Source: Candidatus Omnitrophota bacterium (GTDB taxonomy: Bacteria > Omnitrophota > Gorgyraeia > Duberdicusellales > 4484-171). From it: DNA of 64,000 nucleotides. The notes beneath the pieces are model-generated. The model did no database searches and had not been told where the DNA came from. It saw only the letters and a list, made by a program, of their open reading frames with translations. The stretch is from contig JAHKAJ010000015.1 of NCBI GenBank assembly GCA_018826075.1, positions 15,091 through 79,090 on the forward strand, in the 5' to 3' direction. A program made the position numbers and the translations under genes. Positions 1-64,000 of the stretch are shown here, piece by piece (position 1 is the first letter of the stretch; every line of letters begins with the position of its first letter).

Positions 1-758
1 TTTGAGCAGACCATCCCCGGCTATTTTAAGCGGGATACCCTTTAACTTTTTCCAAGCTTGCAAAAGGATAGCGATTCCTTTCTCTTGAGAAAGCCGGCCG
101 GCAAAAAGAACATAGCTTTTAGTTTTTCTCTCCATCCCAGGATCAGAATTAATAAAATTAGGCTTAATAACTATTTTCTTTTCTGGAAGCCCTCCTTCAA
201 TGTATTTATCACGGGCGAACTTAGTAAGGGCGATATAAATATCAATTTGTTTCTGCCAGGTCTTAAGCCAGCGATGTATAGCTATCATTGAGGCAACTCC
301 GGCAGTTTGTAAATGAGAGCTCCTATAACAAGCCCTTAATACTCCTGGCCAAGGTAAAATAGTTTTTAGACAATGCTCACAAATTTTTCCGTCACGAAAA
401 ATAATTGCTGCCGGACAAAGTAAACGATAATTATGTAATGTCTGGACTACCGGAATTTTTAGTTTCTTGCAAGTATAGTAAGCTGACGGAGAAATGAGAG
501 GAAAAATATTGTGAAAATGAACTATATCCGGTTGTTCTTTATTTAATAGTCGAAGTAACTTGTGCTTTGATTCATTGGACCAGATGAGCTTAGCAGCCAG
601 AACTAAACTATTCATCTTGTCAATCCGGCGGTTATCCTCTGTATAGGTTATAACTTCCTGACCGCCTTGACGTAAAACTGCAACTTCCGATTTAAAAACT
701 TCGTTTTCTCCGCCGTAATTTTTATAGTAATTATGTACTTGAAGTATTTTCATCTCAA
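1..758 (-). CDS. Glycosyltransferase family 4 (GT-B, group-1 type), partial because the C-terminus runs off the window start.
   Basis: The minus-strand ORF begins with ATG at 756..758 and reads MKILQVHNYYKNYGGENEVF...LHNYRLLCPA...YVLFAGRLSQEKGI. It has the typical GT4 N-terminal architecture and is absent from the ORF track only because it is truncated. Confidence 0.6.
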
Positions 759-761
759 ATC

Positions 762-1682
762 TCAAAAGCCAAAATTATAATATACCTTTCTCTTTACTAA
801 AAACTGTAAGCTTTTAGGGGCAATTGAAAAATAGGCTAAAAGAGAAACGGCAGTAAGATTGGCTTTATTTTCCTTAATTGCCCAAAGCAACTCCTGCTTT
901 ACCTTTCCAAACTCTCCGGTCAACAGATAATATATAGCGCAGCGCAGATAAACTTTAGAGATCAGCTTATTTTTAAACCCGGGCTTAAGTCTATAATTTC
1001 TCTGGAAAGCTTTTTCGAGCATATTTTTTTCTTCTTGTTTTGACTGCTCGATATTCTTAAGAATGTAATTTGCTGACATCCGATAAAGAGTTAAAGGCTT
1101 GTTGATATAACCTACTTTATAGTTCTCAGCTAAACGCAGCCACATATCCCAATCAGCAGGAATAAAAATGGTTTCGTCAAAAAGCCCCGCCTTTTCAAAG
1201 CAAGCTTTACGGACGACCGAGGTGGAATTACAAATGTAGTTTCTGGGAAGCAACCTTTTAGCTATCCAGCCGGCTCGCCGGCTTTTAGGGTGAGAAAAAG
1301 TTCGTAAAATCCTATCGTTCTCATCTACGTAATAAGCAGCAGTATGAACGAAACCAAAATCAGGATGTTTCTCTAAATAGCCAACACTCCGCTCTATTTT
1401 TTCCGGTAAATAAATATCGTCGCAATCAAGAAAGCCAATGTAATCGCCGCTAGCTAAACCGATACCTAAATTTCTGGCACTGCAGGCGCCGCCGTTTTTT
1501 TTATAGACATATTTAATCCTCTGCTTAAAGACCGAAAGACACTCCCTGGTATTGTCGCTAGAACCATCATCAACCACAATAAGTTCTATATTTTTATAGG
1601 TCTGATTCAAGACACTATCAATGGCTTTAGCGGTCAGCTCAGCCATATTATAAGCCGGAATAATAACTGATACTTTTTTCAT
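762..1682 (-). CDS. Glycosyltransferase family 2.
   Basis: VSVIIPAYN...LIVVDDGSSDNT...FLDCDD (DXD) motifs. Confidence 0.75.
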   Translation of the reverse strand: MKKVSVIIPAYNMAELTAKAIDSVLNQTYKNIELIVVDDGSSDNTRECLSVFKQRIKYVYKKNGGACSARNLGIGLASGDYIGFLDCDDIYLPEKIERSVGYLEKHPDFGFVHTAAYYVDENDRILRTFSHPKSRRAGWIAKRLLPRNYICNSTSVVRKACFEKAGLFDETIFIPADWDMWLRLAENYKVGYINKPLTLYRMSANYILKNIEQSKQEEKNMLEKAFQRNYRLKPGFKNKLISKVYLRCAIYYLLTGEFGKVKQELLWAIKENKANLTAVSLLAYFSIAPKSLQFLVKRKVYYNFGF

Positions 1683-1691
1683 TTATTATCT

Positions 1692-2576
1692 CTACCTATC
1701 TTTATTGGTCTTAATATATTCGGCCAAAGAATCATGCCAATGAGGCATATGGTTAAGACCAAGTGAATCCAGCTTATAGTTAGAGAGTATTTCCGAACGG
1801 GGCCGCGGCGCCGGCAAAGGAAACTCTTCAGAGCTAATCGGCTTAACCTTCACTCGGCTCTTAAAACCCATAAATTCAACTATTTTTAAAGCAATGTCAT
1901 AACGCGACCCCATGCCTTTATTAACCATATGGTATAAACCATATTTTTCAGTTTCAATTACCTTCAATAAGTTAGCGGCAAAGTCTTTAGTAAAAGTGGG
2001 GCTGCCGAATTTATCGGAAACCGCCCTAAGTTCAGTTCTTCCTTGGCGTAACTGCTGGACGATTTTATAAACAAACTTCTTATCCAGCTGCCAGCCGCCA
2101 ACCATCCAGCCGGCCCGAATAATGAAATAGTCAGAAAGCAACTCCTTTACTACCAGCTCACCCTCGAATTTGCTCCTTCCATAAACATTGATTGGATCCG
2201 GCAAATCAGACTCAATGTAAGCTCGCTGCTTATTACCGTCAAATACATTACTTGTACTAATATAAAGAAGTCGGCAGTTAAACTCCCGGCAGGCATAAGC
2301 AATATTTTTTGTGCCTAGACTATTTACTCTGAAAGCATGTTCGGGATTCTCCTGGCATAAATCAACATTAGTTTCAGCAGCAAGATGAAATATATAGTCT
2401 AGTTGCAGTTGCTCGACTTTACTAAAAACTCTATCCCGATCAGTGACATCTAAAGCCTCTATGTCTGGAACCCGTTGATGAATATCAGTCTGAACGACCT
2501 GGTGTTTGGCCTCTTGCAAACGAACGATAATATCAGCAGCAAGCATACCGGCTGCTCCAGTAATTAATATTTTCAT
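1692..2576 (-). CDS. RmlD-family NDP-4-keto-6-deoxyhexose 4-reductase (dTDP-4-dehydrorhamnose reductase-like).
   Basis: KILITGAAGMLA Rossmann motif, YISTSNVFDG (the STDYVFDG-like motif), YGRSK, GSPTFTKDFA, and a length of 294 aa. Confidence 0.7.
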   Translation of the reverse strand: MKILITGAAGMLAADIIVRLQEAKHQVVQTDIHQRVPDIEALDVTDRDRVFSKVEQLQLDYIFHLAAETNVDLCQENPEHAFRVNSLGTKNIAYACREFNCRLLYISTSNVFDGNKQRAYIESDLPDPINVYGRSKFEGELVVKELLSDYFIIRAGWMVGGWQLDKKFVYKIVQQLRQGRTELRAVSDKFGSPTFTKDFAANLLKVIETEKYGLYHMVNKGMGSRYDIALKIVEFMGFKSRVKVKPISSEEFPLPAPRPRSEILSNYKLDSLGLNHMPHWHDSLAEYIKTNKDR

Positions 2577-2603
2577 GCCTCTCCTTGATTTGCAACCAAA
2601 TAG

Positions 2604-3563
2604 TTAATAATTTGTTGCTGCTTTTCGCAACCGGCCTAAAACTGCAGCGTCAGAGATTAGATCATCGTAAAACTGTCGGTAGTTCTTTTTCTTGATACTT
2701 ATTAATACCTCTCTTAAAAATAACTCAAAACAATCAGCCTTGGCTATCCTTAAAGTCCTTTTTTGGTTTTTTTCGACAATTTTGAACTCATTCTCCATCT
2801 CAACCGGAATTGTAAAAATTCGCTCTATATCTACAAATGTATCTTTACCTAAAAAACTTATGGAATTGCGGTATTCAGTATCAAAACCAAAATGCCCAAC
2901 CATTGACCTTCCTTTAGAGTAAATAGCTAACAAACTAAAAGAAACCTCAAGGTTATCTTTGCTGTCGCGGTTATTTATAGTGCAATACATTTCTTTCGGC
3001 TCCTCGCCAAAAAATAACCTTCCCGGACTAACAGCGTAAGGCCCAAGATCATAAAAAGCTCCTCCGCCTAAAGACCGGCTATATCTAAAATTATCATGAG
3101 CCAGTGGCGGAAAAGAAAAAGAAACAATCAAACGTTGAGGCTCCGTTTTGTTAGCCGAAAAAATATCTTTGGCCATTTTAATTTGAGGATGATAAGCATA
3201 AACCGTAGCTTCAGCCAAACATAGATTGCTCTTTCTTGCTAAATTAACCAATTCTTCGGCTTCCTTCAAACTAGCGAAAGCCGGTTTATCAACTATCACA
3301 TGAAAACCTTTACTAAGTGCAGCTTGAGCTAATTCCTTATGTAAACTATTTACGCTCGATATGTAAACCAAACTAGCCTTACTCTTAGACAAAGCTTGTT
3401 GATAATCATCATAGACATTTCCTCCTAAATCTTTAGGCAAAGTAATTGAAGTTTTAGCCCTATGCGAAGCAAGATCGATGCCGCTAATATCACTAATCGC
3501 CTGTATTGCCGGAATAACTCTTCTTTTTGCAATCTCTGAATAGCTCAAAATTAATACTTGCAT
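2604..3563 (-). CDS. Gfo/Idh/MocA-family oxidoreductase, putatively the NDP-hexose 3-ketoreductase of the 2,6-dideoxy pathway.
   Basis: N-terminal Rossmann fold (MQVLILSYSEIAKRRVIPAI). The track's start at 3611 is a TTG; the ATG at 3561..3563 is the more plausible start. The gene sits immediately downstream of the 2,3-dehydratase. Confidence 0.55.
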   Translation of the reverse strand: MQVLILSYSEIAKRRVIPAIQAISDISGIDLASHRAKTSITLPKDLGGNVYDDYQQALSKSKASLVYISSVNSLHKELAQAALSKGFHVIVDKPAFASLKEAEELVNLARKSNLCLAEATVYAYHPQIKMAKDIFSANKTEPQRLIVSFSFPPLAHDNFRYSRSLGGGAFYDLGPYAVSPGRLFFGEEPKEMYCTINNRDSKDNLEVSFSLLAIYSKGRSMVGHFGFDTEYRNSISFLGKDTFVDIERIFTIPVEMENEFKIVEKNQKRTLRIAKADCFELFLREVLISIKKKNYRQFYDDLISDAAVLGRLRKAATNY

Positions 3564-3579
3564 ATCTTTAACTAAAAAT

Positions 3580-4872
3580 TTACCGGCAAGATAAAAGAGT
3601 TCTTGCCTCAACGCTTACTAAACTGGTCTGGCCAGTAAAATCTAGAAGTTGATCAAAGGTCATCCAGATATAATTAGAAGGTATTTCTAATTCTTCGTTC
3701 TCTCCAACTTCGATTATCATATATCTGTTTTGAGAATGGTAAAAACGTCCTCCTTCTTCCGAAAAAATAACTGAAGATTTAATCTGCTCCGGCGTTGCCT
3801 TAATAAATAACTCTGCAAAAGGAGGCAATTGGCCGCTTTTAAGTCTTTGTTCCGGATCAGAATAAGATACCGTAGGTGCCATTTCGCAAGTATTAATATA
3901 GCCGGGCTCAACTTTAGCCTGGACCAAAGCATGTAAAACACCCTTTATTCTTTTGGTCAGAAACCCCACCATTCCAATATTGGACGGCTTCAATAAAGGT
4001 TGAGACCAGCTTCTGACTTCGCGACCTTCAACCTTAACCGAAACAGCGATAATTGAAAAAAAGGTTCTTGATTCATGACTAATCTGCCAATCATCGATAT
4101 GCCAACCACCCCGGACATCTTTCAAAGCAATACTTTCAGTTTGACACTTATATTTGCTTCTTAATCCCTGGATCCAACTGGCTATCTGCGATTTAGTATA
4201 AATGCCATCACCTTCTTGAGCGGTTAAAGGAAAACAAGAGAGCACCGACCTAGCATCCATATTTACAAAATTATCAATAGCCAAAAGCTCCTTTATCTGC
4301 CTCAAAGTTAACCAATAGAAATTAGGCGGTAAATTTATTTCTTGATCAATCTCAACAATTACGTTGCGATTTCGTTTGCGTAAGAATTTTGCTCCTTGCT
4401 CAGACTGCAGTTGGTCAACTAAAATTTTAGCCTTGCTACCATTAAGAAAAAAATCTAAAAATAAAGGCTGTTTCCCTTTATGAACTTGAGTATAATTACT
4501 TTTAGTAGCTTGGACCGTAGGTGATAATTGAAAAATATTAACATTCCCCGGTTCAACTTTAGCCTGCATAAGAAAATATCTGACCCCGCCGATTATTTTA
4601 GTAACAATACCTAAGATACCGATTTCCGGTTGATTTATGATCGGCTGCTCCCAAAATCCCGGGTATCGAAAATTGGTTTCAATCCTCAAGCCCTCAATTC
4701 TAAAAAATTTACCTGAAGAATGAACGATATTTCCTGAATCTTCTTCAAAGTGCCAACTATCTAATTGGCTAAATGGAATCTGCTTAACTGAAAAATTGGT
4801 TAAGTTTTTTAACCGCTCGAATTCTGACTTAAGGCCCTTAACGCTTATAAAATTTCTATCTTTTATTCTCAT
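3580..4872 (-). CDS. NDP-hexose 2,3-dehydratase (two tandem Hexose_dehydrat/Nudix-like repeats).
   Basis: Internal duplication is visible in the protein: ...YFLMQAKVEPGNVNIFQLSPTVQATKSNY... and ...HALVQAKVEPGYINTCEMAPTVSYSD.... The 430-aa two-repeat architecture is typical of EvaA/TylX3/OleV-type enzymes. Confidence 0.6.
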   Translation of the reverse strand: MRIKDRNFISVKGLKSEFERLKNLTNFSVKQIPFSQLDSWHFEEDSGNIVHSSGKFFRIEGLRIETNFRYPGFWEQPIINQPEIGILGIVTKIIGGVRYFLMQAKVEPGNVNIFQLSPTVQATKSNYTQVHKGKQPLFLDFFLNGSKAKILVDQLQSEQGAKFLRKRNRNVIVEIDQEINLPPNFYWLTLRQIKELLAIDNFVNMDARSVLSCFPLTAQEGDGIYTKSQIASWIQGLRSKYKCQTESIALKDVRGGWHIDDWQISHESRTFFSIIAVSVKVEGREVRSWSQPLLKPSNIGMVGFLTKRIKGVLHALVQAKVEPGYINTCEMAPTVSYSDPEQRLKSGQLPPFAELFIKATPEQIKSSVIFSEEGGRFYHSQNRYMIIEVGENEELEIPSNYIWMTFDQLLDFTGQTSLVSVEARTLLSCR

Positions 4873-4901
4873 TTCTTGCTGGCTATAAATTTTTAAAAAG
4901 A

Positions 4902-6821
4902 TTAAGAGATATCACTGCTCACCCCTTTACCCATTAATTCATTCAAGTAAGCAAAGGTTACCCCAAACAAAGACCAGAAAGGTATGGCATAATAAGGCAA
5001 CTCTAAAATAACCGCAAAATTAGCATACATCAATATGCTGATTATGGCTCCTGACAACAATATTCCGTTAATTGATCTTAAACATATCGACCTTTTTATT
5101 ATTTTAATTAAAAAAATAACCATAAACACAATATATAGCATCCCTACTATTCCTGCTCTATACACAAGGGCTAAGTAAGAGTTATGGAAGGCGATCCAAC
5201 CGTCGCGACCCCATTCCCCCCCGGCGAAACCAGCTATCTCAATGCCGCGAGAACGAAAAGGTTTACCAAAATCAAAACCTAAAAGAGGCTTTTCTTTTAT
5301 AAGCTGGATTAAAGCATCTCTCCAAATTAAAATCCTAAAGATAGAATTGCCACGGGCGTCAGATGCTTTCCTTACTCTAAGTTTATACCGCGTATCACGG
5401 ATATTCAAGAATGGATCTTCGATTTTATTCCGAAACTCCTGAATTGCTTTAGTTAATTCAACGTCTTCAGTTGCGATTTCCAACTCATTTAAAAGCGCTA
5501 GGTTTTGTTCTATCTCATTTTGGGCCTTTTTTACCAAAACCCAAACATCTTCAGTCTCTCTAAACGACTCTGTTTTCTCGGATATTTTCCGAAGCCTTTC
5601 TAAAACCGCATTAACCCTAACCACCTTTTCCTCTAATATCCCTAAGGTAGCTTGGATTTCTGTTGCTATCGGAGAAGATAATGCTTTTTTAGCTTTTGGA
5701 ATTTGAGCTAAATCTGTATTTACCGGTTGCGGGCTGAGTTTTTCTAAAGAATCAATGACGCCAATCGTGCTGGCTTGGATTTCTTTTAATCTAGATTCAG
5801 GTTCCTTGTTTTTTTCTGCTGTCGGATTTACTTCAACTGGCTTTTCCTCAATTACCGAAACCGGCAATGCAGCTTTTCGTTTAATTTGTGGGTTATAAAG
5901 AACTGCTTTGATCTCTTTAGGGTTATAATCATTTTCAGTGTCGCTGACAAGCTCTTTAGACTCTAAATATTGCTTCTTTAGCTTACCTAAATCTATGAGA
6001 GATTTTATTTCCTGAACATATCCCAACTTAAATACAGCTAGCAGCAAAAAAAACATACAAAGCCCCAATATAAAAACTTTAGTTCTTGCCTTAGCCTTTA
6101 AAATAAAAATTATCGCTACGCATATAAATATCGCAGCTGTAACATTACCTACCAGAATTGCCCGCGAATCTCGCAAAAATGCACCATAGGGAACTAACAG
6201 AAATAATAATAAAAAAAGAGCGTATTTGATACTTCTGAGGGAGTAAGCTTTTATTAATACAAAGGCTAAAATAAAAACAGTAAATAAAAAAAACGGCTGG
6301 ATTCGAAAAAATAATTTAACTATGTTTATCCTCAATGAAATAATCAAAAGAAGTGATAGAATTAAAATGGCGTTTTGACTAAAAAACTTTTTCTTATAGA
6401 AAGTATAGCCGAATATTGCAAACAGAGGATAATAAAATAATGCTGCATGCCTAAAAGCTAAAGGCCCCCATTTAGAGGGCCCTAAATACCCCCAAAAAGC
6501 TTTTGCCGCCACAAAGATGAAATAAAAAAACAATGAATAATGCCAAGCTTTTAGTTTTGGAGGAAACTTTTTCCATTTCATGGACAAGACAATTAAACAT
6601 AAAAAAATTAATATTTCACCGATAAATATAGGAAAATCTAAAAAAGAAAACTGAATATGGCATTCGGCAAATTCACGCCTAAACAAAAGATAGCCAAAAG
6701 AAATTAATCCCATGAGAAATAGACCTATAGCCTCTAAGCGACAACTCTTGTCTACGCCAAAACGGTTAAATATTCTACCTAAATAATTAGATATACCGCT
6801 AGTAATGGTTCGATGACTCAT
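4902..6821 (-). CDS. Polytopic membrane protein with a Wzy_C domain (O-antigen ligase / polymerase / O-oligosaccharyltransferase family) and a roughly 240-aa coiled-coil insert.
   Basis: About eight N-terminal TM helices, then a charged coiled-coil region, then RGNSIFRILIWRD...GWIAFHNSYL (the Wzy_C R...H...NSYL signature) and further TM helices. Confidence 0.55.
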   Translation of the reverse strand: MSHRTITSGISNYLGRIFNRFGVDKSCRLEAIGLFLMGLISFGYLLFRREFAECHIQFSFLDFPIFIGEILIFLCLIVLSMKWKKFPPKLKAWHYSLFFYFIFVAAKAFWGYLGPSKWGPLAFRHAALFYYPLFAIFGYTFYKKKFFSQNAILILSLLLIISLRINIVKLFFRIQPFFLFTVFILAFVLIKAYSLRSIKYALFLLLFLLVPYGAFLRDSRAILVGNVTAAIFICVAIIFILKAKARTKVFILGLCMFFLLLAVFKLGYVQEIKSLIDLGKLKKQYLESKELVSDTENDYNPKEIKAVLYNPQIKRKAALPVSVIEEKPVEVNPTAEKNKEPESRLKEIQASTIGVIDSLEKLSPQPVNTDLAQIPKAKKALSSPIATEIQATLGILEEKVVRVNAVLERLRKISEKTESFRETEDVWVLVKKAQNEIEQNLALLNELEIATEDVELTKAIQEFRNKIEDPFLNIRDTRYKLRVRKASDARGNSIFRILIWRDALIQLIKEKPLLGFDFGKPFRSRGIEIAGFAGGEWGRDGWIAFHNSYLALVYRAGIVGMLYIVFMVIFLIKIIKRSICLRSINGILLSGAIISILMYANFAVILELPYYAIPFWSLFGVTFAYLNELMGKGVSSDIS

Positions 6822-7782
6822 TTACCCCTCTGGATCTTTTTCCTAAAGCCCTAATCCAGGTGCCTTGAGGATTATTGGTAACTGTACCGTAATACCACTG
6901 ATAAAATCTTTTTGAAATACATACCGGGATAAAAAAACGCAACTTATAGAATAGGTTTTCCAGTATTTTAAAAATCACTCTATTTTTACCGCGGCCGGCC
7001 GGAGAGCCTTGCATATCCCTTCCATAACAAGCAATCTGCTGAAGGCTTAAACCACTTTTTTCAAAAAGCATTTGCAGGCTCAGCTTATTGAAAAAAGTTA
7101 AATGCGGGAATACGTCCAGTTTGAACAGATAATCTTGATTAGGCAAATCAGCAAAAATGTATCCCCCTTCAGCTAATTTCTCTACTGCTTTTTCCAGCAT
7201 ATCCTTAGGCCGATAAAGGTGTTCTAAAACATTTGATAAAATAATAATATCAAATTGCCCTTCTATTGCCTCTAAACTGTCTTCAACTTTCAATTTAATC
7301 TTAGGATAACCTTTATGCCAAGTTTTTTTGAGTGACTCCCTTAACACATTGTCTTTTTCGACAATGTAATAACTGTCTAAACATATTTCCCGATCTTTAG
7401 CTGCAACCATTCCTAAAAACCCCTGCCCGGCCCCGATATCAAGCATAGATATGGCTTTAGTAATTTTCTTAATAACCGGCTTAATAATTCTCCAACGGGC
7501 AGTAGACAAAGCATAATGGCCAGGGAATTTCCTCGGCAACAAGACCTCTACTCGAGAATTATTCCAATAACCGCTCTGGGAATAAAATTCAAGCAACTGC
7601 TCATCGCTCAATTTGGGAAAAGCTACTCCAACACCGCAACTACTACAAAAAAGGATAGAGTGCGGCTTGGAAAGAAAACTATTCCTAGATAAATCCGTAG
7701 GGTACTTTACAGTTCTAAAACCAGAATCTTCCAAAGACCGAGAACAGACAGGACAAATCAATAATGTTTTCTCGATTATCAT
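6799..7782 (-). CDS. Class I SAM-dependent methyltransferase with an N-terminal Zn ribbon.
   Basis: CPVCSRSL...CSSCGVGVAF Zn ribbon and LDIGAGQGF motif I. Confidence 0.6.
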   Translation of the reverse strand: MIIEKTLLICPVCSRSLEDSGFRTVKYPTDLSRNSFLSKPHSILFCSSCGVGVAFPKLSDEQLLEFYSQSGYWNNSRVEVLLPRKFPGHYALSTARWRIIKPVIKKITKAISMLDIGAGQGFLGMVAAKDREICLDSYYIVEKDNVLRESLKKTWHKGYPKIKLKVEDSLEAIEGQFDIIILSNVLEHLYRPKDMLEKAVEKLAEGGYIFADLPNQDYLFKLDVFPHLTFFNKLSLQMLFEKSGLSLQQIACYGRDMQGSPAGRGKNRVIFKILENLFYKLRFFIPVCISKRFYQWYYGTVTNNPQGTWIRALGKRSRGVNESSNHY

Positions 7783-8705
7783 GATCTAAAAAAATTAATC
7801 AGGTTTTTTGTCGCTTCCACTTCCATTGCCAAACGAGATTCTCTGGTTAAAGTTCCCACATGGGGAGTTAAAATTACATTATCCAGTTCAAAAAGCTTTC
7901 CTCGATAGGGCTCCTTAGAAAAAACATCCAAGGCTGCCGCAGACAAATACTTGCTGGATAAAGCATCGTATAGAGCATTTTCATCAATAAATTTACCCCG
8001 GGAAGTATTGATTACAGCAGCCCCTCTTTTCATCAAGGATATTTTTTCTCTATCCAGCTTAAAAGAGTCAGCAGCATTATCAGAAAGATGGATAGATATA
8101 ATATCAACGACACTCAATAATTCCCGCACCGGTAAAACCTTCAAGTTATTGCTTTTAGCCCAGGCATCATCAATAACCATATCTGCCCCGTAAAGATCAG
8201 CCTCTAATCTATTTAATAATTCAACTACCCGGCGGCCTATCCTGCCTAAACCTAATATCCCCACTTTTGCTCCGCTCAATAAATTTCCAGATACCTTTTG
8301 CCATTTTCCCGACTTCAAAAGAGCGGTATGAAAACTCAAATTACGCAATAAATCAAAAAACATGGCAATGGTTAGTTCGGCCACCGGCTGGATTACCACG
8401 CTGGGAGTATTAAAAACAGCGATACCTTTTTGTTTAGCTTTCGATAGAGCTATATTATCTAAGCCTACGCCGCAACGTGAGATACAGCGAAGCTGCGGCA
8501 AATGGTCAATAACGTAATCGTCATAAGGTTCAAGGCCGGCGATTGCGCCTTCGGAATCTTTACCCATTTTGATTATTTCTTCCTGGACTAACCTTCGGCC
8601 TAAGGGATTAATAAAATACTCAAAACCATTTTGTTCAAGCAGATTCAGCGATTCTTTTCCGTGTTCAGCAAAAGTCGAAGCTGAAATAAATATTTTCTTA
8701 CTCAT
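7779..8705 (-). CDS. D-isomer-specific 2-hydroxyacid dehydrogenase family (PGDH/glycerate dehydrogenase-like).
   Basis: GILGLGRIGRRV NAD-binding motif and a catalytic-domain layout typical of the family. Confidence 0.7.
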   Translation of the reverse strand: MSKKIFISASTFAEHGKESLNLLEQNGFEYFINPLGRRLVQEEIIKMGKDSEGAIAGLEPYDDYVIDHLPQLRCISRCGVGLDNIALSKAKQKGIAVFNTPSVVIQPVAELTIAMFFDLLRNLSFHTALLKSGKWQKVSGNLLSGAKVGILGLGRIGRRVVELLNRLEADLYGADMVIDDAWAKSNNLKVLPVRELLSVVDIISIHLSDNAADSFKLDREKISLMKRGAAVINTSRGKFIDENALYDALSSKYLSAAALDVFSKEPYRGKLFELDNVILTPHVGTLTRESRLAMEVEATKNLINFFRS

Positions 8706-9469
8706 CTTATCTTTTGATAGAATGCCTGCTGAGCAGGGTCCTGAAGCAAAATCTTTTCAACCTCTTCTACATCACTTTCTCTATCTACGGCTACTGTCCG
8801 CTGAGGATAAATAACGCTGTAAATCGGATACCCGTGCTCAAGTATTCTTAAGAAATCTATGGATTCGGCTATTTCCATAGTCGTATGCGGCAAACTAGAA
8901 TATTGCCGTAAAAAAGTTTTGGTAAATGCAGAGATCCCTGTCTGGCGGTATGCCGGGCAATTATTTTTTACCCGCATATAGGGAACAGGCAGACGGGAAT
9001 AATACATAATATAGCCTCTATTGTTTAAAACCGCCTTAACCACGTCAGTATTATTTAAATCGCCTTCCTCGCTAATAACCGAAACCAAGTTAACGCATTC
9101 GGCCTTTTTATCCCTGACTATTGGCCGGACAACCAGATCAAAAGGGCCGGGATCAATAAGCGGCTCATCTCCTGAAATAATAACCACGATATCAACATCT
9201 AATTTTTCAGCTGCCTCTTCGATGCGGTCAGTGCAGCGCTGATGAGTATCAGCGGTCATAACCGCTTTCCCGCCATAGCGTTCAACAGTTTCTTTTATCT
9301 CATTATCGCAAGTAGCCACATAGACATCATTAAAAATTTCGGACAGAAGAGCCCGCCGGCGGACATGTTCAATCATCGGCAAACCCAATATATCCACCAG
9401 GGGTTTTCCGGGAAAACGCGAAGAAGCCATCCGAGCAGGAATAACTGCTGCTATCTTTTTTTTATTCAT
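8702..9469 (-). CDS. KdsB-like 3-deoxy-ulosonate cytidylyltransferase (CTP_transf_3 family).
   Basis: IAAVIPARMASSRFPGKPLVDILGLPMIEHV closely resembles the KdsB N-terminus; length is 255 aa. Confidence 0.65.
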   Translation of the reverse strand: MNKKKIAAVIPARMASSRFPGKPLVDILGLPMIEHVRRRALLSEIFNDVYVATCDNEIKETVERYGGKAVMTADTHQRCTDRIEEAAEKLDVDIVVIISGDEPLIDPGPFDLVVRPIVRDKKAECVNLVSVISEEGDLNNTDVVKAVLNNRGYIMYYSRLPVPYMRVKNNCPAYRQTGISAFTKTFLRQYSSLPHTTMEIAESIDFLRILEHGYPIYSVIYPQRTVAVDRESDVEEVEKILLQDPAQQAFYQKIR

Positions 9470-9491
9470 ATCAAAATTGCTTCATACATAA

Positions 9492-10106
9492 TTAAACGTT
9501 ACTTTTGCGCGAACCGATTTTTATTGCAGGAACCCCACCGACAATATCAAAATCGGCTACATCTTTAGTTACTACAGCCCCTGCACCCACAACAGCCCCC
9601 TTACCAACTACAACATTAGGTAGGATTACGGCATTTGCCCCTATCCAAACATCTTCTTTTATGACTATTTTTCCTTCTTGATGGCCTTGATCTCTTATAG
9701 GAATATTAATATCTTTATATCTATGCCCACTGGCTCGCATAACTACATTTGGGCCCACCAAGACATTACTTTCAATAGTGATCTCTCCTCCTATATCGGC
9801 ATTTATCATAACATTACAATTTAGACCTACTCTATTTCCTATCTTTATACTTGAATCATTACTTTTTGATTCGGCAAAAATACAACTATGCGGAGATATG
9901 CACACCTCATCACCAAACTCAATATTTTTAAACCCTTTAATAGATACGCCCTGTAAAATATACACTTTCTTACCGCAGGTCCTAAATCTTTTTTTATAAA
10001 TAGAATACCGTAAATGACAGCCCAAAATTCCTGGAATTTCTGACAATAGGCTATCGCTAAGTAGCCTAACTTCTCTTAAAATTTTGTTTAGAATACTTAC
10101 TCCCAA
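9492..10106 (-). CDS. Hexapeptide-repeat (left-handed beta-helix) acyl/acetyltransferase.
   Basis: Repeated [LIV]G-x-x-x-x hexapeptides (IGNRVGLNCNVMINADIGGEITIESNVLVGPNVV...). Confidence 0.65.
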   Translation of the reverse strand: MGVSILNKILREVRLLSDSLLSEIPGILGCHLRYSIYKKRFRTCGKKVYILQGVSIKGFKNIEFGDEVCISPHSCIFAESKSNDSSIKIGNRVGLNCNVMINADIGGEITIESNVLVGPNVVMRASGHRYKDINIPIRDQGHQEGKIVIKEDVWIGANAVILPNVVVGKGAVVGAGAVVTKDVADFDIVGGVPAIKIGSRKSNV

Positions 10107-10109
10107 TAT

Positions 10110-10769
10110 TCACTTATTTTGTCTATTCTTCCTTTCCTCTTCAGTGATATGATTTTTGATACCGATGAAATCTTTATGTACCGGAATATTTGCATCTCTA
10201 AAAGACTTGTTGCTATCCCGTCCGACAAAAGGTACGCCTGCTTCTTGTGCAGCCAGATAATCCTCGAAAGTATCTCCGATGAATAAAATCTCATCTTTAA
10301 GAATGCATTCGGTATCTATAACATCTTTAATAACCTTTATTTTAGTCCAAGGATAAGCATATATTTTTTTGAAATAGTTCCTTATACCTCTAAAATTAAT
10401 AACCTCATCTAACTCCTGGCTGGGTGTAATTGATGCCAGGTAAAGAGATACTTTTTTATAATAATAATCTAAGAAATCTTTTGCCCCATCAACATAAGGG
10501 CATTTTTTAATTGCACTAAGCACATAACTAGAAAATTTCTCGCTTAGCGTCTGCGCAACGGCCATATCATAACTGCGGCCTAAAATGTTTTCGGTGATAT
10601 ATTTAAATTTTTCATAGCGGATAGTAGCATTATGAGAAAGATGATAGTGCATTATTTCATCTAAATTCTGAGAATAGTCTTTAAAGAGCTCCTTGAAGGC
10701 TGAATCTTTTATGCCCACTGATTCAACAATGGTTCCATCGAAGTCTAAGATAATTGTTTTAAATCTCAT
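10110..10769 (-). CDS. HAD-superfamily hydrolase/phosphatase.
   Basis: ILDFDGTIVES (the DxDGT motif I). Confidence 0.65.
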   Translation of the reverse strand: MRFKTIILDFDGTIVESVGIKDSAFKELFKDYSQNLDEIMHYHLSHNATIRYEKFKYITENILGRSYDMAVAQTLSEKFSSYVLSAIKKCPYVDGAKDFLDYYYKKVSLYLASITPSQELDEVINFRGIRNYFKKIYAYPWTKIKVIKDVIDTECILKDEILFIGDTFEDYLAAQEAGVPFVGRDSNKSFRDANIPVHKDFIGIKNHITEEERKNRQNK

Positions 10770-11575
10770 TGGGTAGAAACTCGTTCTTTTTTTCTGATCT
10801 GATCAGTTATATTTCTCATGCGTTCGCTCCATTTCCATAATAAGAATATATCCGAAGCTAATACCACAAAGGTATAGCCCAATTTAAACTTATCCTCTAT
10901 AGCTTTCATGTCCGGATCGACTATGTGAGTGCCGCAAGCCTTATTGTGACGACGGCAAGAATCAATTACACGTATTGCCGCCTGGTTAACCTTTGGATGG
11001 TCCAATTGACCAGGAATACCCAACGACCCAGAAATATCATAAGGACCAACCATCACTCCATCTATTTGCTCAAAACTCAAAATCTGATCAATATTTTCTA
11101 CTCCCTTGACAGTCTCGATCTGCATAATCAAAGAAGATGAATCATTCCATGCTGACACATACTCATCAAAATCAAAACCATATCCTTGAGCCCGGGCAAC
11201 GCCAAAACTCCGGCTTCCCTCAGGTGGATACTTACACCAAGGGATTATCTTCTCTGCTTCTTCAGGCAAAGACACCATTGGAACCATTAACCCGTCTGCC
11301 CCTGAGTCCAGAAGACGCTTGATCATTTCCTGATTATGAGTAGCAATCCTAGGAAGGCACAAAGTGCCATTCACCTGAGAAGCGGTTATAATTCTCTGTG
11401 TCTGCTCCTGGCTTATGGTGCTATGCTCAATATCAACTCCTACGAAATCTACACCAATCCTGGAAAAAATCTCGGTTATCGAAGGATGACCCAGTGAAGT
11501 CCAAGCGCCAAAAACCGGTTTACGCTGTCTTAACTTCTGTTTAAATTCGTAACGTCTCTGATTTAATTCTTTCAT
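10766..11575 (-). CDS. HpcH/HpaI-family (class II, pyruvate-dependent) aldolase.
   Basis: Overall similarity to 2-keto-3-deoxy acid aldolases (GAWTSLGHPSITEIFSRIGVDFVGVDIEH...). Confidence 0.55.
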   Translation of the reverse strand: MKELNQRRYEFKQKLRQRKPVFGAWTSLGHPSITEIFSRIGVDFVGVDIEHSTISQEQTQRIITASQVNGTLCLPRIATHNQEMIKRLLDSGADGLMVPMVSLPEEAEKIIPWCKYPPEGSRSFGVARAQGYGFDFDEYVSAWNDSSSLIMQIETVKGVENIDQILSFEQIDGVMVGPYDISGSLGIPGQLDHPKVNQAAIRVIDSCRRHNKACGTHIVDPDMKAIEDKFKLGYTFVVLASDIFLLWKWSERMRNITDQIRKKERVSTQ

Positions 11576-12257
11576 CTTTTAACAATTCCTCCTCGGCTTT
11601 AGCAGCATCATCGAGAAACATTTTTACGGTTTCCTTAGTGTAGGGATGAATGATCATGCCTTTTAGTAGATTTGGTAAAACAGTTACAATATGAGCTCCG
11701 GCATGTAACCATTCGACAACATTCAACACCTCTCGTGTCGAACCTAATATTATTTTTGACTTCAATTTGAAATCCTCAAGCAATTTAGACAATTTCTTTA
11801 TTTCTTCAACAACGTTATAACCCATATTATTTACTCTTCCGCCAAACATAGAAACATAGGTCGCTCCGGCCATGGCAGCCAAGAAACACTGTTGGGCACT
11901 CATCATCGCCGTAACATTCACCCGAATATTGTGTCTTGTCTCCAACTCATGCACAACTTCTAGGTTATCTAACTCGCCTTCCGGACCGTGAACTGTAATT
12001 TTTACTACGATATTCTCAGCCCAGCTGGAAAACTCCTTAGCTTGATCAAACATCTTTTGACGATCATTAGTGGTAACTTCCACCGACAAAGGATAAGGAG
12101 CAATAACCCTGGCGATGTCTCGAGAACAATCTTTTAAAACTTTTTTAACTCCGGACCGATACAGAATCGTCGGATTAGTGGTCACTCCGCGTATTATCCC
12201 CAGTTTGTGAAACTGTTCTACTTCTTCAACTTTTCCGGTATCCAAAAATATAGCCAT
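11541..12257 (-). CDS. Transaldolase / fructose-6-phosphate aldolase family.
   Basis: AIFLDTGKVEEVEQ...GVTTNPTIL signature. A strong SD (AAGGAGGA) lies 7 nt upstream of the ATG. Confidence 0.7.
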   Translation of the reverse strand: MAIFLDTGKVEEVEQFHKLGIIRGVTTNPTILYRSGVKKVLKDCSRDIARVIAPYPLSVEVTTNDRQKMFDQAKEFSSWAENIVVKITVHGPEGELDNLEVVHELETRHNIRVNVTAMMSAQQCFLAAMAGATYVSMFGGRVNNMGYNVVEEIKKLSKLLEDFKLKSKIILGSTREVLNVVEWLHAGAHIVTVLPNLLKGMIIHPYTKETVKMFLDDAAKAEEELLKDERIKSETLRI

Positions 12258-12308
12258 AAAAATTCCTCCTTACTAATTGTTAATAACTATTTTGTTTTCA
12301 AAAACTTT

Positions 12309-12917
12309 TCATTTATTGTGTGCTAATGTACTTTCCCATTTATTTCCTGTCTGCATGACTCTGGGGTCAGAAACAATCAAATGCCAGATAACTCCCTGAA
12401 AAGCTTCGGTTTGAGGAGTAATCGTGTCGGGATTAACCACTGGTATAGTCAAACAGGCATCTGCTAATTTAGCGGTGTAACCGCCATCGTGGCCGACTAC
12501 GCCGACTATTTTAGCCTTGCAGCCTTTTGCATAATCAAGGGCATCGACAATATTAACACTTATATTTCTTTCCCGGTCACCGCCACCTACTGAAAAAACA
12601 AACAGGCAGTCTTTAGTATTCAAATTGCTGCCTTTAAGCCACTGGCTAAAAACCGTATGCCAGCCTTCGTCGTTAGTTCGGGCTGTCAGCTCAGAAATAT
12701 TATCTACCGGCGTATAAGCTTCAAAGCCGGCTATTTTTCTAAAATCGTTGACCGCGTGAGAACAATTTCCAGCGCTGCCGCCTACGCCGATAAAAAATAA
12801 ACGCCCTTTCTGGCTGCGGACTTTGAGCAAAACCTCTATCATCTTTTCGATTTGGCTTCGGTCTATCTTTTCGATAATAGCTGCGGCTTCTTTCAAATAC
12901 TGTTCTGGGTATAACAT
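12309..12917 (-). CDS. SIS-domain sugar-phosphate isomerase (GmhA-like sedoheptulose-7-P isomerase).
   Basis: FFIGVGGSAGNCSHAVNDF; 202 aa; single SIS domain. Confidence 0.7.
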   Translation of the reverse strand: MLYPEQYLKEAAAIIEKIDRSQIEKMIEVLLKVRSQKGRLFFIGVGGSAGNCSHAVNDFRKIAGFEAYTPVDNISELTARTNDEGWHTVFSQWLKGSNLNTKDCLFVFSVGGGDRERNISVNIVDALDYAKGCKAKIVGVVGHDGGYTAKLADACLTIPVVNPDTITPQTEAFQGVIWHLIVSDPRVMQTGNKWESTLAHNK

Positions 12918-12921
12918 CTGA

Positions 12922-13944
12922 CTATTTCTCCTTTTTCCTTAATAATATCCGGGCATAAGAACTGAGTAGATTGGCTTGTAAAAACTGTTGAAAAGAACGC
13001 TTAACATTCTCATCCCTATTTTCAACTATATATTTTACAAATCTAGGAAGCTTTACACTCTTGTTTTGTTGAGCTGTTTTGGCCACTATTGCCAAATCTA
13101 ACACCCCTGGCGTACTGAATTCAATACACTCAAAACCACGCCTTTCAAATAGAACCTTCAAACCTTCTACCGTAAACAGGTTCATTCTATCCGGCGGACA
13201 TAAATTTTCGGCCTTATCCCAAAGAATCTGTAAATCAAAACCGGAAATCAAAACTGTGGTTATGAAACAAAGCCCGCCCGACCTCAACATCTTATAGACT
13301 TTATCCAACAAAAGGTCAACATCAGAAGCCCGGTCAATGACTTCAAATAAGCAGACAACATCAGCTTCGTTACACAGATAAAGGTCTGCGATTTTGGAAT
13401 TTATAACTTTTATTTCCGAACTGAGCTTAAGGCTGTCTAGATCGAGAAAAGGATTTATTAATATTTTCTGCTCAAACTGCTCGGCTCCCAATATTTCTTC
13501 AATATAGTTATAGTGAGCGGTATTAATATCGACCAATTTCTTAGCCTGCGGAAAATATTCGGCAGTTGCGCCGTTTATCCAATCAAAACGCGGCTTGATT
13601 ATTTTCTCTTTCCTCTTGGAAGCTGTTACCTTAGAAAGTTCTTCCCGCCAGAATATCCGCGCTTGAGAATTGCGGTAATAATCGATTAAGGCCGCTTCAC
13701 TGGGCCGCGGCGACAGATAAACCGTTTTACAACTCTCACATTCTAAATAAGTTAAGCCCAATTTTACAAAAGCTTCTTTCTGGCCTCTGCTCTGGCAACC
13801 CGGACAAAGGCAAGGGGTTAGAATTTCCTCATTTACCAAAAAAGAAAAGACATCTTTTTCGATAAGCTTTAAATAAGTATTGAATAATTCTGAAGGCTTT
13901 AAATCAATTTCATTATATTCATCAAAGATTACAATATTTCTCAT
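12922..13944 (-). CDS. Zn-ribbon methyltransferase, possibly a TylC3/NovU-like sugar C-methyltransferase.
   Basis: CLCPGCQSRGQK...CESCKTVYLSP Zn-binding domain followed by an MTase-like region. The start is refined to the ATG at 13942..13944, which is preceded by GGGAGGA. Confidence 0.4.
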   Translation of the reverse strand: MRNIVIFDEYNEIDLKPSELFNTYLKLIEKDVFSFLVNEEILTPCLCPGCQSRGQKEAFVKLGLTYLECESCKTVYLSPRPSEAALIDYYRNSQARIFWREELSKVTASKRKEKIIKPRFDWINGATAEYFPQAKKLVDINTAHYNYIEEILGAEQFEQKILINPFLDLDSLKLSSEIKVINSKIADLYLCNEADVVCLFEVIDRASDVDLLLDKVYKMLRSGGLCFITTVLISGFDLQILWDKAENLCPPDRMNLFTVEGLKVLFERRGFECIEFSTPGVLDLAIVAKTAQQNKSVKLPRFVKYIVENRDENVKRSFQQFLQANLLSSYARILLRKKEK

Positions 13945-14962
13945 CGCCAATCCTCCCTTCGGCCTTGCCGTCTTGATAGGCTTTATCAATGATTTCCATA
14001 ACTGATAAGGCATCACTCGATGAGCTGCTGACAACCGGGCTATCGCTGTCAATACACTTTATAAATTCTTCTACCTCCAGCTCCCATGATTGATCACGAT
14101 CAAAATAAGTTATTTCCTCAGCCGGATTGCCGACCGCGCTAGCTTCATCTTCGAATTGCCGCCGGCCGACAACTAATTTTTCTCTTCCGTAGCTGCCTGA
14201 TTTAGACAAAAGGCCTTCGATTAAAATGTAGCCTTGTTCGAATATGATATTCAGTTGAAAGGCGTGTTTCCAAAGCGTAGCTGAGGAATGCAAAAAAGCA
14301 TTCTGGCCTCTTTGGTTTTGTAAAATAACATAAGCATTGTCTTCGAGATCGAACTTCCAGAATCTATTGCTGAGAAAACACTTTATTTTCTGGAAATCAC
14401 CGCAAAAATAACGAAAAAGATCCAACATGTGTATGCCTTGATCAAGTAATATGCCGCCGCCGGATAAATCTCTATTGTTTCGCCATGATTTTGCAAAGTT
14501 CAATCCTCCCGATTTACCATATACACCCCGCAAACCTATAATTTCACCAAGCCTTTTGCTGTCAACGATGACTTTAGCTTTCATTACCGCCGGATGAAAA
14601 CGGTGGTTAAAACCGAACATCAGTTTGGTTTTGGCGCCTTCTGCGGCGATTATGCTCTGAATATCCTCTAAATTTCTTCCCGGCGGTTTCTCACAAAAAA
14701 CGTGTTTACCTCTGTTCATGCTTTCAATACAAATCTTAGGCGAATAGCTGTTAGGCGTACAAACAAAGATTATTTCCGGATCTCTCCGGATAAGTTCTTG
14801 GAATGATTTAAATACCGGGCAGCCGTCAACGGCTTTGGCTGCTTCCGGATCGGGATCAACGATCCCGATTAACTTTAAACGCGGATTATTTTCGATAACC
14901 AATTTGCGTATTTTACCCATATAACCATAACCGACTATGCCAACCTTATAAATCTTATTCAT
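13922..14962 (-). CDS. Gfo/Idh/MocA-family NAD(P) oxidoreductase.
   Basis: KVGIVGYGYMGKIR Rossmann motif. Confidence 0.7.
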   Translation of the reverse strand: MNKIYKVGIVGYGYMGKIRKLVIENNPRLKLIGIVDPDPEAAKAVDGCPVFKSFQELIRRDPEIIFVCTPNSYSPKICIESMNRGKHVFCEKPPGRNLEDIQSIIAAEGAKTKLMFGFNHRFHPAVMKAKVIVDSKRLGEIIGLRGVYGKSGGLNFAKSWRNNRDLSGGGILLDQGIHMLDLFRYFCGDFQKIKCFLSNRFWKFDLEDNAYVILQNQRGQNAFLHSSATLWKHAFQLNIIFEQGYILIEGLLSKSGSYGREKLVVGRRQFEDEASAVGNPAEEITYFDRDQSWELEVEEFIKCIDSDSPVVSSSSSDALSVMEIIDKAYQDGKAEGRIGDEKYCNL

Positions 14963-14971
14963 AATATATCC

Positions 14972-16819
14972 TCATTCAACGAACTTAGCCAAAGTTTCTT
15001 TGCTGGGCGGATGAAAATAGCTAGCCAGATAAGCCTTAGCTTTATCCCTTTGCAGATTAAAATCTTCCTGGCTTAAATTGTCTATCTCATCTAGTTTTGC
15101 TTTTAAAGAATCTTCTTTATGGACTACCCATTTTAGATGGCGGCAATCAAACAAAGGATCATAACTTAAAATTTCTCCGCGGTCAAAATGGATAACCGGT
15201 TTACCGATACTTAAGGCTTCCAGAGAAACAGTGGTTCCCCAATAGATAACAATATCGGCCCAAATAATATCGTCATAGAGATAATTTCCGTTGGAAACGC
15301 TGACGTTAGGCATCCGGCTCAAATCATAAGCAAACCTTCTTTTAAAATAAGGCCAGGGAACCATGGGATGAGTCCTTATTTTTATATGATAGCCGTTACG
15401 GCCCTGCATCTGGCTTAAAACATAATCCACTATACAGTGGACATCGATATTGCCTTCCAAAGCCACCAAAATATTCTTCAAACGCTTTCTTGGCTGAAAA
15501 GGTTTATCAAAAAGATATTCAAAACGCAAACCACAGGTAGCCTCAATAAAGCCCGGCTCATATTCACCATACCTCTCCATAATCTTCTTGGTTTCAACCC
15601 CAACAGTCAATATTTTATCCGGCAAAGGAGATAATGACCTATCGTGACCGACAACAAACATATTCACTGAAGATTGAGGAACAACCGTATGTTGATAGCC
15701 GATAATCCGGCTAGCCGGAGAATATCGCCTTAAAGCTAATATACACATCCGTTCCCAAGGTTTATTCTCATAAGTTAGAAGGAACTTTTCAACAGCAACT
15801 TTCTTAATCAGATTCTTAGTGCTCCAATAATGCAAAAAATGATAAAATCGGACGCCCTTAAAGGTCCTTTTTAATTCAGCGTTGATTATATCGGAAACAT
15901 CGTATCCGAAAAATAAAACCTTCCGATTAATCCTGATTTTAGTAAATAAAAACTCTATGGCCGCCTTTACAATACTCGGCAAAGTTAAGAGAGCTTCTAC
16001 CGGCAAAATAATCCGCTGCTGGCATTGGCTAATTTTTTTTAGGCACTGTTTATAATCACCTAAAATGCAGGCGTAAATCAAACTCTTTTGCTTACCCTTT
16101 AAAAACTCCGGCAAACTACCAAAAAAAACATCGCGGTAACTACCGTCTTTTAAAAACGAATGGTTATAAATAAAAGTTTTAATAACATAATAGGACTTTT
16201 TAGGATTAAGCTCTTTTTTTATCCTTGAGCCTAATTGTTTTCTGGCATATAAACTACGGCGATAAAACTTTACCGTCTTATATATAACTCCGATGGTTCT
16301 TCGAACAGTTATATATATTGAATCTAACCGCTTCTCGGCCGGATTACCGAAATAATGAAATTGTATATTAACGCTCTTTAAAGTTTTCTTCAGTAACCCG
16401 ATTGTGCTAATTGCCGGGCCGACAATAATTAACTGCAGATAGTCTTCATCTTTGGCAACTTTTGTCATAGTCAAAAACTGATAAAGAAACTCTGGAACTT
16501 TTGAGGCAAATCTGTCTTTGGAGGCTATATCGGTAGCCCACCATACCTTAGAAGAACTAAACTCTTGGGAACAACTCGCAATAGCTTTGTTGTATTCACG
16601 CAGGAATGCATCACGATAAAACTCATCGTGTTCGGACTTAGGGATTTTTTTAAAATTCTTAGCTTCGAGAAGATCCTCAGCCTTTTTGCTGACAGTTTTC
16701 CACAAAAGATATTTCCTGCCTTTTTGCTCTTTAGACGAAAGTGTAGCGAGATAGCTGATTAGCCGTCTTTCGGTTTTAAAAACAAGCGCTGATTTTATAA
16801 ATAGAGTTTCTTTATTCAT
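14972..16819 (-). CDS. Large GT-B-like protein, possibly a KpsC/KpsS (Capsule_synth)-type ulosonic-acid transferase.
   Basis: C-terminal ...DIVIYWGTTVSLEALSIGKPVIHF... resembles the Capsule_synth/TagF-type nucleotide-sugar binding motif. 615 aa. Confidence 0.3.
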   Translation of the reverse strand: MNKETLFIKSALVFKTERRLISYLATLSSKEQKGRKYLLWKTVSKKAEDLLEAKNFKKIPKSEHDEFYRDAFLREYNKAIASCSQEFSSSKVWWATDIASKDRFASKVPEFLYQFLTMTKVAKDEDYLQLIIVGPAISTIGLLKKTLKSVNIQFHYFGNPAEKRLDSIYITVRRTIGVIYKTVKFYRRSLYARKQLGSRIKKELNPKKSYYVIKTFIYNHSFLKDGSYRDVFFGSLPEFLKGKQKSLIYACILGDYKQCLKKISQCQQRIILPVEALLTLPSIVKAAIEFLFTKIRINRKVLFFGYDVSDIINAELKRTFKGVRFYHFLHYWSTKNLIKKVAVEKFLLTYENKPWERMCILALRRYSPASRIIGYQHTVVPQSSVNMFVVGHDRSLSPLPDKILTVGVETKKIMERYGEYEPGFIEATCGLRFEYLFDKPFQPRKRLKNILVALEGNIDVHCIVDYVLSQMQGRNGYHIKIRTHPMVPWPYFKRRFAYDLSRMPNVSVSNGNYLYDDIIWADIVIYWGTTVSLEALSIGKPVIHFDRGEILSYDPLFDCRHLKWVVHKEDSLKAKLDEIDNLSQEDFNLQRDKAKAYLASYFHPPSKETLAKFVE

Positions 16820-16822
16820 TAA

Positions 16823-18991
16823 CTATAGCACTCCGGTGTATTTGTCTCTCAAATAAACAGCTTTAAAAGGGCTTACCGTTCCTTGAAAAACTTGCCTTAC
16901 CTTATCATGGCCCCAAATATTACCGTAACGCTCGGCCGCATCGGCTAAAACTTTCTCTCGAGGAAGTTTTGCTTTAAACCCATCCAAGAGCCATTTCAAA
17001 TAGGTACCTATTCTTTCAGCGGCCCGACCATCCCTAAAAGGATCTATCTCATCAAGTATGGACGACCAATTGCCAAATTCCGGCATGCTCGAAGCATTAT
17101 TCCAATACTCACTGCATGTCTTCCATAAATTCTGCCAATCAGTGAAAACAACACGCCCTGTACCTAATCTGTACAATGAGCTTACTTTCCAACCTTCTCT
17201 GTCCAAAAGAAGTGTCGGCGCGCCGGCTAAAGCCGACTCCACCCCTGCTGTTGCCACGCAAAGATGACCATGAACCGCAACATCACAAGCAATAGCTGCT
17301 AATGCCGGGGGATACCAACCATGCAACAGACCTCCTTCAATTACCAAACATCGGCCAGTCTCCTCAGCGCGCTTCAATAATTCGGCCACTTTTCCCAATC
17401 GCAATCTCAGTGTAGTTGGAACCTTGGGTTTGAAAATAATTCCCAGCTCCGGTTCTGATAAAACTCTTTCAAGTAAAAAACTATAATTCTCCCGCATAAA
17501 CTCATGACCGGTATGCCAACGAGAATCATCAGCTGAACCTTCATCAAAATAAGCTAAGATATATTTTGCTCCGCTCTCTTTAAGTTTATTTCGAATTGCT
17601 TGAGCCGGTTTTTTCAGCAAAGGAAACCTATGGTCACCAAAATAACCTACAGCAACATGATAGGGGATTAATGAGCCGGACCTTCTTTCGATGTCTGCAT
17701 TCCGAGAAGAAAATCCAAAAACTATATCTGAAACAATAGTTGTGCCCATCGAAGAAAACTCTTCAAATGCTCTCTGGTAGATAGCCAAAACTCCTCCTAG
17801 TTTTTCTAAAACATCGGCTATTATGCAATGTTCATGGCCATATTTATACCAAGTTAAATATATTTTCCCATTATAACTGGTAAAAAAATCAAACCAATAA
17901 TTATATTGTGAGACAAAATAAGCCAATTGCTGCTTTAGCCATTTCTTTTCTGCCTTATCTTTTGAAAGGTCTAAACTACTTTTGAAATAATTCACATCTA
18001 GATTGCACTTCCGATGATAAAATACCTCAGCATTTGGAACCTCAACAGCATCGGGAGAAAGAGCAATTGCCCTCATGTCGTACTGTTCAACTTCTTGCAG
18101 CTTTTTTTTATCTAAAGGATCCTCGGCGAAGTTAAAATTAATAACTATATCTTCAGCTGACAAACTGGAATTTTGCCAAAAGAATAAATCAGAAGTTAAT
18201 TCTGGTTGGGCTAAATTAAGGTGTCCGTAGTATTGAACTGCTAGTTTTGGCGATGGATTTCGAGCCGGGAAAACAGCCCTCGTCTGTCTTAAAAACTTAA
18301 TAAGCCCTTCTCGTTTAATAAAAAAACATATACTTTGGAAAAGCTTTAGTTTTGCTCCGCTAAGCCTTACTAAAATATCTCTGAGATTGATGTGCCAATT
18401 TTTTATCGGTATAAGTTCTACTTTGTACTTAGAAGAGTACTTCTTTATCTCCCTCCACCACATCCTCTTATTTATGAAGAGAACTTTTTCTGTATCCTTA
18501 GCTGAAGAATCTTCTTTGGTTTTCCATAGGGCAAGCTGAATTAAAAGCTGTGCCCGCCATACAGTAGAATTTACATTGTAATAAAGATTGGCGATTCGCT
18601 TAGTAAGAAATGTTAGTGTTTTTTTATTAATCTCTTGGCAAGAATCTAATTTTTTAAAAATATCACGAGATAAGATGTCTTTTTGAACCTCAGCAAAATC
18701 GAAATAATCCAGTCTCAGCCTTATGAGATTTCCCGAATCATCTTTAATGTCAATGATTCGAAATTCCAGCTTCCGGAAAGAAAAGCCTAATATTCGAGAA
18801 ATGAAACCAGCAAGAACAAATCCGGCTTTACTCGTATCAATTACATATATATCTTTCTTTATTGATTGCGGCTTTTTTTTCAACAAATAAGGCAATACAT
18901 AAAATAAGTATGAACTCAGAGTGAGCTCCTCAATAAAACACAAACAATGAGTGTCTTTATTACAAGATTGTTTTTGTGTTGAAAAATTCAT
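16823..18991 (-). CDS. Large GT-B-like protein, a paralogous KpsC/KpsS/TagF-like putative transferase.
   Basis: ...CDVAVHGHLCVATAGVESALAGAPTLLLD... motif. The start is probably the ATG at 18989..18991, just after the upstream stop. Confidence 0.3.
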   Translation of the reverse strand: MNFSTQKQSCNKDTHCLCFIEELTLSSYLFYVLPYLLKKKPQSIKKDIYVIDTSKAGFVLAGFISRILGFSFRKLEFRIIDIKDDSGNLIRLRLDYFDFAEVQKDILSRDIFKKLDSCQEINKKTLTFLTKRIANLYYNVNSTVWRAQLLIQLALWKTKEDSSAKDTEKVLFINKRMWWREIKKYSSKYKVELIPIKNWHINLRDILVRLSGAKLKLFQSICFFIKREGLIKFLRQTRAVFPARNPSPKLAVQYYGHLNLAQPELTSDLFFWQNSSLSAEDIVINFNFAEDPLDKKKLQEVEQYDMRAIALSPDAVEVPNAEVFYHRKCNLDVNYFKSSLDLSKDKAEKKWLKQQLAYFVSQYNYWFDFFTSYNGKIYLTWYKYGHEHCIIADVLEKLGGVLAIYQRAFEEFSSMGTTIVSDIVFGFSSRNADIERRSGSLIPYHVAVGYFGDHRFPLLKKPAQAIRNKLKESGAKYILAYFDEGSADDSRWHTGHEFMRENYSFLLERVLSEPELGIIFKPKVPTTLRLRLGKVAELLKRAEETGRCLVIEGGLLHGWYPPALAAIACDVAVHGHLCVATAGVESALAGAPTLLLDREGWKVSSLYRLGTGRVVFTDWQNLWKTCSEYWNNASSMPEFGNWSSILDEIDPFRDGRAAERIGTYLKWLLDGFKAKLPREKVLADAAERYGNIWGHDKVRQVFQGTVSPFKAVYLRDKYTGVL

Positions 18992-19007
18992 AATACTCTG
19001 CAATATT

Positions 19008-19769
19008 TCACCAGGCGCTCCAACCGCCATCCACATTTAATACTTCACCAGTTATATAGTTTGATGCTTCACTGGCCAGAAAAAGACAGCAGTTAGCTAC
19101 ATCCAGGGAGCTGCCCCATTTCTTTTGGGGTGTTCTTTCTATAGTAAACTTATATAAATCTTCTTTCTTCTTGAAATTTTCAAAGTATGAAGTCTGGCAA
19201 AATCCGGGAGCAATAGTATTAACGTTAATATTATGCTCTGCCCATTCAAGAGCCAAACACTTTGAAAGCGTAATGATAGCTCCCTTAGAAGCTCCATAGG
19301 CTGAAAGCTCAGGTAAGCCAAGAGTTCCAACAATAGAAGAAATATTTATAATCTTGCCACTCTTTTTTGAAACCATACTTTTGCCAACTTCGCGGCAAAA
19401 GAAATAAACACTATTAAGATTATTACTTATTACTTGATTCCACTCTTGGCTGTTGGTATCAAGGAATTTTTTTCTAAATCGCATGCCGGCATTATTTATA
19501 AGTAGATCGATCTTATTAAATTTTTCAATTGTTTGCTTCACAAATTTCTCAACAACCTCTTCCTTGGATACATCCCCTTCATATAAAAATATACGCTTGG
19601 AATCAAAACTAACTTCCTCTTTAAGGCTTGATAAATCCTTTAAATTTCTGCTAATAAGAGCAATATTCGCTCCTTCTTTATAAAAAAGCTTGGCAGTCTC
19701 TCTTCCTATACCTTTGCCAGCGCCGCTAATAATAGCTACTTTATCTTTTAATGCGTATTCCTGGGCCAT
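19008..19769 (-). CDS. Short-chain dehydrogenase/reductase (SDR).
   Basis: VAIISGAGKGIGRETA with YxxxK later. Confidence 0.75.
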   Translation of the reverse strand: MAQEYALKDKVAIISGAGKGIGRETAKLFYKEGANIALISRNLKDLSSLKEEVSFDSKRIFLYEGDVSKEEVVEKFVKQTIEKFNKIDLLINNAGMRFRKKFLDTNSQEWNQVISNNLNSVYFFCREVGKSMVSKKSGKIINISSIVGTLGLPELSAYGASKGAIITLSKCLALEWAEHNINVNTIAPGFCQTSYFENFKKKEDLYKFTIERTPQKKWGSSLDVANCCLFLASEASNYITGEVLNVDGGWSAW

Positions 19770-19788
19770 TTTCGCACCTCCGAATCTG

Positions 19789-20928
19789 CTATTTTATAAT
19801 ATAATCAAACGTCTTATTTATAAAATCCTCATCTATATCATCATATACCTGACAACTTCCAATTTCTTTCGGCAAAACAAACCTTAACTTATTATCTTTC
19901 TTTTTTTTATCTTTATTTATATTCAGCACACAATCTTTAATCAAATCATCACGGTTAAATGAGATCTTTTCGGTTTCAACCCTTATCGGAAGCCCGTATT
20001 GTCTAAGGATTTCCTCATGGGCCGCCAAAACAGTTTCATCAGATCCAAGGTATTGCTTTGCTAAATGGGCTGCAGCAACCATACCTAAAGACACACCTTC
20101 TCCATGTCTATATACCTCCTGAAGAGTATCGGTAGAAATCTCTATCGCATGGCCGAGGGTATGACCATAGTTCAACTTAAGCCTTTTAGCTTGTTCTTTT
20201 ACATCGCCGGCCACATGTTCAAGCTTTATCTCTATAGTTCTACACATAATATAAAACAAAACTTCCTCTTGGCGTTTAAGTATTTGTGCGCTATTAGCTT
20301 TAAGGTAACTAAAAAAATCCTTATCGCAGATAAAAGAACATTTTATAATCTCGGCTAACCCAGCCTTAAAGTCACGTTGAGATAATGATTCTATAAAGTC
20401 AAGATCTACGATATTTACTATCGGATGATAATAATTTCCTATAGCATTAATAGTCTTTCGGAAATTAATCGCTACTTTACCTCCAATACTACTATCGATC
20501 ATGGCAGTAAGGGTCGTTGGTATATGCGCAAGATTTATGCCTCTATGGTAAGTACTTGCCACAAAACCGGCTAAATCTCCGATGACTCCTCCCCCTAAAG
20601 CTATAATTGTTGAATCTCGCGAAAATCCGCTAATTTCAAGCAATTCGTAGATTTTGATTGCCTCACTTATAGTTTTATTGTGCTTGCCGGATTCCATAGC
20701 ATAAAAGTAAACATCGTAACCCTCCTTTGATAGAGAAGCTGCTAAGTTTTTGCTAACTTTATCTTTAAAAAAGGAATCAAAAACTAAAAGGATTTTTCTA
20801 TTTTTAGTTTTTTCCGACAATATCTCAACGAGATTACTCGTGAGCAAATCTTTTCCAATAAGAATATCATATTTGCTGCTATCAAAATTTACTCGATATT
20901 TCTTACTAGATAATGTTTTTTGACTCAT
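19789..20928 (-). CDS. 3-dehydroquinate-synthase-like sugar-phosphate cyclase (DHQS/DOIS/EEVS superfamily).
   Basis: GGGVIGDLAGFVASTYHRGINLAHIPTTL and the later metal-binding His residues; 379 aa. Confidence 0.7.
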   Translation of the reverse strand: MSQKTLSSKKYRVNFDSSKYDILIGKDLLTSNLVEILSEKTKNRKILLVFDSFFKDKVSKNLAASLSKEGYDVYFYAMESGKHNKTISEAIKIYELLEISGFSRDSTIIALGGGVIGDLAGFVASTYHRGINLAHIPTTLTAMIDSSIGGKVAINFRKTINAIGNYYHPIVNIVDLDFIESLSQRDFKAGLAEIIKCSFICDKDFFSYLKANSAQILKRQEEVLFYIMCRTIEIKLEHVAGDVKEQAKRLKLNYGHTLGHAIEISTDTLQEVYRHGEGVSLGMVAAAHLAKQYLGSDETVLAAHEEILRQYGLPIRVETEKISFNRDDLIKDCVLNINKDKKKKDNKLRFVLPKEIGSCQVYDDIDEDFINKTFDYIIK

Positions 20929-20937
20929 AATAACATC

Positions 20938-21600
20938 CTAAATTACAAAAAGGCCTGTGTTGACAATTAACTCTGCAACCTTAAAGTCTTCGGGTGTGTC
21001 AATGTCATGACCTTCAAAATGATCAATAAACTTTATATAAGAATTTTGAGAAATTCTCTGACCGGTTTTTTCAAAAATTTCCCTTTTAAATACGTACAAA
21101 CTAGATTGTTCAACGATCACCGGATCTATATCCTGAGTACGGGGAGTTGAAACGCCAAGAGAATAATTCAAAGGCTTGCCACCAAACCAACAAAACTTTT
21201 TTACCTGGTAGGCAGTGAAAGCTGAATCATATTCTCCACTGTTGACCTTATCTATACATTCAGCTATAGTCTGTGGCTTCAAGAAAGGTGAGGTAATATG
21301 TAAAAGCACAATCGTATCAGCCTTATCTTTCTTTAAAAACTCAGCTATAATATCTTGTATTTTTGCCTCTTGGCTATCCAGACTCTTGGGCCGCTCTAGA
21401 AACTTATATTTCAAACCATGCTCAATATGCTTGCAAATAGAATCCTCTGAGGCAAATATTACGACTTCATCGATCGAAGGAACTTTATTCATCGCCTTAA
21501 CTGTGTAATTTATTAAAGGAATACCCCCTAATTTTTTTATGTTTTTAAACGGGACTCTTTCGCTATTAAGCCTTGACGGTATGAATCCTACTGTCCTCAT
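20938..21600 (-). CDS. Acylneuraminate (nonulosonate) cytidylyltransferase-like (CTP_transf_3 family).
   Basis: VGFIPSRLNSERVPFKNIKKLGGIPLINYT. Confidence 0.6.
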   Translation of the reverse strand: MRTVGFIPSRLNSERVPFKNIKKLGGIPLINYTVKAMNKVPSIDEVVIFASEDSICKHIEHGLKYKFLERPKSLDSQEAKIQDIIAEFLKKDKADTIVLLHITSPFLKPQTIAECIDKVNSGEYDSAFTAYQVKKFCWFGGKPLNYSLGVSTPRTQDIDPVIVEQSSLYVFKREIFEKTGQRISQNSYIKFIDHFEGHDIDTPEDFKVAELIVNTGLFVI

Positions 21601-21610
21601 AATCCTTCCC

Positions 21611-22681
21611 CTATTTTTTTCTGCCGCCTAAATATTCTTCTTCATATTCGGCAGAGATTCTATCCAACACCTGCATTGCCTCTTTAGATGCTTTATTTTC
21701 AGCAAACTGTCTACGTAATTGGAGTTCATAATTTTCATCTGCTGACACCGGCGGCTCCCAACCGCAGCGTTTATATATTTTCAATCCTACACCTTCAGCA
21801 TACATCTTACGTGGAACATTTTGCTTTCGCATCATCCTACGGGTAACTGACGAAATTTTGGTCTCCAGTGAATCTACTATTTTCTCCATATAAGATTCAG
21901 GATCGATAACAAAACATTCAAAAGGTACGGTTATAAGCTTCGCTGCCGTTTGCCTTTCTTTAAGTTTAGCCTTAAAAGCTTTTGTTCTTTTAGTCATACT
22001 TTCTATTAAATAAATTGCCTTTTCAACGAGATTGGATTTTAAATATAGATCTTCCCAGCCGCGCACGAAATAAGGAAATGCCTTATTTTTATAAGTAAAA
22101 TAAACTTCAAAATGCCTTGGGTCTGACAAGAACAAACTCTCCATATTAAGCACTTCCTGCTTTAGCATATACAATGGGTGCCTAACCACTTCTATAAATA
22201 CAAGTTTTTTTCCAAGTGCCGAAAAAACAGAGCCTGCCCGGCCTAAAAGATCATGAGTAGTCAGATGTAATATCGGTTTATCCCTCTTAATACGTTCAGT
22301 TATTGCTTCATCGCCGGCCTGAAAGAGTCTTTTTAAATACCTGAAAGGTTTTGCATCACGAAATACACTTGAGGAATCAGTCAGCCTGAAATTTGTTTCA
22401 CGTGACATCATTAAGTTATAGATTCGAAGATCAGTAAATAACTTAATCAATGTCTGCGCTGTATCTTGATCTATTTTTTGCAAAAACTGTAAAGCACAAA
22501 CCATCTCAACCTCATAGGCAAAGGTAAGAAGCTCTACGCGCTCAAGAGCGGCAACAATCGGAGAAAGCATCGTCTTACCGCAACCCGGCTGGCCATCAAC
22601 AATAACAATTTTATTGCCAAACTCAACATCACGAACTATGGCAGTATCTTTTAAGTTAAGCTTTTGCAATACATCTTCCAT
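21611..22681 (-). CDS. P-loop protein, putatively a sulfotransferase or sugar kinase.
   Basis: IVIVDGQPGCGKTML (Walker-A / 5'-PSB-like) and VVRHPLYM (3'-PB-like RxP). The PAPS cassette lies in the same array. Confidence 0.3.
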   Translation of the reverse strand: MEDVLQKLNLKDTAIVRDVEFGNKIVIVDGQPGCGKTMLSPIVAALERVELLTFAYEVEMVCALQFLQKIDQDTAQTLIKLFTDLRIYNLMMSRETNFRLTDSSSVFRDAKPFRYLKRLFQAGDEAITERIKRDKPILHLTTHDLLGRAGSVFSALGKKLVFIEVVRHPLYMLKQEVLNMESLFLSDPRHFEVYFTYKNKAFPYFVRGWEDLYLKSNLVEKAIYLIESMTKRTKAFKAKLKERQTAAKLITVPFECFVIDPESYMEKIVDSLETKISSVTRRMMRKQNVPRKMYAEGVGLKIYKRCGWEPPVSADENYELQLRRQFAENKASKEAMQVLDRISAEYEEEYLGGRKK

Positions 22682-22692
22682 TTTTTACTACT

Positions 22693-23880
22693 TCATCCTC
22701 TACTGCCGGCTATACAACAACCAATAATCTCAATCACCTTATCTTGTTGCTTTGGAGTAAGCCCCACCGAACAAGGTAGACTTAAACCGCTTTTATGTAC
22801 ATCATCGACAACTTCCATTCTATGAGCATAGCAATCTTTAAACGGTGGCAAAGAATACAAAGGATGCCAAAAAAGCCGAGTTTCAATATTGGCGGCCTTC
22901 AATTTTTCCAACAGTTGCTTATTGCTCAAACCATAACTATTCTTATCTATTAAAATTGTATAAAGCCAGAAGATAGACCTGATACCTTGAGCTTCCTGAG
23001 GTAAGGTAATTCCTTTTACTCCGGTTAAGGCTTCATTGTATTTTTTTGCGATTTGCCTCTTCTTGACTATAAATTCGTCAAGCTGTTCCATCTGAGCCAC
23101 TCCTATGGCTGCTTGAATATTAGTCAAGCGATAATTATAGCCGATTTCGTTATGGATATGTTCCAAGGCATCATCTCTGGCTTGGGTAATAAAATAGCGT
23201 GCTCTCTGAGCTAACTTTTGATTATCGGTTAAAATCATTCCGCCGCCGCCGGTTGTAATAATCTTGTTACCATTAAAACTCAAGCAAGCAAGCTCTCCCA
23301 GACTTCCCACTTTCCTTTCTTTGTATAGGCCCCCCAGACTTTGAGCTGCATCTTCAATCACTTTTAACCCAAAACGCTCAGCTATTTTCAAAATCGGATC
23401 CATATCTACAGAATGCCCTAAAAGATGCACCGGCAATATCGCCTTTACAGCTCTTTTGGTTTTAAGATTGATAAACTTTCCCTTTGAATACTTACACTCT
23501 CTAGTCAGAAAATCGTTAACCTTATCTGGATCGATTTGCAGGAAATTCGATTCAACATCAATAAATACAGGGTAAGCACCAATATATTTAACCGCATTGG
23601 CTGAAGCAACGAAAGTTAAGCCCGGCAATAGCACTTCCTCGTCCGGCCTAATACCCGCTACCATTAAAGCAATGTGTAAAGCTGATGTTCCATTAATGCA
23701 GGCAACCGCAAATTTTCTTCCTATATAATTGGCTACCACGCCTTCAAACTTATTTACATATTCACCGGACGATGAAACCCAATTAGTATCCAGACATTCC
23801 TTCACATATTTCCACTCATTACCTTGAATTTGAGGAACGCTTAGACAAATTGCTTTTTTATTATTTTCCTTTTCAACCAT
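22693..23880 (-). CDS. DegT/DnrJ/EryC1-family PLP sugar aminotransferase.
   Basis: Family-typical N-terminus, SSGEYV...SLNGNKIITTGGGGM, and a Lys-containing PLP region. Confidence 0.8.
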   Translation of the reverse strand: MVEKENNKKAICLSVPQIQGNEWKYVKECLDTNWVSSSGEYVNKFEGVVANYIGRKFAVACINGTSALHIALMVAGIRPDEEVLLPGLTFVASANAVKYIGAYPVFIDVESNFLQIDPDKVNDFLTRECKYSKGKFINLKTKRAVKAILPVHLLGHSVDMDPILKIAERFGLKVIEDAAQSLGGLYKERKVGSLGELACLSFNGNKIITTGGGGMILTDNQKLAQRARYFITQARDDALEHIHNEIGYNYRLTNIQAAIGVAQMEQLDEFIVKKRQIAKKYNEALTGVKGITLPQEAQGIRSIFWLYTILIDKNSYGLSNKQLLEKLKAANIETRLFWHPLYSLPPFKDCYAHRMEVVDDVHKSGLSLPCSVGLTPKQQDKVIEIIGCCIAGSRG

Positions 23881-23882
23881 AA

Positions 23883-24884
23883 TTAAATTACATACCTGTC
23901 TTTCTGGTAAAATTCTAAGTTTTTCTCATCCTTAAACCAGGCTATTGTTTTCTCAAGGCCTTGCTCTAAAGAAACTCGCGGCTGCCATTTTAATATTTTT
24001 CTTGCCTTAGTAATATCAGCCTGGAGCAGCATCACTTCGCTATTCTTAGGACGGATTCTCTCTTTTTTGCTTATAATCGAAGGTGTGTTGCCAATTAACT
24101 TAAAAATCATCGTTGATAACTCTTTAATAGATAAGGCCTCTCCAAAACCAATATTAAATACTTGGCCCAAGGCCGACTCTTGCGCCATAGCAGCACAAAT
24201 AAAACCAGAAACAGTATCTTCAACAAAAGTCAAATCACGCTTGGGGGTAAGTAAACCTATATGCACTACTTTTTTGGTTAGAGCCTGTATGACAATCGTA
24301 GGTATAATTGCTCGTGCTGACTGCCGAGGACCATAAGTATTGAAGGGGCGAACCATAACAACCGGCAGCCCAAAGGAACGATAAAAACTTTCAGCGATCT
24401 TATCAGCGCCTATTTTCGTCGCAGAATAAGGAGATTGTCCTTGCAAGGGATGCTTCTCATCTATCGGCGTATATTGTGCTGTTCCATAAGTCTCACTGGT
24501 TGAAGTATGTATGAAACGTTTCACTTTCATGTCTTTTGCCGCCTGCAAAAGATTTAAAGTACCTGTAATATTAGTCTGCACATATGAAGCTGGTGCATGA
24601 TACGAATAAGGAATACCAATTAAGGCTGCTAAGTGAAAAATATACTCCCTGCCTTTCATCGCCTTGTACACATTATCTCTATCGGTTATATCGCCAAGTA
24701 TAATGTCCATTTCATTGGACTTACAAGAGTTATCAAGCCAACCCCAGCGCCCTAAAGAATTGTAATGAACAAAAGCTCTTACCTCAGCGCCTAACTCAAG
24801 GAGACGTTCGCATAAATGACTTCCGATGAATCCTCCGGCTCCGGTAACAAAAACTTTTTTATTTTTCCAGCTGAAGCGCGCCAT
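23883..24884 (-). CDS. NAD-dependent NDP-sugar 4,6-dehydratase/epimerase (extended SDR; LegB/PseB-like).
   Basis: KVFVTGAGGFIGSHL, TSTSETYG, YSATK. Confidence 0.6.
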   Translation of the reverse strand: MARFSWKNKKVFVTGAGGFIGSHLCERLLELGAEVRAFVHYNSLGRWGWLDNSCKSNEMDIILGDITDRDNVYKAMKGREYIFHLAALIGIPYSYHAPASYVQTNITGTLNLLQAAKDMKVKRFIHTSTSETYGTAQYTPIDEKHPLQGQSPYSATKIGADKIAESFYRSFGLPVVMVRPFNTYGPRQSARAIIPTIVIQALTKKVVHIGLLTPKRDLTFVEDTVSGFICAAMAQESALGQVFNIGFGEALSIKELSTMIFKLIGNTPSIISKKERIRPKNSEVMLLQADITKARKILKWQPRVSLEQGLEKTIAWFKDEKNLEFYQKDRYVI

Positions 24885-25938
24885 TCTTAATGTCCTCCTT
24901 TGCTTGTTCGTAATTTTCAGGATGTCCTATATCAAGCCAATACTCCTGTATAGGAAAACAAACTACTCTATGATTAGCTTTTAGTAACTCATTAACTAAA
25001 TCGGTCATATCAAAATTGACATTTTTAGGAATATAGTTGTAAGCTATAGGTTCTAACAAATAAATTCCGGCATTAACAATAAAATTCTTTACTGGTTTTT
25101 CGATAAGCCTTTTTACAACCACATCATCAATATCAATAACTCCATAAGGTATCTCTATCTCGCACTTGCGCACCCCTACAGTCATTATTGCATCATGATG
25201 ACGATGAAAATCCAGCAACCTACGAAAATCTAATTGAGTCAACACGTCTCCGTTAATAACCAAAGTCGGCTCATCCATTGGTTTCATTAATCCCAAAGCT
25301 CCGGCAGTCCCCAAAGGCTGGTCCTCGTTGACATAATCAATATCTACCCCAAAAGCATCTCCTTTGCCAAAATGTTTTATAATCACATCAGATTTATAAT
25401 GAGTAGAAATATTTACTTTTGTGATTCCTGATTTACGCAGCTGCTTTATCGTACGCTCCATCAAGGGGCGATCCTCTAAAAGAAGCATCGGTTTTGGTGT
25501 ATCTTTAGTAAGCGGATGCAAGCGCTGCCCCTTTCCGCCGGCCATGACCACTGCTCTAACCGGCATATTAAGCTCTTCTTCAACCAGCTCTGAAAGCAAA
25601 GCCAGTTCTACGATGTGGGAGTCACTGTCGAGAAGCGGTATTTGTTTTAGCTTTTTCTCACTCATGATTTCAATGAGCTTTTCATGAAGCGTATTGTAAG
25701 GCATTGAAACCGGAACTGGATAGTCTTCAGGACGACAATCAAGCAAGACAGTAATCTTTTTACTTAAAGGGATTTTATTCAAAATGGCTCTGCGGATATC
25801 TCCATCGGTTATTGTTCCAACAAGACGCTGTTGATCATCTACAACAAGAGATATGCCGACACCTCCACGCTGTATAACAGTTAAAGTTTCCTCGATTGTA
25901 TTATCGCAACTTACAAATACTTTTTTTACGTCTTTCAT
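24859..25938 (-). CDS. CBS-pair plus sugar-1-phosphate nucleotidyltransferase (PtmE-like).
   Basis: N-terminal CBS domains (VGTITDGDIRRAI) followed by AVVMAGGKGQRLHPLT. Confidence 0.7.
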   Translation of the reverse strand: MKDVKKVFVSCDNTIEETLTVIQRGGVGISLVVDDQQRLVGTITDGDIRRAILNKIPLSKKITVLLDCRPEDYPVPVSMPYNTLHEKLIEIMSEKKLKQIPLLDSDSHIVELALLSELVEEELNMPVRAVVMAGGKGQRLHPLTKDTPKPMLLLEDRPLMERTIKQLRKSGITKVNISTHYKSDVIIKHFGKGDAFGVDIDYVNEDQPLGTAGALGLMKPMDEPTLVINGDVLTQLDFRRLLDFHRHHDAIMTVGVRKCEIEIPYGVIDIDDVVVKRLIEKPVKNFIVNAGIYLLEPIAYNYIPKNVNFDMTDLVNELLKANHRVVCFPIQEYWLDIGHPENYEQAKEDIKNGALQLEK

Positions 25939-25966
25939 TTTAAATCATTTTTACCATCTTCAACCC

Positions 25967-27166
25967 TCAAGATACTTTATGCTTAAGTTTCCATTCACCA
26001 TTTATTTTTTCCCAAAGATGAGGTGAAAGAGAGCGATAGAAATCGATAACTTCCCAAAATTGCTCTTCTTTAATATCTAAGTATTCAAGAAATTCCTTAA
26101 AGTATTTTTTAGGAAATTCGCCATCGTAACGATGGACTAAGGCTACACCCTCTTCTCTGGTTAAATGCCCGTCTCTGATTTCATGTGCAGCATCTGATGT
26201 AGCACGGGCAATGCCAAACTTGATATATGCCAGATAAAAATGGAATCCGTCGGTCTTGTCATCCAAACTGGCATATTTAGAATATGTGCCCTCTGAACGC
26301 CCGTCAAAGTTTGCCTGAAAACCAGTATGATCAACAGAATAATAGTAATTCTCCTGCGGCACCCACTTTTTATAAAAAGAAAACCAGTGCATCTGCGGTT
26401 TAAGTTTCTCTATATCCTCAAACGGAGGCATTCGATAAAACTGGAAAGGATCACTCTTTACTTCTTCTTCGCTAAACAACCCCGCCTTTTGGCCATGTTT
26501 TATAATTTCATCGACACCAGAACCCTTATAATAAACTTCTTTATAATTATCGGTTGGTTCCACCGGACTATCTACATAGGCAGTAGAACCTCCATATTCT
26601 ACTTCGCCACTTTCGCCATAGAAAATTAAAGGAATCTTAAACTTGGTAGCAATATGAAAAGCATATGCCTTTTGCCCATAAGCAAAAGGCTCCCAAGCAT
26701 CACCCAATAATTCAAAACTAAGACGAGCTAATTTACGATGGATTATTCCGTTAGGAAAACACAAAAGGTTATCAAACCCATGATCTTTAAAGGCGATATA
26801 ATTCTGCCAACCAACGTCTGTGTACATAAAAGGTGCCCAGGTTACAGTGAGCGGGTGCATCCGATATTTATATTTCAGTTGATGGGCAACATAACTACTA
26901 TCCTTTCCGCCGGAACCAGGAACAACGCAGTCATAACTTCCATCCCTGGACCTGTGCTTATCAAGCAACTCCAAAAGCATTTTTTCTCTTTTAACCCAAT
27001 CAATCTTATTATGCTTAAGATAAGCATAGTTACATGCGCTACAGACTCCCTTTTCATCAAAGGTAATTCTTGGCCTTTGGTTTGAAACCACACATTTTGT
27101 ACAATATCTAACCTTTTTGGGGCTTTTTGCTAATTGTCGATCTAAGGTTTTTCCTGAAAACAACAT
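25967..27166 (-). CDS. N-acetyl-sugar amidotransferase (WbpG/PseA/LfnA family, PP-loop).
   Basis: CTKCVVSNQRPRITFDEKGVCSAC Zn ribbon and SGGKDS PP-loop. Confidence 0.7.
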   Translation of the reverse strand: MLFSGKTLDRQLAKSPKKVRYCTKCVVSNQRPRITFDEKGVCSACNYAYLKHNKIDWVKREKMLLELLDKHRSRDGSYDCVVPGSGGKDSSYVAHQLKYKYRMHPLTVTWAPFMYTDVGWQNYIAFKDHGFDNLLCFPNGIIHRKLARLSFELLGDAWEPFAYGQKAYAFHIATKFKIPLIFYGESGEVEYGGSTAYVDSPVEPTDNYKEVYYKGSGVDEIIKHGQKAGLFSEEEVKSDPFQFYRMPPFEDIEKLKPQMHWFSFYKKWVPQENYYYSVDHTGFQANFDGRSEGTYSKYASLDDKTDGFHFYLAYIKFGIARATSDAAHEIRDGHLTREEGVALVHRYDGEFPKKYFKEFLEYLDIKEEQFWEVIDFYRSLSPHLWEKINGEWKLKHKVS

Positions 27167-27205
27167 TATTTCTCCTTTCTCTAGCCAAAAATCCTATTGG
27201 TAAAT

Positions 27206-27862
27206 TTAAACAGCATATAAAAACTCTTTTAAAATTCGCAAACCTACATTCGCACTTACCTCAGGATGAAACTGACATCCAAACACATTCTTAGAACGTA
27301 TTACCGAACAAAAACGACGCTGGCCATATTCAGTTTCAGCAAGAATATGTTCGGGTCTTTGAGAAACAACTGTGTACGAATGTACAAAATAGACAAATTC
27401 ACCCTCAACAGTAGTAGATAAAATGCTGCTCTGCCACTGGCTGGATTCAACTGGCCGAAGCAAGCGGTTCCACCCTACATGCGGTATTTTATAGTTAGAG
27501 CAGCCGTTTTCCGGCTCTAGAAAACGCCGCACCGACCCGGAAATAATATCCAAACCTCGATGCCGACCAAATTCTTCGCTCTCGGTCATAAGAAGCTGCA
27601 TGCCTAAACATATTCCTAAAAACGGCTTACCGGCATCAATGACTTTTAGTATCGGCGCAATTAGCCCCATCTTTCTTATCTTGTCCATGCCATCGCCAAA
27701 AGCACCTACCCCAGGTAAAATAACCCGCTCAGCAGAAGCTATAGCCTCCGAGTCAGAAGATACGACTGCAATCCCACCAAGATACCTTATCACTCTTTCT
27801 AGACTGAAAAGATTGCCCATTCCATAGTCGATTATCACAGTAACTGGCCTTGTGCCTTTCAT
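27206..27862 (-). CDS. HisH-like glutamine amidotransferase subunit (WbuY-type).
   Basis: VIIDYGMGNLFS...GICLGMQLL...HPE class-I GATase triad context. Confidence 0.75.
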   Translation of the reverse strand: MKGTRPVTVIIDYGMGNLFSLERVIRYLGGIAVVSSDSEAIASAERVILPGVGAFGDGMDKIRKMGLIAPILKVIDAGKPFLGICLGMQLLMTESEEFGRHRGLDIISGSVRRFLEPENGCSNYKIPHVGWNRLLRPVESSQWQSSILSTTVEGEFVYFVHSYTVVSQRPEHILAETEYGQRRFCSVIRSKNVFGCQFHPEVSANVGLRILKEFLYAV

Positions 27863-28776
27863 ATTTTCTCTGCTTTTATAACCTCTCTAAAGGCCTCTAC
27901 AGCTCTACAGTCAATACCGGAATCAGATAAATATTTTTTAGCAGTTAGTATGTCTACCGGCTCAAGCCTCTTTTTCATAAAATCTAATGACTCTCTATTT
28001 TGGCTAATAAATTCAACATTACCTTCTTCTGTGAACTTTTCAGCCGAACGCAGTCTCTCTAAACAATGGTAATGAAAAATAGAGGCAGCGCTTACAGCAT
28101 CGGCATGGCCGGTTTCGATAACTTCAAGAAAATGTTCAGTCTTTCCGGCACCGCCACAGGCGATAACCGGAACGGGCACTGATTCTGAAATCATTTTAAT
28201 CAACCCTAAATCATATCCCCTGCCAGTTCCTTCCTTATCGATACTGGTAATAAGCAGTTCTCCGGCGCCAAGGCTAACTGCCTGCTGTGCCCAATCAAAT
28301 ACATCTTTTTCGGTTTTTTCTCGACCATTATCAGTTAAAGCCTCGTATTTACCCTCGCTTCTAAATTTAGCCTCAATCGAAATAACAATACACTGTGAAC
28401 CAAAAACTTTTGCAGCCTCGCTGATAAAGATGGGATTTCTTATGGCGGCAGTATTTATCGCTACCTTATCTGCGCCGGCCCTTAATAACTCTCTTATATC
28501 CTCAATAGTTCTGATTCCACCGCCGGCGGTCAAAGGAATAAATATATTTTGAGCTGCTCTCCTCACAATCTCTAAAAGATTTTCTCTGCCGTAAAGACTG
28601 GCAACAACATCAATATAGATAAGTTCATCGGCCCCATCAGTATAATATTTTGAAGCAAAGTCCTCGGCTTTGCCTAAAACTCTAAGACCTTCAAGGTGAA
28701 CTCCTTTAACTAAATTAGGACCTTTAATATCAAGGCGCGGTATAATTCTTATCATCTCTTCCCCATAACCTTGCAA
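27859..28776 (-). CDS. HisF-like cyclase subunit (WbuZ-type).
   Basis: IIPRLDIKG...TAGGGIRTIED. Confidence 0.75.
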   Translation of the reverse strand: MQGYGEEMIRIIPRLDIKGPNLVKGVHLEGLRVLGKAEDFASKYYTDGADELIYIDVVASLYGRENLLEIVRRAAQNIFIPLTAGGGIRTIEDIRELLRAGADKVAINTAAIRNPIFISEAAKVFGSQCIVISIEAKFRSEGKYEALTDNGREKTEKDVFDWAQQAVSLGAGELLITSIDKEGTGRGYDLGLIKMISESVPVPVIACGGAGKTEHFLEVIETGHADAVSAASIFHYHCLERLRSAEKFTEEGNVEFISQNRESLDFMKKRLEPVDILTAKKYLSDSGIDCRAVEAFREVIKAEKI

Positions 28777-29393
28777 GGATTTCCAAAGGCTTTTGAATTA
28801 TCCTCGATATCGCTGATTACCACACTGCCAGAACCAATTAAACAATTACAGCCTACATTAATTCCCTGATTAACTACTGTGCCAACTCCGATATGGCTAA
28901 ACTTACCAATAGTTACCCCTCCGCTTAAAGTAACTCCCGGAGCGATATGAACCAGCTCTGCAATTTGACAATCATGGTCAACAGAAGACAATGTGTTTAT
29001 TATCGCATTCTTTCCGACCCTTGTTCCTGGATTAACCACTGCGCCAGTCCCGATAAATACGCCTTCATCGAGGGAACATTCTTTTGCAATAACAGCTGCC
29101 GGATGAACAATCGTTGGTAAATTAAACCCTATCTCTTTAAGTTGCTTATAAATCTTCCCTCTTATTGAAAAATCACCTATTGAACCAACAGCAATAAAGG
29201 CATTTTTAATGCCCCGGTTGTAAATATCCAATAAATTATTATCGCTACCAATTACAGAAATATTCGAAACTTTTTTACCTATATCTATATTCGGGTCAAC
29301 AATACCTTCTATTTCAAACTGCTTCGCTTTCAAAACAGCATCAATGATAACTTTACAATGTCCGCCGCCGCCGATAAGTATAATCTTTTCCAT
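28752..29393 (-). CDS. NeuD/PglD-family sugar N-acetyltransferase.
   Basis: ILIGGGGHCKVIIDAV N-terminal domain followed by hexapeptide repeats. Confidence 0.7.
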   Translation of the reverse strand: MEKIILIGGGGHCKVIIDAVLKAKQFEIEGIVDPNIDIGKKVSNISVIGSDNNLLDIYNRGIKNAFIAVGSIGDFSIRGKIYKQLKEIGFNLPTIVHPAAVIAKECSLDEGVFIGTGAVVNPGTRVGKNAIINTLSSVDHDCQIAELVHIAPGVTLSGGVTIGKFSHIGVGTVVNQGINVGCNCLIGSGSVVISDIEDNSKAFGNPCKVMGKR

Positions 29394-29395
29394 CG

Positions 29396-30577
29396 CTAAC
29401 CTACTTTTATTCCAACATTAAAATCTAGATCATAAAAAGCTTTTTTTAAGCTACCTTTTACATCAAAGTTTTTAAAAATATGGTTGATTCTTTTCGCTGC
29501 CTGACCATCGCCATAGGGACTAACAACCGAAGCAAGGCCCTGCTGAAACTCTTTCGAGTAAAGCTTCTCAAAAGAAGCTTTAATCTCCTCTTTTGTCGGC
29601 TCACAATCAATGATACTTTCTGCACGAATCCTTCCCTTTTGTCGATCACCAATATTTATGGTCCCAATCTTAAAACTTAAGGCCTCGATAATTCCGCTCG
29701 ATGAGTTGCCAACGACCGCATCAACCAACTGCATTGTTGACAAATACTTTAAATTTCCCAACGAGGTAAAAGCTTTGGCTTTCTGGGAATTGTTGTTCAC
29801 GTATTGGTCAATCATCTTGTTAATTACTCGACCGCCAACATCAGCGTTAGATTTAGTAAGAATAATACCGGTTTGATCTAATCCCTCTAAGACATCAAGA
29901 AGATTCTTAAACTGGCCTTCCGATGTATTGGATTCCAAAGTAACCGGATGAAAAGTAACCAGTAAGTTGTGTTTTTGAAACTTAAAATCTAAATCTTTCT
30001 CTAGCTCTTCTTTAGAAAGAAGTTTTAATCCTTTTATGTTATCTACCCCCAAGGCGCCTACATTGAATACTCTTTCCGGCGATTCTCCCAGCTGGATAAC
30101 CCTCCTTCTGTAATCCTCGGTGGAAGTAAAATGTAAATGGCTCATCTTAGTCATCGAATGCCTGAAAGCATCATCAAATGATCCTTGAGTAACTTCTCCT
30201 CCGTGAATATGAGCAATCGGGATTCGAGCTATATGTGCAGCTATGGCTGCGCTAAGAATTTCAAACCTATCCCCCAAGACAACAACGATATCAGGTTTCA
30301 ATCTGTCGTAAGCTTCAGATAATCCCGAAATCCCAAGGCTAATAGATTTTGATATACCAACAGGGGTATCGGAATTTAGGAAAATTTCTATTTTTTCATC
30401 TATGCTAAACCCATCTTGTTCTATTTCTTTATAAGTTAAGCCAAAATCCGACTCAAGATGCATTCCAGTTGCAATTAGCTGTGACTTTAAATCGCTATCG
30501 CCTACAACTTCCCTTAACAGAGGCCTAAGAAGACCGTATTCTGCTCTTGAACTAGTAATAAAACAAATCTTTTTCAT
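29396..30577 (-). CDS. Hydrolysing UDP/GDP-N-acetylhexosamine 2-epimerase (NeuC/LegG-like).
   Basis: KICFITSSRAEYGLL...VLGDRFE...HIHGGE. Confidence 0.75.
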   Translation of the reverse strand: MKKICFITSSRAEYGLLRPLLREVVGDSDLKSQLIATGMHLESDFGLTYKEIEQDGFSIDEKIEIFLNSDTPVGISKSISLGISGLSEAYDRLKPDIVVVLGDRFEILSAAIAAHIARIPIAHIHGGEVTQGSFDDAFRHSMTKMSHLHFTSTEDYRRRVIQLGESPERVFNVGALGVDNIKGLKLLSKEELEKDLDFKFQKHNLLVTFHPVTLESNTSEGQFKNLLDVLEGLDQTGIILTKSNADVGGRVINKMIDQYVNNNSQKAKAFTSLGNLKYLSTMQLVDAVVGNSSSGIIEALSFKIGTINIGDRQKGRIRAESIIDCEPTKEEIKASFEKLYSKEFQQGLASVVSPYGDGQAAKRINHIFKNFDVKGSLKKAFYDLDFNVGIKVG

Positions 30578-30591
30578 AACTACTTACAAAC

Positions 30592-32037
30592 TCAAGCCTT
30601 AGCCAGGAGCTGCTTAAACAAACGTACAAATATGGGTAACTCCTTATGGATCGACCTGATCGGATCAATCTTTACCTTCATACAATAACCTAACCACAAA
30701 TAAAATAATACTCGATATAGCCCTGAGAAAGGTAACCAACTTAAAAACTCGGCTGCCGGCCGTAAAATCGGAAAGCGGATAATAATCCCGGCTATCTTTT
30801 GTAAATTTTCAATCTTTCTTTTTTCTTCGGCTGAAGAAAAGGTAAATATTGAAACTCTTTTATTCGACTCAAGAAAATTTTCTGAATTTTTCAGATAGCC
30901 ATTTTTTATGCCATATTTCATAATGTCCGTACCGGGATAAGGATAAATCAACCCGCAAGAAGCAAATGTCGGGCGTAATTTAATATTTAAATCGATTGTC
31001 TCTAAATCAATTCTGAAAGCATCGGGGGCTGGTATACCCATAATATTAAAAGTAACTATTCTGATTCCCTGCCGATGCAATACATCTGCAGCTTTAACAA
31101 TTTGATCATTAGTTATGTTTCGCTGTAATATTTCATTAGCAACCTTTTCGTTACCGCACTCAACCCCCATCCAAACATAACTCAATCCGGCATCGCGCAA
31201 CTGAGCAATGTCCTGCTCTCGAACTAAATCTGGACGTATTTCAATTGAGAAAGGGAGAGCTATCTTTTCCTTATATCTTTTGCAAAACTCATCCAGCCAG
31301 CCTTTAGGCTTCAAAACAAAATTGCTATCACAAAAAGAAACTTGAGTTAAGGGATAATAATCACGTACTTTCTCGATTTCCTCAATCACCCGCTCTGGAG
31401 ATACGCAACGGACCACATTGCCTTTGCCTTTATAGAATTCATTAAATTGTTTATTAAAACAATAACTACACTCAAAGGGACAACCGCGTGAGGCAAAAAA
31501 AGCCTTAGATCTTAAGTTTTTCATGTTGGGATCAGCATCATAAATAATCTTTCGATCGGGCAAGGGTAGCGTGCTTAAATCAGCTTCCAGGGGCCGCAAA
31601 GGATTTTTTATAATATTACCGTTATATTTTAGGTGAAAATTGAGGGTATTCTGATAATCTCCCCCCTTCTCCAGGCTCCGACAGAACTCAGGAAAGGCCT
31701 CATCGCCTTCACCAATACAAATAGCATCAACCCCATCTTCCTTAATCACCTGCGGAAAAAACATGGCATGCGGCCCGCCGAATACGGCTAGAAAATTAAA
31801 ATTTTTCTTGAGAGTCCGATTAACTTCCAAGAGTGTCGAATGTTCACCAGTCATGGCGCTATAGCCTACTACCTGAGGTGAAAATTCCCGCATAATTTCT
31901 TCTATTGTCGTCAAACCGCTAACACTTACTACCGCTAAACGAGTTTCGTGTCCGCAGCGATTCAAGCTTGCGCTAAGAGCCATGACGCCTATACGTTCAT
32001 AAGCAATTACATCCTTGATTATAAATAGTATTTTCAT
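30592..32037 (-). CDS. B12-binding radical-SAM enzyme (class B).
   Basis: N-terminal cobalamin-binding Rossmann domain and SRGCPFECSYC (CxxxCxxC). Confidence 0.75.
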   Translation of the reverse strand: MKILFIIKDVIAYERIGVMALSASLNRCGHETRLAVVSVSGLTTIEEIMREFSPQVVGYSAMTGEHSTLLEVNRTLKKNFNFLAVFGGPHAMFFPQVIKEDGVDAICIGEGDEAFPEFCRSLEKGGDYQNTLNFHLKYNGNIIKNPLRPLEADLSTLPLPDRKIIYDADPNMKNLRSKAFFASRGCPFECSYCFNKQFNEFYKGKGNVVRCVSPERVIEEIEKVRDYYPLTQVSFCDSNFVLKPKGWLDEFCKRYKEKIALPFSIEIRPDLVREQDIAQLRDAGLSYVWMGVECGNEKVANEILQRNITNDQIVKAADVLHRQGIRIVTFNIMGIPAPDAFRIDLETIDLNIKLRPTFASCGLIYPYPGTDIMKYGIKNGYLKNSENFLESNKRVSIFTFSSAEEKRKIENLQKIAGIIIRFPILRPAAEFLSWLPFSGLYRVLFYLWLGYCMKVKIDPIRSIHKELPIFVRLFKQLLAKA

Positions 32038-32038
32038 G

Positions 32039-33022
32039 CTAAACCTCTATTGCCTCGTCAGCTTTAAAACACCTCTTGGCAACCCGGCCAATAACTCTAT
32101 CCCACTCTATCGGACTAATTCCGACGCCGGGACGTTTAGCGGTGATATTTTCTTGACTAAGGATTTCCCCTTTTTTAATTTCCCTTGAAGCAACAATACT
32201 CTTTCTAACTACTTCTCTGTTATGTAGCTCTGAGGGGGATACTCTCTTGATTCCATCACCAAGAGCATTCTTTATTTTTCTTATTGACTCTACCATTGCT
32301 TTGAGTTCGCTTGGCTCCAAAGAGGCCTGATGATCAGGTCCTTCCATGGTTCGATCGAGAGTAAAGTGCTTCTCGACCACCTCTGCTCCAAGAGCTACTG
32401 CTGCAATAGGAACTTCTATCCCCAAGGTATGGTCAGAATATCCAACTTTAACCCTTAAGGTATTCTTGATCGTTAACATTGCTAATAAATTAACGTCTTT
32501 AAAAGGTGTGGGATACTCTGTGTTGCAATGCAAAACTGTAATCTTTTCCTTGGCTGTTCCCGAAGCAACTAAAATATCTAAAGCTTTACTTATTTCTTCT
32601 AACTCGGCCATGCCGGTTGAAATTATTATTTTCTTGTTTAAGCTCCCTACTTTTCGCAAATAAGGAAGATTGGTTATTTCTCCGGAAGGTATTTTAAAAA
32701 TTTCTAAACCTAAACTTTTAAGAAAGTCTATACTTTCTAAATCAAAGGGGGTTGATAAAAATATAACTCCTTTTTCTCTGCAATAATCATTAAGCTCTAT
32801 GTGATCTTGCCGACTCAACTCTAATTTCTTTAGCATATCAAGTTGTAAAGATTGCTGACTAACCACTTTCTCAGCACTGAATGTCTGAAACTTTACTGCG
32901 TCAACGCCAGCTTCGTAAGCTAAATCTACCAGCTGTTTAGCAATCTCGATGTCGCCGTTATGATTTACGCCGACCTCAGCAATAATGAATATCCTGCTGG
33001 TATTTTTCACCATGCAGTCCAA
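32039..33022 (-). CDS. Nonulosonic acid synthase (NeuB/LegI/PseI family) with a SAF domain.
   Basis: IFIIAEVGVNHNGDIEIAKQLVDLAYEAGVDAVKFQTF; C-terminal SAF domain; 327 aa. Confidence 0.8.
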   Translation of the reverse strand: MDCMVKNTSRIFIIAEVGVNHNGDIEIAKQLVDLAYEAGVDAVKFQTFSAEKVVSQQSLQLDMLKKLELSRQDHIELNDYCREKGVIFLSTPFDLESIDFLKSLGLEIFKIPSGEITNLPYLRKVGSLNKKIIISTGMAELEEISKALDILVASGTAKEKITVLHCNTEYPTPFKDVNLLAMLTIKNTLRVKVGYSDHTLGIEVPIAAVALGAEVVEKHFTLDRTMEGPDHQASLEPSELKAMVESIRKIKNALGDGIKRVSPSELHNREVVRKSIVASREIKKGEILSQENITAKRPGVGISPIEWDRVIGRVAKRCFKADEAIEV

Positions 33023-33810
33023 CCTCCATCAACCACTATATTTTGACCGGTTACATAACTAGAAAGTTCACTGGCTAAATAAGCAACTGCCCCTTTTAAA
33101 TCCTCTTCTTTAGCCATGCGCCTCAAGGGGGTACGTTCTAGATAACGCGAAAGAAAAGGCTCTGAGTGGTCTCTAAAGACCCCTCCGGGGGTAACTGTAT
33201 TTACCCGTATCTGAGGCGCTAAGACTGTTGCCAGCCATTTAGTAAAATGGATTAAACCTCCTTTAGTAACGCTATAAGCAGCCGGATTGCCTAAGTCGGT
33301 TCCTTGATATAACCGCATATCCGGGCCGACTAAACCATAGATTGAACTTATATTGATTATTGATCCCTGTCCTGAATAAGCCAATGCTTTCTGGCAAGCT
33401 TGGACTAAAACAAAAATAGAAGTTAGGTTAACTTCCAGTGCCACGCGCCAAGCATCAGTTAGTTGATTTTCAAACGGCACAGCCCAGCCTTTTAATTCAG
33501 AGCTTCCAACTAATGCTGCACAATTTACCAGAATGTCAAGACGCCCGAACTTATCCAATACAGCTTTCGGCACCAAACGCACCTTATCTTCTTTAGCAAG
33601 ATCAACTGCTAACGGTAAAGTTTCTACATTATATTTATTGGCAACTGCTTCTGCTTCCTTATCACACTGGGCTTTATCGATATCCAATAAAACAATCTTA
33701 GCGCCTAACTCAGCTAAAGTTTCTGCCGCCGAAAACCCAATATGTCCGGCACCTCCGGTAATAAGTGCTACCCTATCTTTTAAATCCATTAGTTCTTTCA
33801 ATGATTTCAT
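33007..33810 (-). CDS. SDR-family oxidoreductase.
   Basis: VALITGGAGHIG. Confidence 0.7.
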   Translation of the reverse strand: MKSLKELMDLKDRVALITGGAGHIGFSAAETLAELGAKIVLLDIDKAQCDKEAEAVANKYNVETLPLAVDLAKEDKVRLVPKAVLDKFGRLDILVNCAALVGSSELKGWAVPFENQLTDAWRVALEVNLTSIFVLVQACQKALAYSGQGSIINISSIYGLVGPDMRLYQGTDLGNPAAYSVTKGGLIHFTKWLATVLAPQIRVNTVTPGGVFRDHSEPFLSRYLERTPLRRMAKEEDLKGAVAYLASELSSYVTGQNIVVDGGWTAW

Positions 33811-34514
33811 TTTCTACCTCTTTTATTGATTAAGCACTCAGCAATTTCAAAATCTAACATAGTATCAATATCAATTGCCCTCTCCGATGGTATTTCTACC
33901 ACTTTAACTCTTCCTTCTAGTAAAGAAGAAGCCTTAAGTATATAGGAAGCTACGGCCGCATAAGCCACAGTTGTCATGTCATAGACTACCGGCGCTTGTT
34001 GGCGTCGGCTAATATCTTTACCTGTAGGTATAGCTAATTTAGCGTAACCTTTTTCATCCAGCGTAATCATATTAAAGTAAGGATTGCGCTCAGCAACCTT
34101 AGCGGTAACTACAATATCGGTATCTCCTTGAAGTAACAGCTCTATACAAGAAGTAACGTCTCTTTCGCTACGCAAAGGTGATGTTACTGGAACGCTTACT
34201 GATATATCAACTTTATGACCAAGCTCTTTTTCAACTGCCCCGATTGAATGCTTCCAGGCAAATAACTCCGGGGAATCGTCTCTGGCAAATTCAGCTGGAC
34301 GGATAAAAGGAATTTCCGCACCATACTTACGAGCAACGTCGGCTATTTCCTCGCTATCAGTAGAAACAATTAACCTATCTATCAAAGAAACTTTTTTGGC
34401 TGTTTCAATAGCGTAAGCGATTAGCGGCTTACCGGCTAACTCTTTAATGTTTTTACCAGGTAGACCTTTTGAGCCTCCGCGGGCAAAGATCACACCCAGT
34501 ATGTACGGTTTCAT
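33807..34514 (-). CDS. CMP-nonulosonate synthetase (NeuA-like cytidylyltransferase).
   Basis: LGVIFARGGSKGLPGKNIKELAGKPLIAYAIE. Confidence 0.7.
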   Translation of the reverse strand: MKPYILGVIFARGGSKGLPGKNIKELAGKPLIAYAIETAKKVSLIDRLIVSTDSEEIADVARKYGAEIPFIRPAEFARDDSPELFAWKHSIGAVEKELGHKVDISVSVPVTSPLRSERDVTSCIELLLQGDTDIVVTAKVAERNPYFNMITLDEKGYAKLAIPTGKDISRRQQAPVVYDMTTVAYAAVASYILKASSLLEGRVKVVEIPSERAIDIDTMLDFEIAECLINKRGRK

Positions 34515-35509
34515 AATGAAACTCTTTCCTTTGTTTTTGCTGAAGCTTTCAGTGTATTTACTAAACGAATAACTTCTTTGGCCTCTTCTAGAGAAACAGT
34601 TGGCTTAGAGCCAGAAGCAAGGCAATTAAAAAAGTGCTCTAATTCGGCCTTGTACATTTCGCTTGAACCAGCTTCTCTTACAGCAAGCAGCTCCTGCCAG
34701 CTGCCAGTTTCTGAAGAGAAAAATCTCACACTGCCGCCATCAAATGAATCCCAGAGAAGCGTTCCCTTAACCCCAACTATACGACAGTAACGATTTGCCG
34801 CATGATCGATCATATCAAGATGGACGCTGCCGAAAGCACCACTCTTAAACTTCAAAGATATCTCAACAAGATCTTCAACATCAATTTCTAAATCACTTAC
34901 CTTACCTAAAAAAGCATGTATATCGGTTACTTCTCCAATAAGCCAAGATACATAATCTAATTCATGACTTAATTCAAAACAGGCGCCGCCGCCTAAGTCT
35001 GCCCTGGCGCTAACTGTATCCTGATATCTCTGGCTAGGCCGCCAATTCAATAAATTCTGCCCGGCTGAAACTCTAATTGATAACACCTTACCTATAAGGT
35101 TGTCCCCTAAGGCTTTTTTTATTGTCTGGAGCGCTTTAGAAAATCTTAATACATAGCCAACCATGACTATAAGCCTGCGCTTATTTACTTCTTCAATTAA
35201 TTCCTGCAAACCCTCTTCATTAACTGACAATGGTTTTTCAATAAACAGGTGGCTATTACCCTTGGCAAAGATTAAAGCTGTATCTATATGCCTGGTAGCA
35301 GGATTAGTTATAAAAGTAATCTGCGGCATCCATTGCAAGGCATCTTCTTTCGAAAAAAAGACTTTATCCACCAAAGATTCCAATTCACCCAGCTGGGCTT
35401 CTTTGGAAAACTGCCTCCAGACCGCTATTTGAATACCAGAGTCAATACTCTTTATATTCTTAATATGCCTGCGGGCAATACTACCCAATCCAACAACTAA
35501 AATCTTCAT
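34511..35509 (-). CDS. Gfo/Idh/MocA oxidoreductase.
   Basis: KILVVGLGSIARRH Rossmann motif. Confidence 0.65.
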   Translation of the reverse strand: MKILVVGLGSIARRHIKNIKSIDSGIQIAVWRQFSKEAQLGELESLVDKVFFSKEDALQWMPQITFITNPATRHIDTALIFAKGNSHLFIEKPLSVNEEGLQELIEEVNKRRLIVMVGYVLRFSKALQTIKKALGDNLIGKVLSIRVSAGQNLLNWRPSQRYQDTVSARADLGGGACFELSHELDYVSWLIGEVTDIHAFLGKVSDLEIDVEDLVEISLKFKSGAFGSVHLDMIDHAANRYCRIVGVKGTLLWDSFDGGSVRFFSSETGSWQELLAVREAGSSEMYKAELEHFFNCLASGSKPTVSLEEAKEVIRLVNTLKASAKTKERVSL

Positions 35510-36498
35510 ATCGTTTTCGTCTGGCTATTAATAGCTTCTCTTTTATCGGAAACATTAGAGGACATCTGTTCTGCTAAAGCCATAGTTTTATATGCTCCTT
35601 CCAAATCAAGCATCGGCCATTGACTAACTCGATTACGCACTAACTTTATAAATGCTTGCATCTGCCTAAAAAATCCCGGCTTATACGCGCGGTCAACCTC
35701 ATCAGGCTCAATATCATGTATTACAAAATTCTTATCAGTCCATCTGCCGGCTTCTAAAGGTTTGTACTCAACTGTAACTCCGTACCCATAAAGAACAACG
35801 CTCCAACCACCAGGAGAATACCAATATGCACTGTAGTGGCCTATAGCTCCTGAGTTAAGTTCCATTTGTACGGAAAATTGATCACCGCGCGGCTCTATAT
35901 ATTTATGAGCTAGAGAACTGATTGACTCTGGCTCACCGCCAAAAAATCTTAATAAATCAATCGTATGGGTACTATTTGAAAAAATCCAATGATAGCGATC
36001 TTTTTCCGATAGCCGGGCTGCTCTTAACCACATACGTTCATGGCCTTGAATTTCTACACCTAAAAGCGGGCCGTGGGCGCGTATTATTTCTAAACCTTTA
36101 GCAAATATAGAGTAAAACCGGCGATTAAATCCAACCATGTTAGGAACCGAATGTTCTTTGGCTAAGGCAGCTAATTTCTTTGTATCAGATGGGGTCAAGC
36201 CCGGTGGCTTCTCTATAAATAATGGTAAACCATAAGGGATAGCTTTCGAAGTCACCTCATAAATCTGATCAGCAGAAACAAGCACCATCAAAGCATCGAG
36301 TTGAGCTTCTTTTATAAGTGAATCGAGACTATCAACACAAATAGCAATTCCATATTCACTCGCTAGATTTTCTGCTTTTTTCCGGGTACGAGAAGTTATC
36401 GCTACAGCTTCAATATCATCGATGTCTTTAATCACATCAAGGTGCTTTCTGGTAATTGAACCGGCGCCGATCAATCCTACTTTTATTTTTTTCATCAT
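35506..36498 (-). CDS. Gfo/Idh/MocA oxidoreductase.
   Basis: KVGLIGAGSITRKH. Confidence 0.7.
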   Translation of the reverse strand: MMKKIKVGLIGAGSITRKHLDVIKDIDDIEAVAITSRTRKKAENLASEYGIAICVDSLDSLIKEAQLDALMVLVSADQIYEVTSKAIPYGLPLFIEKPPGLTPSDTKKLAALAKEHSVPNMVGFNRRFYSIFAKGLEIIRAHGPLLGVEIQGHERMWLRAARLSEKDRYHWIFSNSTHTIDLLRFFGGEPESISSLAHKYIEPRGDQFSVQMELNSGAIGHYSAYWYSPGGWSVVLYGYGVTVEYKPLEAGRWTDKNFVIHDIEPDEVDRAYKPGFFRQMQAFIKLVRNRVSQWPMLDLEGAYKTMALAEQMSSNVSDKREAINSQTKTI

Positions 36499-36507
36499 CT
36501 TATCTCT

Positions 36508-37497
36508 TTAGGTAACTGGACAATAATTATCTTCTTTTTTTAACAAACGATTAAAATGCACAAGCAACTCTCCAAGAATAAACTCATGACTCAAAAAACA
36601 CTGCGACAGTGTAGGCAATTGGCAGTTGTCTTTAGCTAATATATCGGCAACAAATGTTTTACTCATATGGCTTACATTCCAATCTTCATCTATGGCAATA
36701 TTGTGCCATTGCCAATCTGATGAAAGATGACTTTCATAGGCAAATTTTTGAAAATGATCAATAATAAACCTGCAGTTTGGCGTATGAATAGTAGTGTGGT
36801 CAGGACTCTTGTTGTCACCGGCAAATGAAATCATGAATTTGCTTCCTTTGTCAGAATAACCGCAGATACTTCCGCTTAGATCACAAACTTGCGGCCCACG
36901 CTTTGAAGAATGAACTATTGGGTCTATCTGGGAACCGAAACTCTTAAGCTGTTTCGACTCATCAAAAAATACAAATAAATCAACTACATGGACACCTATA
37001 TTAGCTAAGCCGTGATTGCCTCCGATTACACTAAACAACAACGGTTCATTCACATTTAGGCACGATTTAATATACTCATGAATAGCATAAGCCCGACTCT
37101 TACAGTTAACCCAAACTAAAAGGTCATTAATCTTACAAAATGTCATTAAATCCTGATAATCTTCTACTGATTGTGACACTATCTTTTCTATTAAAAACTT
37201 TTTATAGCCAAGCTTGCTAGCAGCCTGCTTAACCATATCGCAGCGAATATCAGCCTGGGTTGCGACAATGCAAAGATCACCGTTAGCTGACTCATCATTT
37301 AACTCACTAAACCAACTAAACTTTATTGCCTTGTTTAAATCTGATAACTCTTGCAAGCGCAATTTGCCGACTTCAGCTGCCTTAGGATTAGAGTCAACAA
37401 CATGGACTTCGCCAACCGCACCAAGATAAGCTACTGCCTGCAGGTGCCGACTGCCGAGTGCTCCACAACCAATAATAAGAACTTTATATTGCTTCAT
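36508..37497 (-). CDS. Gfo/Idh/MocA-like oxidoreductase.
   Basis: KVLIIGCGALGSRH. The start is refined to the ATG at 37495..37497, which forms an ATGA overlap with the upstream stop; the track's start is a TTG. Confidence 0.55.
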   Translation of the reverse strand: MKQYKVLIIGCGALGSRHLQAVAYLGAVGEVHVVDSNPKAAEVGKLRLQELSDLNKAIKFSWFSELNDESANGDLCIVATQADIRCDMVKQAASKLGYKKFLIEKIVSQSVEDYQDLMTFCKINDLLVWVNCKSRAYAIHEYIKSCLNVNEPLLFSVIGGNHGLANIGVHVVDLFVFFDESKQLKSFGSQIDPIVHSSKRGPQVCDLSGSICGYSDKGSKFMISFAGDNKSPDHTTIHTPNCRFIIDHFQKFAYESHLSSDWQWHNIAIDEDWNVSHMSKTFVADILAKDNCQLPTLSQCFLSHEFILGELLVHFNRLLKKEDNYCPVT

Positions 37498-38306
37498 TGT
37501 ATTTTCTGCTGGCCGGTCGGCACCCCCCAAAACTCACAACCATTACACAAGGCCACTTCTTTTCTTCTTCCTTCTATATGTTTCTTTAACCATTGCCCTC
37601 TCTGAGAACCATTCCAAATATCTGCTAAAGCTGTTGAGTTGCAATCTCCAATAATACCTAAACCTTTAGGATCAAACCTTACACATATAGAAACTTTTCC
37701 ATCTCTGCGGATAACCATATGATTAAGAAAGTCTAAGCAAACTCCTATCTCAGGTATAGTTGGATTCTTTTTATAGCTAAAACTACCCATAGGAGAATGC
37801 AGTATGCGAGTCGCGACTATACATCCTAAATCCTTATACCGGGTTAAATCCATCTCGCCTAAACAACGTATTATGACATTAGGCTTTCTTGGTCCTTTGA
37901 TTTTTAGAAATTCTTTAATCAACTTATATTGTTCTTCTTGATCTTTATCCTTCTCAAATGTTGAAATAGTCAAAGTATCTAAATTATCAATAATTTCATT
38001 GGCTTTTTCGACTATTAATTTGCCGTTAGTATCCATGCATCTAATTTGCCGAGTAAACAAGCTCGCTGCTTCTTTAAATCTAGGATAAAGAAGCGGCTCG
38101 CCATTATTATGAAGTTGAACCACAATTGAATCCGGTAATTGCTTGGCAATTGATTCAACCAGTTCGAACTCCATATCGCCATAGTTAAGGGCGATCTCTG
38201 GATAATCCCGATCAACCTTTCTGCGTCCGCACATCCAACAATCTTTGTTGCAGCGATTGGTTAACTCTATATTTACAGTCGTCAAATTATTAAAACATTT
38301 ATCCAT
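37494..38306 (-). CDS. Small radical-SAM enzyme with a C-terminal Cys-rich (twitch/SPASM-like) region.
   Basis: TNRCNKDCWMCGRR (CxxxCxxC) and C-terminal ...CNGCEFWG. Confidence 0.65.
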   Translation of the reverse strand: MDKCFNNLTTVNIELTNRCNKDCWMCGRRKVDRDYPEIALNYGDMEFELVESIAKQLPDSIVVQLHNNGEPLLYPRFKEAASLFTRQIRCMDTNGKLIVEKANEIIDNLDTLTISTFEKDKDQEEQYKLIKEFLKIKGPRKPNVIIRCLGEMDLTRYKDLGCIVATRILHSPMGSFSYKKNPTIPEIGVCLDFLNHMVIRRDGKVSICVRFDPKGLGIIGDCNSTALADIWNGSQRGQWLKKHIEGRRKEVALCNGCEFWGVPTGQQKIQ

Positions 38307-38317
38307 TTTCTATATCT

Positions 38318-39178
38318 TTACAGCGATAGGCTCATGATAATCGTGTCGCACTTACCCAAGATTCTTAAATGAGATTCATAAGCCTGGTTAAGCTCTTTTG
38401 AATCAAGAAATTTCCACTGATTATGACCATCGGGTTTACCTTTTGCCAGCCAAAATAGATGGTTAGCTAAAGAATACCTTTGAATCTGCTTTATGTAATT
38501 TACTTTTAAATTTGCTTGCGAAGCTAATTCTTTTAAAGTTTTAATCGTAAACAAAAACAAATGACAACTCCAATAAGTAAAGTCAGAAAAGGCTTCAGAA
38601 TTATAAATTGTCAGTAAAGCATCATCAGCATTAGGCACTTCAATAATAAGCTCTCCCTTACTTTTTAATAATTTACTTAATTCGATTAAAGTTGACTTTG
38701 GATCGGGCAAATGTTCCAAAGTATGAAAAAGAGTAATTAGATCAAATTTATCCTTGGCCGGAACTTCAGGCACAGAGCGATATACTGTTAAATTTAGCTC
38801 TCGGAAACGTTCGACTAAGCGCACCTCCGGCTCAATACCGCAAACCTGGTTGGCTAAACTAGAAGCTTTGACCAGAAAATTACCGCTACCACAACCAAAA
38901 TCAAGCAAAGAACTTTGAGGCAAAACGCTCTTAAGCTCCTGGAAACGGCGCTCGTCATCGGCCTCTGTCTTTTTAATCCAATCTTCGATATTTATAGTTT
39001 GCTCAGTATGCATATTTGAATTTTCATAAAAATCATCTTTAATATGATCAAATGATGATAAGAAAACTAAGTTACAAGAAGCGCATTCTAGTACTTTCAA
39101 CTGGGGATCATCCCGAACCTTGGCTGATCTCTCTCGATAGGTTCGGCCCTTACATAGATAACATTCTTTCTTGGTCAT
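38318..39178 (-). CDS. Class I SAM methyltransferase with an N-terminal Zn ribbon.
   Basis: CYLCKG...CASCNLVF and LLDFGCGSGNFL. Confidence 0.7.
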   Translation of the reverse strand: MTKKECYLCKGRTYRERSAKVRDDPQLKVLECASCNLVFLSSFDHIKDDFYENSNMHTEQTINIEDWIKKTEADDERRFQELKSVLPQSSLLDFGCGSGNFLVKASSLANQVCGIEPEVRLVERFRELNLTVYRSVPEVPAKDKFDLITLFHTLEHLPDPKSTLIELSKLLKSKGELIIEVPNADDALLTIYNSEAFSDFTYWSCHLFLFTIKTLKELASQANLKVNYIKQIQRYSLANHLFWLAKGKPDGHNQWKFLDSKELNQAYESHLRILGKCDTIIMSLSL

Positions 39179-39180
39179 AA

Positions 39181-39885
39181 TTAACTATTTTTGCCTTCTC
39201 TGGGTTTAACAGCACTAGAAAGCAACATAACTTCCTTGGAAAATCTTACCCATTTACTATGAGAACTTAGTCCTTTAGGGGTAATTAAAGCTATCAGTCC
39301 GGACAAAAGATTTAGCCAGGGCAACTTCCACAACAAAGGCAGCTGTCTAAATTTCTCGGCTTTAACCTGACTAAAACCGTTAATCTTAAAAATATCTTCT
39401 AAAGATTTGACTGTAAAAGGGGTCCGATGTGTATAATCTTCATAAAACATCTTGTAAACAGACTGCCAATCCGGTGTCATGGTAATAACTAAACCGCCGG
39501 GATTCAAAACTCGATAAATTTCCTGCACTAGCTTTTCAGGATAATAAAAATGTTCTAAAACTGATTTTGAAAAAATTACATCAAAACTGCTATCTTTATA
39601 CGGCAAAGGTTCATTTTCCAAATCTGATTGTAAAATTTCTGATTTCGAACAAAGATCTTTTGCCGCCAAAGATTCATCAACGCCATAGCCTTTTAATCCA
39701 CAGCGCACAAATCCTCTTAAAAACTCCCCGCGACCACAACCTAAATCAAGTATTTTCTGGCCAGCCGATAGCTGGTATCTTTTAACAAGATACTCAGTAA
39801 GCAAATCGGGATATTGAGTGAGTGGTTTTTCCTTTTGGTCATAGATTACCGAAACATAGTCTCTTTTATTGACTTCTTTAGACAT
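39181..39885 (-). CDS. Class I SAM methyltransferase.
   Basis: ILDLGCGRGEFL. The start is refined to the ATG at 39883..39885, which is GGAGG-preceded and overlaps the upstream stop. Confidence 0.7.
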   Translation of the reverse strand: MSKEVNKRDYVSVIYDQKEKPLTQYPDLLTEYLVKRYQLSAGQKILDLGCGRGEFLRGFVRCGLKGYGVDESLAAKDLCSKSEILQSDLENEPLPYKDSSFDVIFSKSVLEHFYYPEKLVQEIYRVLNPGGLVITMTPDWQSVYKMFYEDYTHRTPFTVKSLEDIFKINGFSQVKAEKFRQLPLLWKLPWLNLLSGLIALITPKGLSSHSKWVRFSKEVMLLSSAVKPREGKNS

Positions 39886-40313
39886 CAGAGAACCTCCACT
39901 AATTCGATAAATGTTCCTTCGGGGGCCCGGCAAAAGGCAACTTTAGCATAGCCGTCAGGTGAAACCTCAGGCCGGGAGTTAAAGAAAATTCCTGCGTCCT
40001 TTAATCTTTGGTATTCACTATCTAAATTATCCACAGTAAAAGCCACATGTCTGATACCGATATCAGTTATTTGATCTACCTCTATCTCCTGAAGATGAGA
40101 ATGGTACTCGAGCAACTCAATCATTTCCCCGTCTGGGGCCTTCATCTTAACTGTTGTTACAGATACTCCTTCCAAAGCGAGAACCTTATCAATATAGCCA
40201 CCCTTCTCTTCCATTTGCCTTTCAACCTTGAAACCGAGTAAATCACGGTAAAAAGCTAAAGACTTCTCAAGATTCTTAACTACTATCCCGGTATGACGAA
40301 TGTTTTTAACCAT
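39885..40313 (-). CDS. VOC (glyoxalase/bleomycin-resistance/dioxygenase) family protein, possibly a sugar isomerase/epimerase.
   Basis: IRHTGIVVKNLEKSLAFYRDLLGF. Confidence 0.55.
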   Translation of the reverse strand: MVKNIRHTGIVVKNLEKSLAFYRDLLGFKVERQMEEKGGYIDKVLALEGVSVTTVKMKAPDGEMIELLEYHSHLQEIEVDQITDIGIRHVAFTVDNLDSEYQRLKDAGIFFNSRPEVSPDGYAKVAFCRAPEGTFIELVEVL

Positions 40314-41041
40314 TATTCTATTACCACTCTATTTAACTTAATCTCTTCAGAGACCATTTCCTGGTCAAAAGAAACGACAAAAACTATATACCGAGCTAAC
40401 TCTTTAGGGTCAATAAAAGTATCAAAGTTTTGATTTTCAATTAGTTTTCCCATCCTTGTTTTTACTGCTCCCGGCGAAACACAAAATGTTCTGATATTGT
40501 GATCTTTTAGCTCTTTGTGTAAAGATCGAGAAAATCCTAAAAGAGCATGCTTTGAAGCACAGTAAAGTGAGGTCTTTTTGTATCCGGTGTAAGCCGAAGA
40601 AGAACCAATATTTATAATCCTACCCCATTTTTTCTTTACCATACCTTTAGAAAACTCTTTGCAAAATATGAATGCCGATCTGACATTTAAGTTAAAACTG
40701 GTTTCAAAATCTTCCAAGCTAGAATCGGATAGATTCTTGACTACAAAAATACCAGCACAATTAATTAAAATATCTATAATCAACATCTTCTCTTTTGCTA
40801 GGGCTATTATTTTATTTATATCCTGAATCTTATTAAAATCTCCGGCTTGATAAAAAATATTTCTTTTCTTATCCTGAGAGGCTTCTATCTCTTCCTTCAA
40901 ACTTTTCAATTTAGCGCTATTGGTCGCGGTCAAAAATAAATTACAACCATTGGCAGCCATTTGCAAGGCTATCTGCTTTCCTATTCCGCCAGTTGCGCCG
41001 GTTATAAAACAATTCTTATTTTCAAATAGTTTAAACTTCAT
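40313..41041 (-). CDS. SDR-family oxidoreductase.
   Basis: CFITGATGGIGKQIA. Confidence 0.7.
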   Translation of the reverse strand: MKFKLFENKNCFITGATGGIGKQIALQMAANGCNLFLTATNSAKLKSLKEEIEASQDKKRNIFYQAGDFNKIQDINKIIALAKEKMLIIDILINCAGIFVVKNLSDSSLEDFETSFNLNVRSAFIFCKEFSKGMVKKKWGRIINIGSSSAYTGYKKTSLYCASKHALLGFSRSLHKELKDHNIRTFCVSPGAVKTRMGKLIENQNFDTFIDPKELARYIVFVVSFDQEMVSEEIKLNRVVIE

Positions 41042-41802
41042 TAACCAAAAATCCTCCTTGCAAGATTTGGATCCTTGCCAATTTGATATTCTAGATAACC
41101 AAAGTCTTCCGGAATGTCGACTTCAAAAATCTGTGGCGTAACATAAGCGATAACCCGATCGCCGTGTATCTTTTTAGCCTCTCTAACATAAGCACTCTTA
41201 ATTATGTCAACATAGCCATTAGCTTGATAGGTTGTTGCAAACTCCTGACGAGGACGATTGGCCGCTTCTATGTCTAAAGATCCTGAACCGATAGATTTCA
41301 AATATCCTTCCTCTATATCAAAAGCTTTATAAACTGATTCGGTCATCGCATGCACTGAACGCAAAGCAGTGACCGACTCTTCAGCTTCCTTGATCCGCGA
41401 AATCGCCCCTTCGATATAACTTATCTCACGAAACGGTGTTGTCGGACGTAGATGAACTAGATATTTAGGCTGATACCCTTGATTGTCCTGCAGCCAATCT
41501 AAAAGATGTTTAATAAACTCATAGTCGGTACTGCTGTCGCCGGATATCTCCTTGGGCCGCAAAAAAGGAACGTCAGCCTTGTATTTCCGGGCGATATCAG
41601 CGTAATGTTCGGAATCGGTCGAGACAATTACTCTATCGATATTAGCTGTTGCGGTTGCCGCCGCAATGGTATAAGCAAACAAAGGCCGGCCGCCTAATAA
41701 TTTGATATTCTTATCGATCACAGATCTTGAACCGGATCTTGCCGGAATTACAGCAACCACTTCTTCCATAGTTAACAAACCTCTTGTATGCTTGACTCCC
41801 AA
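41041..41802 (-). CDS. NeuA-like nonulosonate cytidylyltransferase (CTP_transf_3 family).
   Basis: VAVIPARSGSRSVIDKNIKLLGGRPLFAYTI. Confidence 0.65.
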   Translation of the reverse strand: MGVKHTRGLLTMEEVVAVIPARSGSRSVIDKNIKLLGGRPLFAYTIAAATATANIDRVIVSTDSEHYADIARKYKADVPFLRPKEISGDSSTDYEFIKHLLDWLQDNQGYQPKYLVHLRPTTPFREISYIEGAISRIKEAEESVTALRSVHAMTESVYKAFDIEEGYLKSIGSGSLDIEAANRPRQEFATTYQANGYVDIIKSAYVREAKKIHGDRVIAYVTPQIFEVDIPEDFGYLEYQIGKDPNLARRIFG

Positions 41803-42632
41803 CGAATATGAGCCCTTAATTTTTGAGCAATTGGCACTTCTTTGCTGTGCATGGTTAGTTTTCCTGTACCCATTGCAGCTTCTATTTTTCGCACGGCTCC
41901 CACTAATGTCCGCAAACCACCTGGTTCAACTGAGGCTGCTTGATCTGAACCATACATCGCCCGATCTAAAGTAATATGCCTCTCCAATGAAGAAATCCCT
42001 AAAGAAGCCGCTGCATAAGACACCGCTAAACCAACTTCATGTCCGCTATAGCCAACCTTGCACTGATATAAATTACGTAAAGCTTCTATCCGTTTCAAAT
42101 TAGCATCTTCATCAGCCATCGGGTAAGTAGAAATGCAATGCATTAGCTCAAAAGAACACTTAGCTTTCTTGAAAATTTCTACCGCTCGGTCAATGTGTTT
42201 TTTTTCACTCATGCCGGTCGCAATAAAAGTATGCTTACCTTCTGAAGCAACTAGCTCAAGTAGCTCTTCATAAACAATCATTGCCGAAGCGATCTTGTTA
42301 TATTTTAAATTAAATTGTTGCAAAAACTTCTGACTTTCAATATCCCAAGCTGAAGCAAACCATTCAATGCTCTTTTCTTTACAATATTGATCGATCTCTT
42401 GATATTCTTTGAGTCCAAATTCAAGGCCTTCCTTTTGAGCCCGTTGGGTATCGCCCCAGGGACTTTGACGCGGTGAATCTAGAAACTGTTTTGAATAAAC
42501 TAAATCAACTGTCCGCTTCTGAAACTTAACAACATCGCATCCGGCATCTTTAGCTGTATCAATTAACTGCTTAGCAATGCCTACATCTCCGTTATGATTA
42601 ATCCCGACTTCAGCAACAATAAATATTCCCAT
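41772..42632 (-). CDS. NeuB-like synthase TIM-barrel domain with no apparent C-terminal SAF domain.
   Basis: IFIVAEVGINHNGDVGIAKQLIDTAKDAGCDVVKFQ. At 286 aa it is about 40-60 aa shorter than canonical NeuB. Confidence 0.55.
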   Translation of the reverse strand: MGIFIVAEVGINHNGDVGIAKQLIDTAKDAGCDVVKFQKRTVDLVYSKQFLDSPRQSPWGDTQRAQKEGLEFGLKEYQEIDQYCKEKSIEWFASAWDIESQKFLQQFNLKYNKIASAMIVYEELLELVASEGKHTFIATGMSEKKHIDRAVEIFKKAKCSFELMHCISTYPMADEDANLKRIEALRNLYQCKVGYSGHEVGLAVSYAAASLGISSLERHITLDRAMYGSDQAASVEPGGLRTLVGAVRKIEAAMGTGKLTMHSKEVPIAQKLRAHIRWESSIQEVC

Positions 42633-42652
42633 TTTTTCTCCTTGGTTAAAGT

Positions 42653-43942
42653 TTAGTTAGTTCTATCTGCCAACTCTACTAATAATTCATCAATACTTTT
42701 TTCGGCCGAAGGAACGTGTTTTCCTCTTCTAAAAATAACCGGATCATAAGTCCCGTCTTCTTCAATCCAATCAATTCCTTCTGAGTTGCCAAACCAAGCT
42801 TTGGGATTCAAGGTGTAACTCTTAGATATTGCACTAAAACCGATAACAAAAGCTTGATCGCAAGCAGCTCGGCCGTCACGCAGGGCACTGGAAGCAAAAC
42901 CAACCATACCTAAATAATCACACATGACTTCTCTTATTGGCTGATCATACCCAACGCAAATTGCGTTAACACCTTTACTTTTAAGATAATCCTGTAAATC
43001 ATAGGCCCAATGACTATTATCCCGTGGATGAAAACGTAAATGTACACTTCTAGCGCCACTCTCAGACAAAACAATCTGGATATCTCGATAGATAATTTCC
43101 AGCTGACTGGGAGAAAGTTTACTTTCATTAATAAAGCCACTCAATATCAGTAAAATAGCCGACTTATCTTTTTTAGCCTCATTGCCATTACAGCGGCAAT
43201 TTCCCTGTGTCGGATACTTAACAACATGCGCTTGGGCTTTTTTAAATAACTTTCTCACCTCTTCGGCTTCAACCTCATCGCAAAAAACAAAAACTCCTGA
43301 ATTATCTTTCGGAGCGATTTGATTAGAACTAACGTGTCCAGTTAAAGGGAATATTTTTCTAACCAACAACCCTGGTAAAATAATTCGACTACAAAACCGG
43401 TTCCCTTCTTTAAGAAAAAGGTGAAAAATCTTATTAGCATAGGCTTTTCCAGTCTGAAAAAATTCGTCAAATGATTTTGCCTGTTTAGTTTTTCTAAGTA
43501 CTTTGGATAAAAAACTATCCTGACTGCCGGGGTCAACAACTCGTTTGTACAAAGGATACCCCAGGGCTGCCCAAAAACAAACACAGACACAATGCGAAGG
43601 AATAACGCATTCTACTATATATCGCTCAAACACCTGGGCCACAGCATTTGATAGAAAAACATCGAAATTAGAACTGCGCCAGGTTTTCAGCTTTGACTTA
43701 ATATAAAAATGATGCTTGAGTATATTTTTAGAACTAGGCACAAGCCAGTATTCCTTAATTAACCCCTGAACACGCATTGAATCTAAAGCTTCTAGAGTTT
43801 TTGCTGGGGTAAAGTAATCTATTAAGATAATCGAAATCGAAAAATTCTCAGCCAATTTTGGTATCAAAGGAATCATTGTCTCATAAAAAACTTGAGGGCT
43901 GCCCCAGGACATCAATAGCTTTTTCTTATCATTCTTACTCAT
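42653..43942 (-). CDS. Hypothetical GT-B-like protein, possibly a TagF-like glycerophosphotransferase or a nonulosonate transferase.
   Basis: ...VHLRFHPRD... and ...LGMVGFASSAL... resemble TagF/Capsule_synth motifs. No confident family call. Confidence 0.25.
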   Translation of the reverse strand: MSKNDKKKLLMSWGSPQVFYETMIPLIPKLAENFSISIILIDYFTPAKTLEALDSMRVQGLIKEYWLVPSSKNILKHHFYIKSKLKTWRSSNFDVFLSNAVAQVFERYIVECVIPSHCVCVCFWAALGYPLYKRVVDPGSQDSFLSKVLRKTKQAKSFDEFFQTGKAYANKIFHLFLKEGNRFCSRIILPGLLVRKIFPLTGHVSSNQIAPKDNSGVFVFCDEVEAEEVRKLFKKAQAHVVKYPTQGNCRCNGNEAKKDKSAILLILSGFINESKLSPSQLEIIYRDIQIVLSESGARSVHLRFHPRDNSHWAYDLQDYLKSKGVNAICVGYDQPIREVMCDYLGMVGFASSALRDGRAACDQAFVIGFSAISKSYTLNPKAWFGNSEGIDWIEEDGTYDPVIFRRGKHVPSAEKSIDELLVELADRTN

Positions 43943-45765
43943 CTATAATCACTCCCTAAGGCCTGTAAACAAACAAGTCTATGATATACTCCTTTCTGTT
44001 CAAGGAGCTCCTGATGAGTTCCCTGCTGAACAAGGCAGCCGCCGCTAACAACAAATATTCGGTCAGCATCTAAAACCGTGGAAAGACGATGAGCTATAGT
44101 AATAACCGTTCTTCCTTTAGCGATATAATCTAAAGCCTGCTGAACTATCCGCTCTGACTCTGTGTCTAGAGATGAGGTTGCTTCATCAAAAACAAGAATC
44201 TCAGGCTCAGTTAAGATAGCCCTAGCAATTGCGATCCGCTGCCTTTGGCCTCCCGATAAACGCACGCCTCTTTCACCAAGCAAGGTATCATAGCCCTTAG
44301 GCAGTTCCTTTATAAACTCAGAAACATGGGCCCGTTGGGCGGCTGTCTCTATCTCCTCTTTGCTGGCTCCAGGTTTAGCAAAGGCAATGTTAGCCTGAAC
44401 TGTATCATTAAATAAAAAAGTGTCTTGAGAAACAACTCCGATTGACCTACGCCAAAAATTAAGATCCAGCTCTCGCAAGTCAACACCATCAATAAGAATC
44501 TGTCCCTTTTGGGGATCATAAAAACGCAATAGAAGTTCTACTATCGTTGATTTGCCGCCGCCAGAAGGGCCAACAATGCCAACTTTCAATCCTTTAGTAA
44601 TCGACAAAGACACATCGCTCAATACTACATTCTCACCACTATTGTATTGAAAACTAAGATCTTTTATCTCTATTTCCTTTTTTAAGCCGGAGAAACATTT
44701 GCTACCATTAGGAATGTAGAGCGATTCTTTTTCCTGAATAAATTGATGAATGCGATTCAAGAAAGGCCAATAGCCAATAATTGAAACTCGTATTGAATTA
44801 AAAGCATTTGCCGAAGGTAGAATCCGGAAAAATATAAAAAGAAAGACTAGAAGGACCTGGATCGAAGACTCACCGTAATGCTGCAAAGCAAATGATCCAG
44901 CAATCATAACCAAAGCTAAACTGCTGACAGCTATAAATTCAAAAAAAGGCTTAACTAGATCTTTTGCCTTAACCAAACTAAAAACCTTTTTTCTATATTC
45001 TTCTGCATCTTTATCGAACCTATTGATAGTATCATTCTCACGATTAAACAAATGAATGGTCTTCATGCCAGTTAAGGCGTCAAGCAAAGTACTAGTTAAA
45101 TTTTTAACCGCTAAATCGGAAGCCTTACCGGATGCTGCTGCCCGGCGACTTAAGCCTTTAAGGATCGACGAAGCTAATACAACTAGAACAACAGCAAGGA
45201 TTGTCATCTTCCAAGATAAAACAAATAACATTGAAAGAAGCAACAAAATAGTAAGCAGCTTAGGAACAATATTTCCTATATTACCTATCAACACTCCTAC
45301 ATGATTAGCATTAGTTATAATCAGAGATTGAATATGGCCCAATCGTTGCAAGTTAAAGTAACCTATTTTAAATTTCATCAATTGTTCAAAGCAAAGCATG
45401 CGATAGTATTTTATGGAATTCTGCTGCAGGCGATTTACTAAAATATTCCCCATATAGGTTAAAAAACTCTTAAGCGAAATTATAATAATCATAAACGCGG
45501 CAATGGTTTGAATTTTTTGTTTGAGTCCCATATCAACAAAAAAAGAAGAAACTAGACTAAAAGGATATGGCAACGGCACAATCTTTGGCCCAGCGGCGCC
45601 ATCTAACAAAGGAATAACTATAGTTACTCCAAAGCCCTCAGTTAAAGATACACCAATTCCAAAAAAGGCGATAAGAATAACTATGCCTTTAAACCGTTTT
45701 AACAACTGCACGAGCTGTTTTGTATTATCTTTAACTAACAGCTCTTTATGTAACTGCTCATCCAT
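43939..45765 (-). CDS. Fused TMD-NBD ABC exporter (MsbA/PglK-like flippase type).
   Basis: Six N-terminal TM helices, Walker A (GPSGGGKST), signature (LSGGQRQR) and Walker B (ILVFDEATS). Confidence 0.85.
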   Translation of the reverse strand: MDEQLHKELLVKDNTKQLVQLLKRFKGIVILIAFFGIGVSLTEGFGVTIVIPLLDGAAGPKIVPLPYPFSLVSSFFVDMGLKQKIQTIAAFMIIIISLKSFLTYMGNILVNRLQQNSIKYYRMLCFEQLMKFKIGYFNLQRLGHIQSLIITNANHVGVLIGNIGNIVPKLLTILLLLSMLFVLSWKMTILAVVLVVLASSILKGLSRRAAASGKASDLAVKNLTSTLLDALTGMKTIHLFNRENDTINRFDKDAEEYRKKVFSLVKAKDLVKPFFEFIAVSSLALVMIAGSFALQHYGESSIQVLLVFLFIFFRILPSANAFNSIRVSIIGYWPFLNRIHQFIQEKESLYIPNGSKCFSGLKKEIEIKDLSFQYNSGENVVLSDVSLSITKGLKVGIVGPSGGGKSTIVELLLRFYDPQKGQILIDGVDLRELDLNFWRRSIGVVSQDTFLFNDTVQANIAFAKPGASKEEIETAAQRAHVSEFIKELPKGYDTLLGERGVRLSGGQRQRIAIARAILTEPEILVFDEATSSLDTESERIVQQALDYIAKGRTVITIAHRLSTVLDADRIFVVSGGCLVQQGTHQELLEQKGVYHRLVCLQALGSDYR

Positions 45766-46825
45766 ATCGCGCCTCTTGACATTTCTTAGAAATAGCTGTC
45801 ACTGCCTTATATATAGGTAAAAACCCAGGATAGTTTACTGACTTTTTATTTAACAATGAACTCAAACTCACTTCTTTTGAGGAAAACAACTGCTTGGTTT
45901 TCTTTAAAATCCCATAGGCTCCGGGAATGCACTTACTTATCTTCTTTAAGCGTTCTTTTGGGGAAAAAACAGCATAGCGCTGCTTAAACTTATCTGACAG
46001 GCAACCATTCAGATAGCTCCAAAAAGCCCTTTTAGATATAGCCTGAGCCTGCTCGCGAGTAATACTATCCTCCTGAATAAGGCCTTCAACCAAAGAATCA
46101 TGAAATATTTTATAAGCTTCATTCCAGTCAGGATTAGTTATCCAATCATAAATATCACTATGAAATGCACGCCCCTGATGGTGCTGTCTCACTAAATACA
46201 GGTCATCATAATGCTTTATTTTTCCATGAACAACAGAAAGGCAACATGGCAATAGCTCCTCCATAAATGCCCGCTCAGAGAGTTGTTTAACATTCTGATA
46301 TAACTTTTTCCATGTTTCCGTGCGCTGAACTGAAAAAACAGTAACACTGTAATTATTTAAATGGCCTATTAACCTCTCGCTTGCTGTTGATTCCTCTACT
46401 GCCCGCTGAGGATACCTCCCTATATTCAAAAACTCTCCATAAACACCGGAATTCTTAAGTGAAAAAACCAAAGCGCTACCATGAGCGGCACTATATTCTG
46501 GATTGCTCTCTAGAAAATCAATACACTTTTCCAACGTTTTGGTAATAATGAAGTCATCGTCAAGAATGATTGCTGCATAAGGAGTATCTAACTTGTCGAC
46601 CAGGGCCTTCAAGCACATTGAAATCGATAGATTAGGATACTCAAGGTGTCTAATGTTTAACTTACCGTCTAGGCTCTTAATAAATTCTTTAGTTCGTTCC
46701 AGATGAGTCTGGTCACTGGAATCTCCTATACAAATTGAATAGGGATAGTCTGTGTCAGCGTAATATTGCAGTAATCTAATTAAAAAATCAGATCGGTCCA
46801 TTGTCGGAATCATCAAGGTAATCAT
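45758..46825 (-). CDS. GT2-like glycosyltransferase.
   Basis: LMIPTMDRSDFL...AAIILDDDF (DXD). Confidence 0.5.
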   Translation of the reverse strand: MITLMIPTMDRSDFLIRLLQYYADTDYPYSICIGDSSDQTHLERTKEFIKSLDGKLNIRHLEYPNLSISMCLKALVDKLDTPYAAIILDDDFIITKTLEKCIDFLESNPEYSAAHGSALVFSLKNSGVYGEFLNIGRYPQRAVEESTASERLIGHLNNYSVTVFSVQRTETWKKLYQNVKQLSERAFMEELLPCCLSVVHGKIKHYDDLYLVRQHHQGRAFHSDIYDWITNPDWNEAYKIFHDSLVEGLIQEDSITREQAQAISKRAFWSYLNGCLSDKFKQRYAVFSPKERLKKISKCIPGAYGILKKTKQLFSSKEVSLSSLLNKKSVNYPGFLPIYKAVTAISKKCQEARYG

Positions 46826-46849
46826 AACTATCTTTTTATAGCCCTGCGT

Positions 46850-48055
46850 TTAACCTTCTTGCTTATTATTTATAAACTCTTCGACGATTTTTAAAAAATA
46901 ATCGAGATGCTCTTTGCCTAAATCCTGATGCACCCCAATATGCAGACCATTGTTACCTACATACTCAGCATTTGGGAAATCACCTAACTTATAGCCTAAG
47001 AATTCGAATCCCGGACATTGAGTCGGCATTGAAGAAAAAAGACTTCGTGTGTCAACGCCTTTTTCTTCAAGAAAAATCACCAATTGTTCACGACTGAATT
47101 TAGCCTTTTCCTGGACAATAATCGGAAAGGCATGTGGACCTATCTTTTCATAAGCGGCCTCTTCTATAGTTACAAGGTCAGCTTCGAACTTTTTAAAATT
47201 ATCAATTAAATATTTTAAGTTTTCTCTTCTTTTATCTAATATGTCCTGATAACTATCGATATTGCCAAGACCAATAGCCGCTTCCATTTCGTTCATCTTG
47301 CAGGAATAGCCAATCCGCTCAAAGCTAAATCGAATATCTCGCTTTTGACCATATTGAAACCGCTTAGCGCAATATTTAGATTGGGTATTAAGTTGGCAAA
47401 TTTTGCATTTGCAGGCTCGACCATGGCAACGCAACGATCTTAAAATTTCAGCAAATTCAGAGTTATCAGTAGTTATGATTCCGCCTTCAACCGTAGTGAT
47501 AATGTGGGCTACATAAAGGCTAAAAGCTCCCATATCAGCCAAGGCCCCAGCTTTTTTGCCCTTATATTCGGCACCATGAGCTTCAGCAGCATCTTCGATA
47601 ACATAAAGATTGTATTTTTTGGCTATTAGTTTAATCTCATCCATCGCTGCTGGTTTACCCATTAAATGAACCGGCATAATTGCGCATGTGTTATCAGTAA
47701 TTGCTGCCTCTATTTTTTTAGGATCGATATTTAAAGTTTTCCGATCAATATCGATAAATGCCGGCCTAAACCCGGCTTGCAACACTGCGTTTCCAGTAGC
47801 TACAAAAGAAAGTGCCGGAACTATTACCTGATCGTCTTTTTGAGCCCCAAAATCATACAATGTTGCTAAGGCTAAAGCATCGGCATCAGTGCCACTGGAT
47901 ACAGCGACTGCTTCTTTAACCCCGATTAGCTGAGCGAATCTCTCTTCCAATTCTCTTACATATTTACCGGAAGAAAGACGATTAGAATCTAAACACTGAT
48001 TAACCAATTCTTTTGCTTTAGTAGTAACTGAAATAGTACCAAAAGGTATTCTCAT
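46850..48055 (-). CDS. DegT/DnrJ/EryC1-family PLP sugar aminotransferase.
   Basis: VSSGTDALALA and the family-wide layout. The start is refined to the ATG at 48053..48055, which forms an ATGA overlap and has an AAGGGAG SD. Confidence 0.8.
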   Translation of the reverse strand: MRIPFGTISVTTKAKELVNQCLDSNRLSSGKYVRELEERFAQLIGVKEAVAVSSGTDADALALATLYDFGAQKDDQVIVPALSFVATGNAVLQAGFRPAFIDIDRKTLNIDPKKIEAAITDNTCAIMPVHLMGKPAAMDEIKLIAKKYNLYVIEDAAEAHGAEYKGKKAGALADMGAFSLYVAHIITTVEGGIITTDNSEFAEILRSLRCHGRACKCKICQLNTQSKYCAKRFQYGQKRDIRFSFERIGYSCKMNEMEAAIGLGNIDSYQDILDKRRENLKYLIDNFKKFEADLVTIEEAAYEKIGPHAFPIIVQEKAKFSREQLVIFLEEKGVDTRSLFSSMPTQCPGFEFLGYKLGDFPNAEYVGNNGLHIGVHQDLGKEHLDYFLKIVEEFINNKQEG

Positions 48056-49482
48056 TTTTTCAACTCCCTTTGGAAAAGACATCTTTTAATTTTGTCAGTC
48101 AATCTAAATAACATAAGAATCGCCCCTAAAATTCCACTTTTACGAATCATCGGTAAAATTCGCCAAGGAGCAGAATAGATACTTAAAAATCCGTCATTTT
48201 GTAGCTGAAGTAACTTTTCGGCCGACAACTCGTTCACCTCCATAACCGCTGAACCGTAACGCCTGTACCTTGAATAGTCTTCAGTCAATAATCTTAATCC
48301 ATAATCTCCTCTTCTAGCCATATCATAAAGCTCAGTGCCAGGGTAGGGAGTAGCAATGCTAAAATTGGCCTGCTGAATATCTCGGGCCTGACGCAAAAAG
48401 CTAAGTGTTTTGCCTACGGTTTCAGCTGTCTCCCCGGGTAAACCAAGCATAATCGAATTCAAAGTCTCAATGCCATATTTATTAGTAATCCGATTGGCTT
48501 TTTCATAACTATCTAAAGGAACTTCTTTTTTAATAATTTTGCGAATTTCAGGATCGACAGTTTCTAAACCAAAAGAAATTCTAATTAAACCGCTGTTAGC
48601 CATAACTTCTACCAACTCTTCATCAATCAGATTTGCTCGAGTGCTGCCGTCAAAAGTTATTTTCAAGTTCTCTTTAATTATTGCCTGACAAATTGCTAAA
48701 ATATAGTTTCGATCCAAAGTAAGAGTATCATCAAGAAAAGTAAAATGCCGAGTATTAAAATTATAAATCACTGACTTAATCTCAGCGATGACTGAATCTA
48801 CAGATCTTCTTCTCACCTGACTTCCAAATACTTTAGTGCTACAAAATATGCATTTAAAAGGGCAACCTCTTGTAGTCATGATAGTAGTGAAATTCTTTCT
48901 GCCCCTTAAAGTTCCGATATTATATTTTTCTCTGTTTAGCAGGTGTCGGGCCGGATAAGGTATTGAATCGATGTCCTTTACTGGTTCTGAACTGCCGGTA
49001 GAAATAGTTTTGCCGTCTTTCCGATAAATAATGCCTTTAATACCGGAAATGTCTTCATCATTTTCATAACGGTTCAAAAAATTAACCCATGACTCCTCAG
49101 CTTCGCCAATAAACGCATAGTCAAAACAAGCTGGGAAATCTTTTTCCTGTAATATAGTTATATGGGCCCCTCCGATAACTATCGGGATATTAGAAAACCT
49201 CCGTTTAAAAGCCTTGGCATGCTCAACCACTATATGGAAAAAAGGAGTAGTTGCGGTCATGCCGATAATATCCGGATTGAAATTTTCTATTTCTTTGGTA
49301 ATTTTTTCTAAAGAAATATTTTCAGCCTCAGCATCGATAATTTTCACTGTATGACCCAGTTTTTCAGCCAAAGCAGCGATGTAAGCTAAATTTAACGGCG
49401 GCCAAATAGATGCTTTTTTGGCAAAATGCGAAAATATTCCGTATTCAGCCGTCCAGCGTGGAAATAGCAATAGGATCTTCAT
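48052..49482 (-). CDS. B12-binding radical-SAM enzyme (class B).
   Basis: N-terminal B12-binding domain and TRGCPFKCIFC. Confidence 0.75.
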   Translation of the reverse strand: MKILLLFPRWTAEYGIFSHFAKKASIWPPLNLAYIAALAEKLGHTVKIIDAEAENISLEKITKEIENFNPDIIGMTATTPFFHIVVEHAKAFKRRFSNIPIVIGGAHITILQEKDFPACFDYAFIGEAEESWVNFLNRYENDEDISGIKGIIYRKDGKTISTGSSEPVKDIDSIPYPARHLLNREKYNIGTLRGRKNFTTIMTTRGCPFKCIFCSTKVFGSQVRRRSVDSVIAEIKSVIYNFNTRHFTFLDDTLTLDRNYILAICQAIIKENLKITFDGSTRANLIDEELVEVMANSGLIRISFGLETVDPEIRKIIKKEVPLDSYEKANRITNKYGIETLNSIMLGLPGETAETVGKTLSFLRQARDIQQANFSIATPYPGTELYDMARRGDYGLRLLTEDYSRYRRYGSAVMEVNELSAEKLLQLQNDGFLSIYSAPWRILPMIRKSGILGAILMLFRLTDKIKRCLFQRELKK

Positions 49483-49483
49483 C

Positions 49484-50185
49484 TTAATTTTTCACTACCA
49501 AACTCTTCTTTGCTTGTTCGTATCTCTCCGGGGTACCGATATCAACTAATTGCTGTTCAGTTACATAGCCAAAGCAATTTTTGTTTTTAAGTTTAGGGAA
49601 TAAATCATATTCCAAAGAAAATATCCCTTTAGGCATATAGGAAAAAATAGTTTTTTCCATAAAATATATACCTGCATTCATAAAGCCTTGTTTTTGAGAG
49701 TCGGCCCGCTCAGAAAAATCTTTTATCTGACCAAAATCATCCAAAGTAACTATTCCGCAATCTCCTGACTCTCTTGCCTTAACTAGAACTAAAGTAGTAA
49801 AAGCTTTTTTACTCTGATGAAAGTTGAAAACCTTATTAAAATCCAAATCACAAAAAGAATCACCATTTATAGCTAAAAATAAATCACTGGTAACTAACTT
49901 CTCGGCCTTCTTTAAGCCACCGCCAGTGCCCAAAGCGCTCTCTTCTTCAGAAAAAACTATATCCTCCCGGTCTTTAAAATACTCTATGACCTCTTCTCTT
50001 TTATAGCCAACACTTAAAATAAACCGCTTAAAACTAAATCTCTTAAGATTCGTAATTAAAAGATCCAAAAAAGGTTTGCCATTAATATCCGCTAAAACTT
50101 TAGGCTTATCAGCTAAAACTGATTGTAATCTTTCACCCTTTCCACCGCAAAGGATAACTACATCTATATTTGTTAAATCACTCAT
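49484..50185 (-). CDS. Sugar-1-phosphate nucleotidyltransferase (HddC/NTP_transferase-like).
   Basis: VVILCGGKGERL...KPKVL. Confidence 0.7.
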   Translation of the reverse strand: MSDLTNIDVVILCGGKGERLQSVLADKPKVLADINGKPFLDLLITNLKRFSFKRFILSVGYKREEVIEYFKDREDIVFSEEESALGTGGGLKKAEKLVTSDLFLAINGDSFCDLDFNKVFNFHQSKKAFTTLVLVKARESGDCGIVTLDDFGQIKDFSERADSQKQGFMNAGIYFMEKTIFSYMPKGIFSLEYDLFPKLKNKNCFGYVTEQQLVDIGTPERYEQAKKSLVVKN

Positions 50186-51246
50186 TGCTTAATTATGGTT
50201 GAATTGCTAGCTATCTTTTCAGCCGCTAAAACATCCTTGTCAACATCTGCCCAAGACTGATGATCAGGAGCATAGTAAATTATCTGACTACCTAAAGTAT
50301 CAAACTTAAAAGGAACATAGAGTAACTCACCCAAAGCCTTTCTTACCTGAGGCTGAAGCTCAGGTTTAACAAAAAATAAAATAAACCCTCCACCACCGGC
50401 TCCCAAAAGTTTTCCGCCGCTGGCTCCGGCTCTGATAGCGCTTTCATATATTTCATCAATAACCGGAGTTGAGATCTTAGAAGTTAAACTCCTTTTTAAC
50501 ATCCAATTTTCATTAAGTAACTTACCAAACTCATCATAGCTATCTTTGCTTTGATTTAAAATATCCATTGCTGCAGCCACCATCTCATGCATAGCTGAAA
50601 GTTCCTTCTTTTTATTGGCCGTTTTTCTTATTTGCTCTTCGGCAATTTCAGAAGCAGTTCTTGAAAAACCAGTAAAAAACAACATTAGATGCTTTTGAAA
50701 ATGTTGCATTTTCTCAAGATCTACAGTTACCGGCTGAACTTCAATGTTATGGCTGTTAAAGGTAATTTCATTAAATCCGCCGAACGCGGCGATGGTTTGA
50801 TCTTGTGAACCAACATGCTCTTTGATTCGCTCCTGCTCAATGTGAATAGCTTCAAGCGCCAGCTGCTTCTTAGTTATCATATTGCCTTTTAAAGCATATA
50901 AAGCATTAAGCAAGCCTACGGTAAAAGATGAACTTGAGCCAAGACCGGTTCTAGCCGGCAAATCGCCATCATGATGTATTTCTACCCCCTTATCTAAATT
51001 CATAAAACCTAAACATTCCCTAACTGAGGGGTGTTTTATCTGAGAAAGCTTTTTTACTGCCTCGCGTTCTGAATAGACTATTCTATATTTATAACCAAAA
51101 AATGGCGGAAGGTACCGACAAGTTACATAACAATACTTATTAATTGAAGCTGAAATCACGGAGCCTTCATTTTCCTTATACCAAACCGGGTAATCAGTCC
51201 CTCCGCCAAAAAACGAAATTCTGAATGGAGTTCTGCTTATAATCAT
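50182..51246 (-). CDS. GHMP sugar kinase (HddA-like heptose-7-P kinase).
   Basis: IISRTPFRISFFGGGTDYP; GHMP motif PxGSGLGSSSS, here ARTGLGSSSS. Confidence 0.7.
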   Translation of the reverse strand: MIISRTPFRISFFGGGTDYPVWYKENEGSVISASINKYCYVTCRYLPPFFGYKYRIVYSEREAVKKLSQIKHPSVRECLGFMNLDKGVEIHHDGDLPARTGLGSSSSFTVGLLNALYALKGNMITKKQLALEAIHIEQERIKEHVGSQDQTIAAFGGFNEITFNSHNIEVQPVTVDLEKMQHFQKHLMLFFTGFSRTASEIAEEQIRKTANKKKELSAMHEMVAAAMDILNQSKDSYDEFGKLLNENWMLKRSLTSKISTPVIDEIYESAIRAGASGGKLLGAGGGGFILFFVKPELQPQVRKALGELLYVPFKFDTLGSQIIYYAPDHQSWADVDKDVLAAEKIASNSTIIKQ

Positions 51247-52217
51247 TTTGCCCCCACCATAGCTCTACAAGCTTCTTTAATCCGGTTTAGGATGCTGATT
51301 GTGTCTATCTGATTTATTTTATAGAGATGGTCACGGCCGCCAAGTTCAAAAACATACCTATCTTGGAAACCTAAACCTTTAAAGAAAACATTAGCTTGCC
51401 GATCATTTAAAATATTTAAAATCGCTGAATCCAGCCCGCCTTTTTTAATAAAAGCCTCTTCCAAAGTAATTACATATTTATAGTTCTTTAGAGTTTCAAA
51501 AATCAAATCTTCGTTCAAGGGTTTAATCAAAAGCATATCCAATAATCCGCAGTTAATACCTTGATTGCTAAGCTCCTCCACTACTTCACGAGCCTTGTGG
51601 GTCATGTAGCCGGTTGAAACTAAACAAACATTTTCACCTTTCTTAAGTTCATAAAATCCTCTTTCTAAATCCTCAAAAGTAATCGTATCGTAAATTTGCG
51701 GCAAGGGTTTGGCATCGAGCCGAAAGTATTTTGGTTTTTTAACCTTAAAAGAATATTCAGCCAAAGCCTTAGTTGCTACCCAATCACTGGGAGAAGCCAC
51801 AATAAAGTTAGGTAAAACTCGCATTAAAGCAATGTCCTCAAGACAATGGTGACTGGGTCCGGAGACATCATAACTTATCCCTGAACCAACTCCGACTAAA
51901 TTTATATTTAACTCCTTAGTTTGAGCAAGCAAAGATAAGTTATTTCTATTCTGTTCAAAAGCCCGCATAATTAAAAACGGTGCAATAGCATAAGCATAGA
52001 CGATGTAACCTTCCAAAGCCAACCCGGTTGAGATGTTAATTAAATTCTGCTCGGCAATTCCCACATTGATAAACCGGTCACTAAAATCTGCTCTCACTTT
52101 ATCGAGAACCGACGAACCAAAATCAGCCGATAAAAAGAAAATACTCTCATCTTTGGTCATTCGCTGATAAATCTGCTCAATAAAAGCATCACGCATTGTC
52201 TTCTTGCTAGGATTCAT
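51243..52217 (-). CDS. Transketolase, C-terminal (pyrimidine-binding) subunit.
   Basis: FLSADFGSS...INVGIAEQNLI. Confidence 0.75.
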   Translation of the reverse strand: MNPSKKTMRDAFIEQIYQRMTKDESIFFLSADFGSSVLDKVRADFSDRFINVGIAEQNLINISTGLALEGYIVYAYAIAPFLIMRAFEQNRNNLSLLAQTKELNINLVGVGSGISYDVSGPSHHCLEDIALMRVLPNFIVASPSDWVATKALAEYSFKVKKPKYFRLDAKPLPQIYDTITFEDLERGFYELKKGENVCLVSTGYMTHKAREVVEELSNQGINCGLLDMLLIKPLNEDLIFETLKNYKYVITLEEAFIKKGGLDSAILNILNDRQANVFFKGLGFQDRYVFELGGRDHLYKINQIDTISILNRIKEACRAMVGAK

Positions 52218-53029
52218 AAGCTCGATTCCTCAACTAGAGCATCAACCTCTTGGGCCGAAAGAGACCGAACATGGCAAAGACTATCATTTTCTAATTTAGG
52301 GACCCCTTTTCCTTTTTTGGTTTGAGCAATAATGAGCTTAGGCTTAGAGTTTCTGTCTTTTTTGGCTTTCAGCAAAACTTCCTGCATTACCGCTGGGTTA
52401 TGACCGTCAACTTCTTGAGTCATCCAACCAAAAGCCTTAAATTTATCGGCTAAGGGAGTTAAATCAAGTATTTTACTGCAATAATCAAGCATGCAAATCT
52501 TATTGTTATCAATAATTAAAATTAGATTATCCAACTTATGATAGCCGGCAAACATAACTGCCTCCCAAACTGAACCTTCATAAAGCTCTCCATCACCAAG
52601 AACAACAAAAACGCTCTCAAGCCTATTCTTTCTCTTTAAACCTATAGCTACTCCTGAAGCCACGCCTAGGCCGTGGCCTAGGGAACCATTTATAGTTTCA
52701 TAGCCAGGAATCAGGGTGTCGGGGATACCACCCAAGAACGAGCCTTCCTTGCAAACAGTTAAAAGTTCTTTTTTATCAAAAAATCCTAAATCAGCTAAAA
52801 TCGGATATAAACAGATTGAACCATGGCCTTTGCTGACTATCAACCGGTCTCTGTCTTCGGCCCTAAGGTTTGTCGGGTCATATTTCAATACTTTGCCATA
52901 ATACAGAGCCACAAAAAGCTCAACACTGGATAACGAAGAGGCAATCCGGGTCTCAGGAGCTAACTTATGCACCTTTAAAGTTTCTTTACGCACCCAATTA
53001 GACTTTTCAACTAAGAAATTTGGCTGCAT
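52214..53029 (-). CDS. Transketolase, N-terminal (TPP-binding) subunit.
   Basis: GHGSICLYP...LGDGELYEGSVWEA. Confidence 0.75.
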   Translation of the reverse strand: MQPNFLVEKSNWVRKETLKVHKLAPETRIASSLSSVELFVALYYGKVLKYDPTNLRAEDRDRLIVSKGHGSICLYPILADLGFFDKKELLTVCKEGSFLGGIPDTLIPGYETINGSLGHGLGVASGVAIGLKRKNRLESVFVVLGDGELYEGSVWEAVMFAGYHKLDNLILIIDNNKICMLDYCSKILDLTPLADKFKAFGWMTQEVDGHNPAVMQEVLLKAKKDRNSKPKLIIAQTKKGKGVPKLENDSLCHVRSLSAQEVDALVEESSL

Positions 53030-54516
53030 TCTAATGGATCCTCAAACAGCTTCCGGTTTAGTTTATGTTCCAACATCTGCTTTATATGTTCAAGCGTAGG
53101 TTGACCGAATTTTTCCTCAACCATCTTAAGATATCTAGGATTTTTATAATACTCATCAAAGGCCCGGTCTCTAAAACTTAACACCTCTTTGGCCGAAATA
53201 TGCTTAGTAGCCAAAGGAATAGTTTCTCGACTAATCTGTGAATATTCGAGCCAATTAGAAGAAAGTTTAATTCCCTGCTTTAGGGACTCCTGATAAAGCC
53301 TTGAACCAGGATAAGCCATGGTGGTGTAAAAATTAATATATTCGCAATTAAGCTCTTTTGCTAAATCTAAAGTCTCCTGCATTGATTCTAAATCATCATC
53401 GGGAAGGCCAAACATAAAATTACCGATTATGTTAATTCCTGCATCTTTGGTCATTTCAACCACTCTTTTTATTGCCGCCTGATCAAACCTACCCTTGGAA
53501 ACTTCCTCACGCACTTTTCTGCTAGCAGCTTCGATTCCATAAGCTAACCAATTTACTCCGGCTTTTTTTAACTTGTTCAAAATAGCTTCATCAACTGTAT
53601 CAATTCTGGCATAAGCCCAAATATTTAAATCATAGTTACGCTCAATCAATAAATCACAAAATTGGTTAACTCTTTCCTTATTAAGAACAAAAAGTTCATC
53701 AAGAATTTTAAAGTTTTTAACAGCATACTTCTTTACTAAAAAATCTATCTCTTCAACTACTTTTGAAATACTGCGATAACGTATTCCCGGTTGCCCATTG
53801 TACAACGCCCTGATATTGCAATATTTACAGTCAAAAGGACAACCCAAACTAGTATAGATAACTGCATAAGGACTGCGTTGATTGACATGGTCAAAACAAT
53901 GCCAATTGTGAGCACGGTATTTATCCATCGGCAAAAGATCCCAGGCAATAAACCCCAACTCATCTAAATCTTTAATTAAATCTGCCCAACCATTAGCAAT
54001 AACTTTCCCGTTTTTTACATACCAAAGACCTTTAATCAAAAGATCTCCCATTTCCTGATCAGTTTTCAATGTTTTTAAAAGTTCTAAAATCGGATAGAAA
54101 CTTTCTCCCCGACAAACAAAATCAACTGCTTCCTCCTTGAGAGTTTTCTCAGGCAAAGCTGAAACGTGAATACCATAGGCGACGGTCTTACCCTTAAGCT
54201 GCTTTGCTTTAAGCAGTTTTAAAACCTGACTGGCTGCGGCCATCTTAGGTGTTGATGCCGCCGATGGATTAGCCCCTATTGTACCAACGCCAATCAAAAT
54301 TGGATCGCAAGCAACGATTCTTTCAACGATCTCTTGAGTACTTAACTTTTCTGCATCAGCATCTATAATTGCGACTTCAAATCCCTTGTCGCGAATAAAA
54401 CTGGCTAACAAACCTGTCCATACTGGAGGTTCGATTCCAGAAAAAACCTCACTCAGTTTTCCATATGTGACTTTTTTATTGCCGGGATTTATTAGTAAAA
54501 GGTCTGGCTTATTCAT
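53011..54516 (-). CDS. B12-binding radical-SAM enzyme (class B).
   Basis: B12-binding N-terminal domain and SLGCPFDCKYCN. Confidence 0.75.
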   Translation of the reverse strand: MNKPDLLLINPGNKKVTYGKLSEVFSGIEPPVWTGLLASFIRDKGFEVAIIDADAEKLSTQEIVERIVACDPILIGVGTIGANPSAASTPKMAAASQVLKLLKAKQLKGKTVAYGIHVSALPEKTLKEEAVDFVCRGESFYPILELLKTLKTDQEMGDLLIKGLWYVKNGKVIANGWADLIKDLDELGFIAWDLLPMDKYRAHNWHCFDHVNQRSPYAVIYTSLGCPFDCKYCNIRALYNGQPGIRYRSISKVVEEIDFLVKKYAVKNFKILDELFVLNKERVNQFCDLLIERNYDLNIWAYARIDTVDEAILNKLKKAGVNWLAYGIEAASRKVREEVSKGRFDQAAIKRVVEMTKDAGINIIGNFMFGLPDDDLESMQETLDLAKELNCEYINFYTTMAYPGSRLYQESLKQGIKLSSNWLEYSQISRETIPLATKHISAKEVLSFRDRAFDEYYKNPRYLKMVEEKFGQPTLEHIKQMLEHKLNRKLFEDPLECSQIS

Positions 54517-54525
54517 TGAGCTCCT

Positions 54526-55458
54526 CTAAACGTTAGAATATTGATTCCTTTTTATAATCTGATATCCTTTTATCAATTCAGCAATTCCATCTTGGAGTGA
54601 AACATCAGGTTTTAATCCGGTAGCTTCGATTTTTTCATTACTAACAATATAGTCTCTTTTGTCGGGATCTTCGCCGATATCGGCTTCAACAAAATAAAAA
54701 TCAGGGAGTTGCTTCTTAATCTCCTGGCATAACTCTCCTTTGCTTAAATTAGCATCACTCAAACCTACGTTATAAGCCTGATTTTTCATAGTTTCAAAAT
54801 TACCTAAAGCATGAATAAAAGCCTTAGCCACATCACGAACATGGATATAATTTCTTTTGAAATGAGCCTGAAAAAGAACTATGAACTTATCGTTTACAGC
54901 TCGGTAAACAAAGTCATTAACTAAAAGATCGAGGCGCATTCGGGGGCTAACTCCAAAAGCAGTGGCTAAACGTAAAGTAATGACATTTCCAGATTCAAGC
55001 AGCATTTTTTCAGTTTCTACCTTTAACTTTCCATAAAGCGAAACCGGCCTTAAAGGAGTTTCCTCGGTACAAAAAATGTCTTTTTGGCCTATACCATAAC
55101 CACTATTGGTGGTTGGGTAGACGATAGTCTGATTTTGGCTACGTAAATCCAATATTAGCTTCACTGCGTCAAGAATAACGCTCCTGGCCACTAAAGGGTC
55201 TTTCTCGCAAAGCGGAGCGCCAGTAAGACAAGCTAAAGGAATAATAGCCTCCACTCCTTTCATGCTCTCGGAAATTATGCTTTTATCTCTGGCGTCACCA
55301 CGGATAATGGTTAATTTTTTATGATTGCAGCAATCTAGAAGTGAAGACTGATTATACATAAAGTTATCAACTACTCTTACTTCATGGCCATTATTAAGTA
55401 ATTGAGGAACTAATACTGATCCTATATAACCGGCCCCGCCAGTAACTACTATTCTCAT
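54526..55458 (-). CDS. NAD-dependent NDP-sugar epimerase/reductase (extended SDR).
   Basis: RIVVTGGAGYIGS and YGKLK. Confidence 0.7.
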   Translation of the reverse strand: MRIVVTGGAGYIGSVLVPQLLNNGHEVRVVDNFMYNQSSLLDCCNHKKLTIIRGDARDKSIISESMKGVEAIIPLACLTGAPLCEKDPLVARSVILDAVKLILDLRSQNQTIVYPTTNSGYGIGQKDIFCTEETPLRPVSLYGKLKVETEKMLLESGNVITLRLATAFGVSPRMRLDLLVNDFVYRAVNDKFIVLFQAHFKRNYIHVRDVAKAFIHALGNFETMKNQAYNVGLSDANLSKGELCQEIKKQLPDFYFVEADIGEDPDKRDYIVSNEKIEATGLKPDVSLQDGIAELIKGYQIIKRNQYSNV

Positions 55459-56423
55459 ATTTTCTTAACCCCCGTTTCAGCTTCATTGTTTGATAGTTTA
55501 ACCGCCGTTTGATAACCAAGATAGGTCTTAGCAATTCCTTCCTCTAGCGATGTTTTCGGCAGCCAGCCTAATTTTCTTATTTTTGTAGCATCTAAAGACT
55601 TCTCAGGAGCTCCGTCAGGTTTTGTGTTGTCAAAGATAAGTTCTCCTTTGTACCCGACAATATCTTTTATAACCATAGCTAATTCTTTTATCGAGATATT
55701 TTCTCCTGAGCCAAGGTTAATTGCTGTCGAACCATTATAACTAGTTATCAAAAAAATAGCCGCCTTGGCAACATCATCAATAAAAACAAATTCTCTTCTC
55801 GGATTACCACTTCCCCAAACAATCACCGAATCAAAATTATTAATCTTAGCTTGATGAAATTTATCAATTAAAGCCGGAAGCACATGTGAATCTTGAGAAC
55901 CAAAATGATCATCAGGACCATAAATATTTGAAGGTATAATACAGATAAAACTTGTTTTATACTGACGATTATAAGCCTCACACATTTTAACCCCGGCAAT
56001 TTTAGCTATAGCATAAGGTTCACTGGTTGACTCTAGGCGCCCTGTCAGCAGGTTATCTTCATTCATCGGCTGAAGGCAATGCTTAGGATACATGCAAGCA
56101 CTGCCAAAGAATAAAAGCTTTTTAACTCCCGAAGCGTATGCCGAATGGATGGTATTGGTCTGGATCATAAGGTTCTCGTAGATAAAATCTGCTGGATAGC
56201 TACTGTTTGCACCGATTCCACCGACCCGGGCAGCAGCTAAAAATACATAATCGGGCCTCTCCTGACTGAAAAATCTTTCAACTTCTATCTGCCGAGTAAG
56301 ATCCAATTCTTGATGGCTTCTGGTTAGTAGATTGGTATAGCCTTTTTTATTAAGTTCACGAACTAAGGATTTTCCGACTAATCCTGTGTGTCCGGCAACA
56401 TAAATCCTAGCCTGTTTTTCCAT
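55455..56423 (-). CDS. GDP-L-fucose synthase-like (Fcl/WcaG) 3,5-epimerase/4-reductase.
   Basis: RIYVAGHTGLVGKSLVREL...FLAAARVGGIGANSSYPADFIYENLMIQTN closely matches Fcl. No GMD-like gene was recognised nearby. Confidence 0.75.
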   Translation of the reverse strand: MEKQARIYVAGHTGLVGKSLVRELNKKGYTNLLTRSHQELDLTRQIEVERFFSQERPDYVFLAAARVGGIGANSSYPADFIYENLMIQTNTIHSAYASGVKKLLFFGSACMYPKHCLQPMNEDNLLTGRLESTSEPYAIAKIAGVKMCEAYNRQYKTSFICIIPSNIYGPDDHFGSQDSHVLPALIDKFHQAKINNFDSVIVWGSGNPRREFVFIDDVAKAAIFLITSYNGSTAINLGSGENISIKELAMVIKDIVGYKGELIFDNTKPDGAPEKSLDATKIRKLGWLPKTSLEEGIAKTYLGYQTAVKLSNNEAETGVKKI

Positions 56424-56427
56424 AAAT

Positions 56428-58404
56428 CTAAATACCCAACTTCTCTTCAGTCCAGGTCCGTTTTTCCTTATACCACTGGACAGTATTTTTTATTCCGGTT
56501 TTAAAATCTACCTGGGTTGAGAAACCCAAAGCCGAGATCTTTGATGAATCCAGGCAATAGCGAAAATCATGGCCTGGACGGTCAGTGACAAAATCAATAC
56601 AGTCTTTATCTTTTCCCAATAGTTTTAAGATCTCTCTGGCTAAATCGATATTTCTTTTCTCAACCCCTGAGCCTAAGTTATAGACTTCGCCAAGCTTTCC
56701 CTTGTCCATGACCAAAGCAATACCCCGGACACAATCGGTAACATAAAGCCATTCGCGTTTATTCAATCCTTGAGCATAGACCGGAATTTTTCTATCGGCT
56801 AAAACACTGGAGATCGCCACCGGGATAAACTTTTCCGGGTATTGCCAGGGGCCGTAATTATTGGAAGGCCTGATGGTCACTGCCGGAAAACCATAAGTCC
56901 GGACATAGGCTCGAACTAGGAAATCTGCGGCAGCCTTAGAAGCTGAATACGGCGAATTAGGCGCCAAAGGATGATTTTCCTTAAACTTACCTTTTTCAAT
57001 ATCACCGTAAACTTCATCGGTGGAAATATGGACAAACCTCTTTACCTTATATTTGCGGGCGCAGGCTAAAAGGTTAAGAGTACCCCGGACATTGACTTCT
57101 TCAAAAATAAACGGGTCTCTGATTGAATTATCGACATGGGTATTATGACAAACTACATTTCCTATTCCACAAACGAAATTGTGGCTCTTCTCTACTTCCA
57201 GATCATAAACCCAACCTTCATATTGAATTTCCTGTTTTTTTCTCTTCACCAATCCATAATGCTGGCCAGATAATTCAGTCTTAAACTCCCAGCTTCTTTT
57301 ATAGTTCTTTCTATCGCATTCAAAAACTTTGAATTTTTTTCCTTGTAATGTTAAAAGGAGGCTGATTTGATTCGTTAATTTGTAAGAAGTAGTCGAATAC
57401 CTGCCATCTTTAGTGCCATCACCTTCGAGTAACTTACTCCAAAAAAAACTCCGTTGATTAGCTTCTAAATCAAAAATCCAATCTGGGAAGAATTTTCCAT
57501 CACAATATTTTCCACAATTTTTTATTAAATAATTGAAAAACTTTTTATTGGACACCTGTAAATAAAACACATCTTTATGCTGTTTATTTTTATGCTTACC
57601 GATATAGCATTTTAACGAAAATTCTTTTCTAATTAGTTCTCCTATATGTTCAATCCATCCCTTGTTAGCTTGATTAATTTCTATGATATATCCGCCATTA
57701 GCCTTATTGAAAGTCGCATTTCCTTCTGTTATATAGGCTGCTAGAATTTCCAAAAGTGCCAAGCTTTTTCTCTTATTCCTTTTTTTTATTTCATTTATTT
57801 CTCTAATAACCAATAACTCCGGGTTAGTGTGCGGATTAGTCAACTCAAGACTTGAACTATAAATAGAATGGTTTGGAGTTGCTTTTATAACTCCATGCTT
57901 CTGAATTAGTTTTATAATCTTACCTTTATACCTATGTCGAGTAATTGCTTTGACTGGCATCCATTGGCCACCATTCAGAAAACTTAAAATTTTCGTCTGC
58001 TTGCCTCTTAAAAATATCGCTTCCCCCTTTTCGTTCTTTATGGGCTTATTATTTTTAGCCTGTTCTTTCCACAGCTCACCAAAGGTAATTGTTCTTGTCC
58101 CTATCCTGGGGACAGATTGAACTGGGACATAAATATCCTCGGGAATGCTTTCAGCCGCTAAATGTACCACCGTGTCTATAGGATGTGGAAAAATCTCTTC
58201 AATGTCAGAAATATTTCTTAAATCAGCCTTGATAAAATGATAACTTTTATTTTTGGAAACATCTTTCAAGCGGGCTAAATCTCCGGCGTAACTTAAATTA
58301 TCCAGGTTAAAGACGTTACAGTCGCGCTTATTTTCTAAAAGATAACGCACAAAATGCGATCCAATAAACCCTAAACCACCGGTAACTAAAATATTTTTAG
58401 CCAT
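56428..58404 (-). CDS. rmlB: dTDP-glucose 4,6-dehydratase (RmlB) interrupted by an intein.
   Basis: ILVTGGLGFIGSHF...HLAAE|intein|THVDNSI...YSASKAA.... The protein is 658 aa against about 320-350 for RmlB. Confidence 0.8.
   Translation of the reverse strand: MAKNILVTGGLGFIGSHFVRYLLENKRDCNVFNLDNLSYAGDLARLKDVSKNKSYHFIKADLRNISDIEEIFPHPIDTVVHLAAESIPEDIYVPVQSVPRIGTRTITFGELWKEQAKNNKPIKNEKGEAIFLRGKQTKILSFLNGGQWMPVKAITRHRYKGKIIKLIQKHGVIKATPNHSIYSSSLELTNPHTNPELLVIREINEIKKRNKRKSLALLEILAAYITEGNATFNKANGGYIIEINQANKGWIEHIGELIRKEFSLKCYIGKHKNKQHKDVFYLQVSNKKFFNYLIKNCGKYCDGKFFPDWIFDLEANQRSFFWSKLLEGDGTKDGRYSTTSYKLTNQISLLLTLQGKKFKVFECDRKNYKRSWEFKTELSGQHYGLVKRKKQEIQYEGWVYDLEVEKSHNFVCGIGNVVCHNTHVDNSIRDPFIFEEVNVRGTLNLLACARKYKVKRFVHISTDEVYGDIEKGKFKENHPLAPNSPYSASKAAADFLVRAYVRTYGFPAVTIRPSNNYGPWQYPEKFIPVAISSVLADRKIPVYAQGLNKREWLYVTDCVRGIALVMDKGKLGEVYNLGSGVEKRNIDLAREILKLLGKDKDCIDFVTDRPGHDFRYCLDSSKISALGFSTQVDFKTGIKNTVQWYKEKRTWTEEKLGI
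57142..58149 (-). mobile_element. Intein (about 336 aa) with a LAGLIDADG-type homing endonuclease, inserted in the RmlB HLAAE-S/THVD active-site region.
   Basis: Ser1 is residue 86 (codon 58147..58149). Block B reads GVIKATPNHSIY. The LAGLIDADG-like motifs are LALLEILAAYITEGNA and FFWSKLLEGDGTKDGRY. The C-terminal blocks F and G read GWVYDLEVEKSHNFVCGIGNVVCHN, ending at Asn421 (57142..57144), followed by Thr+1. Confidence 0.7.
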
Positions 58405-58957
58405 AGTTAAATCCTACATCGGCATCCTGCAAAGTAGGCCATTTTTTATCCCGTTCTGACAGAATCGGTTCTAAGCTGGGCCAGTGGACATCAATGGTCC
58501 GGTCTGACCAGATGATCCCCCGGTCGTCAGCCGGAGAATACTCATTGCTACAGCTATAGATGACTTCGCTGTTTTCCTCAAGGGTACAGAAACCGTGAGC
58601 AAAACCTTCGGGGATATAAAGCATAGCCTGATTTTTAGTCGAAAGCACAGCTGAAACCCAACGGCCAAAAGTAGCTGAACCCCGCCTGATATCCACTGCT
58701 ACATCAAGGATGCCTCCCGAAACCACCCTGACTAATTTTGCCTGCTGCATTGGTTTTTTCTGAAAATGTAAACCCCGGATCACTCCTTTAGCAAAAGTTT
58801 TAGAGTGATTCTCCTGAACAAACCGGTCTTTGATCCCGAATTTGGCAAAATCGCTTTCCTTATAGGTTTCCATAAAAAACCCCCGTTCATCGCCGATTAA
58901 GCGGGGCTTGATCAAGACCACTTCCGAGATTTCCAACCTTTTAAATTCAAAGGGCAT
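58397..58957 (-). CDS. rmlC: dTDP-4-dehydrorhamnose 3,5-epimerase (RmlC).
   Basis: Cupin-fold RmlC; ERGFFMETY; 186 aa. Confidence 0.8.
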   Translation of the reverse strand: MPFEFKRLEISEVVLIKPRLIGDERGFFMETYKESDFAKFGIKDRFVQENHSKTFAKGVIRGLHFQKKPMQQAKLVRVVSGGILDVAVDIRRGSATFGRWVSAVLSTKNQAMLYIPEGFAHGFCTLEENSEVIYSCSNEYSPADDRGIIWSDRTIDVHWPSLEPILSERDKKWPTLQDADVGFNYG

Positions 58958-58958
58958 T

Positions 58959-59828
58959 TTACTGTTCCTCAGCCAGAATGCTTAATAAATACTCTCCGTA
59001 ATTAGTGTTTACCTGTTTGGCTAATTGTCTTAACTGCCCGGCATTGATATAACCCATCCGAAAAGCTACTTCCTCGATACAGCCGACTTTTAAACCCTGG
59101 CGGTCTTCAATGGTCTTTATAAACATTGAAGCGTCGATTAAGGAATCATAGGTTCCGGTATCCAGCCAGGCATAGCCGCGGTTGAGAAATTTAGTTTTCA
59201 GTTTGCCGCGTTTAAGATATTCATTATTGACATCAGTGATCTCAAGCTCCCCCCGGGCTGAAGGCTTAAGAGCTTTGGCAATCTCGATTACTTTATTATC
59301 ATAAAAGTACAAACCGGTCACTGCCCAGTTTGATTTAGGATTGGCGGGTTTTTCTTTAAGCGCTGTAATATTTTTATTCTTGTCGAATTCGATTACTCCG
59401 TACCTCTCGGGATCTTTTACGTAATAACCGAAGATTACTCCACCCTCCGGTTCTGAAGCCGCTTCAACTAAAAGATCGGAAAGATTATGGCCATACAAAA
59501 CATTATCTCCTAAAATCAAACAAACCCGGTCTTGGCCGATAAACTCCTCGGCCAGAATAAAGGCCTGGGCTATACCTTCAGGCTTACTTTGAGCCAGGTA
59601 AGAAAATTTTACCCCTAAAGAACTTCCGTCACCCAAAAGATATTGAAAACGTTCAAGATCCCGGGGGGCTGAAATTATCAGAATATCCCTGATCCCGGCC
59701 AGCATTAAGACTGATAAAGGGTAATAAATAAGCGGCTTATCATAAACCGGCAGTAATTGTTTGCAGACCCCTTTAGTGATCGGATAAAGCCTGGTAGCAG
59801 TACCTCCGGCTAGAATTATTCCTTTCAT
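58959..59828 (-). CDS. rmlA: Glucose-1-phosphate thymidylyltransferase (RmlA).
   Basis: [37 protein letters not shown]. The ATG at 59826..59828 with a GGAGG SD is preferred over the track's TTG. Confidence 0.85.
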
Positions 59829-59830
59829 AA

Positions 59831-60208
59831 TCAAACCTCCGCCTTAATATCTTCAATCTCCTCTCCGTTAGCAATCAACTCCTGCTGTAACTTGCTCCAT
59901 TCGCTGCGCATCCGATTATATTCTTCCTCTTTTTTCTTTAAAAAGTGATAGGCAAGATGAATCTTCTGCTTTAAGCCGCTTTTAGTAAGAATATACCTTA
60001 CCTTACCCAACTTATCTTTGCCATGGGAGAAATTTCTGGCTTTGATCAGGTTTTTCTTGATTAGCGATTTTAGCAAGTAGTTAGTTTTACCCAAAGAGAT
60101 CTCAAGATGACTCGACACATCTCTCTGAGTTAAATCGTCTTGGCTGGATAAAAGACGCAGGATATTAAAAATATCCTCACCGAGAGTATATTTTTCTTCT
60201 TTCGCCAT
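59831..60208 (-). CDS. Small winged-helix (MarR/PadR-like) transcriptional regulator; first gene after the promoter.
   Basis: 125 aa, with a ...[30 protein letters not shown]... HTH-like segment and a C-terminal coiled-coil. Confidence 0.4.
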
Positions 60209-60220
60209 GAACTTATATAA

Positions 60221-60236
60221 CCCGTTAGCCCGTTAG
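60221..60236 (-). repeat. Perfect tandem 8-mer direct repeat (CCCGTTAG x2), a candidate operator in the 5' leader of the regulator gene.
   Basis: Plus-strand CCCGTTAGCCCGTTAG lies 12 nt from the regulator start codon at 60206..60208. Confidence 0.35.
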
Positions 60237-60276
60237 GAAAATATGAAAACTTACCCCTTGTTCATTTATTGAACAT

Positions 60277-60304
60277 ATTATAAAACCACACCGGGATATG
60301 TCAA
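60277..60304 (-). promoter_or_regulatory. Near-consensus sigma70-type promoter (TTGACA-N16-TATAAT) driving the regulator and the downstream array.
   Basis: On the minus strand, TTGACA is at 60299..60304 and TATAAT at 60277..60282, with a 16-nt spacer. It lies in the only substantial intergenic gap of the window. Confidence 0.45.
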
Positions 60305-60351
60305 CCTTTTTATTGGTTTAGATTTAGGGGAAGAAATCAAAAGGTCAGGAT

Positions 60352-61146
60352 CTATAACTTGCTGCGGTTTAATATCTTAGAAAGAATATCTTTCCGGGGA
60401 GCCGCGCAGATAAAACCGGAGTTTTTTAAGCTTTTCTTGTTATAGCTTAGACCCAAGACCCTGGCTCCAGAGCTTTCAGCGATGGCCTGGCCGCTAGCAG
60501 TGTCCCACTCCATGGTCGGGCCTTGCCTTAGGTAAAGATCGGCTTTTGCCTCAGCCACCCGGCAGAACTTCAGGGAACTTCCGGCATAAATTATCCGGGG
60601 ATTCTTAAACCAAGAGACCACTGTTTCTTCCTCAAGGCTTTGGTGAGAACGGCTCCGTACTATTACCACTCGCTTACCAGAAAGTTTATTGGCCAAAATC
60701 GGCTTAAACTTATTGTTTTTATCGACCTTAAAAGCGCCTTTTTGTTTCTGGCCGAAATATAATTGCTGCCGGGCCGGAATACCGATTATTCCTAAAACCG
60801 GCTGAGAGTTATGGATTAAGGCGATATTGACCGTAAACTCTCCGTTTCGTTTAATAAACTCTTTGGTTCCGTCCAAAGGATCGATCAACCAAAAATATTT
60901 CCAGTTCTTTCTTTTGCTGAAACTTACCGGCCGGCTTTCTTCGGAAATAAGCGGTATCTTGGGAAATAATTTCTTTAGCTTTTTAACTATCAGCTCCTGA
61001 GAAAGCTGATCAGCCAAAGTTAAAGGGCTATTATCTTTTTTTATTGAGACTTCGGTTTGATGGGAATTATAAACTTCGATTATCTTTTGGCCGGCCAGAG
61101 AGGCTATCTTAAGCAGTTGTTTTATCTGAGAATCATTAAAAATCAT
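60352..61146 (-). CDS. cysQ: 3'(2'),5'-bisphosphate nucleotidase (CysQ; inositol monophosphatase family).
   Basis: WLIDPLDGTKEF. Confidence 0.75.
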   Translation of the reverse strand: MIFNDSQIKQLLKIASLAGQKIIEVYNSHQTEVSIKKDNSPLTLADQLSQELIVKKLKKLFPKIPLISEESRPVSFSKRKNWKYFWLIDPLDGTKEFIKRNGEFTVNIALIHNSQPVLGIIGIPARQQLYFGQKQKGAFKVDKNNKFKPILANKLSGKRVVIVRSRSHQSLEEETVVSWFKNPRIIYAGSSLKFCRVAEAKADLYLRQGPTMEWDTASGQAIAESSGARVLGLSYNKKSLKNSGFICAAPRKDILSKILNRSKL

Positions 61147-61760
61147 TTTTGGATATAACCATTCTTGTCCAAATAATCTAAGATCGCTTTTGCGCTTTCC
61201 TGCTTATTAAATTTTTCTGTATCTACAACTAGCTCAGGGCTTTGCGGCTCTTCATATGGGGCGGAAATTCCGGTAAATTCTTTAATTACCCCCGAACGGG
61301 CTTTTTGATAAAAGCCTTTAGGGTCTCTTTGTTCACAAATCGAAAGCCCGGCTTTAATAAATACCTCGATAAAATCACTCTTGGATAAGATCTTTCTTAC
61401 CTGATCCCGGTCTTTTCGGTAAGGAGAGATGAAGGCAGTTATAACTAAAAATCCGGCATCGGAAAAAAGTTTTGCCACTTCTCCAATCCTGCGGATATTT
61501 TCCTCACGGTCCTGGGGTGAAAATCCCAGGTTGCTGTTCAAACCGTGCCTGATATTATCCCCGTCTAAGACGTAAACTTGACAATCTCTTTCAAATAGCA
61601 TTGCCTGCAGCTCGACAGCTATAGTTGACTTTCCCGAAGAAGGAAGCCCGGTAAACCAGATAACCGCTCCTTTGTTTTTGTTTCTTTGTTCGCGGTCGGA
61701 TTTTGAAACTCCGCTCTCATGCCAGGTTATATTTGTACTTTTAATTTTATCCTTATTCAT
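61143..61760 (-). CDS. cysC: Adenylylsulfate (APS) kinase.
   Basis: GAVIWFTGLPSSGKSTIA. Confidence 0.85.
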   Translation of the reverse strand: MNKDKIKSTNITWHESGVSKSDREQRNKNKGAVIWFTGLPSSGKSTIAVELQAMLFERDCQVYVLDGDNIRHGLNSNLGFSPQDREENIRRIGEVAKLFSDAGFLVITAFISPYRKDRDQVRKILSKSDFIEVFIKAGLSICEQRDPKGFYQKARSGVIKEFTGISAPYEEPQSPELVVDTEKFNKQESAKAILDYLDKNGYIQK

Positions 61761-63024
61761 CTTTTCTCCTTCGGTAATAATCAGTTAAAATTTGCGAAAC
61801 CGGTTTGCGCATCACTCTTTGATCGACTTCTTCGCCATTCTGAAGTTTTTTTCTCAACTCCTTACCGGAAATCGATATCTGATGATAGCCTTTTTTACCA
61901 AACTCATCAACCAGGCCGACTCTTTCTATTTCCTCAAAATAAGCGGCAAAACCGACCTTGACCGGCTGGATAAGCAGTTCACCCTTAAGTTGACTGAATT
62001 TATCCTGGGCATCAAAGTCACGCCAGGCCGCAATTCCGTCATCAAAAGAAGCGTCGGCGTGTTTCCTGCCGATAATAATGTCACTAAATCCGTAATTCTG
62101 CCGATAGATAGCATGCATTATCGCCTCTTTGGGCCCGGCATAAAACATCTTCATATCCAGCCCGATCAGTAAAAATTCATCGCTTAGATCATAACCTTTA
62201 GTTTTCCATAGCTCTAAATCTTTATCACCAAAACCCAGCAGTTTATGTTCGATCAAGGCCTCATAAGTCTGCATCCGGACATCAGCCGGGACATCATCGG
62301 ATTTAGTTGCCCCGACTAAAGGGTTAAGCACTACTCCGGTAAAAAAACCCTGCCGGGTAAGCTCCTCCATGGCATAAACCAGGGCATATTCATGGGCCCG
62401 GTGTAAAGCATTTCTGGTCTGAAAAGCAATAATCCTTTCCCAGCCGCGCTTCTTGAATATTTCTCTAGTAGCTTGGGGAAAAAGCATGTATTTGCTGTAG
62501 GCCGAACGGGCAACTTGAGAGAAAGCCCGGATCTTTCCGCCTAAAAGGTACTCGCGCCGGTCATCGTTAACAATCCGGGGGCCGGGATGATCAATGCGTT
62601 CAGTACCGTAAACTGATCGGTTATAAGCTTTCTTATCAAAAAAATAAATATCGGAAATTTCCAGCAGGCCGACAGTCTCGCCGGATTCAGTTTTAACGGC
62701 CACGGTTTCGCCGATACTGAATTTGTCGGCTTCTTGCTTATAAACTGGAAAAGCGATCGGAATAGTCCAGGCATAAAGTTTGCCATTCCTTTCTATGCAT
62801 TCATCCTGCAAAACTTTATTAAACTCATTTTCATCCATCGGCCCTTCTAAAGGAGATAGGGCTCCGTCGGCAATCCGGTAAAATACCGAAAGATCTGAAT
62901 CGAAAATATTATAAACCTTGATTTGTGAAGTTTTGGCTAAAAAACCGGGTTTTTCGGATTCGCTGATAAAGCGGTTGATCAGGCCTATGCCGCCGTGAAC
63001 CGGATAACTACTCTGATTTTTCAT
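61753..63024 (-). CDS. sat: Sulfate adenylyltransferase (ATP sulfurylase, Sat type).
   Basis: IAFQTRNALHRAHEYAL (QTRN...H...H motif). Confidence 0.8.
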   Translation of the reverse strand: MKNQSSYPVHGGIGLINRFISESEKPGFLAKTSQIKVYNIFDSDLSVFYRIADGALSPLEGPMDENEFNKVLQDECIERNGKLYAWTIPIAFPVYKQEADKFSIGETVAVKTESGETVGLLEISDIYFFDKKAYNRSVYGTERIDHPGPRIVNDDRREYLLGGKIRAFSQVARSAYSKYMLFPQATREIFKKRGWERIIAFQTRNALHRAHEYALVYAMEELTRQGFFTGVVLNPLVGATKSDDVPADVRMQTYEALIEHKLLGFGDKDLELWKTKGYDLSDEFLLIGLDMKMFYAGPKEAIMHAIYRQNYGFSDIIIGRKHADASFDDGIAAWRDFDAQDKFSQLKGELLIQPVKVGFAAYFEEIERVGLVDEFGKKGYHQISISGKELRKKLQNGEEVDQRVMRKPVSQILTDYYRRRKDE

Positions 63025-64000
63025 GAAATCTCTTGATTGTTGAGGTTACATACTCGACTTGCCGGTCGCTTAAAAAAGGGTGGATCGGAAGGCTTAAGAT
63101 TTTTTTGGCGGTATCTTCGCTGGCTTTCAAACTGCCGCCTGATTTAGCTGTCTTAAAAGCTTTCATCTTATGTAAAGGAACCGGATAGTAGACGCGTGAA
63201 CTTATCCCCTTGGAATTCAAATAGTTAAGAAGCTGATCTCTTTTTGATGAAACTTTTAAACTATAAAGATGATAAACGTGTTCACTAGCTTTAGGCACAA
63301 AAGGAGTTTTAATCCCTTTGATACCTTTTAGGCCTAAGTCATAGCTTCTGGCAAACTTTCTTCTTAAAGCATTCAATTTATCGATATATTTAAGTTTAGC
63401 TAAAAGTATTGCTGCCTGGATTGAATCCAAGCGAGAATTATATCCGATAAAAGAAGCGTCGTATTGGCTGGTCTGGCCGTGGTTACGCAAAGTTTTTAAA
63501 GACTCAAATAATTTATGGCTGTCAGTTACGATCAGGCCTGCGTCGCCAAAACCGCCTAAATTCTTGGAAGGAAAAAAACTAAAAGCTCCACAATCCCCGA
63601 AGCTGCCTAACTTTTTATTTTCCAAGCTGGCGCCGAAACTTTGTGCAACATCTTCCACCACAAACAAATCGTTCTCTCTGGCTATTTCAAGAATCGCCGA
63701 TAAATCAGCAGCTAAACCGTAAAGGTGCACCGGCATGATGCCTACGGTATTTTTAGTAATCGCTTTTTTGATCTTTAAAGGGTCGATATTAAAAGTCTCG
63801 GGGTCAATATCTACGAATACCGGGGTTGCCCCGCAACGGACAATACTTTCAGCGGTAGCGATAAAGGTAAAGGGGGTGGTGATGACCTCGTCTTTCTTAT
63901 CAAAATATTCCCGGCCTTTGATTTTAAGAGCCAGGGCGCTTAAAGATAAGATAAGGGCTTCGGTGCCGGATGAGACGCCGATCGAATATTTTGAACCTAG
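63008..64000 (-). CDS. DegT/DnrJ/EryC1-family aminotransferase, partial because the N-terminus lies beyond the window end.
   Basis: The in-frame translation continues upstream of the track ORF to the window edge (...SGTEALILSLSALALKIKGREYFDKKDEVITTPFTFIATAESI...MPVHLYG...). Confidence 0.75.
   Translation of the reverse strand, partial: LGSKYSIGVSSGTEALILSLSALALKIKGREYFDKKDEVITTPFTFIATAESIVRCGATPVFVDIDPETFNIDPLKIKKAITKNTVGIMPVHLYGLAADLSAILEIARENDLFVVEDVAQSFGASLENKKLGSFGDCGAFSFFPSKNLGGFGDAGLIVTDSHKLFESLKTLRNHGQTSQYDASFIGYNSRLDSIQAAILLAKLKYIDKLNALRRKFARSYDLGLKGIKGIKTPFVPKASEHVYHLYSLKVSSKRDQLLNYLNSKGISSRVYYPVPLHKMKAFKTAKSGGSLKASEDTAKKILSLPIHPFLSDRQVEYVTSTIKRFHEKSE

Follow-up and report, generated by a model that had tools for sequence, protein, structure and literature searches.

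The window, a 64,000-nucleotide stretch of DNA from a Candidatus Omnitrophota bacterium, holds about 62 genes that all lie on the minus strand. Within its roughly 60-kb single-strand surface-glycan locus stands a gene for an enzyme resembling dehydroquinate synthase (DHQS), here named DHQSL. The features on which the analysis draws are the following.

2604, 34511, 35506 and 36508, minus strand: four Gfo/Idh/MocA genes, assigned by Pfam
8702..9469, minus strand: KdsB-type cytidylyltransferase (NF009905), possible displaced fourth member of the DHQSL cassette
11541..12257, minus strand: transaldolase/FSA (TAL/FSA)
12309..12917, minus strand: SIS protein
13922..14962, minus strand: fifth Gfo/Idh/MocA gene, recognised by its N-terminal motif only
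14972..16819, minus strand: unk615, an unknown 615-aa protein of predicted GT-B fold (AF2 and Foldseek), candidate nucleotide-sugar transferase
16823..19036, minus strand: unknown 737-aa protein, candidate transferase by its position only
19008..19769, minus strand: SDR253, a classical SDR reductase of 253 aa (adh_short_C2), 19 bp downstream of DHQSL
19789..20928, minus strand: DHQSL, a DHQS-like enzyme of 379 aa with an ATG start (Pfam and NCBIfam)
20938..21600, minus strand: B220, a short (220 aa) NeuA/PseF-like CTP_transf_3 cytidylyltransferase, 9 bp upstream of DHQSL
22693, 46850 and 63008, minus strand: three DegT genes
37494..38306, minus strand: radical-SAM/SPASM enzyme
51243..53029, minus strand: split transketolase

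The initial annotation had placed a 379-aa protein of the DHQS family at 19789..20928, and the open reading frame bears this out. Specifically, its ATG is preceded by a Shine-Dalgarno-like AGGA, and the product contains both Pfam domains, DHQ_synthase (PF01761, E 8e-38) and DHQS_C (PF24621, E 8e-35), and passes, marginally, the NCBIfam aroB model TIGR01357 (318.5 bits; equivalog cut-off 305). These scores are far above chance and confirm an intact DHQS-family gene, whose database relatives carry the name 3-dehydroquinate synthase. DHQSL falls below the cut-off of TIGR04425, the model for AroB-related putative sugar-phosphate phospholyases of the cyclizing type (212.2 bits; cut-off 400). Sequence searches of the PDB retrieve DHQS at E 8e-56, DOIS (2d2x) at 2e-34, EEVS (ValA) at 2e-33 and DDGS at 4e-22, and the best 41 structural neighbours of the AF2 model (pLDDT 92.3) are all DHQS (TM 0.79-0.90), with ValA in the 42nd and DOIS (2gru) in the 45th position.

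The active site of DHQSL is of the AroB type. The 13 DHQS ligands, in the numbering of the Aspergillus nidulans enzyme R130, D146, K152, N162, E194, K197, K250, R264, N268, H271, H275, H287 and K356, are invariant (13/13) in the 41 members of the DHQSL clade and in the 59 AroBs compared. This list, which follows the A. nidulans DHQS structure and was mapped onto DHQSL by motif spacing, comprises the Zn ligands E194/H271/H287, the phosphate ligands R130/K152/N162/N268/H275/K356 and the carboxylate ligands K250/R264, plus D146 and K197. In the numbering of DHQSL itself, N253 and K341/K342 stand at the N268- and K356-equivalents, and the carboxylate binders K235 and R249 are kept. The cyclases of cyclitol pathways presumably depart from this pattern: the N268-equivalent would be Asp in EEVS and Ala in DDGS, with the K356-equivalent changed as well and the carboxylate binders lost, and DOIS would carry Glu at the N268-equivalent (E243 of BtrC) in a glucose-6-P pocket devoid of carboxylate binders. 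DHQSL lacks the sedoheptulose-7-P cyclase (EEVS/EVS/DDGS) fingerprint, as it retains the Asn, the Lys and both carboxylate binders, and it equally lacks the DOIS-type Glu. A two-site EEVS/DDGS fingerprint is mentioned in PMC4426668. The fold, the 13 ligands and the equivalog score indicate that DHQSL very probably shares the substrate class and the opening chemistry of AroB.

Nevertheless, DHQSL is set apart from ordinary AroB (EC 4.2.3.4). Its clade is monophyletic with respect to the 59 AroBs (minimum clade-AroB distance 0.63; within-clade mean 0.42), and identity to DHQSL is 45-68% for clade members, whereas it is about 29-37%, and at most 39%, for ordinary AroBs. Ten of 74 near-universal AroB columns are replaced in the clade, including E73K, K151I/V and E234V, and some of the ten positions flank the N162 loop, K250 and R264; the clade signature is complete in DHQSL (14/14) and scores 0-1/14 in AroB. 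The replaced or signature positions listed for DHQSL are K82, T159, I160, Y166, H168, N172, C197, H238, L250 and V243. E73 is the NAD-ribose-binding position of AroB, and E73K may mean the use of NADP. The separate sister clade and the replaced universal residues speak against AroB orthology, and the two enzymes also differ in their surroundings: clade genes sit in glycan loci, always beside an SDR and CMP-type cytidylyltransferases, with an AroK-like neighbour in 0/16 clade loci versus 18/58 AroB loci and no shikimate-pathway neighbours seen at the clade loci. The earlier proposal of a DHQS paralogue outside the aromatic amino-acid context and inside a glycan locus is thus upheld, and DHQSL probably does not serve aromatic amino acid synthesis. 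It is the founding member of an undescribed AroB-like subfamily of glycan loci and is best explained as a neofunctionalised AroB descendant.

The clade loci span at least eight phylum-level lineages, CPR among them, with carriers in Omnitrophota, CPR/Zambryskibacteria, Saganbacteria, Margulisiibacteria, Brocadiaceae, a delta-proteobacterial MAG, Ignavibacteria, Pseudomonadales and Legionellales. Ordinary AroBs with 33-35% identity to DHQSL are found in related lineages (Hinthialibacteria/OP3, Kuenenia, Ignavibacteriales), and a tblastn search of plasmids with DHQSL retrieved ordinary aroB only, at 35% identity or less.

In these loci DHQSL belongs to a portable three- to four-gene cassette composed of a B220-type gene, the DHQSL gene, the SDR gene and, in some loci, a KdsB-type gene. 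A B220 orthologue lies immediately upstream of the DHQSL gene in 13/16 clade loci and in 0/58 ordinary-AroB loci, and a homologue occurs within 10 kb in a fourteenth clade locus (L096). B220 matches Pfam CTP_transf_3 (E 4e-21) and, below the model cut-off, PseF (82 bits); its closest PDB match is NeuA (4e-15), of which the N-terminal R...KN and C-terminal DID motifs are retained. An SDR253 orthologue (52-70% identity) follows directly downstream of the DHQSL gene in 16/16 clade loci and in L176. SDR253 belongs to adh_short_C2 (Pfam E 4e-64) and is of a generic FabG/gluconate-5-DH-like kind; its identification as PtmA was discarded, with no PtmA model among the 25 matches listed, and SDR267 scores 138 bits against FlagModPtmA, whose cut-off is 350. 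The 737-aa protein gene overlaps the stop of SDR253 by 29 bp, and the 9-bp and 19-bp spacings together with this overlap indicate that the B220, DHQSL, SDR253 and 737-aa genes form one operon. The 737-aa protein has no Pfam, NCBIfam or PDB sequence match and has homologues in 7/15 clade loci, and the same fraction holds homologues of unk615, including the NeuB-less four-gene loci L099 and L100.

A KdsB-type gene comes right after the SDR gene in seven clade loci (L005, L006, L007, L086, L097, L099 and L100). In the window, the product of 8702..9469 scores 271 bits against NF009905 (cut-off 255) and clusters with these SDR-following enzymes, from which we infer that it may belong to the cassette at a distance of 10 kb from DHQSL. 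The cassette contains no conserved kinase. Its context points to surface structures: the GT-B-fold unk615 is a neighbour in the window and a Maf glycosyltransferase in L096, while L007 holds a flagellin gene and L086 Wzm/Wzt.

The other neighbours named by the initial annotation, namely the transaldolase/FSA, the SIS protein, the split transketolase, three DegT genes and the radical-SAM gene, were all found in the window; the Gfo/Idh/MocA family is likewise present, with five genes rather than the six counted earlier. Their role as partners fared differently. Transaldolase, transketolase and SIS adjoin the DHQSL gene in 0/14 other loci, and DegT, far from being a conserved partner, occurs in only 3-4/15 loci, whereas the conserved partners are the SDR and the CMP-type cytidylyltransferases. 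The window also has an HpcH aldolase. A block of this aldolase with TAL/FSA and SIS as a local source of erythrose-4-P and pyruvate was rejected as a general explanation, as it is conserved in no other locus. No DAHP synthase was seen within 10 kb of the cassette at any locus, and no DAHP or Kdo8P synthase or aldolase was found beside the cassette in L097, L099, L100, L005 and L006.

The reading preferred here, which we consider about evenly balanced between right and wrong, is that the cassette starts from a DAHP-type precursor and supplies surface glycans or flagellin with a C7 acid in CMP-activated form. We infer the substrate, the order of the steps, the CMP activation of the DHQSL/SDR product and its carbocyclic nature as follows. 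DHQSL would bind 3-deoxy-2-heptulosonate 7-phosphate (DAHP or a stereoisomer) supplied by central metabolism, use tightly bound NAD(P)+ to oxidise C5, and expel the 7-phosphate in the manner of DHQS; SDR253 would reduce the keto product; the cytidylyltransferase(s) would turn the C7 alpha-hydroxy/ulosonic acid into a CMP ester; and the GT-B-fold and Maf-type neighbours would transfer the acid onto surface polysaccharide or flagellin. The cyclisation of the enol-pyranose intermediate of DHQS is intrinsically spontaneous, and, since all DHQS catalytic ligands are also kept, the first product would by default be 3-dehydroquinate, leading to a quinate-like carbocyclic acid activated with CMP, which would be the carba counterpart of a 3-deoxy-ulosonic acid. 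Conversely, residues that are universal in AroB are systematically replaced, and the outcome of the DHQSL reaction may accordingly differ from that of DHQS. The carbocyclic branch, which is part of the cassette reading, is held only tentatively, and its full form, in which such a carba-ulosonic acid is made from DAHP via 3-dehydroquinate and placed on flagellin or surface polysaccharide by GT-B/Maf transferases in many uncultured phyla including CPR, is a shade more doubtful. Two other substrates were considered and set aside: Kdo8P or a nonulosonate 9-phosphate would be chemically unfavourable by our own reasoning, the pyranose carbon to be oxidised being the ring-oxygen carbon and the carboxylate-phosphate geometry fitting C7, and CMP-DAHP, which would require cytidylylation first, is unlikely, as the clade has no insertion by which the closed pocket of DHQS could admit a nucleotide.

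Several points count against the cassette reading. At no locus was a DAHP synthase seen within 10 kb, and CPR bacteria generally have no shikimate pathway, which leaves the substrate in Zambryskibacteria unaccounted for; the reading gives no reason for two different cytidylyltransferases; and most clade loci also carry nonulosonate genes, which makes a role in modifying nonulosonates possible. The carbocyclic branch is further weakened by chemistry, since a tertiary carbocyclic CMP ester has no ring oxygen for oxocarbenium stabilisation, and for an ordinary glycosyltransferase to transfer it would be without chemical precedent. The C7N-aminocyclitol pathways, with the EEVS ValA/AcbC, cyclitol reductases, the nucleotidyltransferase VldB and the GT-B pseudo-glycosyltransferase VldE, are to our knowledge the only precedent for a nucleotide-activated carbasugar donor. 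On paper they follow the logic proposed for the cassette, from a DHQS-family cyclase through reductase(s) and nucleotide activation to a GT-B-fold transferase. In the clade loci a cyclase-type enzyme is conserved together with cytidylyltransferases, and the GT-B neighbour is matched at the level of generic fold only. However, the substrate of their cyclases is sedoheptulose-7-P and the fingerprint is altered, whereas the DHQSL pocket is of the DAHP type, and they convert a cyclitol phosphate to a GDP/NDP ester of an allylic carbon with a GlgC-type enzyme, whereas the cassette has CMP-type (CTP_transf_3) enzymes, lacks a conserved kinase and would have to activate a tertiary, non-allylic carbon.

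Among the alternatives, the initial annotation's own, a cyclase that converts sedoheptulose-7-P or glucose-6-P in the way of EEVS/DDGS or DOIS to a cyclitol or aminocyclitol, assisted by DegT and BtrN-like enzymes, is largely refuted and retains hardly any credibility. It agrees with the DHQS superfamily membership, with the radical-SAM/SPASM gene found within 10 kb in 8/15 clade loci and with the DegT and C7-sugar enzymes of the window; nonetheless these C7-sugar enzymes are never conserved with the gene and DegT rarely is, the carboxylate binders and the N268/K356 positions are of the DHQS type, and DOIS, EEVS and DDGS are far more distant than DHQS. An AroB/DAHP-type pocket combined with such distant cyclases makes it unlikely that sedoheptulose-7-P or glucose-6-P is turned into a cyclitol or aminocyclitol. 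The comparison of the active site with AroB, DOIS, EEVS and DDGS had been suggested together with this cyclase, and the strict AroB match that it returned is one half of the outcome then named as contradicting the proposal. Such a match, the TIGR01357 score and the names of the relatives would also suit a housekeeping aroB that happens to be located in a glycan island or hitch-hiked with one. This explanation is highly improbable in view of the separate clade with its conserved signature, the strict retention of the SDR and cytidylyltransferase cassette across at least eight phylum-level lineages, the missing shikimate-pathway neighbours, the ordinary AroBs of related lineages and the presence of a clade member in a CPR genome.

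A role as accessory enzyme of nonulosonic acid synthesis is quite improbable, though less so. The legionaminic accessory trio consists of PtmA (SDR), LegF (cytidylyltransferase) and PtmF (Gfo/Idh/MocA oxidoreductase) (PMC4481668, Table 5). Its arrangement and sizes (about 250 aa for the SDR and about 220-230 aa for the cytidylyltransferase, beside an NAD-dependent oxidoreductase) resemble those of SDR253, B220 and DHQSL, and both sets often occur in the same loci; by analogy, DHQSL would act on an intermediate of legionaminic or pseudaminic type, for instance removing a 9-phosphate so that a 9-deoxy sugar results, or epimerising a side-chain carbon by oxidation and reduction. A complete legionaminic-acid gene set stands immediately before the B220-DHQSL-SDR trio both in the window and in L084; the canonical PtmA/LegF/PtmF trio occurs as well, so that DHQSL would take the place of an NAD-dependent oxidoreductase, and several clade loci have two or three NeuB genes. 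On the other hand, PtmF has a Gfo/Idh/MocA fold and DHQSL a DHQS fold, a NeuB gene is found within 10 kb at just 5/15 clade loci, the ten loci devoid of it including compact four-gene and CPR loci, the second cytidylyltransferase is KdsB-type and not NeuA-type, and a nine-carbon substrate would not need the invariant carboxylate and phosphate binders, which are spaced for a C7 pyranose. Rather unlikely, and the most probable of these four, is a non-cyclising phospho-eliminating dehydratase that, once C5 is oxidised and the phosphate eliminated, returns the hydride to C7 (1,4-reduction) instead of C5, as NDP-hexose 4,6-dehydratases do on a 2-alkoxy-enone of identical structure, and forms 5-keto-3,7-dideoxy-heptulosonate. 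The SDR would then act as ketoreductase and the KdsB-type/NeuA-like enzyme would yield CMP-3,7-dideoxy-heptulosonic acid. This would be a genuine glycosyl donor, the C7 counterpart of 9-deoxy-nonulosonic acids. The partners do form a sugar-nucleotide pathway set (KdsB-type enzymes above curated cut-offs, GT-B and Maf transferases, flagellin context), the ten replaced second-shell residues fit a changed reaction course, all downstream steps have chemical precedent, and the universal DHQSL-SDR pairing resembles dehydratase/ketoreductase pairs. In the case of NDP-hexose 4,6-dehydratase and 4-ketoreductase, the likeness extends to NAD oxidation beside the ring-oxygen carbon, beta-elimination to a 2-alkoxy-enone and SDR reduction, whereas the fold is another, water leaves in place of phosphate and the DHQSL substrate would not be nucleotide-linked at that stage. 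Against this dehydratase stand the need to postulate a changed hydride regiochemistry, the unchanged first-shell catalytic residues and a score still above the AroB equivalog cut-off; moreover, we know of no report of a 3,7-dideoxy-heptulosonic sugar of this kind.

A further parallel is the Shewanella Kdo8N pathway, in which KdnB, an Fe-ADH-superfamily oxidase, and KdnA act before KdsB. As proposed for the cassette, a redox enzyme of the DHQS/Fe-ADH superfamily tailors a 3-deoxy-ulosonic acid ahead of KdsB-type CMP activation; however, KdnB, from the Fe-ADH branch, oxidises an alcohol and is paired with an aminotransferase, whereas DHQSL is AroB-like, has an intact phosphate-elimination site and has a reductase as its partner.

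If the cassette reading were true, DHQSL would define a new branch of the DHQS (sugar-phosphate cyclase) superfamily, and the cassette would provide a new CMP-activated C7 building block, carbocyclic or 7-deoxy, for surface and flagellin glycans. Whichever of the two is formed would add a new monosaccharide-like constituent, with a bearing on phage and immune recognition, and a carbocycle would escape DMB labelling in mass-spectrometric surveys of ulosonic acids. The carba-ulosonic acid, if real, would be the first carbocyclic acid in nucleotide-activated form, would introduce a new type of pseudo-glycosylation in surface glycans and would give the first committed intermediates of the shikimate pathway a second metabolic fate. 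A search of full-text literature for dehydroquinate synthase linked with a cytidylyltransferase and nonulosonic or O-antigen gene clusters or legionaminic acid returned nothing. The novelty that the initial annotation had attached to a carbasugar in a cell-surface glycan is nevertheless partial, because the LPS of Pseudomonas caryophylli contains caryose, a monosaccharide that is itself carbocyclic (PMC9026286).

Horizontal transfer has carried the cassette into at least eight phylum-level lineages with hardly any cultured members, and, as clade genes are annotated as 3-dehydroquinate synthase, they may be miscounted as evidence of the shikimate pathway in reconstructions of CPR and other MAGs. 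Lastly, unk615 has a weak match to TIGR04326 and 179 database homologues at E<=1e-10, of which all 120 listed are unnamed or 'hypothetical' and have no Pfam domain; its AF2 model (pLDDT 92.4) retrieves in Foldseek the GT-B fold of NeuC, MurG, CalG, TagF and WaaA (E 1e-9 to 1e-7; generic fold only), and this family of at least 179 members is thus a candidate new glycosyltransferase family on the strength of the predicted fold.

The gene for the DHQS-like enzyme (DHQSL) is intact and carries both DHQS domains, PF01761 (E 8e-38) and PF24621 (E 8e-35) in Pfam, confirming the family assignment of the initial annotation.

19789..20928, minus strand: DHQSL, 379-aa ORF, ATG start, AGGA motif upstream of the start

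On the equivalog model for aroB in NCBIfam it reaches 318.5 bits (cut-off 305), and the best match among solved structures searched by sequence is a true DHQS (V. cholerae, 8e-56), with DOIS (2e-34), the EEVS ValA (2e-33), and DDGS (4e-22) far weaker. Similarly, the 41 PDB structures nearest to its high-confidence AlphaFold model (pLDDT 92.3) are bona fide DHQS (TM 0.79-0.90), with ValA and DOIS at ranks 42 and 45. The EEVS, EVS, DDGS, and DOIS identities are ruled out, as is TIGR04425 (212 bits, cut-off 400). Comparison of the active site speaks against the cyclase for sedoheptulose-7-P or glucose-6-P that had been proposed. Specifically, in an alignment of 41 DHQSL relatives and 59 ordinary AroBs, E. 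coli AroB among them, the residues that we take to be the zinc, DAHP-phosphate, and carboxylate ligands of DHQS (R130, D146, K152, N162, E194, K197, K250, R264, N268, H271, H275, H287, and K356; A. nidulans numbering, placed by motif spacing) are invariant in both sets (13/13). The position of Asn268, presumably Glu in DOIS, Asp in EEVS, and Ala in DDGS, is of the DHQS type in DHQSL, as is that of K356. Because all these ligands are of the DHQS type, the predicted pocket is built for 3-deoxy-2-heptulosonate 7-phosphate and not for sedoheptulose-7-P or glucose-6-P.

DHQSL resembles AroB in substrate binding and in the opening chemistry but fails the tests of both orthology and genomic context. 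The listed database relatives that share 50-68% identity with it are found in Omnitrophota, Zambryskibacteria (CPR), Saganbacteria, Margulisiibacteria, Brocadiaceae, Ignavibacteria, and delta-proteobacterial MAGs and, among the matches listed in two collection scans, a gap in identity to the target separates this clade (45-56%) from all others (≤39%). The clade is monophyletic in a neighbour-joining tree and, of 74 columns at least 85% conserved in AroB, retains 57 and systematically substitutes 10 (E. coli numbering: E73K, A116S, L132T/M, G150T, K151I/V, F157Y, Q159H, V163N, E177D, and E234V), several of which flank the N162 loop, K250, and R264. AroB E73 presumably binds the NAD adenine ribose, so that E73K could signal the use of NADP, which may be the cofactor of DHQSL. 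An exhaustive profile search yields a small number of clusters (50% identity) scoring 394-594 bits and, under them, a sister group in which the core K-E-S-F-T-Y-H signature persists down to ~326 bits, whereas the 14-residue clade signature is matched at 0-1 positions in ordinary AroBs. Ordinary AroBs, with 33-35% identity to the target, are found in the related Hinthialibacteria/OP3, Kuenenia, and Ignavibacteriales. Of 58 ordinary AroB loci, 18 have an AroK-like flanking gene, compared with none of 16 clade loci. DHQSL is a diverged, horizontally mobile paralogue of AroB.

Gene context was compared across 16 independent clade loci, the window included, and two more divergent members, and it ties DHQSL firmly to a reductase and to cytidylyltransferases of the CMP type, among them a KdsB-type enzyme. 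Directly downstream of DHQSL, all 16 loci and the divergent L176 carry an orthologous classical SDR (52-70% identity), and a NeuA/PseF-like cytidylyltransferase of ~220 aa (B220 in the window) lies directly upstream in 13 of the 16, being present as two copies in L090 and L093. Moreover, a second cytidylyltransferase follows the SDR in seven loci (L005, L006, L007, L086, L097, L099, and L100); it is KdsB-type (NF003952, 221-281 bits, cut-off 193), and the copies of L086 and L100 exceed the kdsB equivalog cut-off. The CPR and Legionellales cassettes consist of DHQSL, SDR, and the KdsB-type gene, with B220 absent. The known substrates of KdsB-type enzymes are 3-deoxy-2-ulosonic acids. In the window, 9 bp separate B220 from DHQSL and 19 bp DHQSL from the SDR, which overlaps the following gene by 29 bp. 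B220 retains the catalytic motifs R...KN and DID, and the SDR is a generic FabG/gluconate-5-dehydrogenase-like reductase, with no PtmA model among the matches listed. The arrangement is analogous to that of PtmA/LegF/PtmF in legionaminic-acid clusters described previously (PMC4481668), with the place of PtmF, a Gfo/Idh/MocA oxidoreductase, taken by a DHQS-fold enzyme. A literature search returned no paper in which loci for O-antigen, nonulosonates, or flagellin glycosylation were connected with a homologue of DHQS.

The cassette is likely to redirect an intermediate of the shikimate-pathway type towards a CMP-activated building block for glycans. Its two nearest pathway precedents are validamycin/acarbose synthesis, which combines a DHQS-family cyclase, reductases, a nucleotidyltransferase, and a GT-B pseudo-glycosyltransferase, and the Kdo8N route, in which an Fe-ADH-superfamily enzyme modifies the ulosonic acid ahead of KdsB. 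We give even chances to a route from a DAHP-type precursor to a CMP-activated C7 acid, in which central metabolism would supply DHQSL with DAHP or one of its stereoisomers (no DAHP-type synthase linked to the cassette was seen), DHQSL would oxidise C5 and eliminate the 7-phosphate, the SDR would reduce the ketone, a cytidylyltransferase would form the CMP ester, and GT-B or Maf-type enzymes would transfer the product. A carbocyclic outcome is possible but tentative: the hydride would return to C5, the enol-pyranose would close to 3-dehydroquinate, a cyclisation that is essentially spontaneous in DHQS chemistry, and the SDR would give a quinate-like acid. Its CMP ester is plausible, since the tertiary C1 hydroxyl beside the carboxylate mimics the Kdo/DAH anomeric centre; to our knowledge, the transfer of a non-allylic tertiary carbocycle from a CMP ester is unprecedented. 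Somewhat less probable is delivery of the hydride to C7, giving 5-keto-3,7-dideoxy-heptulosonate and, through the SDR and the KdsB-type enzyme, a normal glycosyl donor; NDP-hexose 4,6-dehydratases act likewise on the same 2-alkoxy-enone motif, and the ten replaced AroB-universal residues permit, without proving, altered hydride delivery.

The remaining readings are weaker. NeuB lies within 10 kb of the cassette in only 5 of 15 loci, which argues that the cassette is independent of nonulosonate synthesis and makes nonulosonate tailoring by DHQSL unlikely, while a housekeeping aroB is highly improbable given the monophyly, the ten substituted columns, and the lack of AroK-like neighbours in the 16 clade loci. 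The sedoheptulose or aminocyclitol reading is barely credible: its transaldolase/FSA, split transketolase, SIS, DegT, and radical-SAM neighbours do occur in the window, but the pocket is of the DHQS type and the first three, proposed as partners of the cyclase, are beside DHQSL in 0/14 other loci, as is HpcH aldolase; DegT, another proposed partner, is beside it in just 3-4 loci. A radical-SAM/SPASM gene lies within 10 kb of DHQSL in 8 of 15 loci. Overall, the initial observation is borne out and its interpretation supported in part. The focus of interest becomes a previously unrecognised, AroB-derived, widely transferred cassette rather than a sedoheptulose-derived cyclitol. A carbasugar in a surface glycan would not be wholly novel, as caryose is a carbocyclic sugar of an LPS; a carbocyclic product is still one branch of the proposal, and would heighten the interest.

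Large Pfam-less proteins recur around the cassette, namely the families of unk737 (7 loci) and unk615 (7 loci), both encoded after the SDR in the window, and a 620-646-aa family (6 loci). For unk615 (14972-16819, minus strand), 179 homologues in the database reach E≤1e-10, and the best 120 are all unnamed or 'hypothetical' and lack a Pfam domain. The confident model of unk615 (pLDDT 92.4) has a GT-B fold with an additional N-terminal region and is most similar to NeuC-type epimerases, MurG, CalG, TagF, and WaaA, a Kdo transferase (E 1e-9 to 1e-7). unk615 thus stands for a candidate new family of glycosyltransferases in CMP-sugar-rich loci. A homologue adjoins the four-gene cassette in L099 and L100, both without nearby NeuB. 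Two features of other loci are of note:

L007 (Legionellales MAG), 5603-7786, plus strand: flagellin gene, 727 aa, two genes upstream of the DHQSL/SDR/KdsB-type cassette
L096, 1462-2622, minus strand: CTP_transf_3 cytidylyltransferase-HAD phosphatase fusion, 386 aa, adjoining a SAF-less NeuB homologue

The former links the cassette to flagellin glycosylation, and the latter implies a ulosonate-phosphate intermediate at L096, where a Maf-type flagellin glycosyltransferase is among the divergently transcribed neighbours. In Zambryskibacteria, Wzm/Wzt precede the cassette. The GT-B, Maf, flagellin, and Wzm/Wzt surroundings therefore indicate that the product serves surface polysaccharides or flagellin glycosylation, niches of CMP-activated nonulosonic acids.

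The 64-kb window is a very large surface-glycan locus of ~62 genes, every one on the minus strand (G+C ~38%). Besides rhamnose genes, RmlB among them, and genes for sulfate activation, it encodes an ABC exporter and a Wzy-like protein. The locus further contains two NeuB synthases along with four CTP_transf_3 cytidylyltransferases, as well as several methyltransferases and three B12-radical-SAM enzymes. The genes transcribed just before the target form a complete legionaminic-acid-type set, in this order: a canonical PtmF/LegF/PtmA-like trio, NeuB, B12-radical-SAM, 2-epimerase, PglD-like acetyltransferase, HisF/HisH-like pair, 399-aa unknown, PtmE-like CBS-nucleotidyltransferase, 4,6-dehydratase, and LegC aminotransferase. 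Other features are:

7779-12917, minus strand: contiguous block of 2-hydroxyacid dehydrogenase, KdsB-type cytidylyltransferase, hexapeptide acyltransferase, HAD phosphatase, HpcH/HpaI pyruvate aldolase, transaldolase/FSA, and SIS isomerase
12922-14052, minus strand: methyltransferase ORF, whose over-extended TTG start masked 13922..14962
13922..14962, minus strand: Gfo/Idh/MocA-like ORF, 346 aa, N-terminal motif only
21611-22681, minus strand: 356-aa P-loop protein, faint sulfotransferase match, between LegC and the cassette
30592-32037, 48052-49482, and 53011-54516, all minus strand: B12-binding radical-SAM enzymes
37494-38306, minus strand: radical-SAM/SPASM enzyme
41041-42632, minus strand: block with the second NeuB homologue, 286 aa, without SAF domain
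56428-58404, minus strand: RmlB (dTDP-glucose 4,6-dehydratase), 658 aa, Pfam Intein_splicing insert at residues 133-421 (E 3e-7)
60352-63024, minus strand: ATP sulfurylase and CysQ/inositol-monophosphatase-like gene, upstream end of the locus

Five Gfo/Idh/MocA genes are counted instead of the six annotated; the methyltransferase ORF overlaps the Gfo/Idh/MocA-like one by 131 bp, so that its start is probably later. The 7779-12917 block looks like a self-contained pyruvate-aldolase route, using neither KdsA nor NeuB, to another CMP-activated 3-deoxy-ulosonic acid, and is not conserved with the DHQSL cassette in other loci. Alongside the SAF-less NeuB are a dedicated PseF-like cytidylyltransferase and an SDR, plus two methyltransferases and a VOC/glyoxalase-fold protein, and this region therefore probably encodes a separate, second pathway to an ulosonic acid. 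B12-radical-SAM homologues occur in 5 of 15 related loci, and the recurring radical-SAM genes suggest C-methylation or other radical tailoring of sugars. The sulfurylase, CysQ-like, and P-loop genes hint at a sulfated glycan; the P-loop protein has a counterpart in L084 and a similar 341-aa protein in L176. The insert divides the dehydratase domain of RmlB, and this sugar-nucleotide enzyme thus appears to contain an intein. Lastly, a 386-aa DHQS-family representative, P0257, has altered ligands (R-H-R-N-E-K-T-G-Q-H-H-H-R-K at 14 checked positions) and probably represents another uncharacterised sugar-phosphate-cyclase specificity.

Follow-up and report, generated by a model that had tools for sequence, protein, structure and literature searches.

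The window, the whole 64,000-nucleotide stretch analysed from a Candidatus Omnitrophota bacterium, belongs to a cell-surface polysaccharide cluster of more than 70 kb that includes Wzx/Wzy-type and ABC export genes. Between positions 25967 and 60208 the intergenic gaps measure only -49 to +39 nt, and the genes thus form an operon-like array. Three of its ORFs, named here rSAM-1, rSAM-2 and rSAM-3 and each beginning with ATG, join a B12-binding domain to a radical SAM core (Table 1). The CxxxCxxC motif is found in just 4 of the 63 ORFs of the window, namely these three and a small fourth radical SAM gene. Two NeuB-family synthases are encoded. The second one is short, scores 238 bits with TIGR03569, under the cut-off, and shares 71-72% identity with its counterpart in archaeal versions of the cassette described below (matches in loci L007 and L009). 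An ABC exporter and glycosyltransferase pair (43939..46825) is located directly downstream of the cassette. Several class I SAM methyltransferases are also encoded by the cluster.

Table 1. Genes of the polysaccharide locus discussed in the text, in order of position.
Feature	Position	Strand	Profile matches and remarks
LegC aminotransferase	22693-23880	-	TIGR04181 470 bits, above cut-off 420
LegB-like 4,6-dehydratase	23883-24884	-	TIGR04180 433 bits, below cut-off 475
NeuC/LegG-type hydrolysing 2-epimerase	29396..30577	-	TIGR03568 492 bits, above cut-off 236
rSAM-1, B12-binding domain and radical SAM core, 481 aa	30592..32037	-	PF02310 58.4 bits, PF04055 69.6 bits
NeuB/LegI-type nonulosonic acid synthase	32039..33022	-	TIGR03569 477 bits, above cut-off 400
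Fourth radical SAM protein, small, without B12 domain	37494..38306	-	CNKDCWMC at residue 19; PF13186 SPASM
Second, short NeuB-family synthase, without SAF domain	41772..42632	-	PF03102
ABC exporter	43939-45765	-	PF00005, PF00664
TIGR04440 glycosyltransferase	45758-46825	-	TIGR04440 181 bits, above cut-off 70
DegT-family protein with His for catalytic Lys and Cys-rich insert; putative ColD/E1/SpnQ-type NDP-sugar 3-dehydratase	46850..48082	-	
rSAM-2, B12-binding domain and radical SAM core, 476 aa	48052..49482	-	PF02310 73.7 bits, PF04055 97.3 bits
Sugar-1-phosphate nucleotidyltransferase, HddC-like	49484..50185	-	PF00483; NF049965 144 bits, below cut-off
GHMP-family sugar kinase, HddA-like or fucokinase-like	50182..51246	-	PF00288, PF08544; NF049969 143 bits, below cut-off
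Split transketolase-type ThDP enzyme	51243..53029	-	PF00456, PF02779, PF02780; NF004559 matches each half
rSAM-3, B12-binding domain and radical SAM core, 501 aa	53011..54516	-	PF02310 56.5 bits, PF04055 69.9 bits
Extended SDR epimerase/reductase (Epim_a)	54526..55458	-	PF01370; directly upstream of rSAM-3
GDP-L-fucose synthase (Fcl)-like 3,5-epimerase/4-reductase	55455..56423	-	NF047922 449 bits, below cut-off 500

Domains and fold of the three radical SAM proteins

All three ORFs pass the Pfam gathering thresholds for PF02310 (32.1 bits) and PF04055 (29.5 bits). The radical SAM motif is CPFECSYC at residue 186 of rSAM-1, CPFKCIFC at residue 207 of rSAM-2 and CPFDCKYC at residue 226 of rSAM-3. 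Its cysteines (C186/C190/C193, C207/C211/C214 and C226/C230/C233, respectively) are invariant in the 23-sequence alignment of each family, as are C207, C287 and C391 of rSAM-3. These results bear out the sequence-only reading, which had placed the three B12-binding radical SAM ORFs at these coordinates and had made the case depend on the conservation of their cysteines. The AF2 model of rSAM-2 (pLDDT 89) has a class B fold. That of rSAM-3 (pLDDT 86) finds AprD4 as its best PDB match with Foldseek (TM 0.70/0.77). Fold similarity of the models to TsrM, CysS, MgmA, OxsB and TokK is TM 0.6-0.76. The N-terminal domains align with those of the cobalamin-binding OxsB, TokK, CysS and TsrM, and are also spanned by the BchE and HpnJ models. 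Taken alone, the N-terminal domain of rSAM-2 matches 4Q37 and the cobalamin domains of methionine synthase, not AprD4. All three ORFs encode true class-B-type radical SAM proteins, with a cobalamin-type Rossmann domain and a [4Fe-4S]/SAM core, and we infer that they use cobalamin. They share 23-25% pairwise identity and, on sequence grounds, are distant paralogues, each within its own large, widespread and unnamed orthologue group.

Placement among named radical SAM families

No curated NCBIfam cut-off of a named class B family is met by any of the three proteins, and none of them reaches those of BchE, HpnJ, HpnR, PhpK or AprD4. BchE (TIGR02026) and HpnJ (TIGR03471) are the best named families for rSAM-2 and rSAM-3, matching them over nearly their full length including the B12 domain, whereas for rSAM-1 HpnJ ranks first and BchE third. 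Yet the scores of the three ORFs with these two models are 84-209 bits (HpnJ 95-209, BchE 84-209) against cut-offs of 481-578, and with HpnR included they remain at 84-209 bits against 481-650. The three proteins form clades of their own and are 20-26% identical to one annotated BchE and one annotated HpnJ. They thus do not fall in the BchE, HpnJ or HpnR families; a place among BchE or HpnR would have counted against the sequence-only reading.

HpnJ acts on a glucosamine moiety. The high rank of HpnJ and BchE, together with an OxsB alignment that spans both domains, would fit a cobalamin-dependent reaction other than methylation, either a rearrangement or C-C bond formation. Ring contraction in the manner of HpnJ or OxsB, or oxidative cyclisation in that of BchE, would be examples, and the product would be a carbocyclic or rearranged sugar. 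The sub-cut-off scores, low identity and separate clades argue against this reading, and profile annotation of the window found no hopanoid or photosynthesis genes near the three ORFs. We consider it quite improbable.

AprD4 (6FD2), the apramycin 1,2-diol dehydratase, heads the PDB sequence matches of each of the three family profiles (E-values 1e-22 to 3e-32). This match, like the Foldseek result, favours an alternative in which at least one of the enzymes, rSAM-3 especially, performs an AprD4-like radical SAM 1,2-diol dehydration or deoxygenation, for which cobalamin is not needed. However, the alignment is restricted to the radical SAM core, at 17-19% identity, and the AprD4 model NF033070, whose cut-off is 500 bits, scores the three proteins at only 65-118 bits. 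Their N-terminal domains pass PF02310 and align with cobalamin-binding enzymes, whereas AprD4 itself binds no cobalamin.

Weak NCBIfam matches to class B families of lipid (ladderane-type) and RiPP pathways were also observed. Along with relatives at 30-43% identity that are frequently found without sugar genes, a counter-point to our preferred explanation as well, they would suit enzymes of lipid, tetrapyrrole, cofactor or peptide modification that merely share the locus with the glycan genes. Such a coincidence is very hard to reconcile with the translational coupling of the rSAM genes within sugar operons (gaps of -31 to +14 nt) and with the recurrence of the same sugar-gene neighbours around orthologues in archaea and several bacterial phyla, and we regard it as highly improbable.

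Sugar genes that accompany the radical SAM genes

We compared the window with 10 other loci that hold an rSAM-3 orthologue (n = 11). In bacteria and archaea alike, genes for two SDR enzymes, a GHMP kinase and a sugar nucleotidyltransferase accompany rSAM-3, as do those for a ThDP enzyme and a DegT-family protein. The kinase (50-70% identity, with rSAM-3-adjacent copies in 7 other loci) and the nucleotidyltransferase (32-50%) each occur in 8 of the 11 loci, the ThDP enzyme and the His-type DegT protein in 7, and the Epim_a SDR (56-81%) and the Fcl-like enzyme (42-50%) in 6. An rSAM-3 orthologue stands beside the rSAM-2 orthologue (57-63% identity) in all six long rSAM-2 loci, which come from Methanoperedens, Methanoregula, an archaeon, Elusimicrobia, Magnetobacteriaceae and Desulfovibrionaceae. 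Orthologues of rSAM-3 are also present in Azospirillum and S. magneticus RS-1, where the adjacent gene is annotated as GDP-L-fucose synthase. The nucleotidyltransferase is probably GDP-forming. The transketolase is split into an N half (52214-53029) and a C half (51243-52217), and in two of the loci (L170 and L173) an E1-type ThDP pair replaces it. Possible roles of this enzyme are the supply of sedoheptulose-7-P and the transfer of a C2 branch.

The DegT gene lies downstream of rSAM-2 and overlaps it by 31 nt. Its best NCBIfam match is RfbH, whose cut-off of 423 it misses with 280 bits. The motif AFSLYVAH-IITTVEGG is kept in the DegT orthologues of the cassette, and other DegT proteins retain the lysine. 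Since histidine stands where the catalytic lysine is expected, a substitution that is the hallmark of NDP-sugar 3-dehydratases (PMC8987622), the protein is a putative dehydratase and its identity as an aminotransferase was rejected. Of the neighbours that the sequence-only reading had listed, NeuB (32039-33022, joined by the second synthase at 41772-42632), the transketolase and DegT-family genes are in place, the DegT gene next to rSAM-2 not being the aminotransferase that was supposed.

The cassette resembles the colitose (ColD/ColC) and yersiniose/ascarylose (E1/E3, YerE/YerF) pathways in its pyrophosphorylase, His-type 3-dehydratase, Fcl/ColC-like and ThDP enzymes. It has parallels to YerE and ColC, the latter through the Fcl-like enzyme at 55455..56423. 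It differs from those pathways in having radical SAM and GHMP kinase genes, in a ThDP enzyme of transketolase or E1 type, not YerE type, and in the lack of a 4,6-dehydratase within the cassette itself.

This setting also bears on the AprD4-like alternative. AprD4 has a sugar substrate and a reductase partner, AprD3 (PMC5461906), and the SDR at 54526..55458, in which the TDE dehydratase motif was not found, is co-conserved beside rSAM-3 across domains of life and could serve as an AprD3-like reductase. The His-type 3-dehydratase would make the remainder of the cassette a deoxygenation pathway, and a deoxy sugar would result instead of a methylated sugar. Given the core-only match, this alternative seems unlikely.

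The rSAM-1 gene is inserted between the NeuC/LegG and NeuB/LegI genes of a legionaminic-acid-type operon. Compared with the legionaminic acid pathway (LegB/C/H/G/I/F, PtmE), the LegC, NeuD/PglD-type acetyltransferase, NeuC and NeuB equivalents pass their NCBIfam cut-offs here, the difference being the B12 radical SAM gene between the LegG and LegI equivalents. WbuX also scores above its cut-off, and the LegB-like and a WbuZ-like protein score just below theirs. Orthologues of rSAM-1 (at least 45% identity) are found in glycan clusters: in Nitrosopelagicus the gene adjoins NeuB and a CMP-transferase, and in Magnetospira and other loci dehydratase, DegT, hexapeptide acetyltransferase and GT2 genes. 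Because the orthologues travel with sets of 4,6-dehydratase, aminotransferase and N-acetyltransferase genes, the probable substrate of rSAM-1 is a scaffold of the 4-amino-4,6-dideoxy-hexosamine or nonulosonic-acid kind. A literature search found no paper mentioning radical SAM together with nonulosonic acids.

Orthologues of unrelated bacteria and archaea thus lie in nucleotide-sugar or glycan clusters, in agreement with the glycan link first proposed. The accompanying suggestion of an anaerobic host is unsupported, since Nitrosopelagicus, Azospirillum and Magnetospira, which grow with oxygen, have orthologues at about 48% identity.

Proposed chemistry and its significance

We think it probable that the three class-B-type orthologue groups tailor nucleotide-sugar intermediates of surface polysaccharide, with C-methylation as the most likely chemistry. 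SAM would be cleaved reductively to a 5'-deoxyadenosyl radical. Once this radical has taken a hydrogen from an unactivated carbon of the sugar or of an N-acyl group, methylcobalamin would donate a methyl to that carbon, the course known from GenK and GenD1. Often together with rSAM-2, rSAM-3 would contribute the radical chemistry of a cassette that is horizontally mobile and whose route, colitose/yersiniose-like, may lead to a 3-deoxygenated, possibly C2-branched NDP-sugar. We infer both the substrates of the three enzymes and the methyl transfer.

The nearest functional precedents are C-methyltransferases of the class B cobalamin-dependent radical SAM type that act on antibiotic sugar rings, namely GenK/GenD1 (gentamicin), Fms7 and MoeK5. 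Compared by description only, they share with rSAM-1, rSAM-2 and rSAM-3 the B12 and radical SAM architecture, a sugar-pathway context and the predicted task of functionalising an unactivated sugar carbon. They serve actinomycete aminoglycoside and phosphoglycolipid antibiotics, whereas the three proteins belong to clusters for cell-surface polysaccharide and nonulosonic acids, in a range of bacteria and archaea. According to a 2026 review of B12 radical SAM enzymes, C-methyltransferases are present in every group that has a characterised member, and sequence cannot tell non-methylating members, HpnJ among them, from methylases; AprD4 is described there as lacking cobalamin binding. Of the earlier prediction of C-methylated or otherwise radical-modified sugars, the class-B type and the sugar context hold, and C-methylation specifically does not follow, AprD4 being the closest solved relative. 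That such chemistry is uncharacterised for cell-surface glycans agrees with the same review, which nowhere mentions sugar, glycan or polysaccharide; the sugar-acting enzymes that it names, GenK, GenD1/GntE, Fms7 and MoeK5, belong to antibiotic pathways.

Gene context may thus point to a radical sugar chemistry that would be new for cell-surface glycans, and this is experimentally tractable, since Azospirillum (A. lipoferum 4B, AZOLI_RS29160), Solidesulfovibrio magneticus RS-1 (DMR_RS21980) and Magnetospira QH-2 have orthologues and are in culture.

Domains, fold and probable chemistry of the three proteins

The sequence-only reading had described three cobalamin-type radical SAM genes, here called rSAM-1, rSAM-2 and rSAM-3; all three exist exactly at the coordinates it gave and carry the cysteine motifs it quoted (CPFECSYC, CPFKCIFC and CPFDCKYC, respectively). 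Each protein comprises an N-terminal B12-binding domain (PF02310, 56.5-73.7 bits against a Pfam cut-off of 32.1) followed by a Radical_SAM core (PF04055, 69.6-97.3 bits against 29.5). Thus, the three proteins have the features of class B enzymes, namely a CxxxCxxC motif within the PF04055 core and an N-terminal cobalamin-type Rossmann domain. The motif is present in only 4 of the 63 ORFs of the window, the fourth being a small SPASM protein. In alignments of 23 sequences for each family, the three CxxxCxxC cysteines are invariant, as is a GG(P)H motif in the rSAM-1 and rSAM-2 families, with G-I-H at this place in rSAM-3. In the rSAM-3 family, three more cysteines (C207, C287 and C391) are invariant, and so is an AHNWHCF stretch that closely precedes the CxxxCxxC motif; together they may form an auxiliary metal or substrate site.

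AF2 models of rSAM-2 (pLDDT 89) and rSAM-3 (pLDDT 86) were compared with solved structures using Foldseek. Both match all solved class B enzymes as well as AprD4, with TM scores of 0.6-0.77 at 14-19% identity; for TsrM, TokK, OxsB, CysS and MgmA the scores are 0.61-0.76 with a probability of 1.00. The N-terminal domains of the three proteins align with those of the cobalamin binders OxsB, TokK, CysS and TsrM, the OxsB alignment being weak for rSAM-2 and rSAM-3 (E-values 1e-10 to 1e-15), and the rSAM-2 N-terminal domain searched alone retrieves 4Q37 and the Cbl domains of methionine synthase, not AprD4. Cobalamin use by rSAM-1, rSAM-2 and rSAM-3 is therefore likely, although a Rossmann-like N-terminal domain is no guarantee of cobalamin binding, since AprD4 and ArsL have such domains and lack cobalamin (2026 review of B12 radical SAM enzymes).

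The most likely chemistry, to which we give close to an even chance, would be radical methylation of an unactivated carbon with the help of cobalamin. GenK and GenD1, class B enzymes that act on sugars, carry out this reaction, and every B12 radical SAM group with a characterised member includes C-methyltransferases (2026 review); both points favor methylation. The same review notes that non-methylating members are indistinguishable by sequence. The main rival, which we regard as unlikely, is a radical deoxygenation of the AprD4/AprD3 type with the adjacent SDR as reductase. AprD4 is the closest solved protein by sequence for all three family profiles, in a match limited to the radical SAM core, and Foldseek does not separate methylases from AprD4 for the rSAM-2 and rSAM-3 models. 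An HpnJ- or OxsB-type rearrangement is also possible.

Placement among radical SAM families

The three proteins are mutually distant paralogues (23-25% identity) and NCBIfam puts none of them into a named family. Their best NCBIfam matches (BchE, HpnJ, a ladderane-type lipid family, ApyD, the Sden_1168 P-methylase and AprD4) reach 65-209 bits, where the cut-offs are 360-750. A neighbour-joining tree sets each family apart as a tight clade of its own, with 20-26% identity to one annotated BchE and one annotated HpnJ. By score they fall outside the BchE and HpnR families; a place inside such non-sugar clades, with no activity on sugars, had been named as counting against a role on sugars. BchE membership was rejected (TIGR02026, 84, 209 and 161 bits against 481; 22-26% identity to Thiodictyon BchE), and bch and puh genes are absent from the window. 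Membership was likewise rejected for HpnJ (TIGR03471, 95-193 bits against 578; 20-26% identity to Paraburkholderia HpnJ), HpnR (TIGR04367, 48-118 against 650), AprD4 (NF033070, 65-118 against 500, in a core-only alignment) and the PhpK/Sden_1168 P-methyltransferases (47-134 against 600 for TIGR04479 and 575 for NF038361). A phosphonate P-methylase role was also rejected because no PEP mutase was found among the ORFs of the window.

A 100% identical copy of the rSAM-2 protein occurs in the Candidatus Omnitrophica MAG GCA_018827675.1 and on contigs measuring up to 125 kb. Among the top 120 database clusters, identity to the query never falls below 58% for rSAM-2 and rSAM-3 or below 44% for rSAM-1; the source names of these homologues are generic or wrong ('radical SAM', 'YgiQ', 'BchE'). 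A plasmid collection yielded no rSAM-2 orthologue, its best matches being bchE genes at 26-29% identity. When genome contigs were scanned with the rSAM-2 alignment, paralogues (30-43% identity) made up most of the matches and orthologues only about 5, and a metagenome scan for rSAM-1 likewise gave mainly paralogues and few orthologues, which puts large-sample co-occurrence statistics out of reach.

The glycan gene cluster and the rSAM-1 operon

The window is an almost unbroken run of about 63 minus-strand ORFs (GC 0.35-0.43), with intergenic gaps of -49 to +39 nt between 25967 and 60208. Rfam and tRNA scans of the window gave no match, including for a cobalamin riboswitch. In transcription order from 59834, RmlA, RmlC, an intein-containing RmlB, an Fcl-like enzyme (449 bits against an NCBIfam cut-off of 500) and an SDR precede rSAM-3, which is followed down to 46850 by a split transketolase, a GHMP kinase (HddA-like or fucokinase-like), an HddC-like nucleotidyltransferase, rSAM-2 and a DegT-family protein. 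Beyond the DegT gene lie a TIGR04440 glycosyltransferase, an ABC exporter, a short NeuB, a CMP-transferase, methyltransferases, the SPASM radical SAM and three GFO oxidoreductases. The RmlB intein begins with Ser and ends in VVCHN followed by Thr; it has LAGLIDADG-like motifs and a weak Pfam Intein_splicing match (30.8 bits against 35.8).

Features of the cluster and their coordinates
Feature	Position	Strand	Remarks
NDP-hexose 2,3-dehydratase	2604-4872	-	PF03559 478 bits; adjoins GFO-type oxidoreductase and RmlD
Large ORF	4902-6821	-	639 aa; weak Wzy_C match, no confident family
KdsB-like CMP-transferase, 2-hydroxyacid dehydrogenase, hexapeptide acetyltransferase, HAD phosphatase	8702-12917	-	
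HpcH-type aldolase, transaldolase/FSA, SIS isomerase	8702-12917	-	grouped with KdsB-like gene
Large ORF	14972-16819	-	615 aa; weak TIGR04326 surface-carbohydrate match, no confident family
Large ORF	16823-19036	-	737 aa; no confident family match
3-dehydroquinate-synthase homologue	19789-20928	-	318 bits against aroB cut-off 305; beside CMP-transferase and SDR, mid-cluster
rSAM-1	30592-32037	-	481 aa
Small radical SAM	37494-38306	-	270 aa; CNKDCWMC and SPASM, without B12 domain; among methyltransferase/GFO oxidoreductase genes
His-type DegT protein	46850-48082	-	
rSAM-2	48052-49482	-	476 aa
rSAM-3	53011-54516	-	501 aa
SDR Epim_a	54526-55458	-	directly upstream of rSAM-3
Fcl-like enzyme	55455-56423	-	
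RmlB (dTDP-glucose 4,6-dehydratase) with intein	56428-58404	-	658 aa; intein of about 336 aa splits the conserved HLAAE/(S/T)HVD motif
ATP sulfurylase (sulfate adenylyltransferase), APS kinase, inositol-monophosphatase-family protein	60352-63024	-	head of cluster, upstream
Flippase/radical SAM stretch	L179 (contig beyond window position 1) 19175-20921		beyond window start

The rSAM-1 gene lies 1 nt downstream of NeuB (TIGR03569, 477 bits against 400) and 14 nt upstream of NeuC (TIGR03568, 492 against 236). Together with LegC (TIGR04181, 470 against 420) and a NeuD/PglD acetyltransferase (TIGR03570, 207 against 161), these genes make up the set by which a legionaminic-acid operon is recognized, all four scoring above their curated cut-offs; a LegB-like dehydratase falls just under its own (433 against 475). 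A CBS-domain nucleotidyltransferase, WbuX, HisH, a WbuZ-like amidotransferase, a PtmA-like SDR and CMP-transferases are also found around rSAM-1. As judged from these genes, the neighbourhood is a predicted legionaminic-acid-type pathway with an acetimidoyl option.

Orthologues of rSAM-1 at 45% identity or more adjoin a CMP-transferase and NeuB in marine Nitrosopelagicus, and dehydratase, DegT, hexapeptide acetyltransferase and GT2 genes in Magnetospira QH-2 and metagenomic contigs. The Magnetospira cluster also contains a larger Radical_SAM plus SPASM gene. Relatives at 35-42% identity are mostly without sugar neighbours, so the glycan link holds for the rSAM-1 orthologue group and not for the wider family. 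A role of the three enzymes outside glycan synthesis is unlikely, and the glycan link of the three unnamed class B families is well supported.

Past the window start, the cluster continues with more glycosyltransferases, a Wzx-type flippase and two additional radical SAM genes, one of the B12 type (427 aa) and one of the SPASM type. The locus therefore has four or more radical SAM genes of the former type and at least two of the latter. The ATP sulfurylase, APS kinase and inositol-monophosphatase-family genes at the head of the cluster suggest a sulfated glycan, the last of them possibly encoding a PAP phosphatase; the Azospirillum rSAM-3 locus has APS kinase and sulfotransferase genes too. 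Genes for 2,6-dideoxy sugars such as the NDP-hexose 2,3-dehydratase are typical of antibiotic pathways; here the set sits in a surface-polysaccharide cluster instead. The window holds four CTP_transf_3 and two NeuB genes in total. The group with the KdsB-like gene may represent a further, unusual ulosonic-acid branch, and the 3-dehydroquinate-synthase homologue may be a sugar-phosphate cyclase. Besides the three large ORFs of the window, unannotated proteins of about 710-720 aa are found in two rSAM-1 orthologue loci (Magnetospira and L174), directly downstream of the radical SAM gene in L174.

A cassette shared by Bacteria and Archaea

An rSAM-3 orthologue (47-61% identity) stands beside an rSAM-2 orthologue (57-63%) in all six loci with long flanks, from Methanoperedens, Methanoregula, an unclassified archaeon, Elusimicrobia, Magnetobacteriaceae and Desulfovibrionaceae. 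rSAM-3 orthologues also occur without rSAM-2, for example in cultured Azospirillum lipoferum 4B (plasmid p6) and Solidesulfovibrio magneticus RS-1 (pDMC1), and in A. ramasamyi and A. argentinense. Partners were counted in the window and 10 other loci with an rSAM-3 orthologue (n = 11), identities being relative to the window copy. The GHMP kinase (50-70%) and the nucleotidyltransferase (29-50%) are each present in 8 loci, the His-type DegT protein (26-66%) and a ThDP enzyme in 7, and the SDR Epim_a (56-81%) and the Fcl-like enzyme (42-50%) in 6. Searches by tblastn and phmmer with window proteins are insensitive at distant loci, where a missing partner is weak evidence. The archaeal cassettes carry the same short NeuB as the window (71-72% identity). 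This cross-domain conserved cassette is newly recognised in the present analysis.

The ThDP enzyme is of the transketolase type in 5 loci and of the E1 type in 2, L170 and S. magneticus. The split transketolase might simply supply sedoheptulose-7-P for a GDP-heptose route, and the GmhA-like SIS and GmhB-like HAD genes added in the archaeal cassettes agree with this; the explanation is weakened, however, by the E1-type enzyme that takes the transketolase's place in those two loci. This replacement suggests that the ThDP enzyme may, beyond sedoheptulose-7-P supply, transfer a C2 unit, as in branched sugars.

The DegT protein of the cassette had been counted among neighbouring aminotransferases, a label that probably does not hold, as His occupies the position of the Schiff-base Lys (AFSLYVAH-IITTVEGG), a residue kept by the window's two remaining DegT proteins. 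The His (AFSLYVAH) is conserved in cassette orthologues of 6 other loci, archaeal and bacterial; unrelated DegT genes in the retrieved loci keep Lys. The NDP-sugar 3-dehydratases ColD, E1 and SpnQ are defined by a Lys-to-His exchange (PMC8987622), and the protein is probably a 3-dehydratase of this type rather than an aminotransferase. Its best NCBIfam match is RfbH (280 bits against 423). The window copy has a Cys-rich insert (CHGRACKCKIC...C) reminiscent of the four-Cys [2Fe-2S] motif of E1 and SpnQ; bacterial orthologues share the insert with part of the Cys pattern, and archaeal orthologues are without it.

No relevant paper came up in literature searches that paired radical SAM or B12 with nonulosonic acids, heptose, transketolase, GHMP kinase or GDP-fucose synthase. 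The 2026 review describes most B12 radical SAM groups, the largest included, as unexplored and makes no mention of sugars, glycans or polysaccharides, its sugar-acting members being antibiotic-pathway enzymes. Such chemistry had been called essentially uncharacterised for cell-surface glycans, and these sources agree. The anaerobic host deduced at the same time does not follow, since Nitrosopelagicus, Azospirillum and Magnetospira, all of which grow with oxygen, have orthologues.

We put forward tentatively, and with considerable doubt, a joint reading in which cobalamin-dependent radical SAM enzymes would here be recognised for the first time in primary biosynthesis of cell-envelope glycans, where they would make a new class of radical-made surface sugars. 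The cassette of Bacteria and Archaea would build an undescribed C-alkylated, possibly C2-branched, 3-deoxy NDP-sugar. C-methylation of a legionaminic-acid-type nonulosonic acid, or of the diamino-trideoxyhexose that precedes it, would fall to a separate enzyme.

The locus and the cassette connect three large unnamed families with the synthesis of cell-surface glycans in archaea and in numerous uncultured phyla, and Azospirillum, S. magneticus RS-1 and Magnetospira QH-2 are cultured, genetically accessible hosts for these families. Routine labels would also be corrected, both for these enzymes ('BchE', 'YgiQ', 'radical SAM') and for the partner dehydratase ('aminotransferase'). Methylation or radical deoxygenation of nucleotide sugars would add new monosaccharides to the bacterial and archaeal repertoire and provide new biocatalysts for C-H functionalisation of sugars.

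Follow-up and report, generated by a model that had tools for sequence, protein, structure and literature searches.

A predicted full-length intein with a nested LAGLIDADG endonuclease in the dTDP-glucose 4,6-dehydratase gene of an Omnitrophota bacterium

The rmlB gene in the analysed stretch of DNA (64,000 nucleotides, called the window below) encodes a protein of 658 residues, in which an earlier note had placed a 336-residue insert at 57142..58149, between the motifs HLAAE and THVDNSI. The locus raises the question of whether this insert is an intein and, if so, whether it is still mobile. The coordinates proved exact, and the motifs named at that time (GVIKATPNHSIY, LALLEILAAYITEGNA, FFWSKLLEGDGTKDGRY, and VYDLEVEKSHNFVCGIGNVVCHN followed by Thr) are all present. 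The features of the locus are collected in Table 1.

Table 1. Positions of the rmlB precursor, its intein and the adjacent rml genes in the window
Feature	Positions	Strand	Description or evidence
rmlB precursor ORF, 658 aa, 75.6 kDa	56428..58404	-	dTDP-glucose 4,6-dehydratase with intein; ORF list
rmlC (dTDP-4-dehydrorhamnose 3,5-epimerase)	58397..58957	-	Pfam dTDP_sugar_isom, E 2.2e-71
rmlA (glucose-1-phosphate thymidylyltransferase-type NTP transferase)	58959..59834	-	Pfam NTP_transferase, E 1.4e-74
N-extein, 85 aa	58150..58404	-	GxxGxxG loop and strands beta1-beta4; ends HLAAE
Intein, 336 aa, 39.1 kDa, pI 9.65	57142..58149	-	Ser1 to Asn336
Hint (splicing) domain, N-terminal lobe, intein aa 1-122	57784..58149	-	family alignments; all-beta in model
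Block A, Ser1 codon	58147-58149	-	invariant in family alignments
Block B, T91-P-N-H94	57868-57879	-	T91 and H94 invariant in family alignments
LAGLIDADG homing-endonuclease domain, intein aa ~123-298	57256..57783	-	model, Foldseek, Pfam LAGLIDADG_3
LAGLIDADG motif 1 (ALLEILAAYITEGNAT)	57712..57759	-	putative catalytic E142
LAGLIDADG motif 2 (SFFWSKLLEGDGTKDGR)	57400..57450	-	putative catalytic D244
Block-D lysine, K219 codon	57493-57495	-	upstream of LAGLIDADG motif 2
Hint domain, C-terminal lobe, intein aa 299-336	57142..57255	-	blocks F and G (WVYDLEVEKSHNFVCGIGNVVCHN); ends His335-Asn336
C-extein, 237 aa	56431..57141	-	starts Thr+1 (THVDNSI); catalytic STDE and YxxxK

Identity of the interrupted gene

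The interrupted enzyme is RmlB of the dTDP-rhamnose pathway. The whole 658-residue protein scores 390.9 bits with the RmlB equivalog model TIGR01181 (cut-off 365.1), the match falling in two stretches with a break at about profile position 82. The GxxGxxG, T-D-E and YxxxK elements are all retained, with G9, G12, G15, T462, E464, Y486 and K490 as the conserved RmlB residues (precursor numbering, alignment A2), and the same alignment shows S461, T462, E464, Y486 and K490 as nearly invariant. The genes rmlA and rmlC lie directly upstream, the end of rmlC overlapping the start of rmlB by 8 nt, and the rmlA-rmlC-rmlB operon is intact. The exact 658-residue sequence is deposited at NCBI as MBU2044117.1 under the name “GDP-mannose 4,6-dehydratase”, without an intein feature. 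This name is a label of the Pfam family, and an identity as Gmd was rejected, the gmd model TIGR01472 giving only 48 bits where 415 are required.

Organization of the intein

The insert is very probably a canonical class-1 intein with a nested, single-chain LAGLIDADG endonuclease of the two-motif type. It begins with the residues SIPEDIYVPV, ends with NVVCHN and shows the following characteristic features: (i) a Ser at the block A Cys/Ser position, invariant across all same-site inteins; (ii) a TxxH element in block B, T91-P-N-H94, likewise invariant among them; (iii) blocks F and G (WVYDLEVEKSHNFVCGIGNVVCHN) closing with His-Asn and followed by Thr at +1, with Y315, D316, H335 and N336 invariant among same-site inteins; (iv) two LAGLIDADG helices that end in acidic residues (...AAYITE142GN and ...KLLEGD244GT). 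E142 and G143 are invariant in the 10 same-site inteins aligned; D244 and K219 likewise never vary among same-site inteins, and G245 and P222 almost never do. A pair of cysteines, C327 and C334, flanks the C-terminal splice site and is conserved only in the close subgroup of RmlB and PrkA inteins, the more distant same-site inteins carrying V, A or I in place of both. The GC content of the intein is 33.7%, compared with 43.1% for the C-extein. A profile HMM built from the family alignment matched this ORF alone out of the 108 six-frame ORFs of the window.

The earlier note had proposed a search of the insert with intein HMMs, and its outcome was divided. The NCBIfam model intein_Cterm (TIGR01443) was passed with 25.6 bits (cut-off 15.6), and Pfam LAGLIDADG_3 with 23.2 bits (cut-off 22.5), but two models were narrowly missed: Pfam PF14890 Intein_splicing (33.7 bits, below the gathering score of 35.8; E 3.9e-08) and NCBIfam TIGR01445 intein_Nterm (20.9 bits, below the cut-off of 24.5; E 5e-04). 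Both near misses are outweighed by the motifs and the fold.

The AF2 model of the intein (pLDDT 93.4, pTM 0.92) predicts a Hint beta-fold and a pseudo-dimeric LAGLIDADG endonuclease, the latter composed of two alpha-beta-beta-alpha-beta-beta(-alpha) halves with the motif helices at 130-142 and 230-244. In Foldseek searches of the PDB the top matches of the model were without exception inteins with homing endonucleases: 2cw7 (E 2.2e-19, TMq 0.74), 7qss/7qsu/7qst, 1dq3 and 1vde. Solved inteins were matched with a probability of 1.00, the mini-inteins 5o9i and 4e2t among them, and the endonuclease part matched I-DmoI (rmsd 3.2-3.5 over ~180 columns) and I-SceI. A phmmer search of the PDB gave PI-PkoII with E 2.1e-11, and the TFIIB and RadA inteins were matched too. 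Matches of this strength lie well outside chance, and the claim of a full-length intein with a LAGLIDADG endonuclease is well supported in silico.

Relation to known inteins

PI-PkoII, the second intein of the Thermococcus kodakarensis DNA polymerase (2cw7), is the best match by both sequence and fold. In both elements a LAGLIDADG endonuclease with two motifs interrupts the Hint domain and the C-terminus reads ...HN; their blocks B, C, E and G can be aligned. However, PI-PkoII resides at another insertion site and in another host protein, the family-B DNA polymerase of its hyperthermophilic archaeal source; it is longer (537 aa), contains extra domains (TMt just 0.48), is only ~16% identical to the window intein and presumably has a different DNA target. 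The TliVMA and PhoVMA inteins (7qss, 7qsu, 7qst), PI-PfuI (1dq3) and PI-SceI (1vde) are also full-length class-1 elements with LAGLIDADG endonucleases (Foldseek E 3e-18 to 5e-08), and, like the window intein, retain the block-D lysine together with both acidic LAGLIDADG residues. They differ in their hosts, which are V-ATPase and ribonucleotide reductase, in having Cys1 rather than Ser1, and in their low identity of 10-16%.

Most well-studied inteins are located in replication and repair proteins. The full-text literature search revealed no description of an intein in RmlB or Gmd, co-occurrences of the terms being incidental. InBase is said to list “Ter Ndse” inteins in an NDP-sugar epimerase of Trichodesmium, of which the same search found no mention. 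A precedent outside replication and repair, in nucleotide-sugar metabolism, is the “udp” intein allele in the UDP-glucose dehydrogenase of Methanocaldococcus jannaschii and its relatives (PMC4071816), although both the enzyme family and the site are different. Sugar enzymes are absent from the text of the survey by Novikova et al. (PMC4760082). The rml clusters of Methanotorris igneus and Methanothermus fervidus are listed in PMC4022621, where term searches of the text found no mention of an insertion. The element is of an ordinary kind, in a host gene that is new to the searchable literature.

Insertion site

After in silico removal of the insert, the exteins (85 + 237 residues) form a protein of 322 residues. 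As had been proposed, the two halves were aligned to RmlB homologues, and the spliced protein matches the RmlB structures 6bi4 and 2hun end to end and gap-free at the junction (E ~1e-95). The assertion of a normal residual length is borne out by the closest extein relatives (68-84% identity), which are intein-free; the best ten measure 320-322 residues, mostly exactly 322. The motif AAE-S/T-HVDNS is uninterrupted in all six near relatives whose sequences were inspected. The empty site of L090 reads GTGCATTTGGCAGCTGAA|AGCCACGTGGATAACTCG. One intein-free relative with 79% identity shares the Sat/CysC-CysQ-HTH-rmlC-rmlB context. Among the solved structures and the listed relatives, no intein-free RmlB has a domain at the insertion point. 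The location had been described as uncommon, and this stands in so far as inteins are absent from all 119 listed relatives that come from other genes; on the other hand, the same site is occupied in dozens of protein clusters.

The site had also been assigned to the active-site region, a description that can be made more precise. The catalytic T-D-E and YxxxK elements lie 40-70 residues downstream of the insertion, in the C-extein. Strand beta4 covers residues 78-81 in the precursor model, and the intein, as modelled, sits in the NAD-binding Rossmann fold where beta4 meets alpha4. Since the fold is split between these two elements, the unspliced precursor would probably be inactive and splicing would be needed for dTDP-rhamnose synthesis.

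Predicted splicing and homing

From the sequence, the predicted fold and the traces left by evolution we infer splicing, DNA cleavage and a homing event. The 75.6-kDa precursor would be translated first, and its Hint domain would then catalyse an N-O acyl shift at Glu85-Ser86, followed by transesterification to Thr422 and, after Asn421 has cyclised, an O-N shift. The expected products are a 36.6-kDa RmlB joined as ...HLAAE-THVDNSI..., with NISDIEEIFPHPIDTVVHLAAETHVDNSIR as the predicted junction peptide of the ligated exteins, and the free intein of 39.1 kDa. As a nucleophile, Thr at +1 is weaker than Cys or Ser would be, and splicing could therefore be slow or conditional. The free intein or the precursor would act as a site-specific endonuclease on intein-less rmlB alleles, cutting in the conserved stretch that encodes H-x-A-A-E-S-H-V-D, and repair templated by an intein-bearing copy would introduce the element there (homing).

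Mobility and selection

Two further rmlB alleles of Omnitrophota carry inteins 97-99% identical to that of the window, in exteins that are only 63-83% identical. Compared with the DNA of L001, the intein is 98.0% identical, the N-extein 64%, the C-extein 76% and rmlA 68%; the break in identity falls exactly at both splice junctions. Third codon positions of this intein are 95% identical, and 15 of its 20 changes are synonymous. For allele P0283 the corresponding values are 97.6% for the intein and 76-78% for the exteins. In each of the six GTDB loci compared (two from Omnitrophota and one each from Planctomycetia, Patescibacteria, Kuenenbacteria and WWE3) the intein is closer to that of the window than the exteins are. 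Homing often carries some flanking sequence along. A co-conversion tract was sought in the flanking exteins and none was found, the flanking codons dropping at once to ~50% third-position identity, so that the tract must have been very short or the route of transfer more complex.

The dN/dS ratio, 0.07-0.09 (about 0.08) for the Hint part and for the endonuclease part alike, shows that both are under purifying selection; stop codons are absent from all intein ORFs examined, and S1, T91, H94, E142, K219, D244, H335 and N336 are all invariant among same-site inteins. Near-identical inteins in divergent exteins, together with the equally low dN/dS of both parts, point to recent homing by a functional element.

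All sequences in this comparison are metagenome-assembled, and the shared intein in the three alleles could partly reflect mis-binning. Mis-binning cannot yield a junction-exact discontinuity on single contigs.

Same-site inteins in other hosts

The actual family of the window intein is that of the same-site inteins in RmlB, Gmd, RmlD and GalE-like enzymes. These comprise dozens of protein clusters from several bacterial phyla, from viral contigs and from two cultured methanogens with complete genomes, Methanotorris igneus (P0323) and Methanothermus fervidus DSM 2088 (P0327). All are inserted at hAAE|S...HN|(T/S)HV, have Ser1 and the block structure in common with the window intein, and range from 33 to 99% in identity to it, the archaeal copies reaching only 33-40%. 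In the copy of M. fervidus both acidic LAGLIDADG residues are lost (AYISSGY, LVKGINNG). Intein annotation is absent for these proteins in the sources that name them. The neighbour-joining tree of the inteins has no support values and was used qualitatively only.

The gene calls of the Patescibacteria homologues P0002-P0006 start inside the intein. An interpretation of P0002 as a frameshifted pseudogene was rejected, as the L002 ORF is continuous from a GTG start, which indicates a gene-calling error (checked for the DNA of P0002 only). Only the Kuenenbacteria locus L006 has a true deletion or frameshift in the N-extein.

The distribution is compatible with an undescribed lineage, active at present, whose target is the conserved beta4 motif (hAAE-S/T-HVD) in extended short-chain dehydrogenases. 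Such a lineage would have hopped repeatedly between paralogous NDP-sugar genes (RmlB, Gmd, RmlD, GalE-like) and distant hosts (Omnitrophota, Planctomycetia, Patescibacteria, methanogenic archaea and large viruses), with the viruses possibly as vectors. This interpretation is tentative, and we give it somewhat less than an even chance.

Alternative explanations

The intein might splice while its endonuclease is dead; it would then have reached the last stage of the homing cycle, as a passenger that has become fixed and is inherited vertically. Cleavage activity is not readable from sequence, the losses in the M. fervidus homologue indicate that decay occurs in this family, and a co-conversion tract was not seen. 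The explanation is nevertheless unlikely: E142, K219 and D244 are intact in the window copy and invariant among its close relatives, the endonuclease domain has the same dN/dS of ~0.08 as the splicing domain, and inteins of 97-99% identity are found within rmlB alleles that are far less alike. Vertical fixation also conflicts with the empty sites of the nearest extein relatives, which are the reverse of its prediction. Conditional splicing, responding for example to redox state or temperature, would make the intein a switch that acts after translation on the synthesis of dTDP-rhamnose and glycans, adding to the selfish-element explanation rather than replacing it. The split NAD-binding fold, with the inactive precursor that should follow from it, and the cysteines beside the C-terminal splice site of the close RmlB and PrkA subgroup would suit such a switch, and the behaviour is documented for other inteins, for example that of RadA (PMC4513877). 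We regard it as quite improbable, because the sporadic distribution and the empty closest relatives argue against a needed host function, and the two cysteines are replaced in the distant same-site inteins.

An insert that does not splice, with rmlB disrupted and non-functional or the insert retained as a permanent extra domain, is very improbable. Splicing is a prediction here, Ser1 and Thr+1 make a comparatively slow pair of nucleophiles, and the N-extein of the Kuenenbacteria homologue is damaged; yet every splicing residue is canonical and invariant, the Hint domain is under strong purifying selection, and the 658-residue frame is open, with GxxGxxG, STDE and YxxxK retained in the exteins of a gene that lies within an intact operon. 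A permanent extra domain is further contradicted by its absence from this position in the intein-free RmlB proteins compared. The window comes from a metagenome-assembled genome, and a chimeric contig could in principle have joined a foreign intein to rmlB, but an assembly or binning artefact is effectively refuted by independent occurrences. Several sources record the identical 658-residue protein, on two contigs with lengths of up to 125 kb, independent assemblies of other samples and phyla show this in-frame arrangement, likewise at the same codon, and the complete genomes of M. igneus and M. fervidus share it. A splicing-competent intein with a functional, recently homing endonuclease thus remains the preferred reading.

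Significance

Current understanding of inteins is unchanged by this element, which adds a well-documented new example, located within a cofactor-binding motif of an enzyme for sugar nucleotides and bearing clear signatures of recent transfer between alleles. Once it is recognised, the predicted enzyme can be corrected to RmlB of the dTDP-rhamnose pathway, and so can the gene models; several homologues are mis-called from an internal Met that lies within the intein. The compact 336-residue Ser1/Thr+1 intein of a mesophilic lineage, and its LAGLIDADG nuclease with a well-defined candidate target of ~30 bp, are candidates for protein engineering and for work on meganucleases. The same-site inteins in paralogous enzymes of bacteria, archaea and viral contigs form a useful data set on movement between paralogues and phyla. 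If the actively hopping lineage is real, it would provide a splicing element without cysteine at the catalytic junction positions (Ser1/Thr+1), a new meganuclease specificity, and a natural system for ectopic, paralogue-to-paralogue intein invasion.

The intein and its host gene

The 658-residue product of rmlB consists of an N-extein and a C-extein separated by a 336-residue insert. Taken whole, the protein scores 390.9 bits against the NCBIfam dTDP-glucose 4,6-dehydratase equivalog TIGR01181 (cut-off 365.1), the match being formed by two stretches with a break at about profile position 82. The exact protein is already public as MBU2044117.1, with the intein unannotated and under the name "GDP-mannose 4,6-dehydratase"; judged by the equivalog, this name is an annotation problem. 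The GC content of the insert is 33.7%, compared with 43.1% for the C-extein and 38.8% for the entire window.

Features of rmlB, its intein and the surrounding window
Feature	Position or length	Strand	Remark
rmlB	56428-58404	-	658 aa; ORF listing of the window
N-terminal part	85 aa	-	ends HLAAE
Insert (intein)	57142-58149; 336 aa	-	SIPEDIYVPV...GIGNVVCHN
C-terminal part	237 aa	-	begins THVDNSI
Block G Cys C327	57169-57171	-	family alignment
Block G Cys C334	57148-57150	-	family alignment
rmlC	58397-58957	-	directly upstream of rmlB
rmlA	58959-59834	-	directly upstream, same strand as rmlB and rmlC
Epimerase/dehydratase	54526-55458	-	extended-SDR paralogue, immediately downstream of rmlB
Fcl-like enzyme	55455-56423	-	extended-SDR paralogue, immediately downstream of rmlB
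B12-binding radical-SAM enzyme	30592-32037	-	sampled product
B12-binding radical-SAM enzyme	48052-49482	-	sampled product
B12-binding radical-SAM enzyme	53011-54516	-	sampled product
CysQ-like	60352-61146	-	PAPS synthesis; sampled product
CysC	61143-61760	-	PAPS synthesis; sampled product
Sat	61753-63024	-	PAPS synthesis; sampled product

The limits of the insert proposed in the earlier note, 57142-58149, were borne out exactly, as was its expectation that the residual extein has normal RmlB length. Without the insert, the 322-residue sequence aligns end to end to the solved RmlB structures 6bi4 and 2hun (E ~1e-95), with a gapless junction (vvhlAAE-T-HVDnSI versus AAE-S-HVDRSI) and no RmlB domain matching the insert. 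The nearest extein relatives in a collection of 5.8 billion proteins (68-84% identity) are intein-free; the ten closest measure 320-322 residues, AAE-S/T-HVDNS occupies the site in all six of the closest inspected by sequence, and in one relative (79% identity) the surrounding genes are the same and the site is empty. A lineage-specific RmlB domain is ruled out by these intein-free relatives and the gap-free alignment, which identify a true insertion whose presence varies among close relatives.

Family models, predicted fold and motif residues agree on the full-length intein with a LAGLIDADG endonuclease suggested previously. In the profile search, NCBIfam intein_Cterm (25.6, curated cut-off 15.6) and Pfam LAGLIDADG_3 (23.2, cut-off 22.5) passed, whereas Pfam Intein_splicing (33.7, cut-off 35.8) and NCBIfam intein_Nterm (20.9, cut-off 24.5) were significant but slightly too low to pass. 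Apart from these two near-threshold scores, every feature checked for class membership was found: the splicing residues Ser1, T91xxH94, Y315-D316, His335-Asn336 and Thr+1, and the endonuclease residues E142, K219/P222 and D244, are all present, and the expected catalytic positions of both activities are invariant or nearly so in alignments of same-site relatives. The confident AlphaFold2 model derived from 40 family members (pLDDT 93.4, pTM 0.92) predicts a Hint domain rich in beta-strands (residues ~1-122 and ~299-336) around two alpha-beta-beta-alpha-beta-beta units. All top Foldseek matches in the PDB are endonuclease-containing inteins (PI-PkoII, TliVMA, PhoVMA, PI-PfuI and PI-SceI), and matches to I-DmoI and I-SceI fall in the central domain. 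Among solved structures, PI-PkoII is the closest relative (Foldseek E 2.2e-19, TMq 0.74; phmmer against PDB sequences 2.1e-11), phmmer also matching the TFIIB, RadA and KlbA inteins. It is almost certain that the insert is a real intein and that it contains an endonuclease domain; by its motifs it is, in mechanism, a textbook example of a class-1 intein equipped with a LAGLIDADG homing endonuclease.

The precursor model (pLDDT 87.4) places strand beta4 at residues 78-81 and the start of helix alpha4 at 424, so that the intein is predicted to split the Rossmann fold where beta4 meets alpha4, within the conserved hAAE(S/T)HVD motif. The catalytic STDE and YxxxK motifs lie downstream, in the C-extein. 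Since hAAE(S/T)HVD lines the NAD pocket in extended SDRs, the precursor should lack activity as long as it is unspliced.

Signs of recent mobility

Compared with the near-identical intein of another Omnitrophota contig (L001), the window's intein is 98.0% identical in DNA (95% at third codon positions). Of the 20 differences between the two, 15 are synonymous. Outside it, identity is 64% in the N-extein, 76% in the C-extein and 68% in rmlA, with extein third positions near saturation; the shift coincides exactly with both splice junctions. A third intein-bearing allele (P0283) gives 97.6% for the intein versus 76-78% for the exteins. Among one-genome-per-species representatives, the same-site intein occurs in six loci at 66-99% identity: Omnitrophota (two), Planctomycetia, a Patescibacteria-group bacterium, Kuenenbacteria and WWE3. 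In all six, sequence similarity to the window is higher for the intein than for the exteins, the reverse of what vertical descent predicts. The dN/dS ratio is 0.07-0.09 in the endonuclease and splicing parts alike, and every intein ORF examined has an intact, stop-free frame.

An active homing element fits these observations (the identity break, the six-locus pattern and the low dN/dS) better than a decaying passenger, and the element appears to be mobile now or very recently. Splicing is very likely, and the endonuclease is probably active or was so until very recently; the combined explanation, a splicing class-1 intein homing in rmlB by a LAGLIDADG endonuclease, can be held with considerable confidence. 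The simple homing picture is not neatly matched by the extein flanks of intein-bearing alleles, where no co-conversion tract is visible, or by the consistent Thr+1. This residue (ACC at 57139-57141 in the window) is Thr (ACY) in all close intein-bearing rmlB alleles versus Ser (AGY) in the nearest empty ones (L089 and L090), so splicing would yield an RmlB with T in place of the S that the empty alleles encode. As the AGY codon belongs to the same family as that of the intein's Ser1, the DNA-level insertion boundary is ambiguous by one codon.

Several homologous genes (among P0002-P0006 and P0285) were called from an internal Met within the intein; in P0002, the one examined at DNA level, the real ORF begins upstream at GTG. 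In Candidatus Kuenenbacteria GW2011_GWA2_42_15 (L006:2650-3100) the N-extein is broken, with MKLLVTGGAGFIGSNFILYWL in one frame, the IDTVVHFAAE/SITEN junction in another and about 50 codons absent, while the 333-residue intein ORF is intact; either the gene is a pseudogene or the contig is misassembled here.

Distribution of the family

Scanned in full with HMMER, 1.84 billion cluster representatives gave 547 matches at E <= 1e-3, of which 30 reached E <= 1e-30. Among 162 proteins (the best 150 scan matches plus those of a separate search), 36 were extended SDRs with a same-site intein, their exteins being RmlB, GDP-mannose 4,6-dehydratase (intein at TIGR01472 profile position 86), RmlD or RmlB/GalE-like. 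Related inteins occupy the homologous site in IMG/VR viral contigs of 9.5-113 kb (L009-L014), in Gmd genes (YNLAAM/S...HN/SHVxxSF) and an RmlB-like gene (HGAAE/S...HN/THVDNS); viruses may be vectors between phyla.

A profile search located inteins at the same codon in RmlB of cultured Methanotorris igneus (P0323) and Methanothermus fervidus DSM 2088 (P0327), both with complete genomes; same-site inteins are already present in reference archaeal genomes. The M. igneus intein retains SEGN and KGDG. That of M. fervidus carries SSGY and KGINNG, both LAGLIDADG acidic residues being lost, so its endonuclease is probably dead. Term searches of PMC4022621, which lists these archaeal rml clusters, returned no mention of an insertion.

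In a rough neighbour-joining tree without support values, all SDR-hosted inteins group together and the types of host enzyme are mixed within the group, which suggests repeated moves between paralogues. Their nearest non-SDR relatives are inteins of PrkA-type kinases, with an almost identical block G. Within block G (NFVCGIGNVVCHN), C327 and C334 are kept in close RmlB inteins and PrkA-type serine kinase inteins, and V, A or I replaces them in more distant Gmd-hosted inteins (comparison tied to P0012, P0014, P0055 and P0063). A redox role of these cysteines is possible.

Genomic context and significance

All 61 window ORFs of at least 150 residues lie on the minus strand and, by their products, constitute one very long glycan-biosynthesis cluster. 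Sampled products further include several DegT aminotransferases, a split transketolase, a GHMP kinase, methyltransferases, an ABC exporter and a GT2 glycosyltransferase; judging by the PAPS-synthesis genes, the polysaccharide may be sulfated as well as heavily modified. The 64,000-nt window showed no tRNA genes. The two downstream SDR paralogues contain no inteins, and their beta4 motifs (IPLACLTG and FLAAARVG) are unlike the hAAE(S/T)HVD target.

No account of an RmlB or Gmd intein turned up in full-text literature searches, which did not extend to intein catalogues. The window's intein is well supported and of moderate interest for specialists, its mechanism being already known and its RmlB host apparently undescribed in the literature searched. 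Its value to them lies in the clean signature of recent transfer, in the occupation of one site across paralogous enzymes and across domains of life, and in a possible application as a tool.
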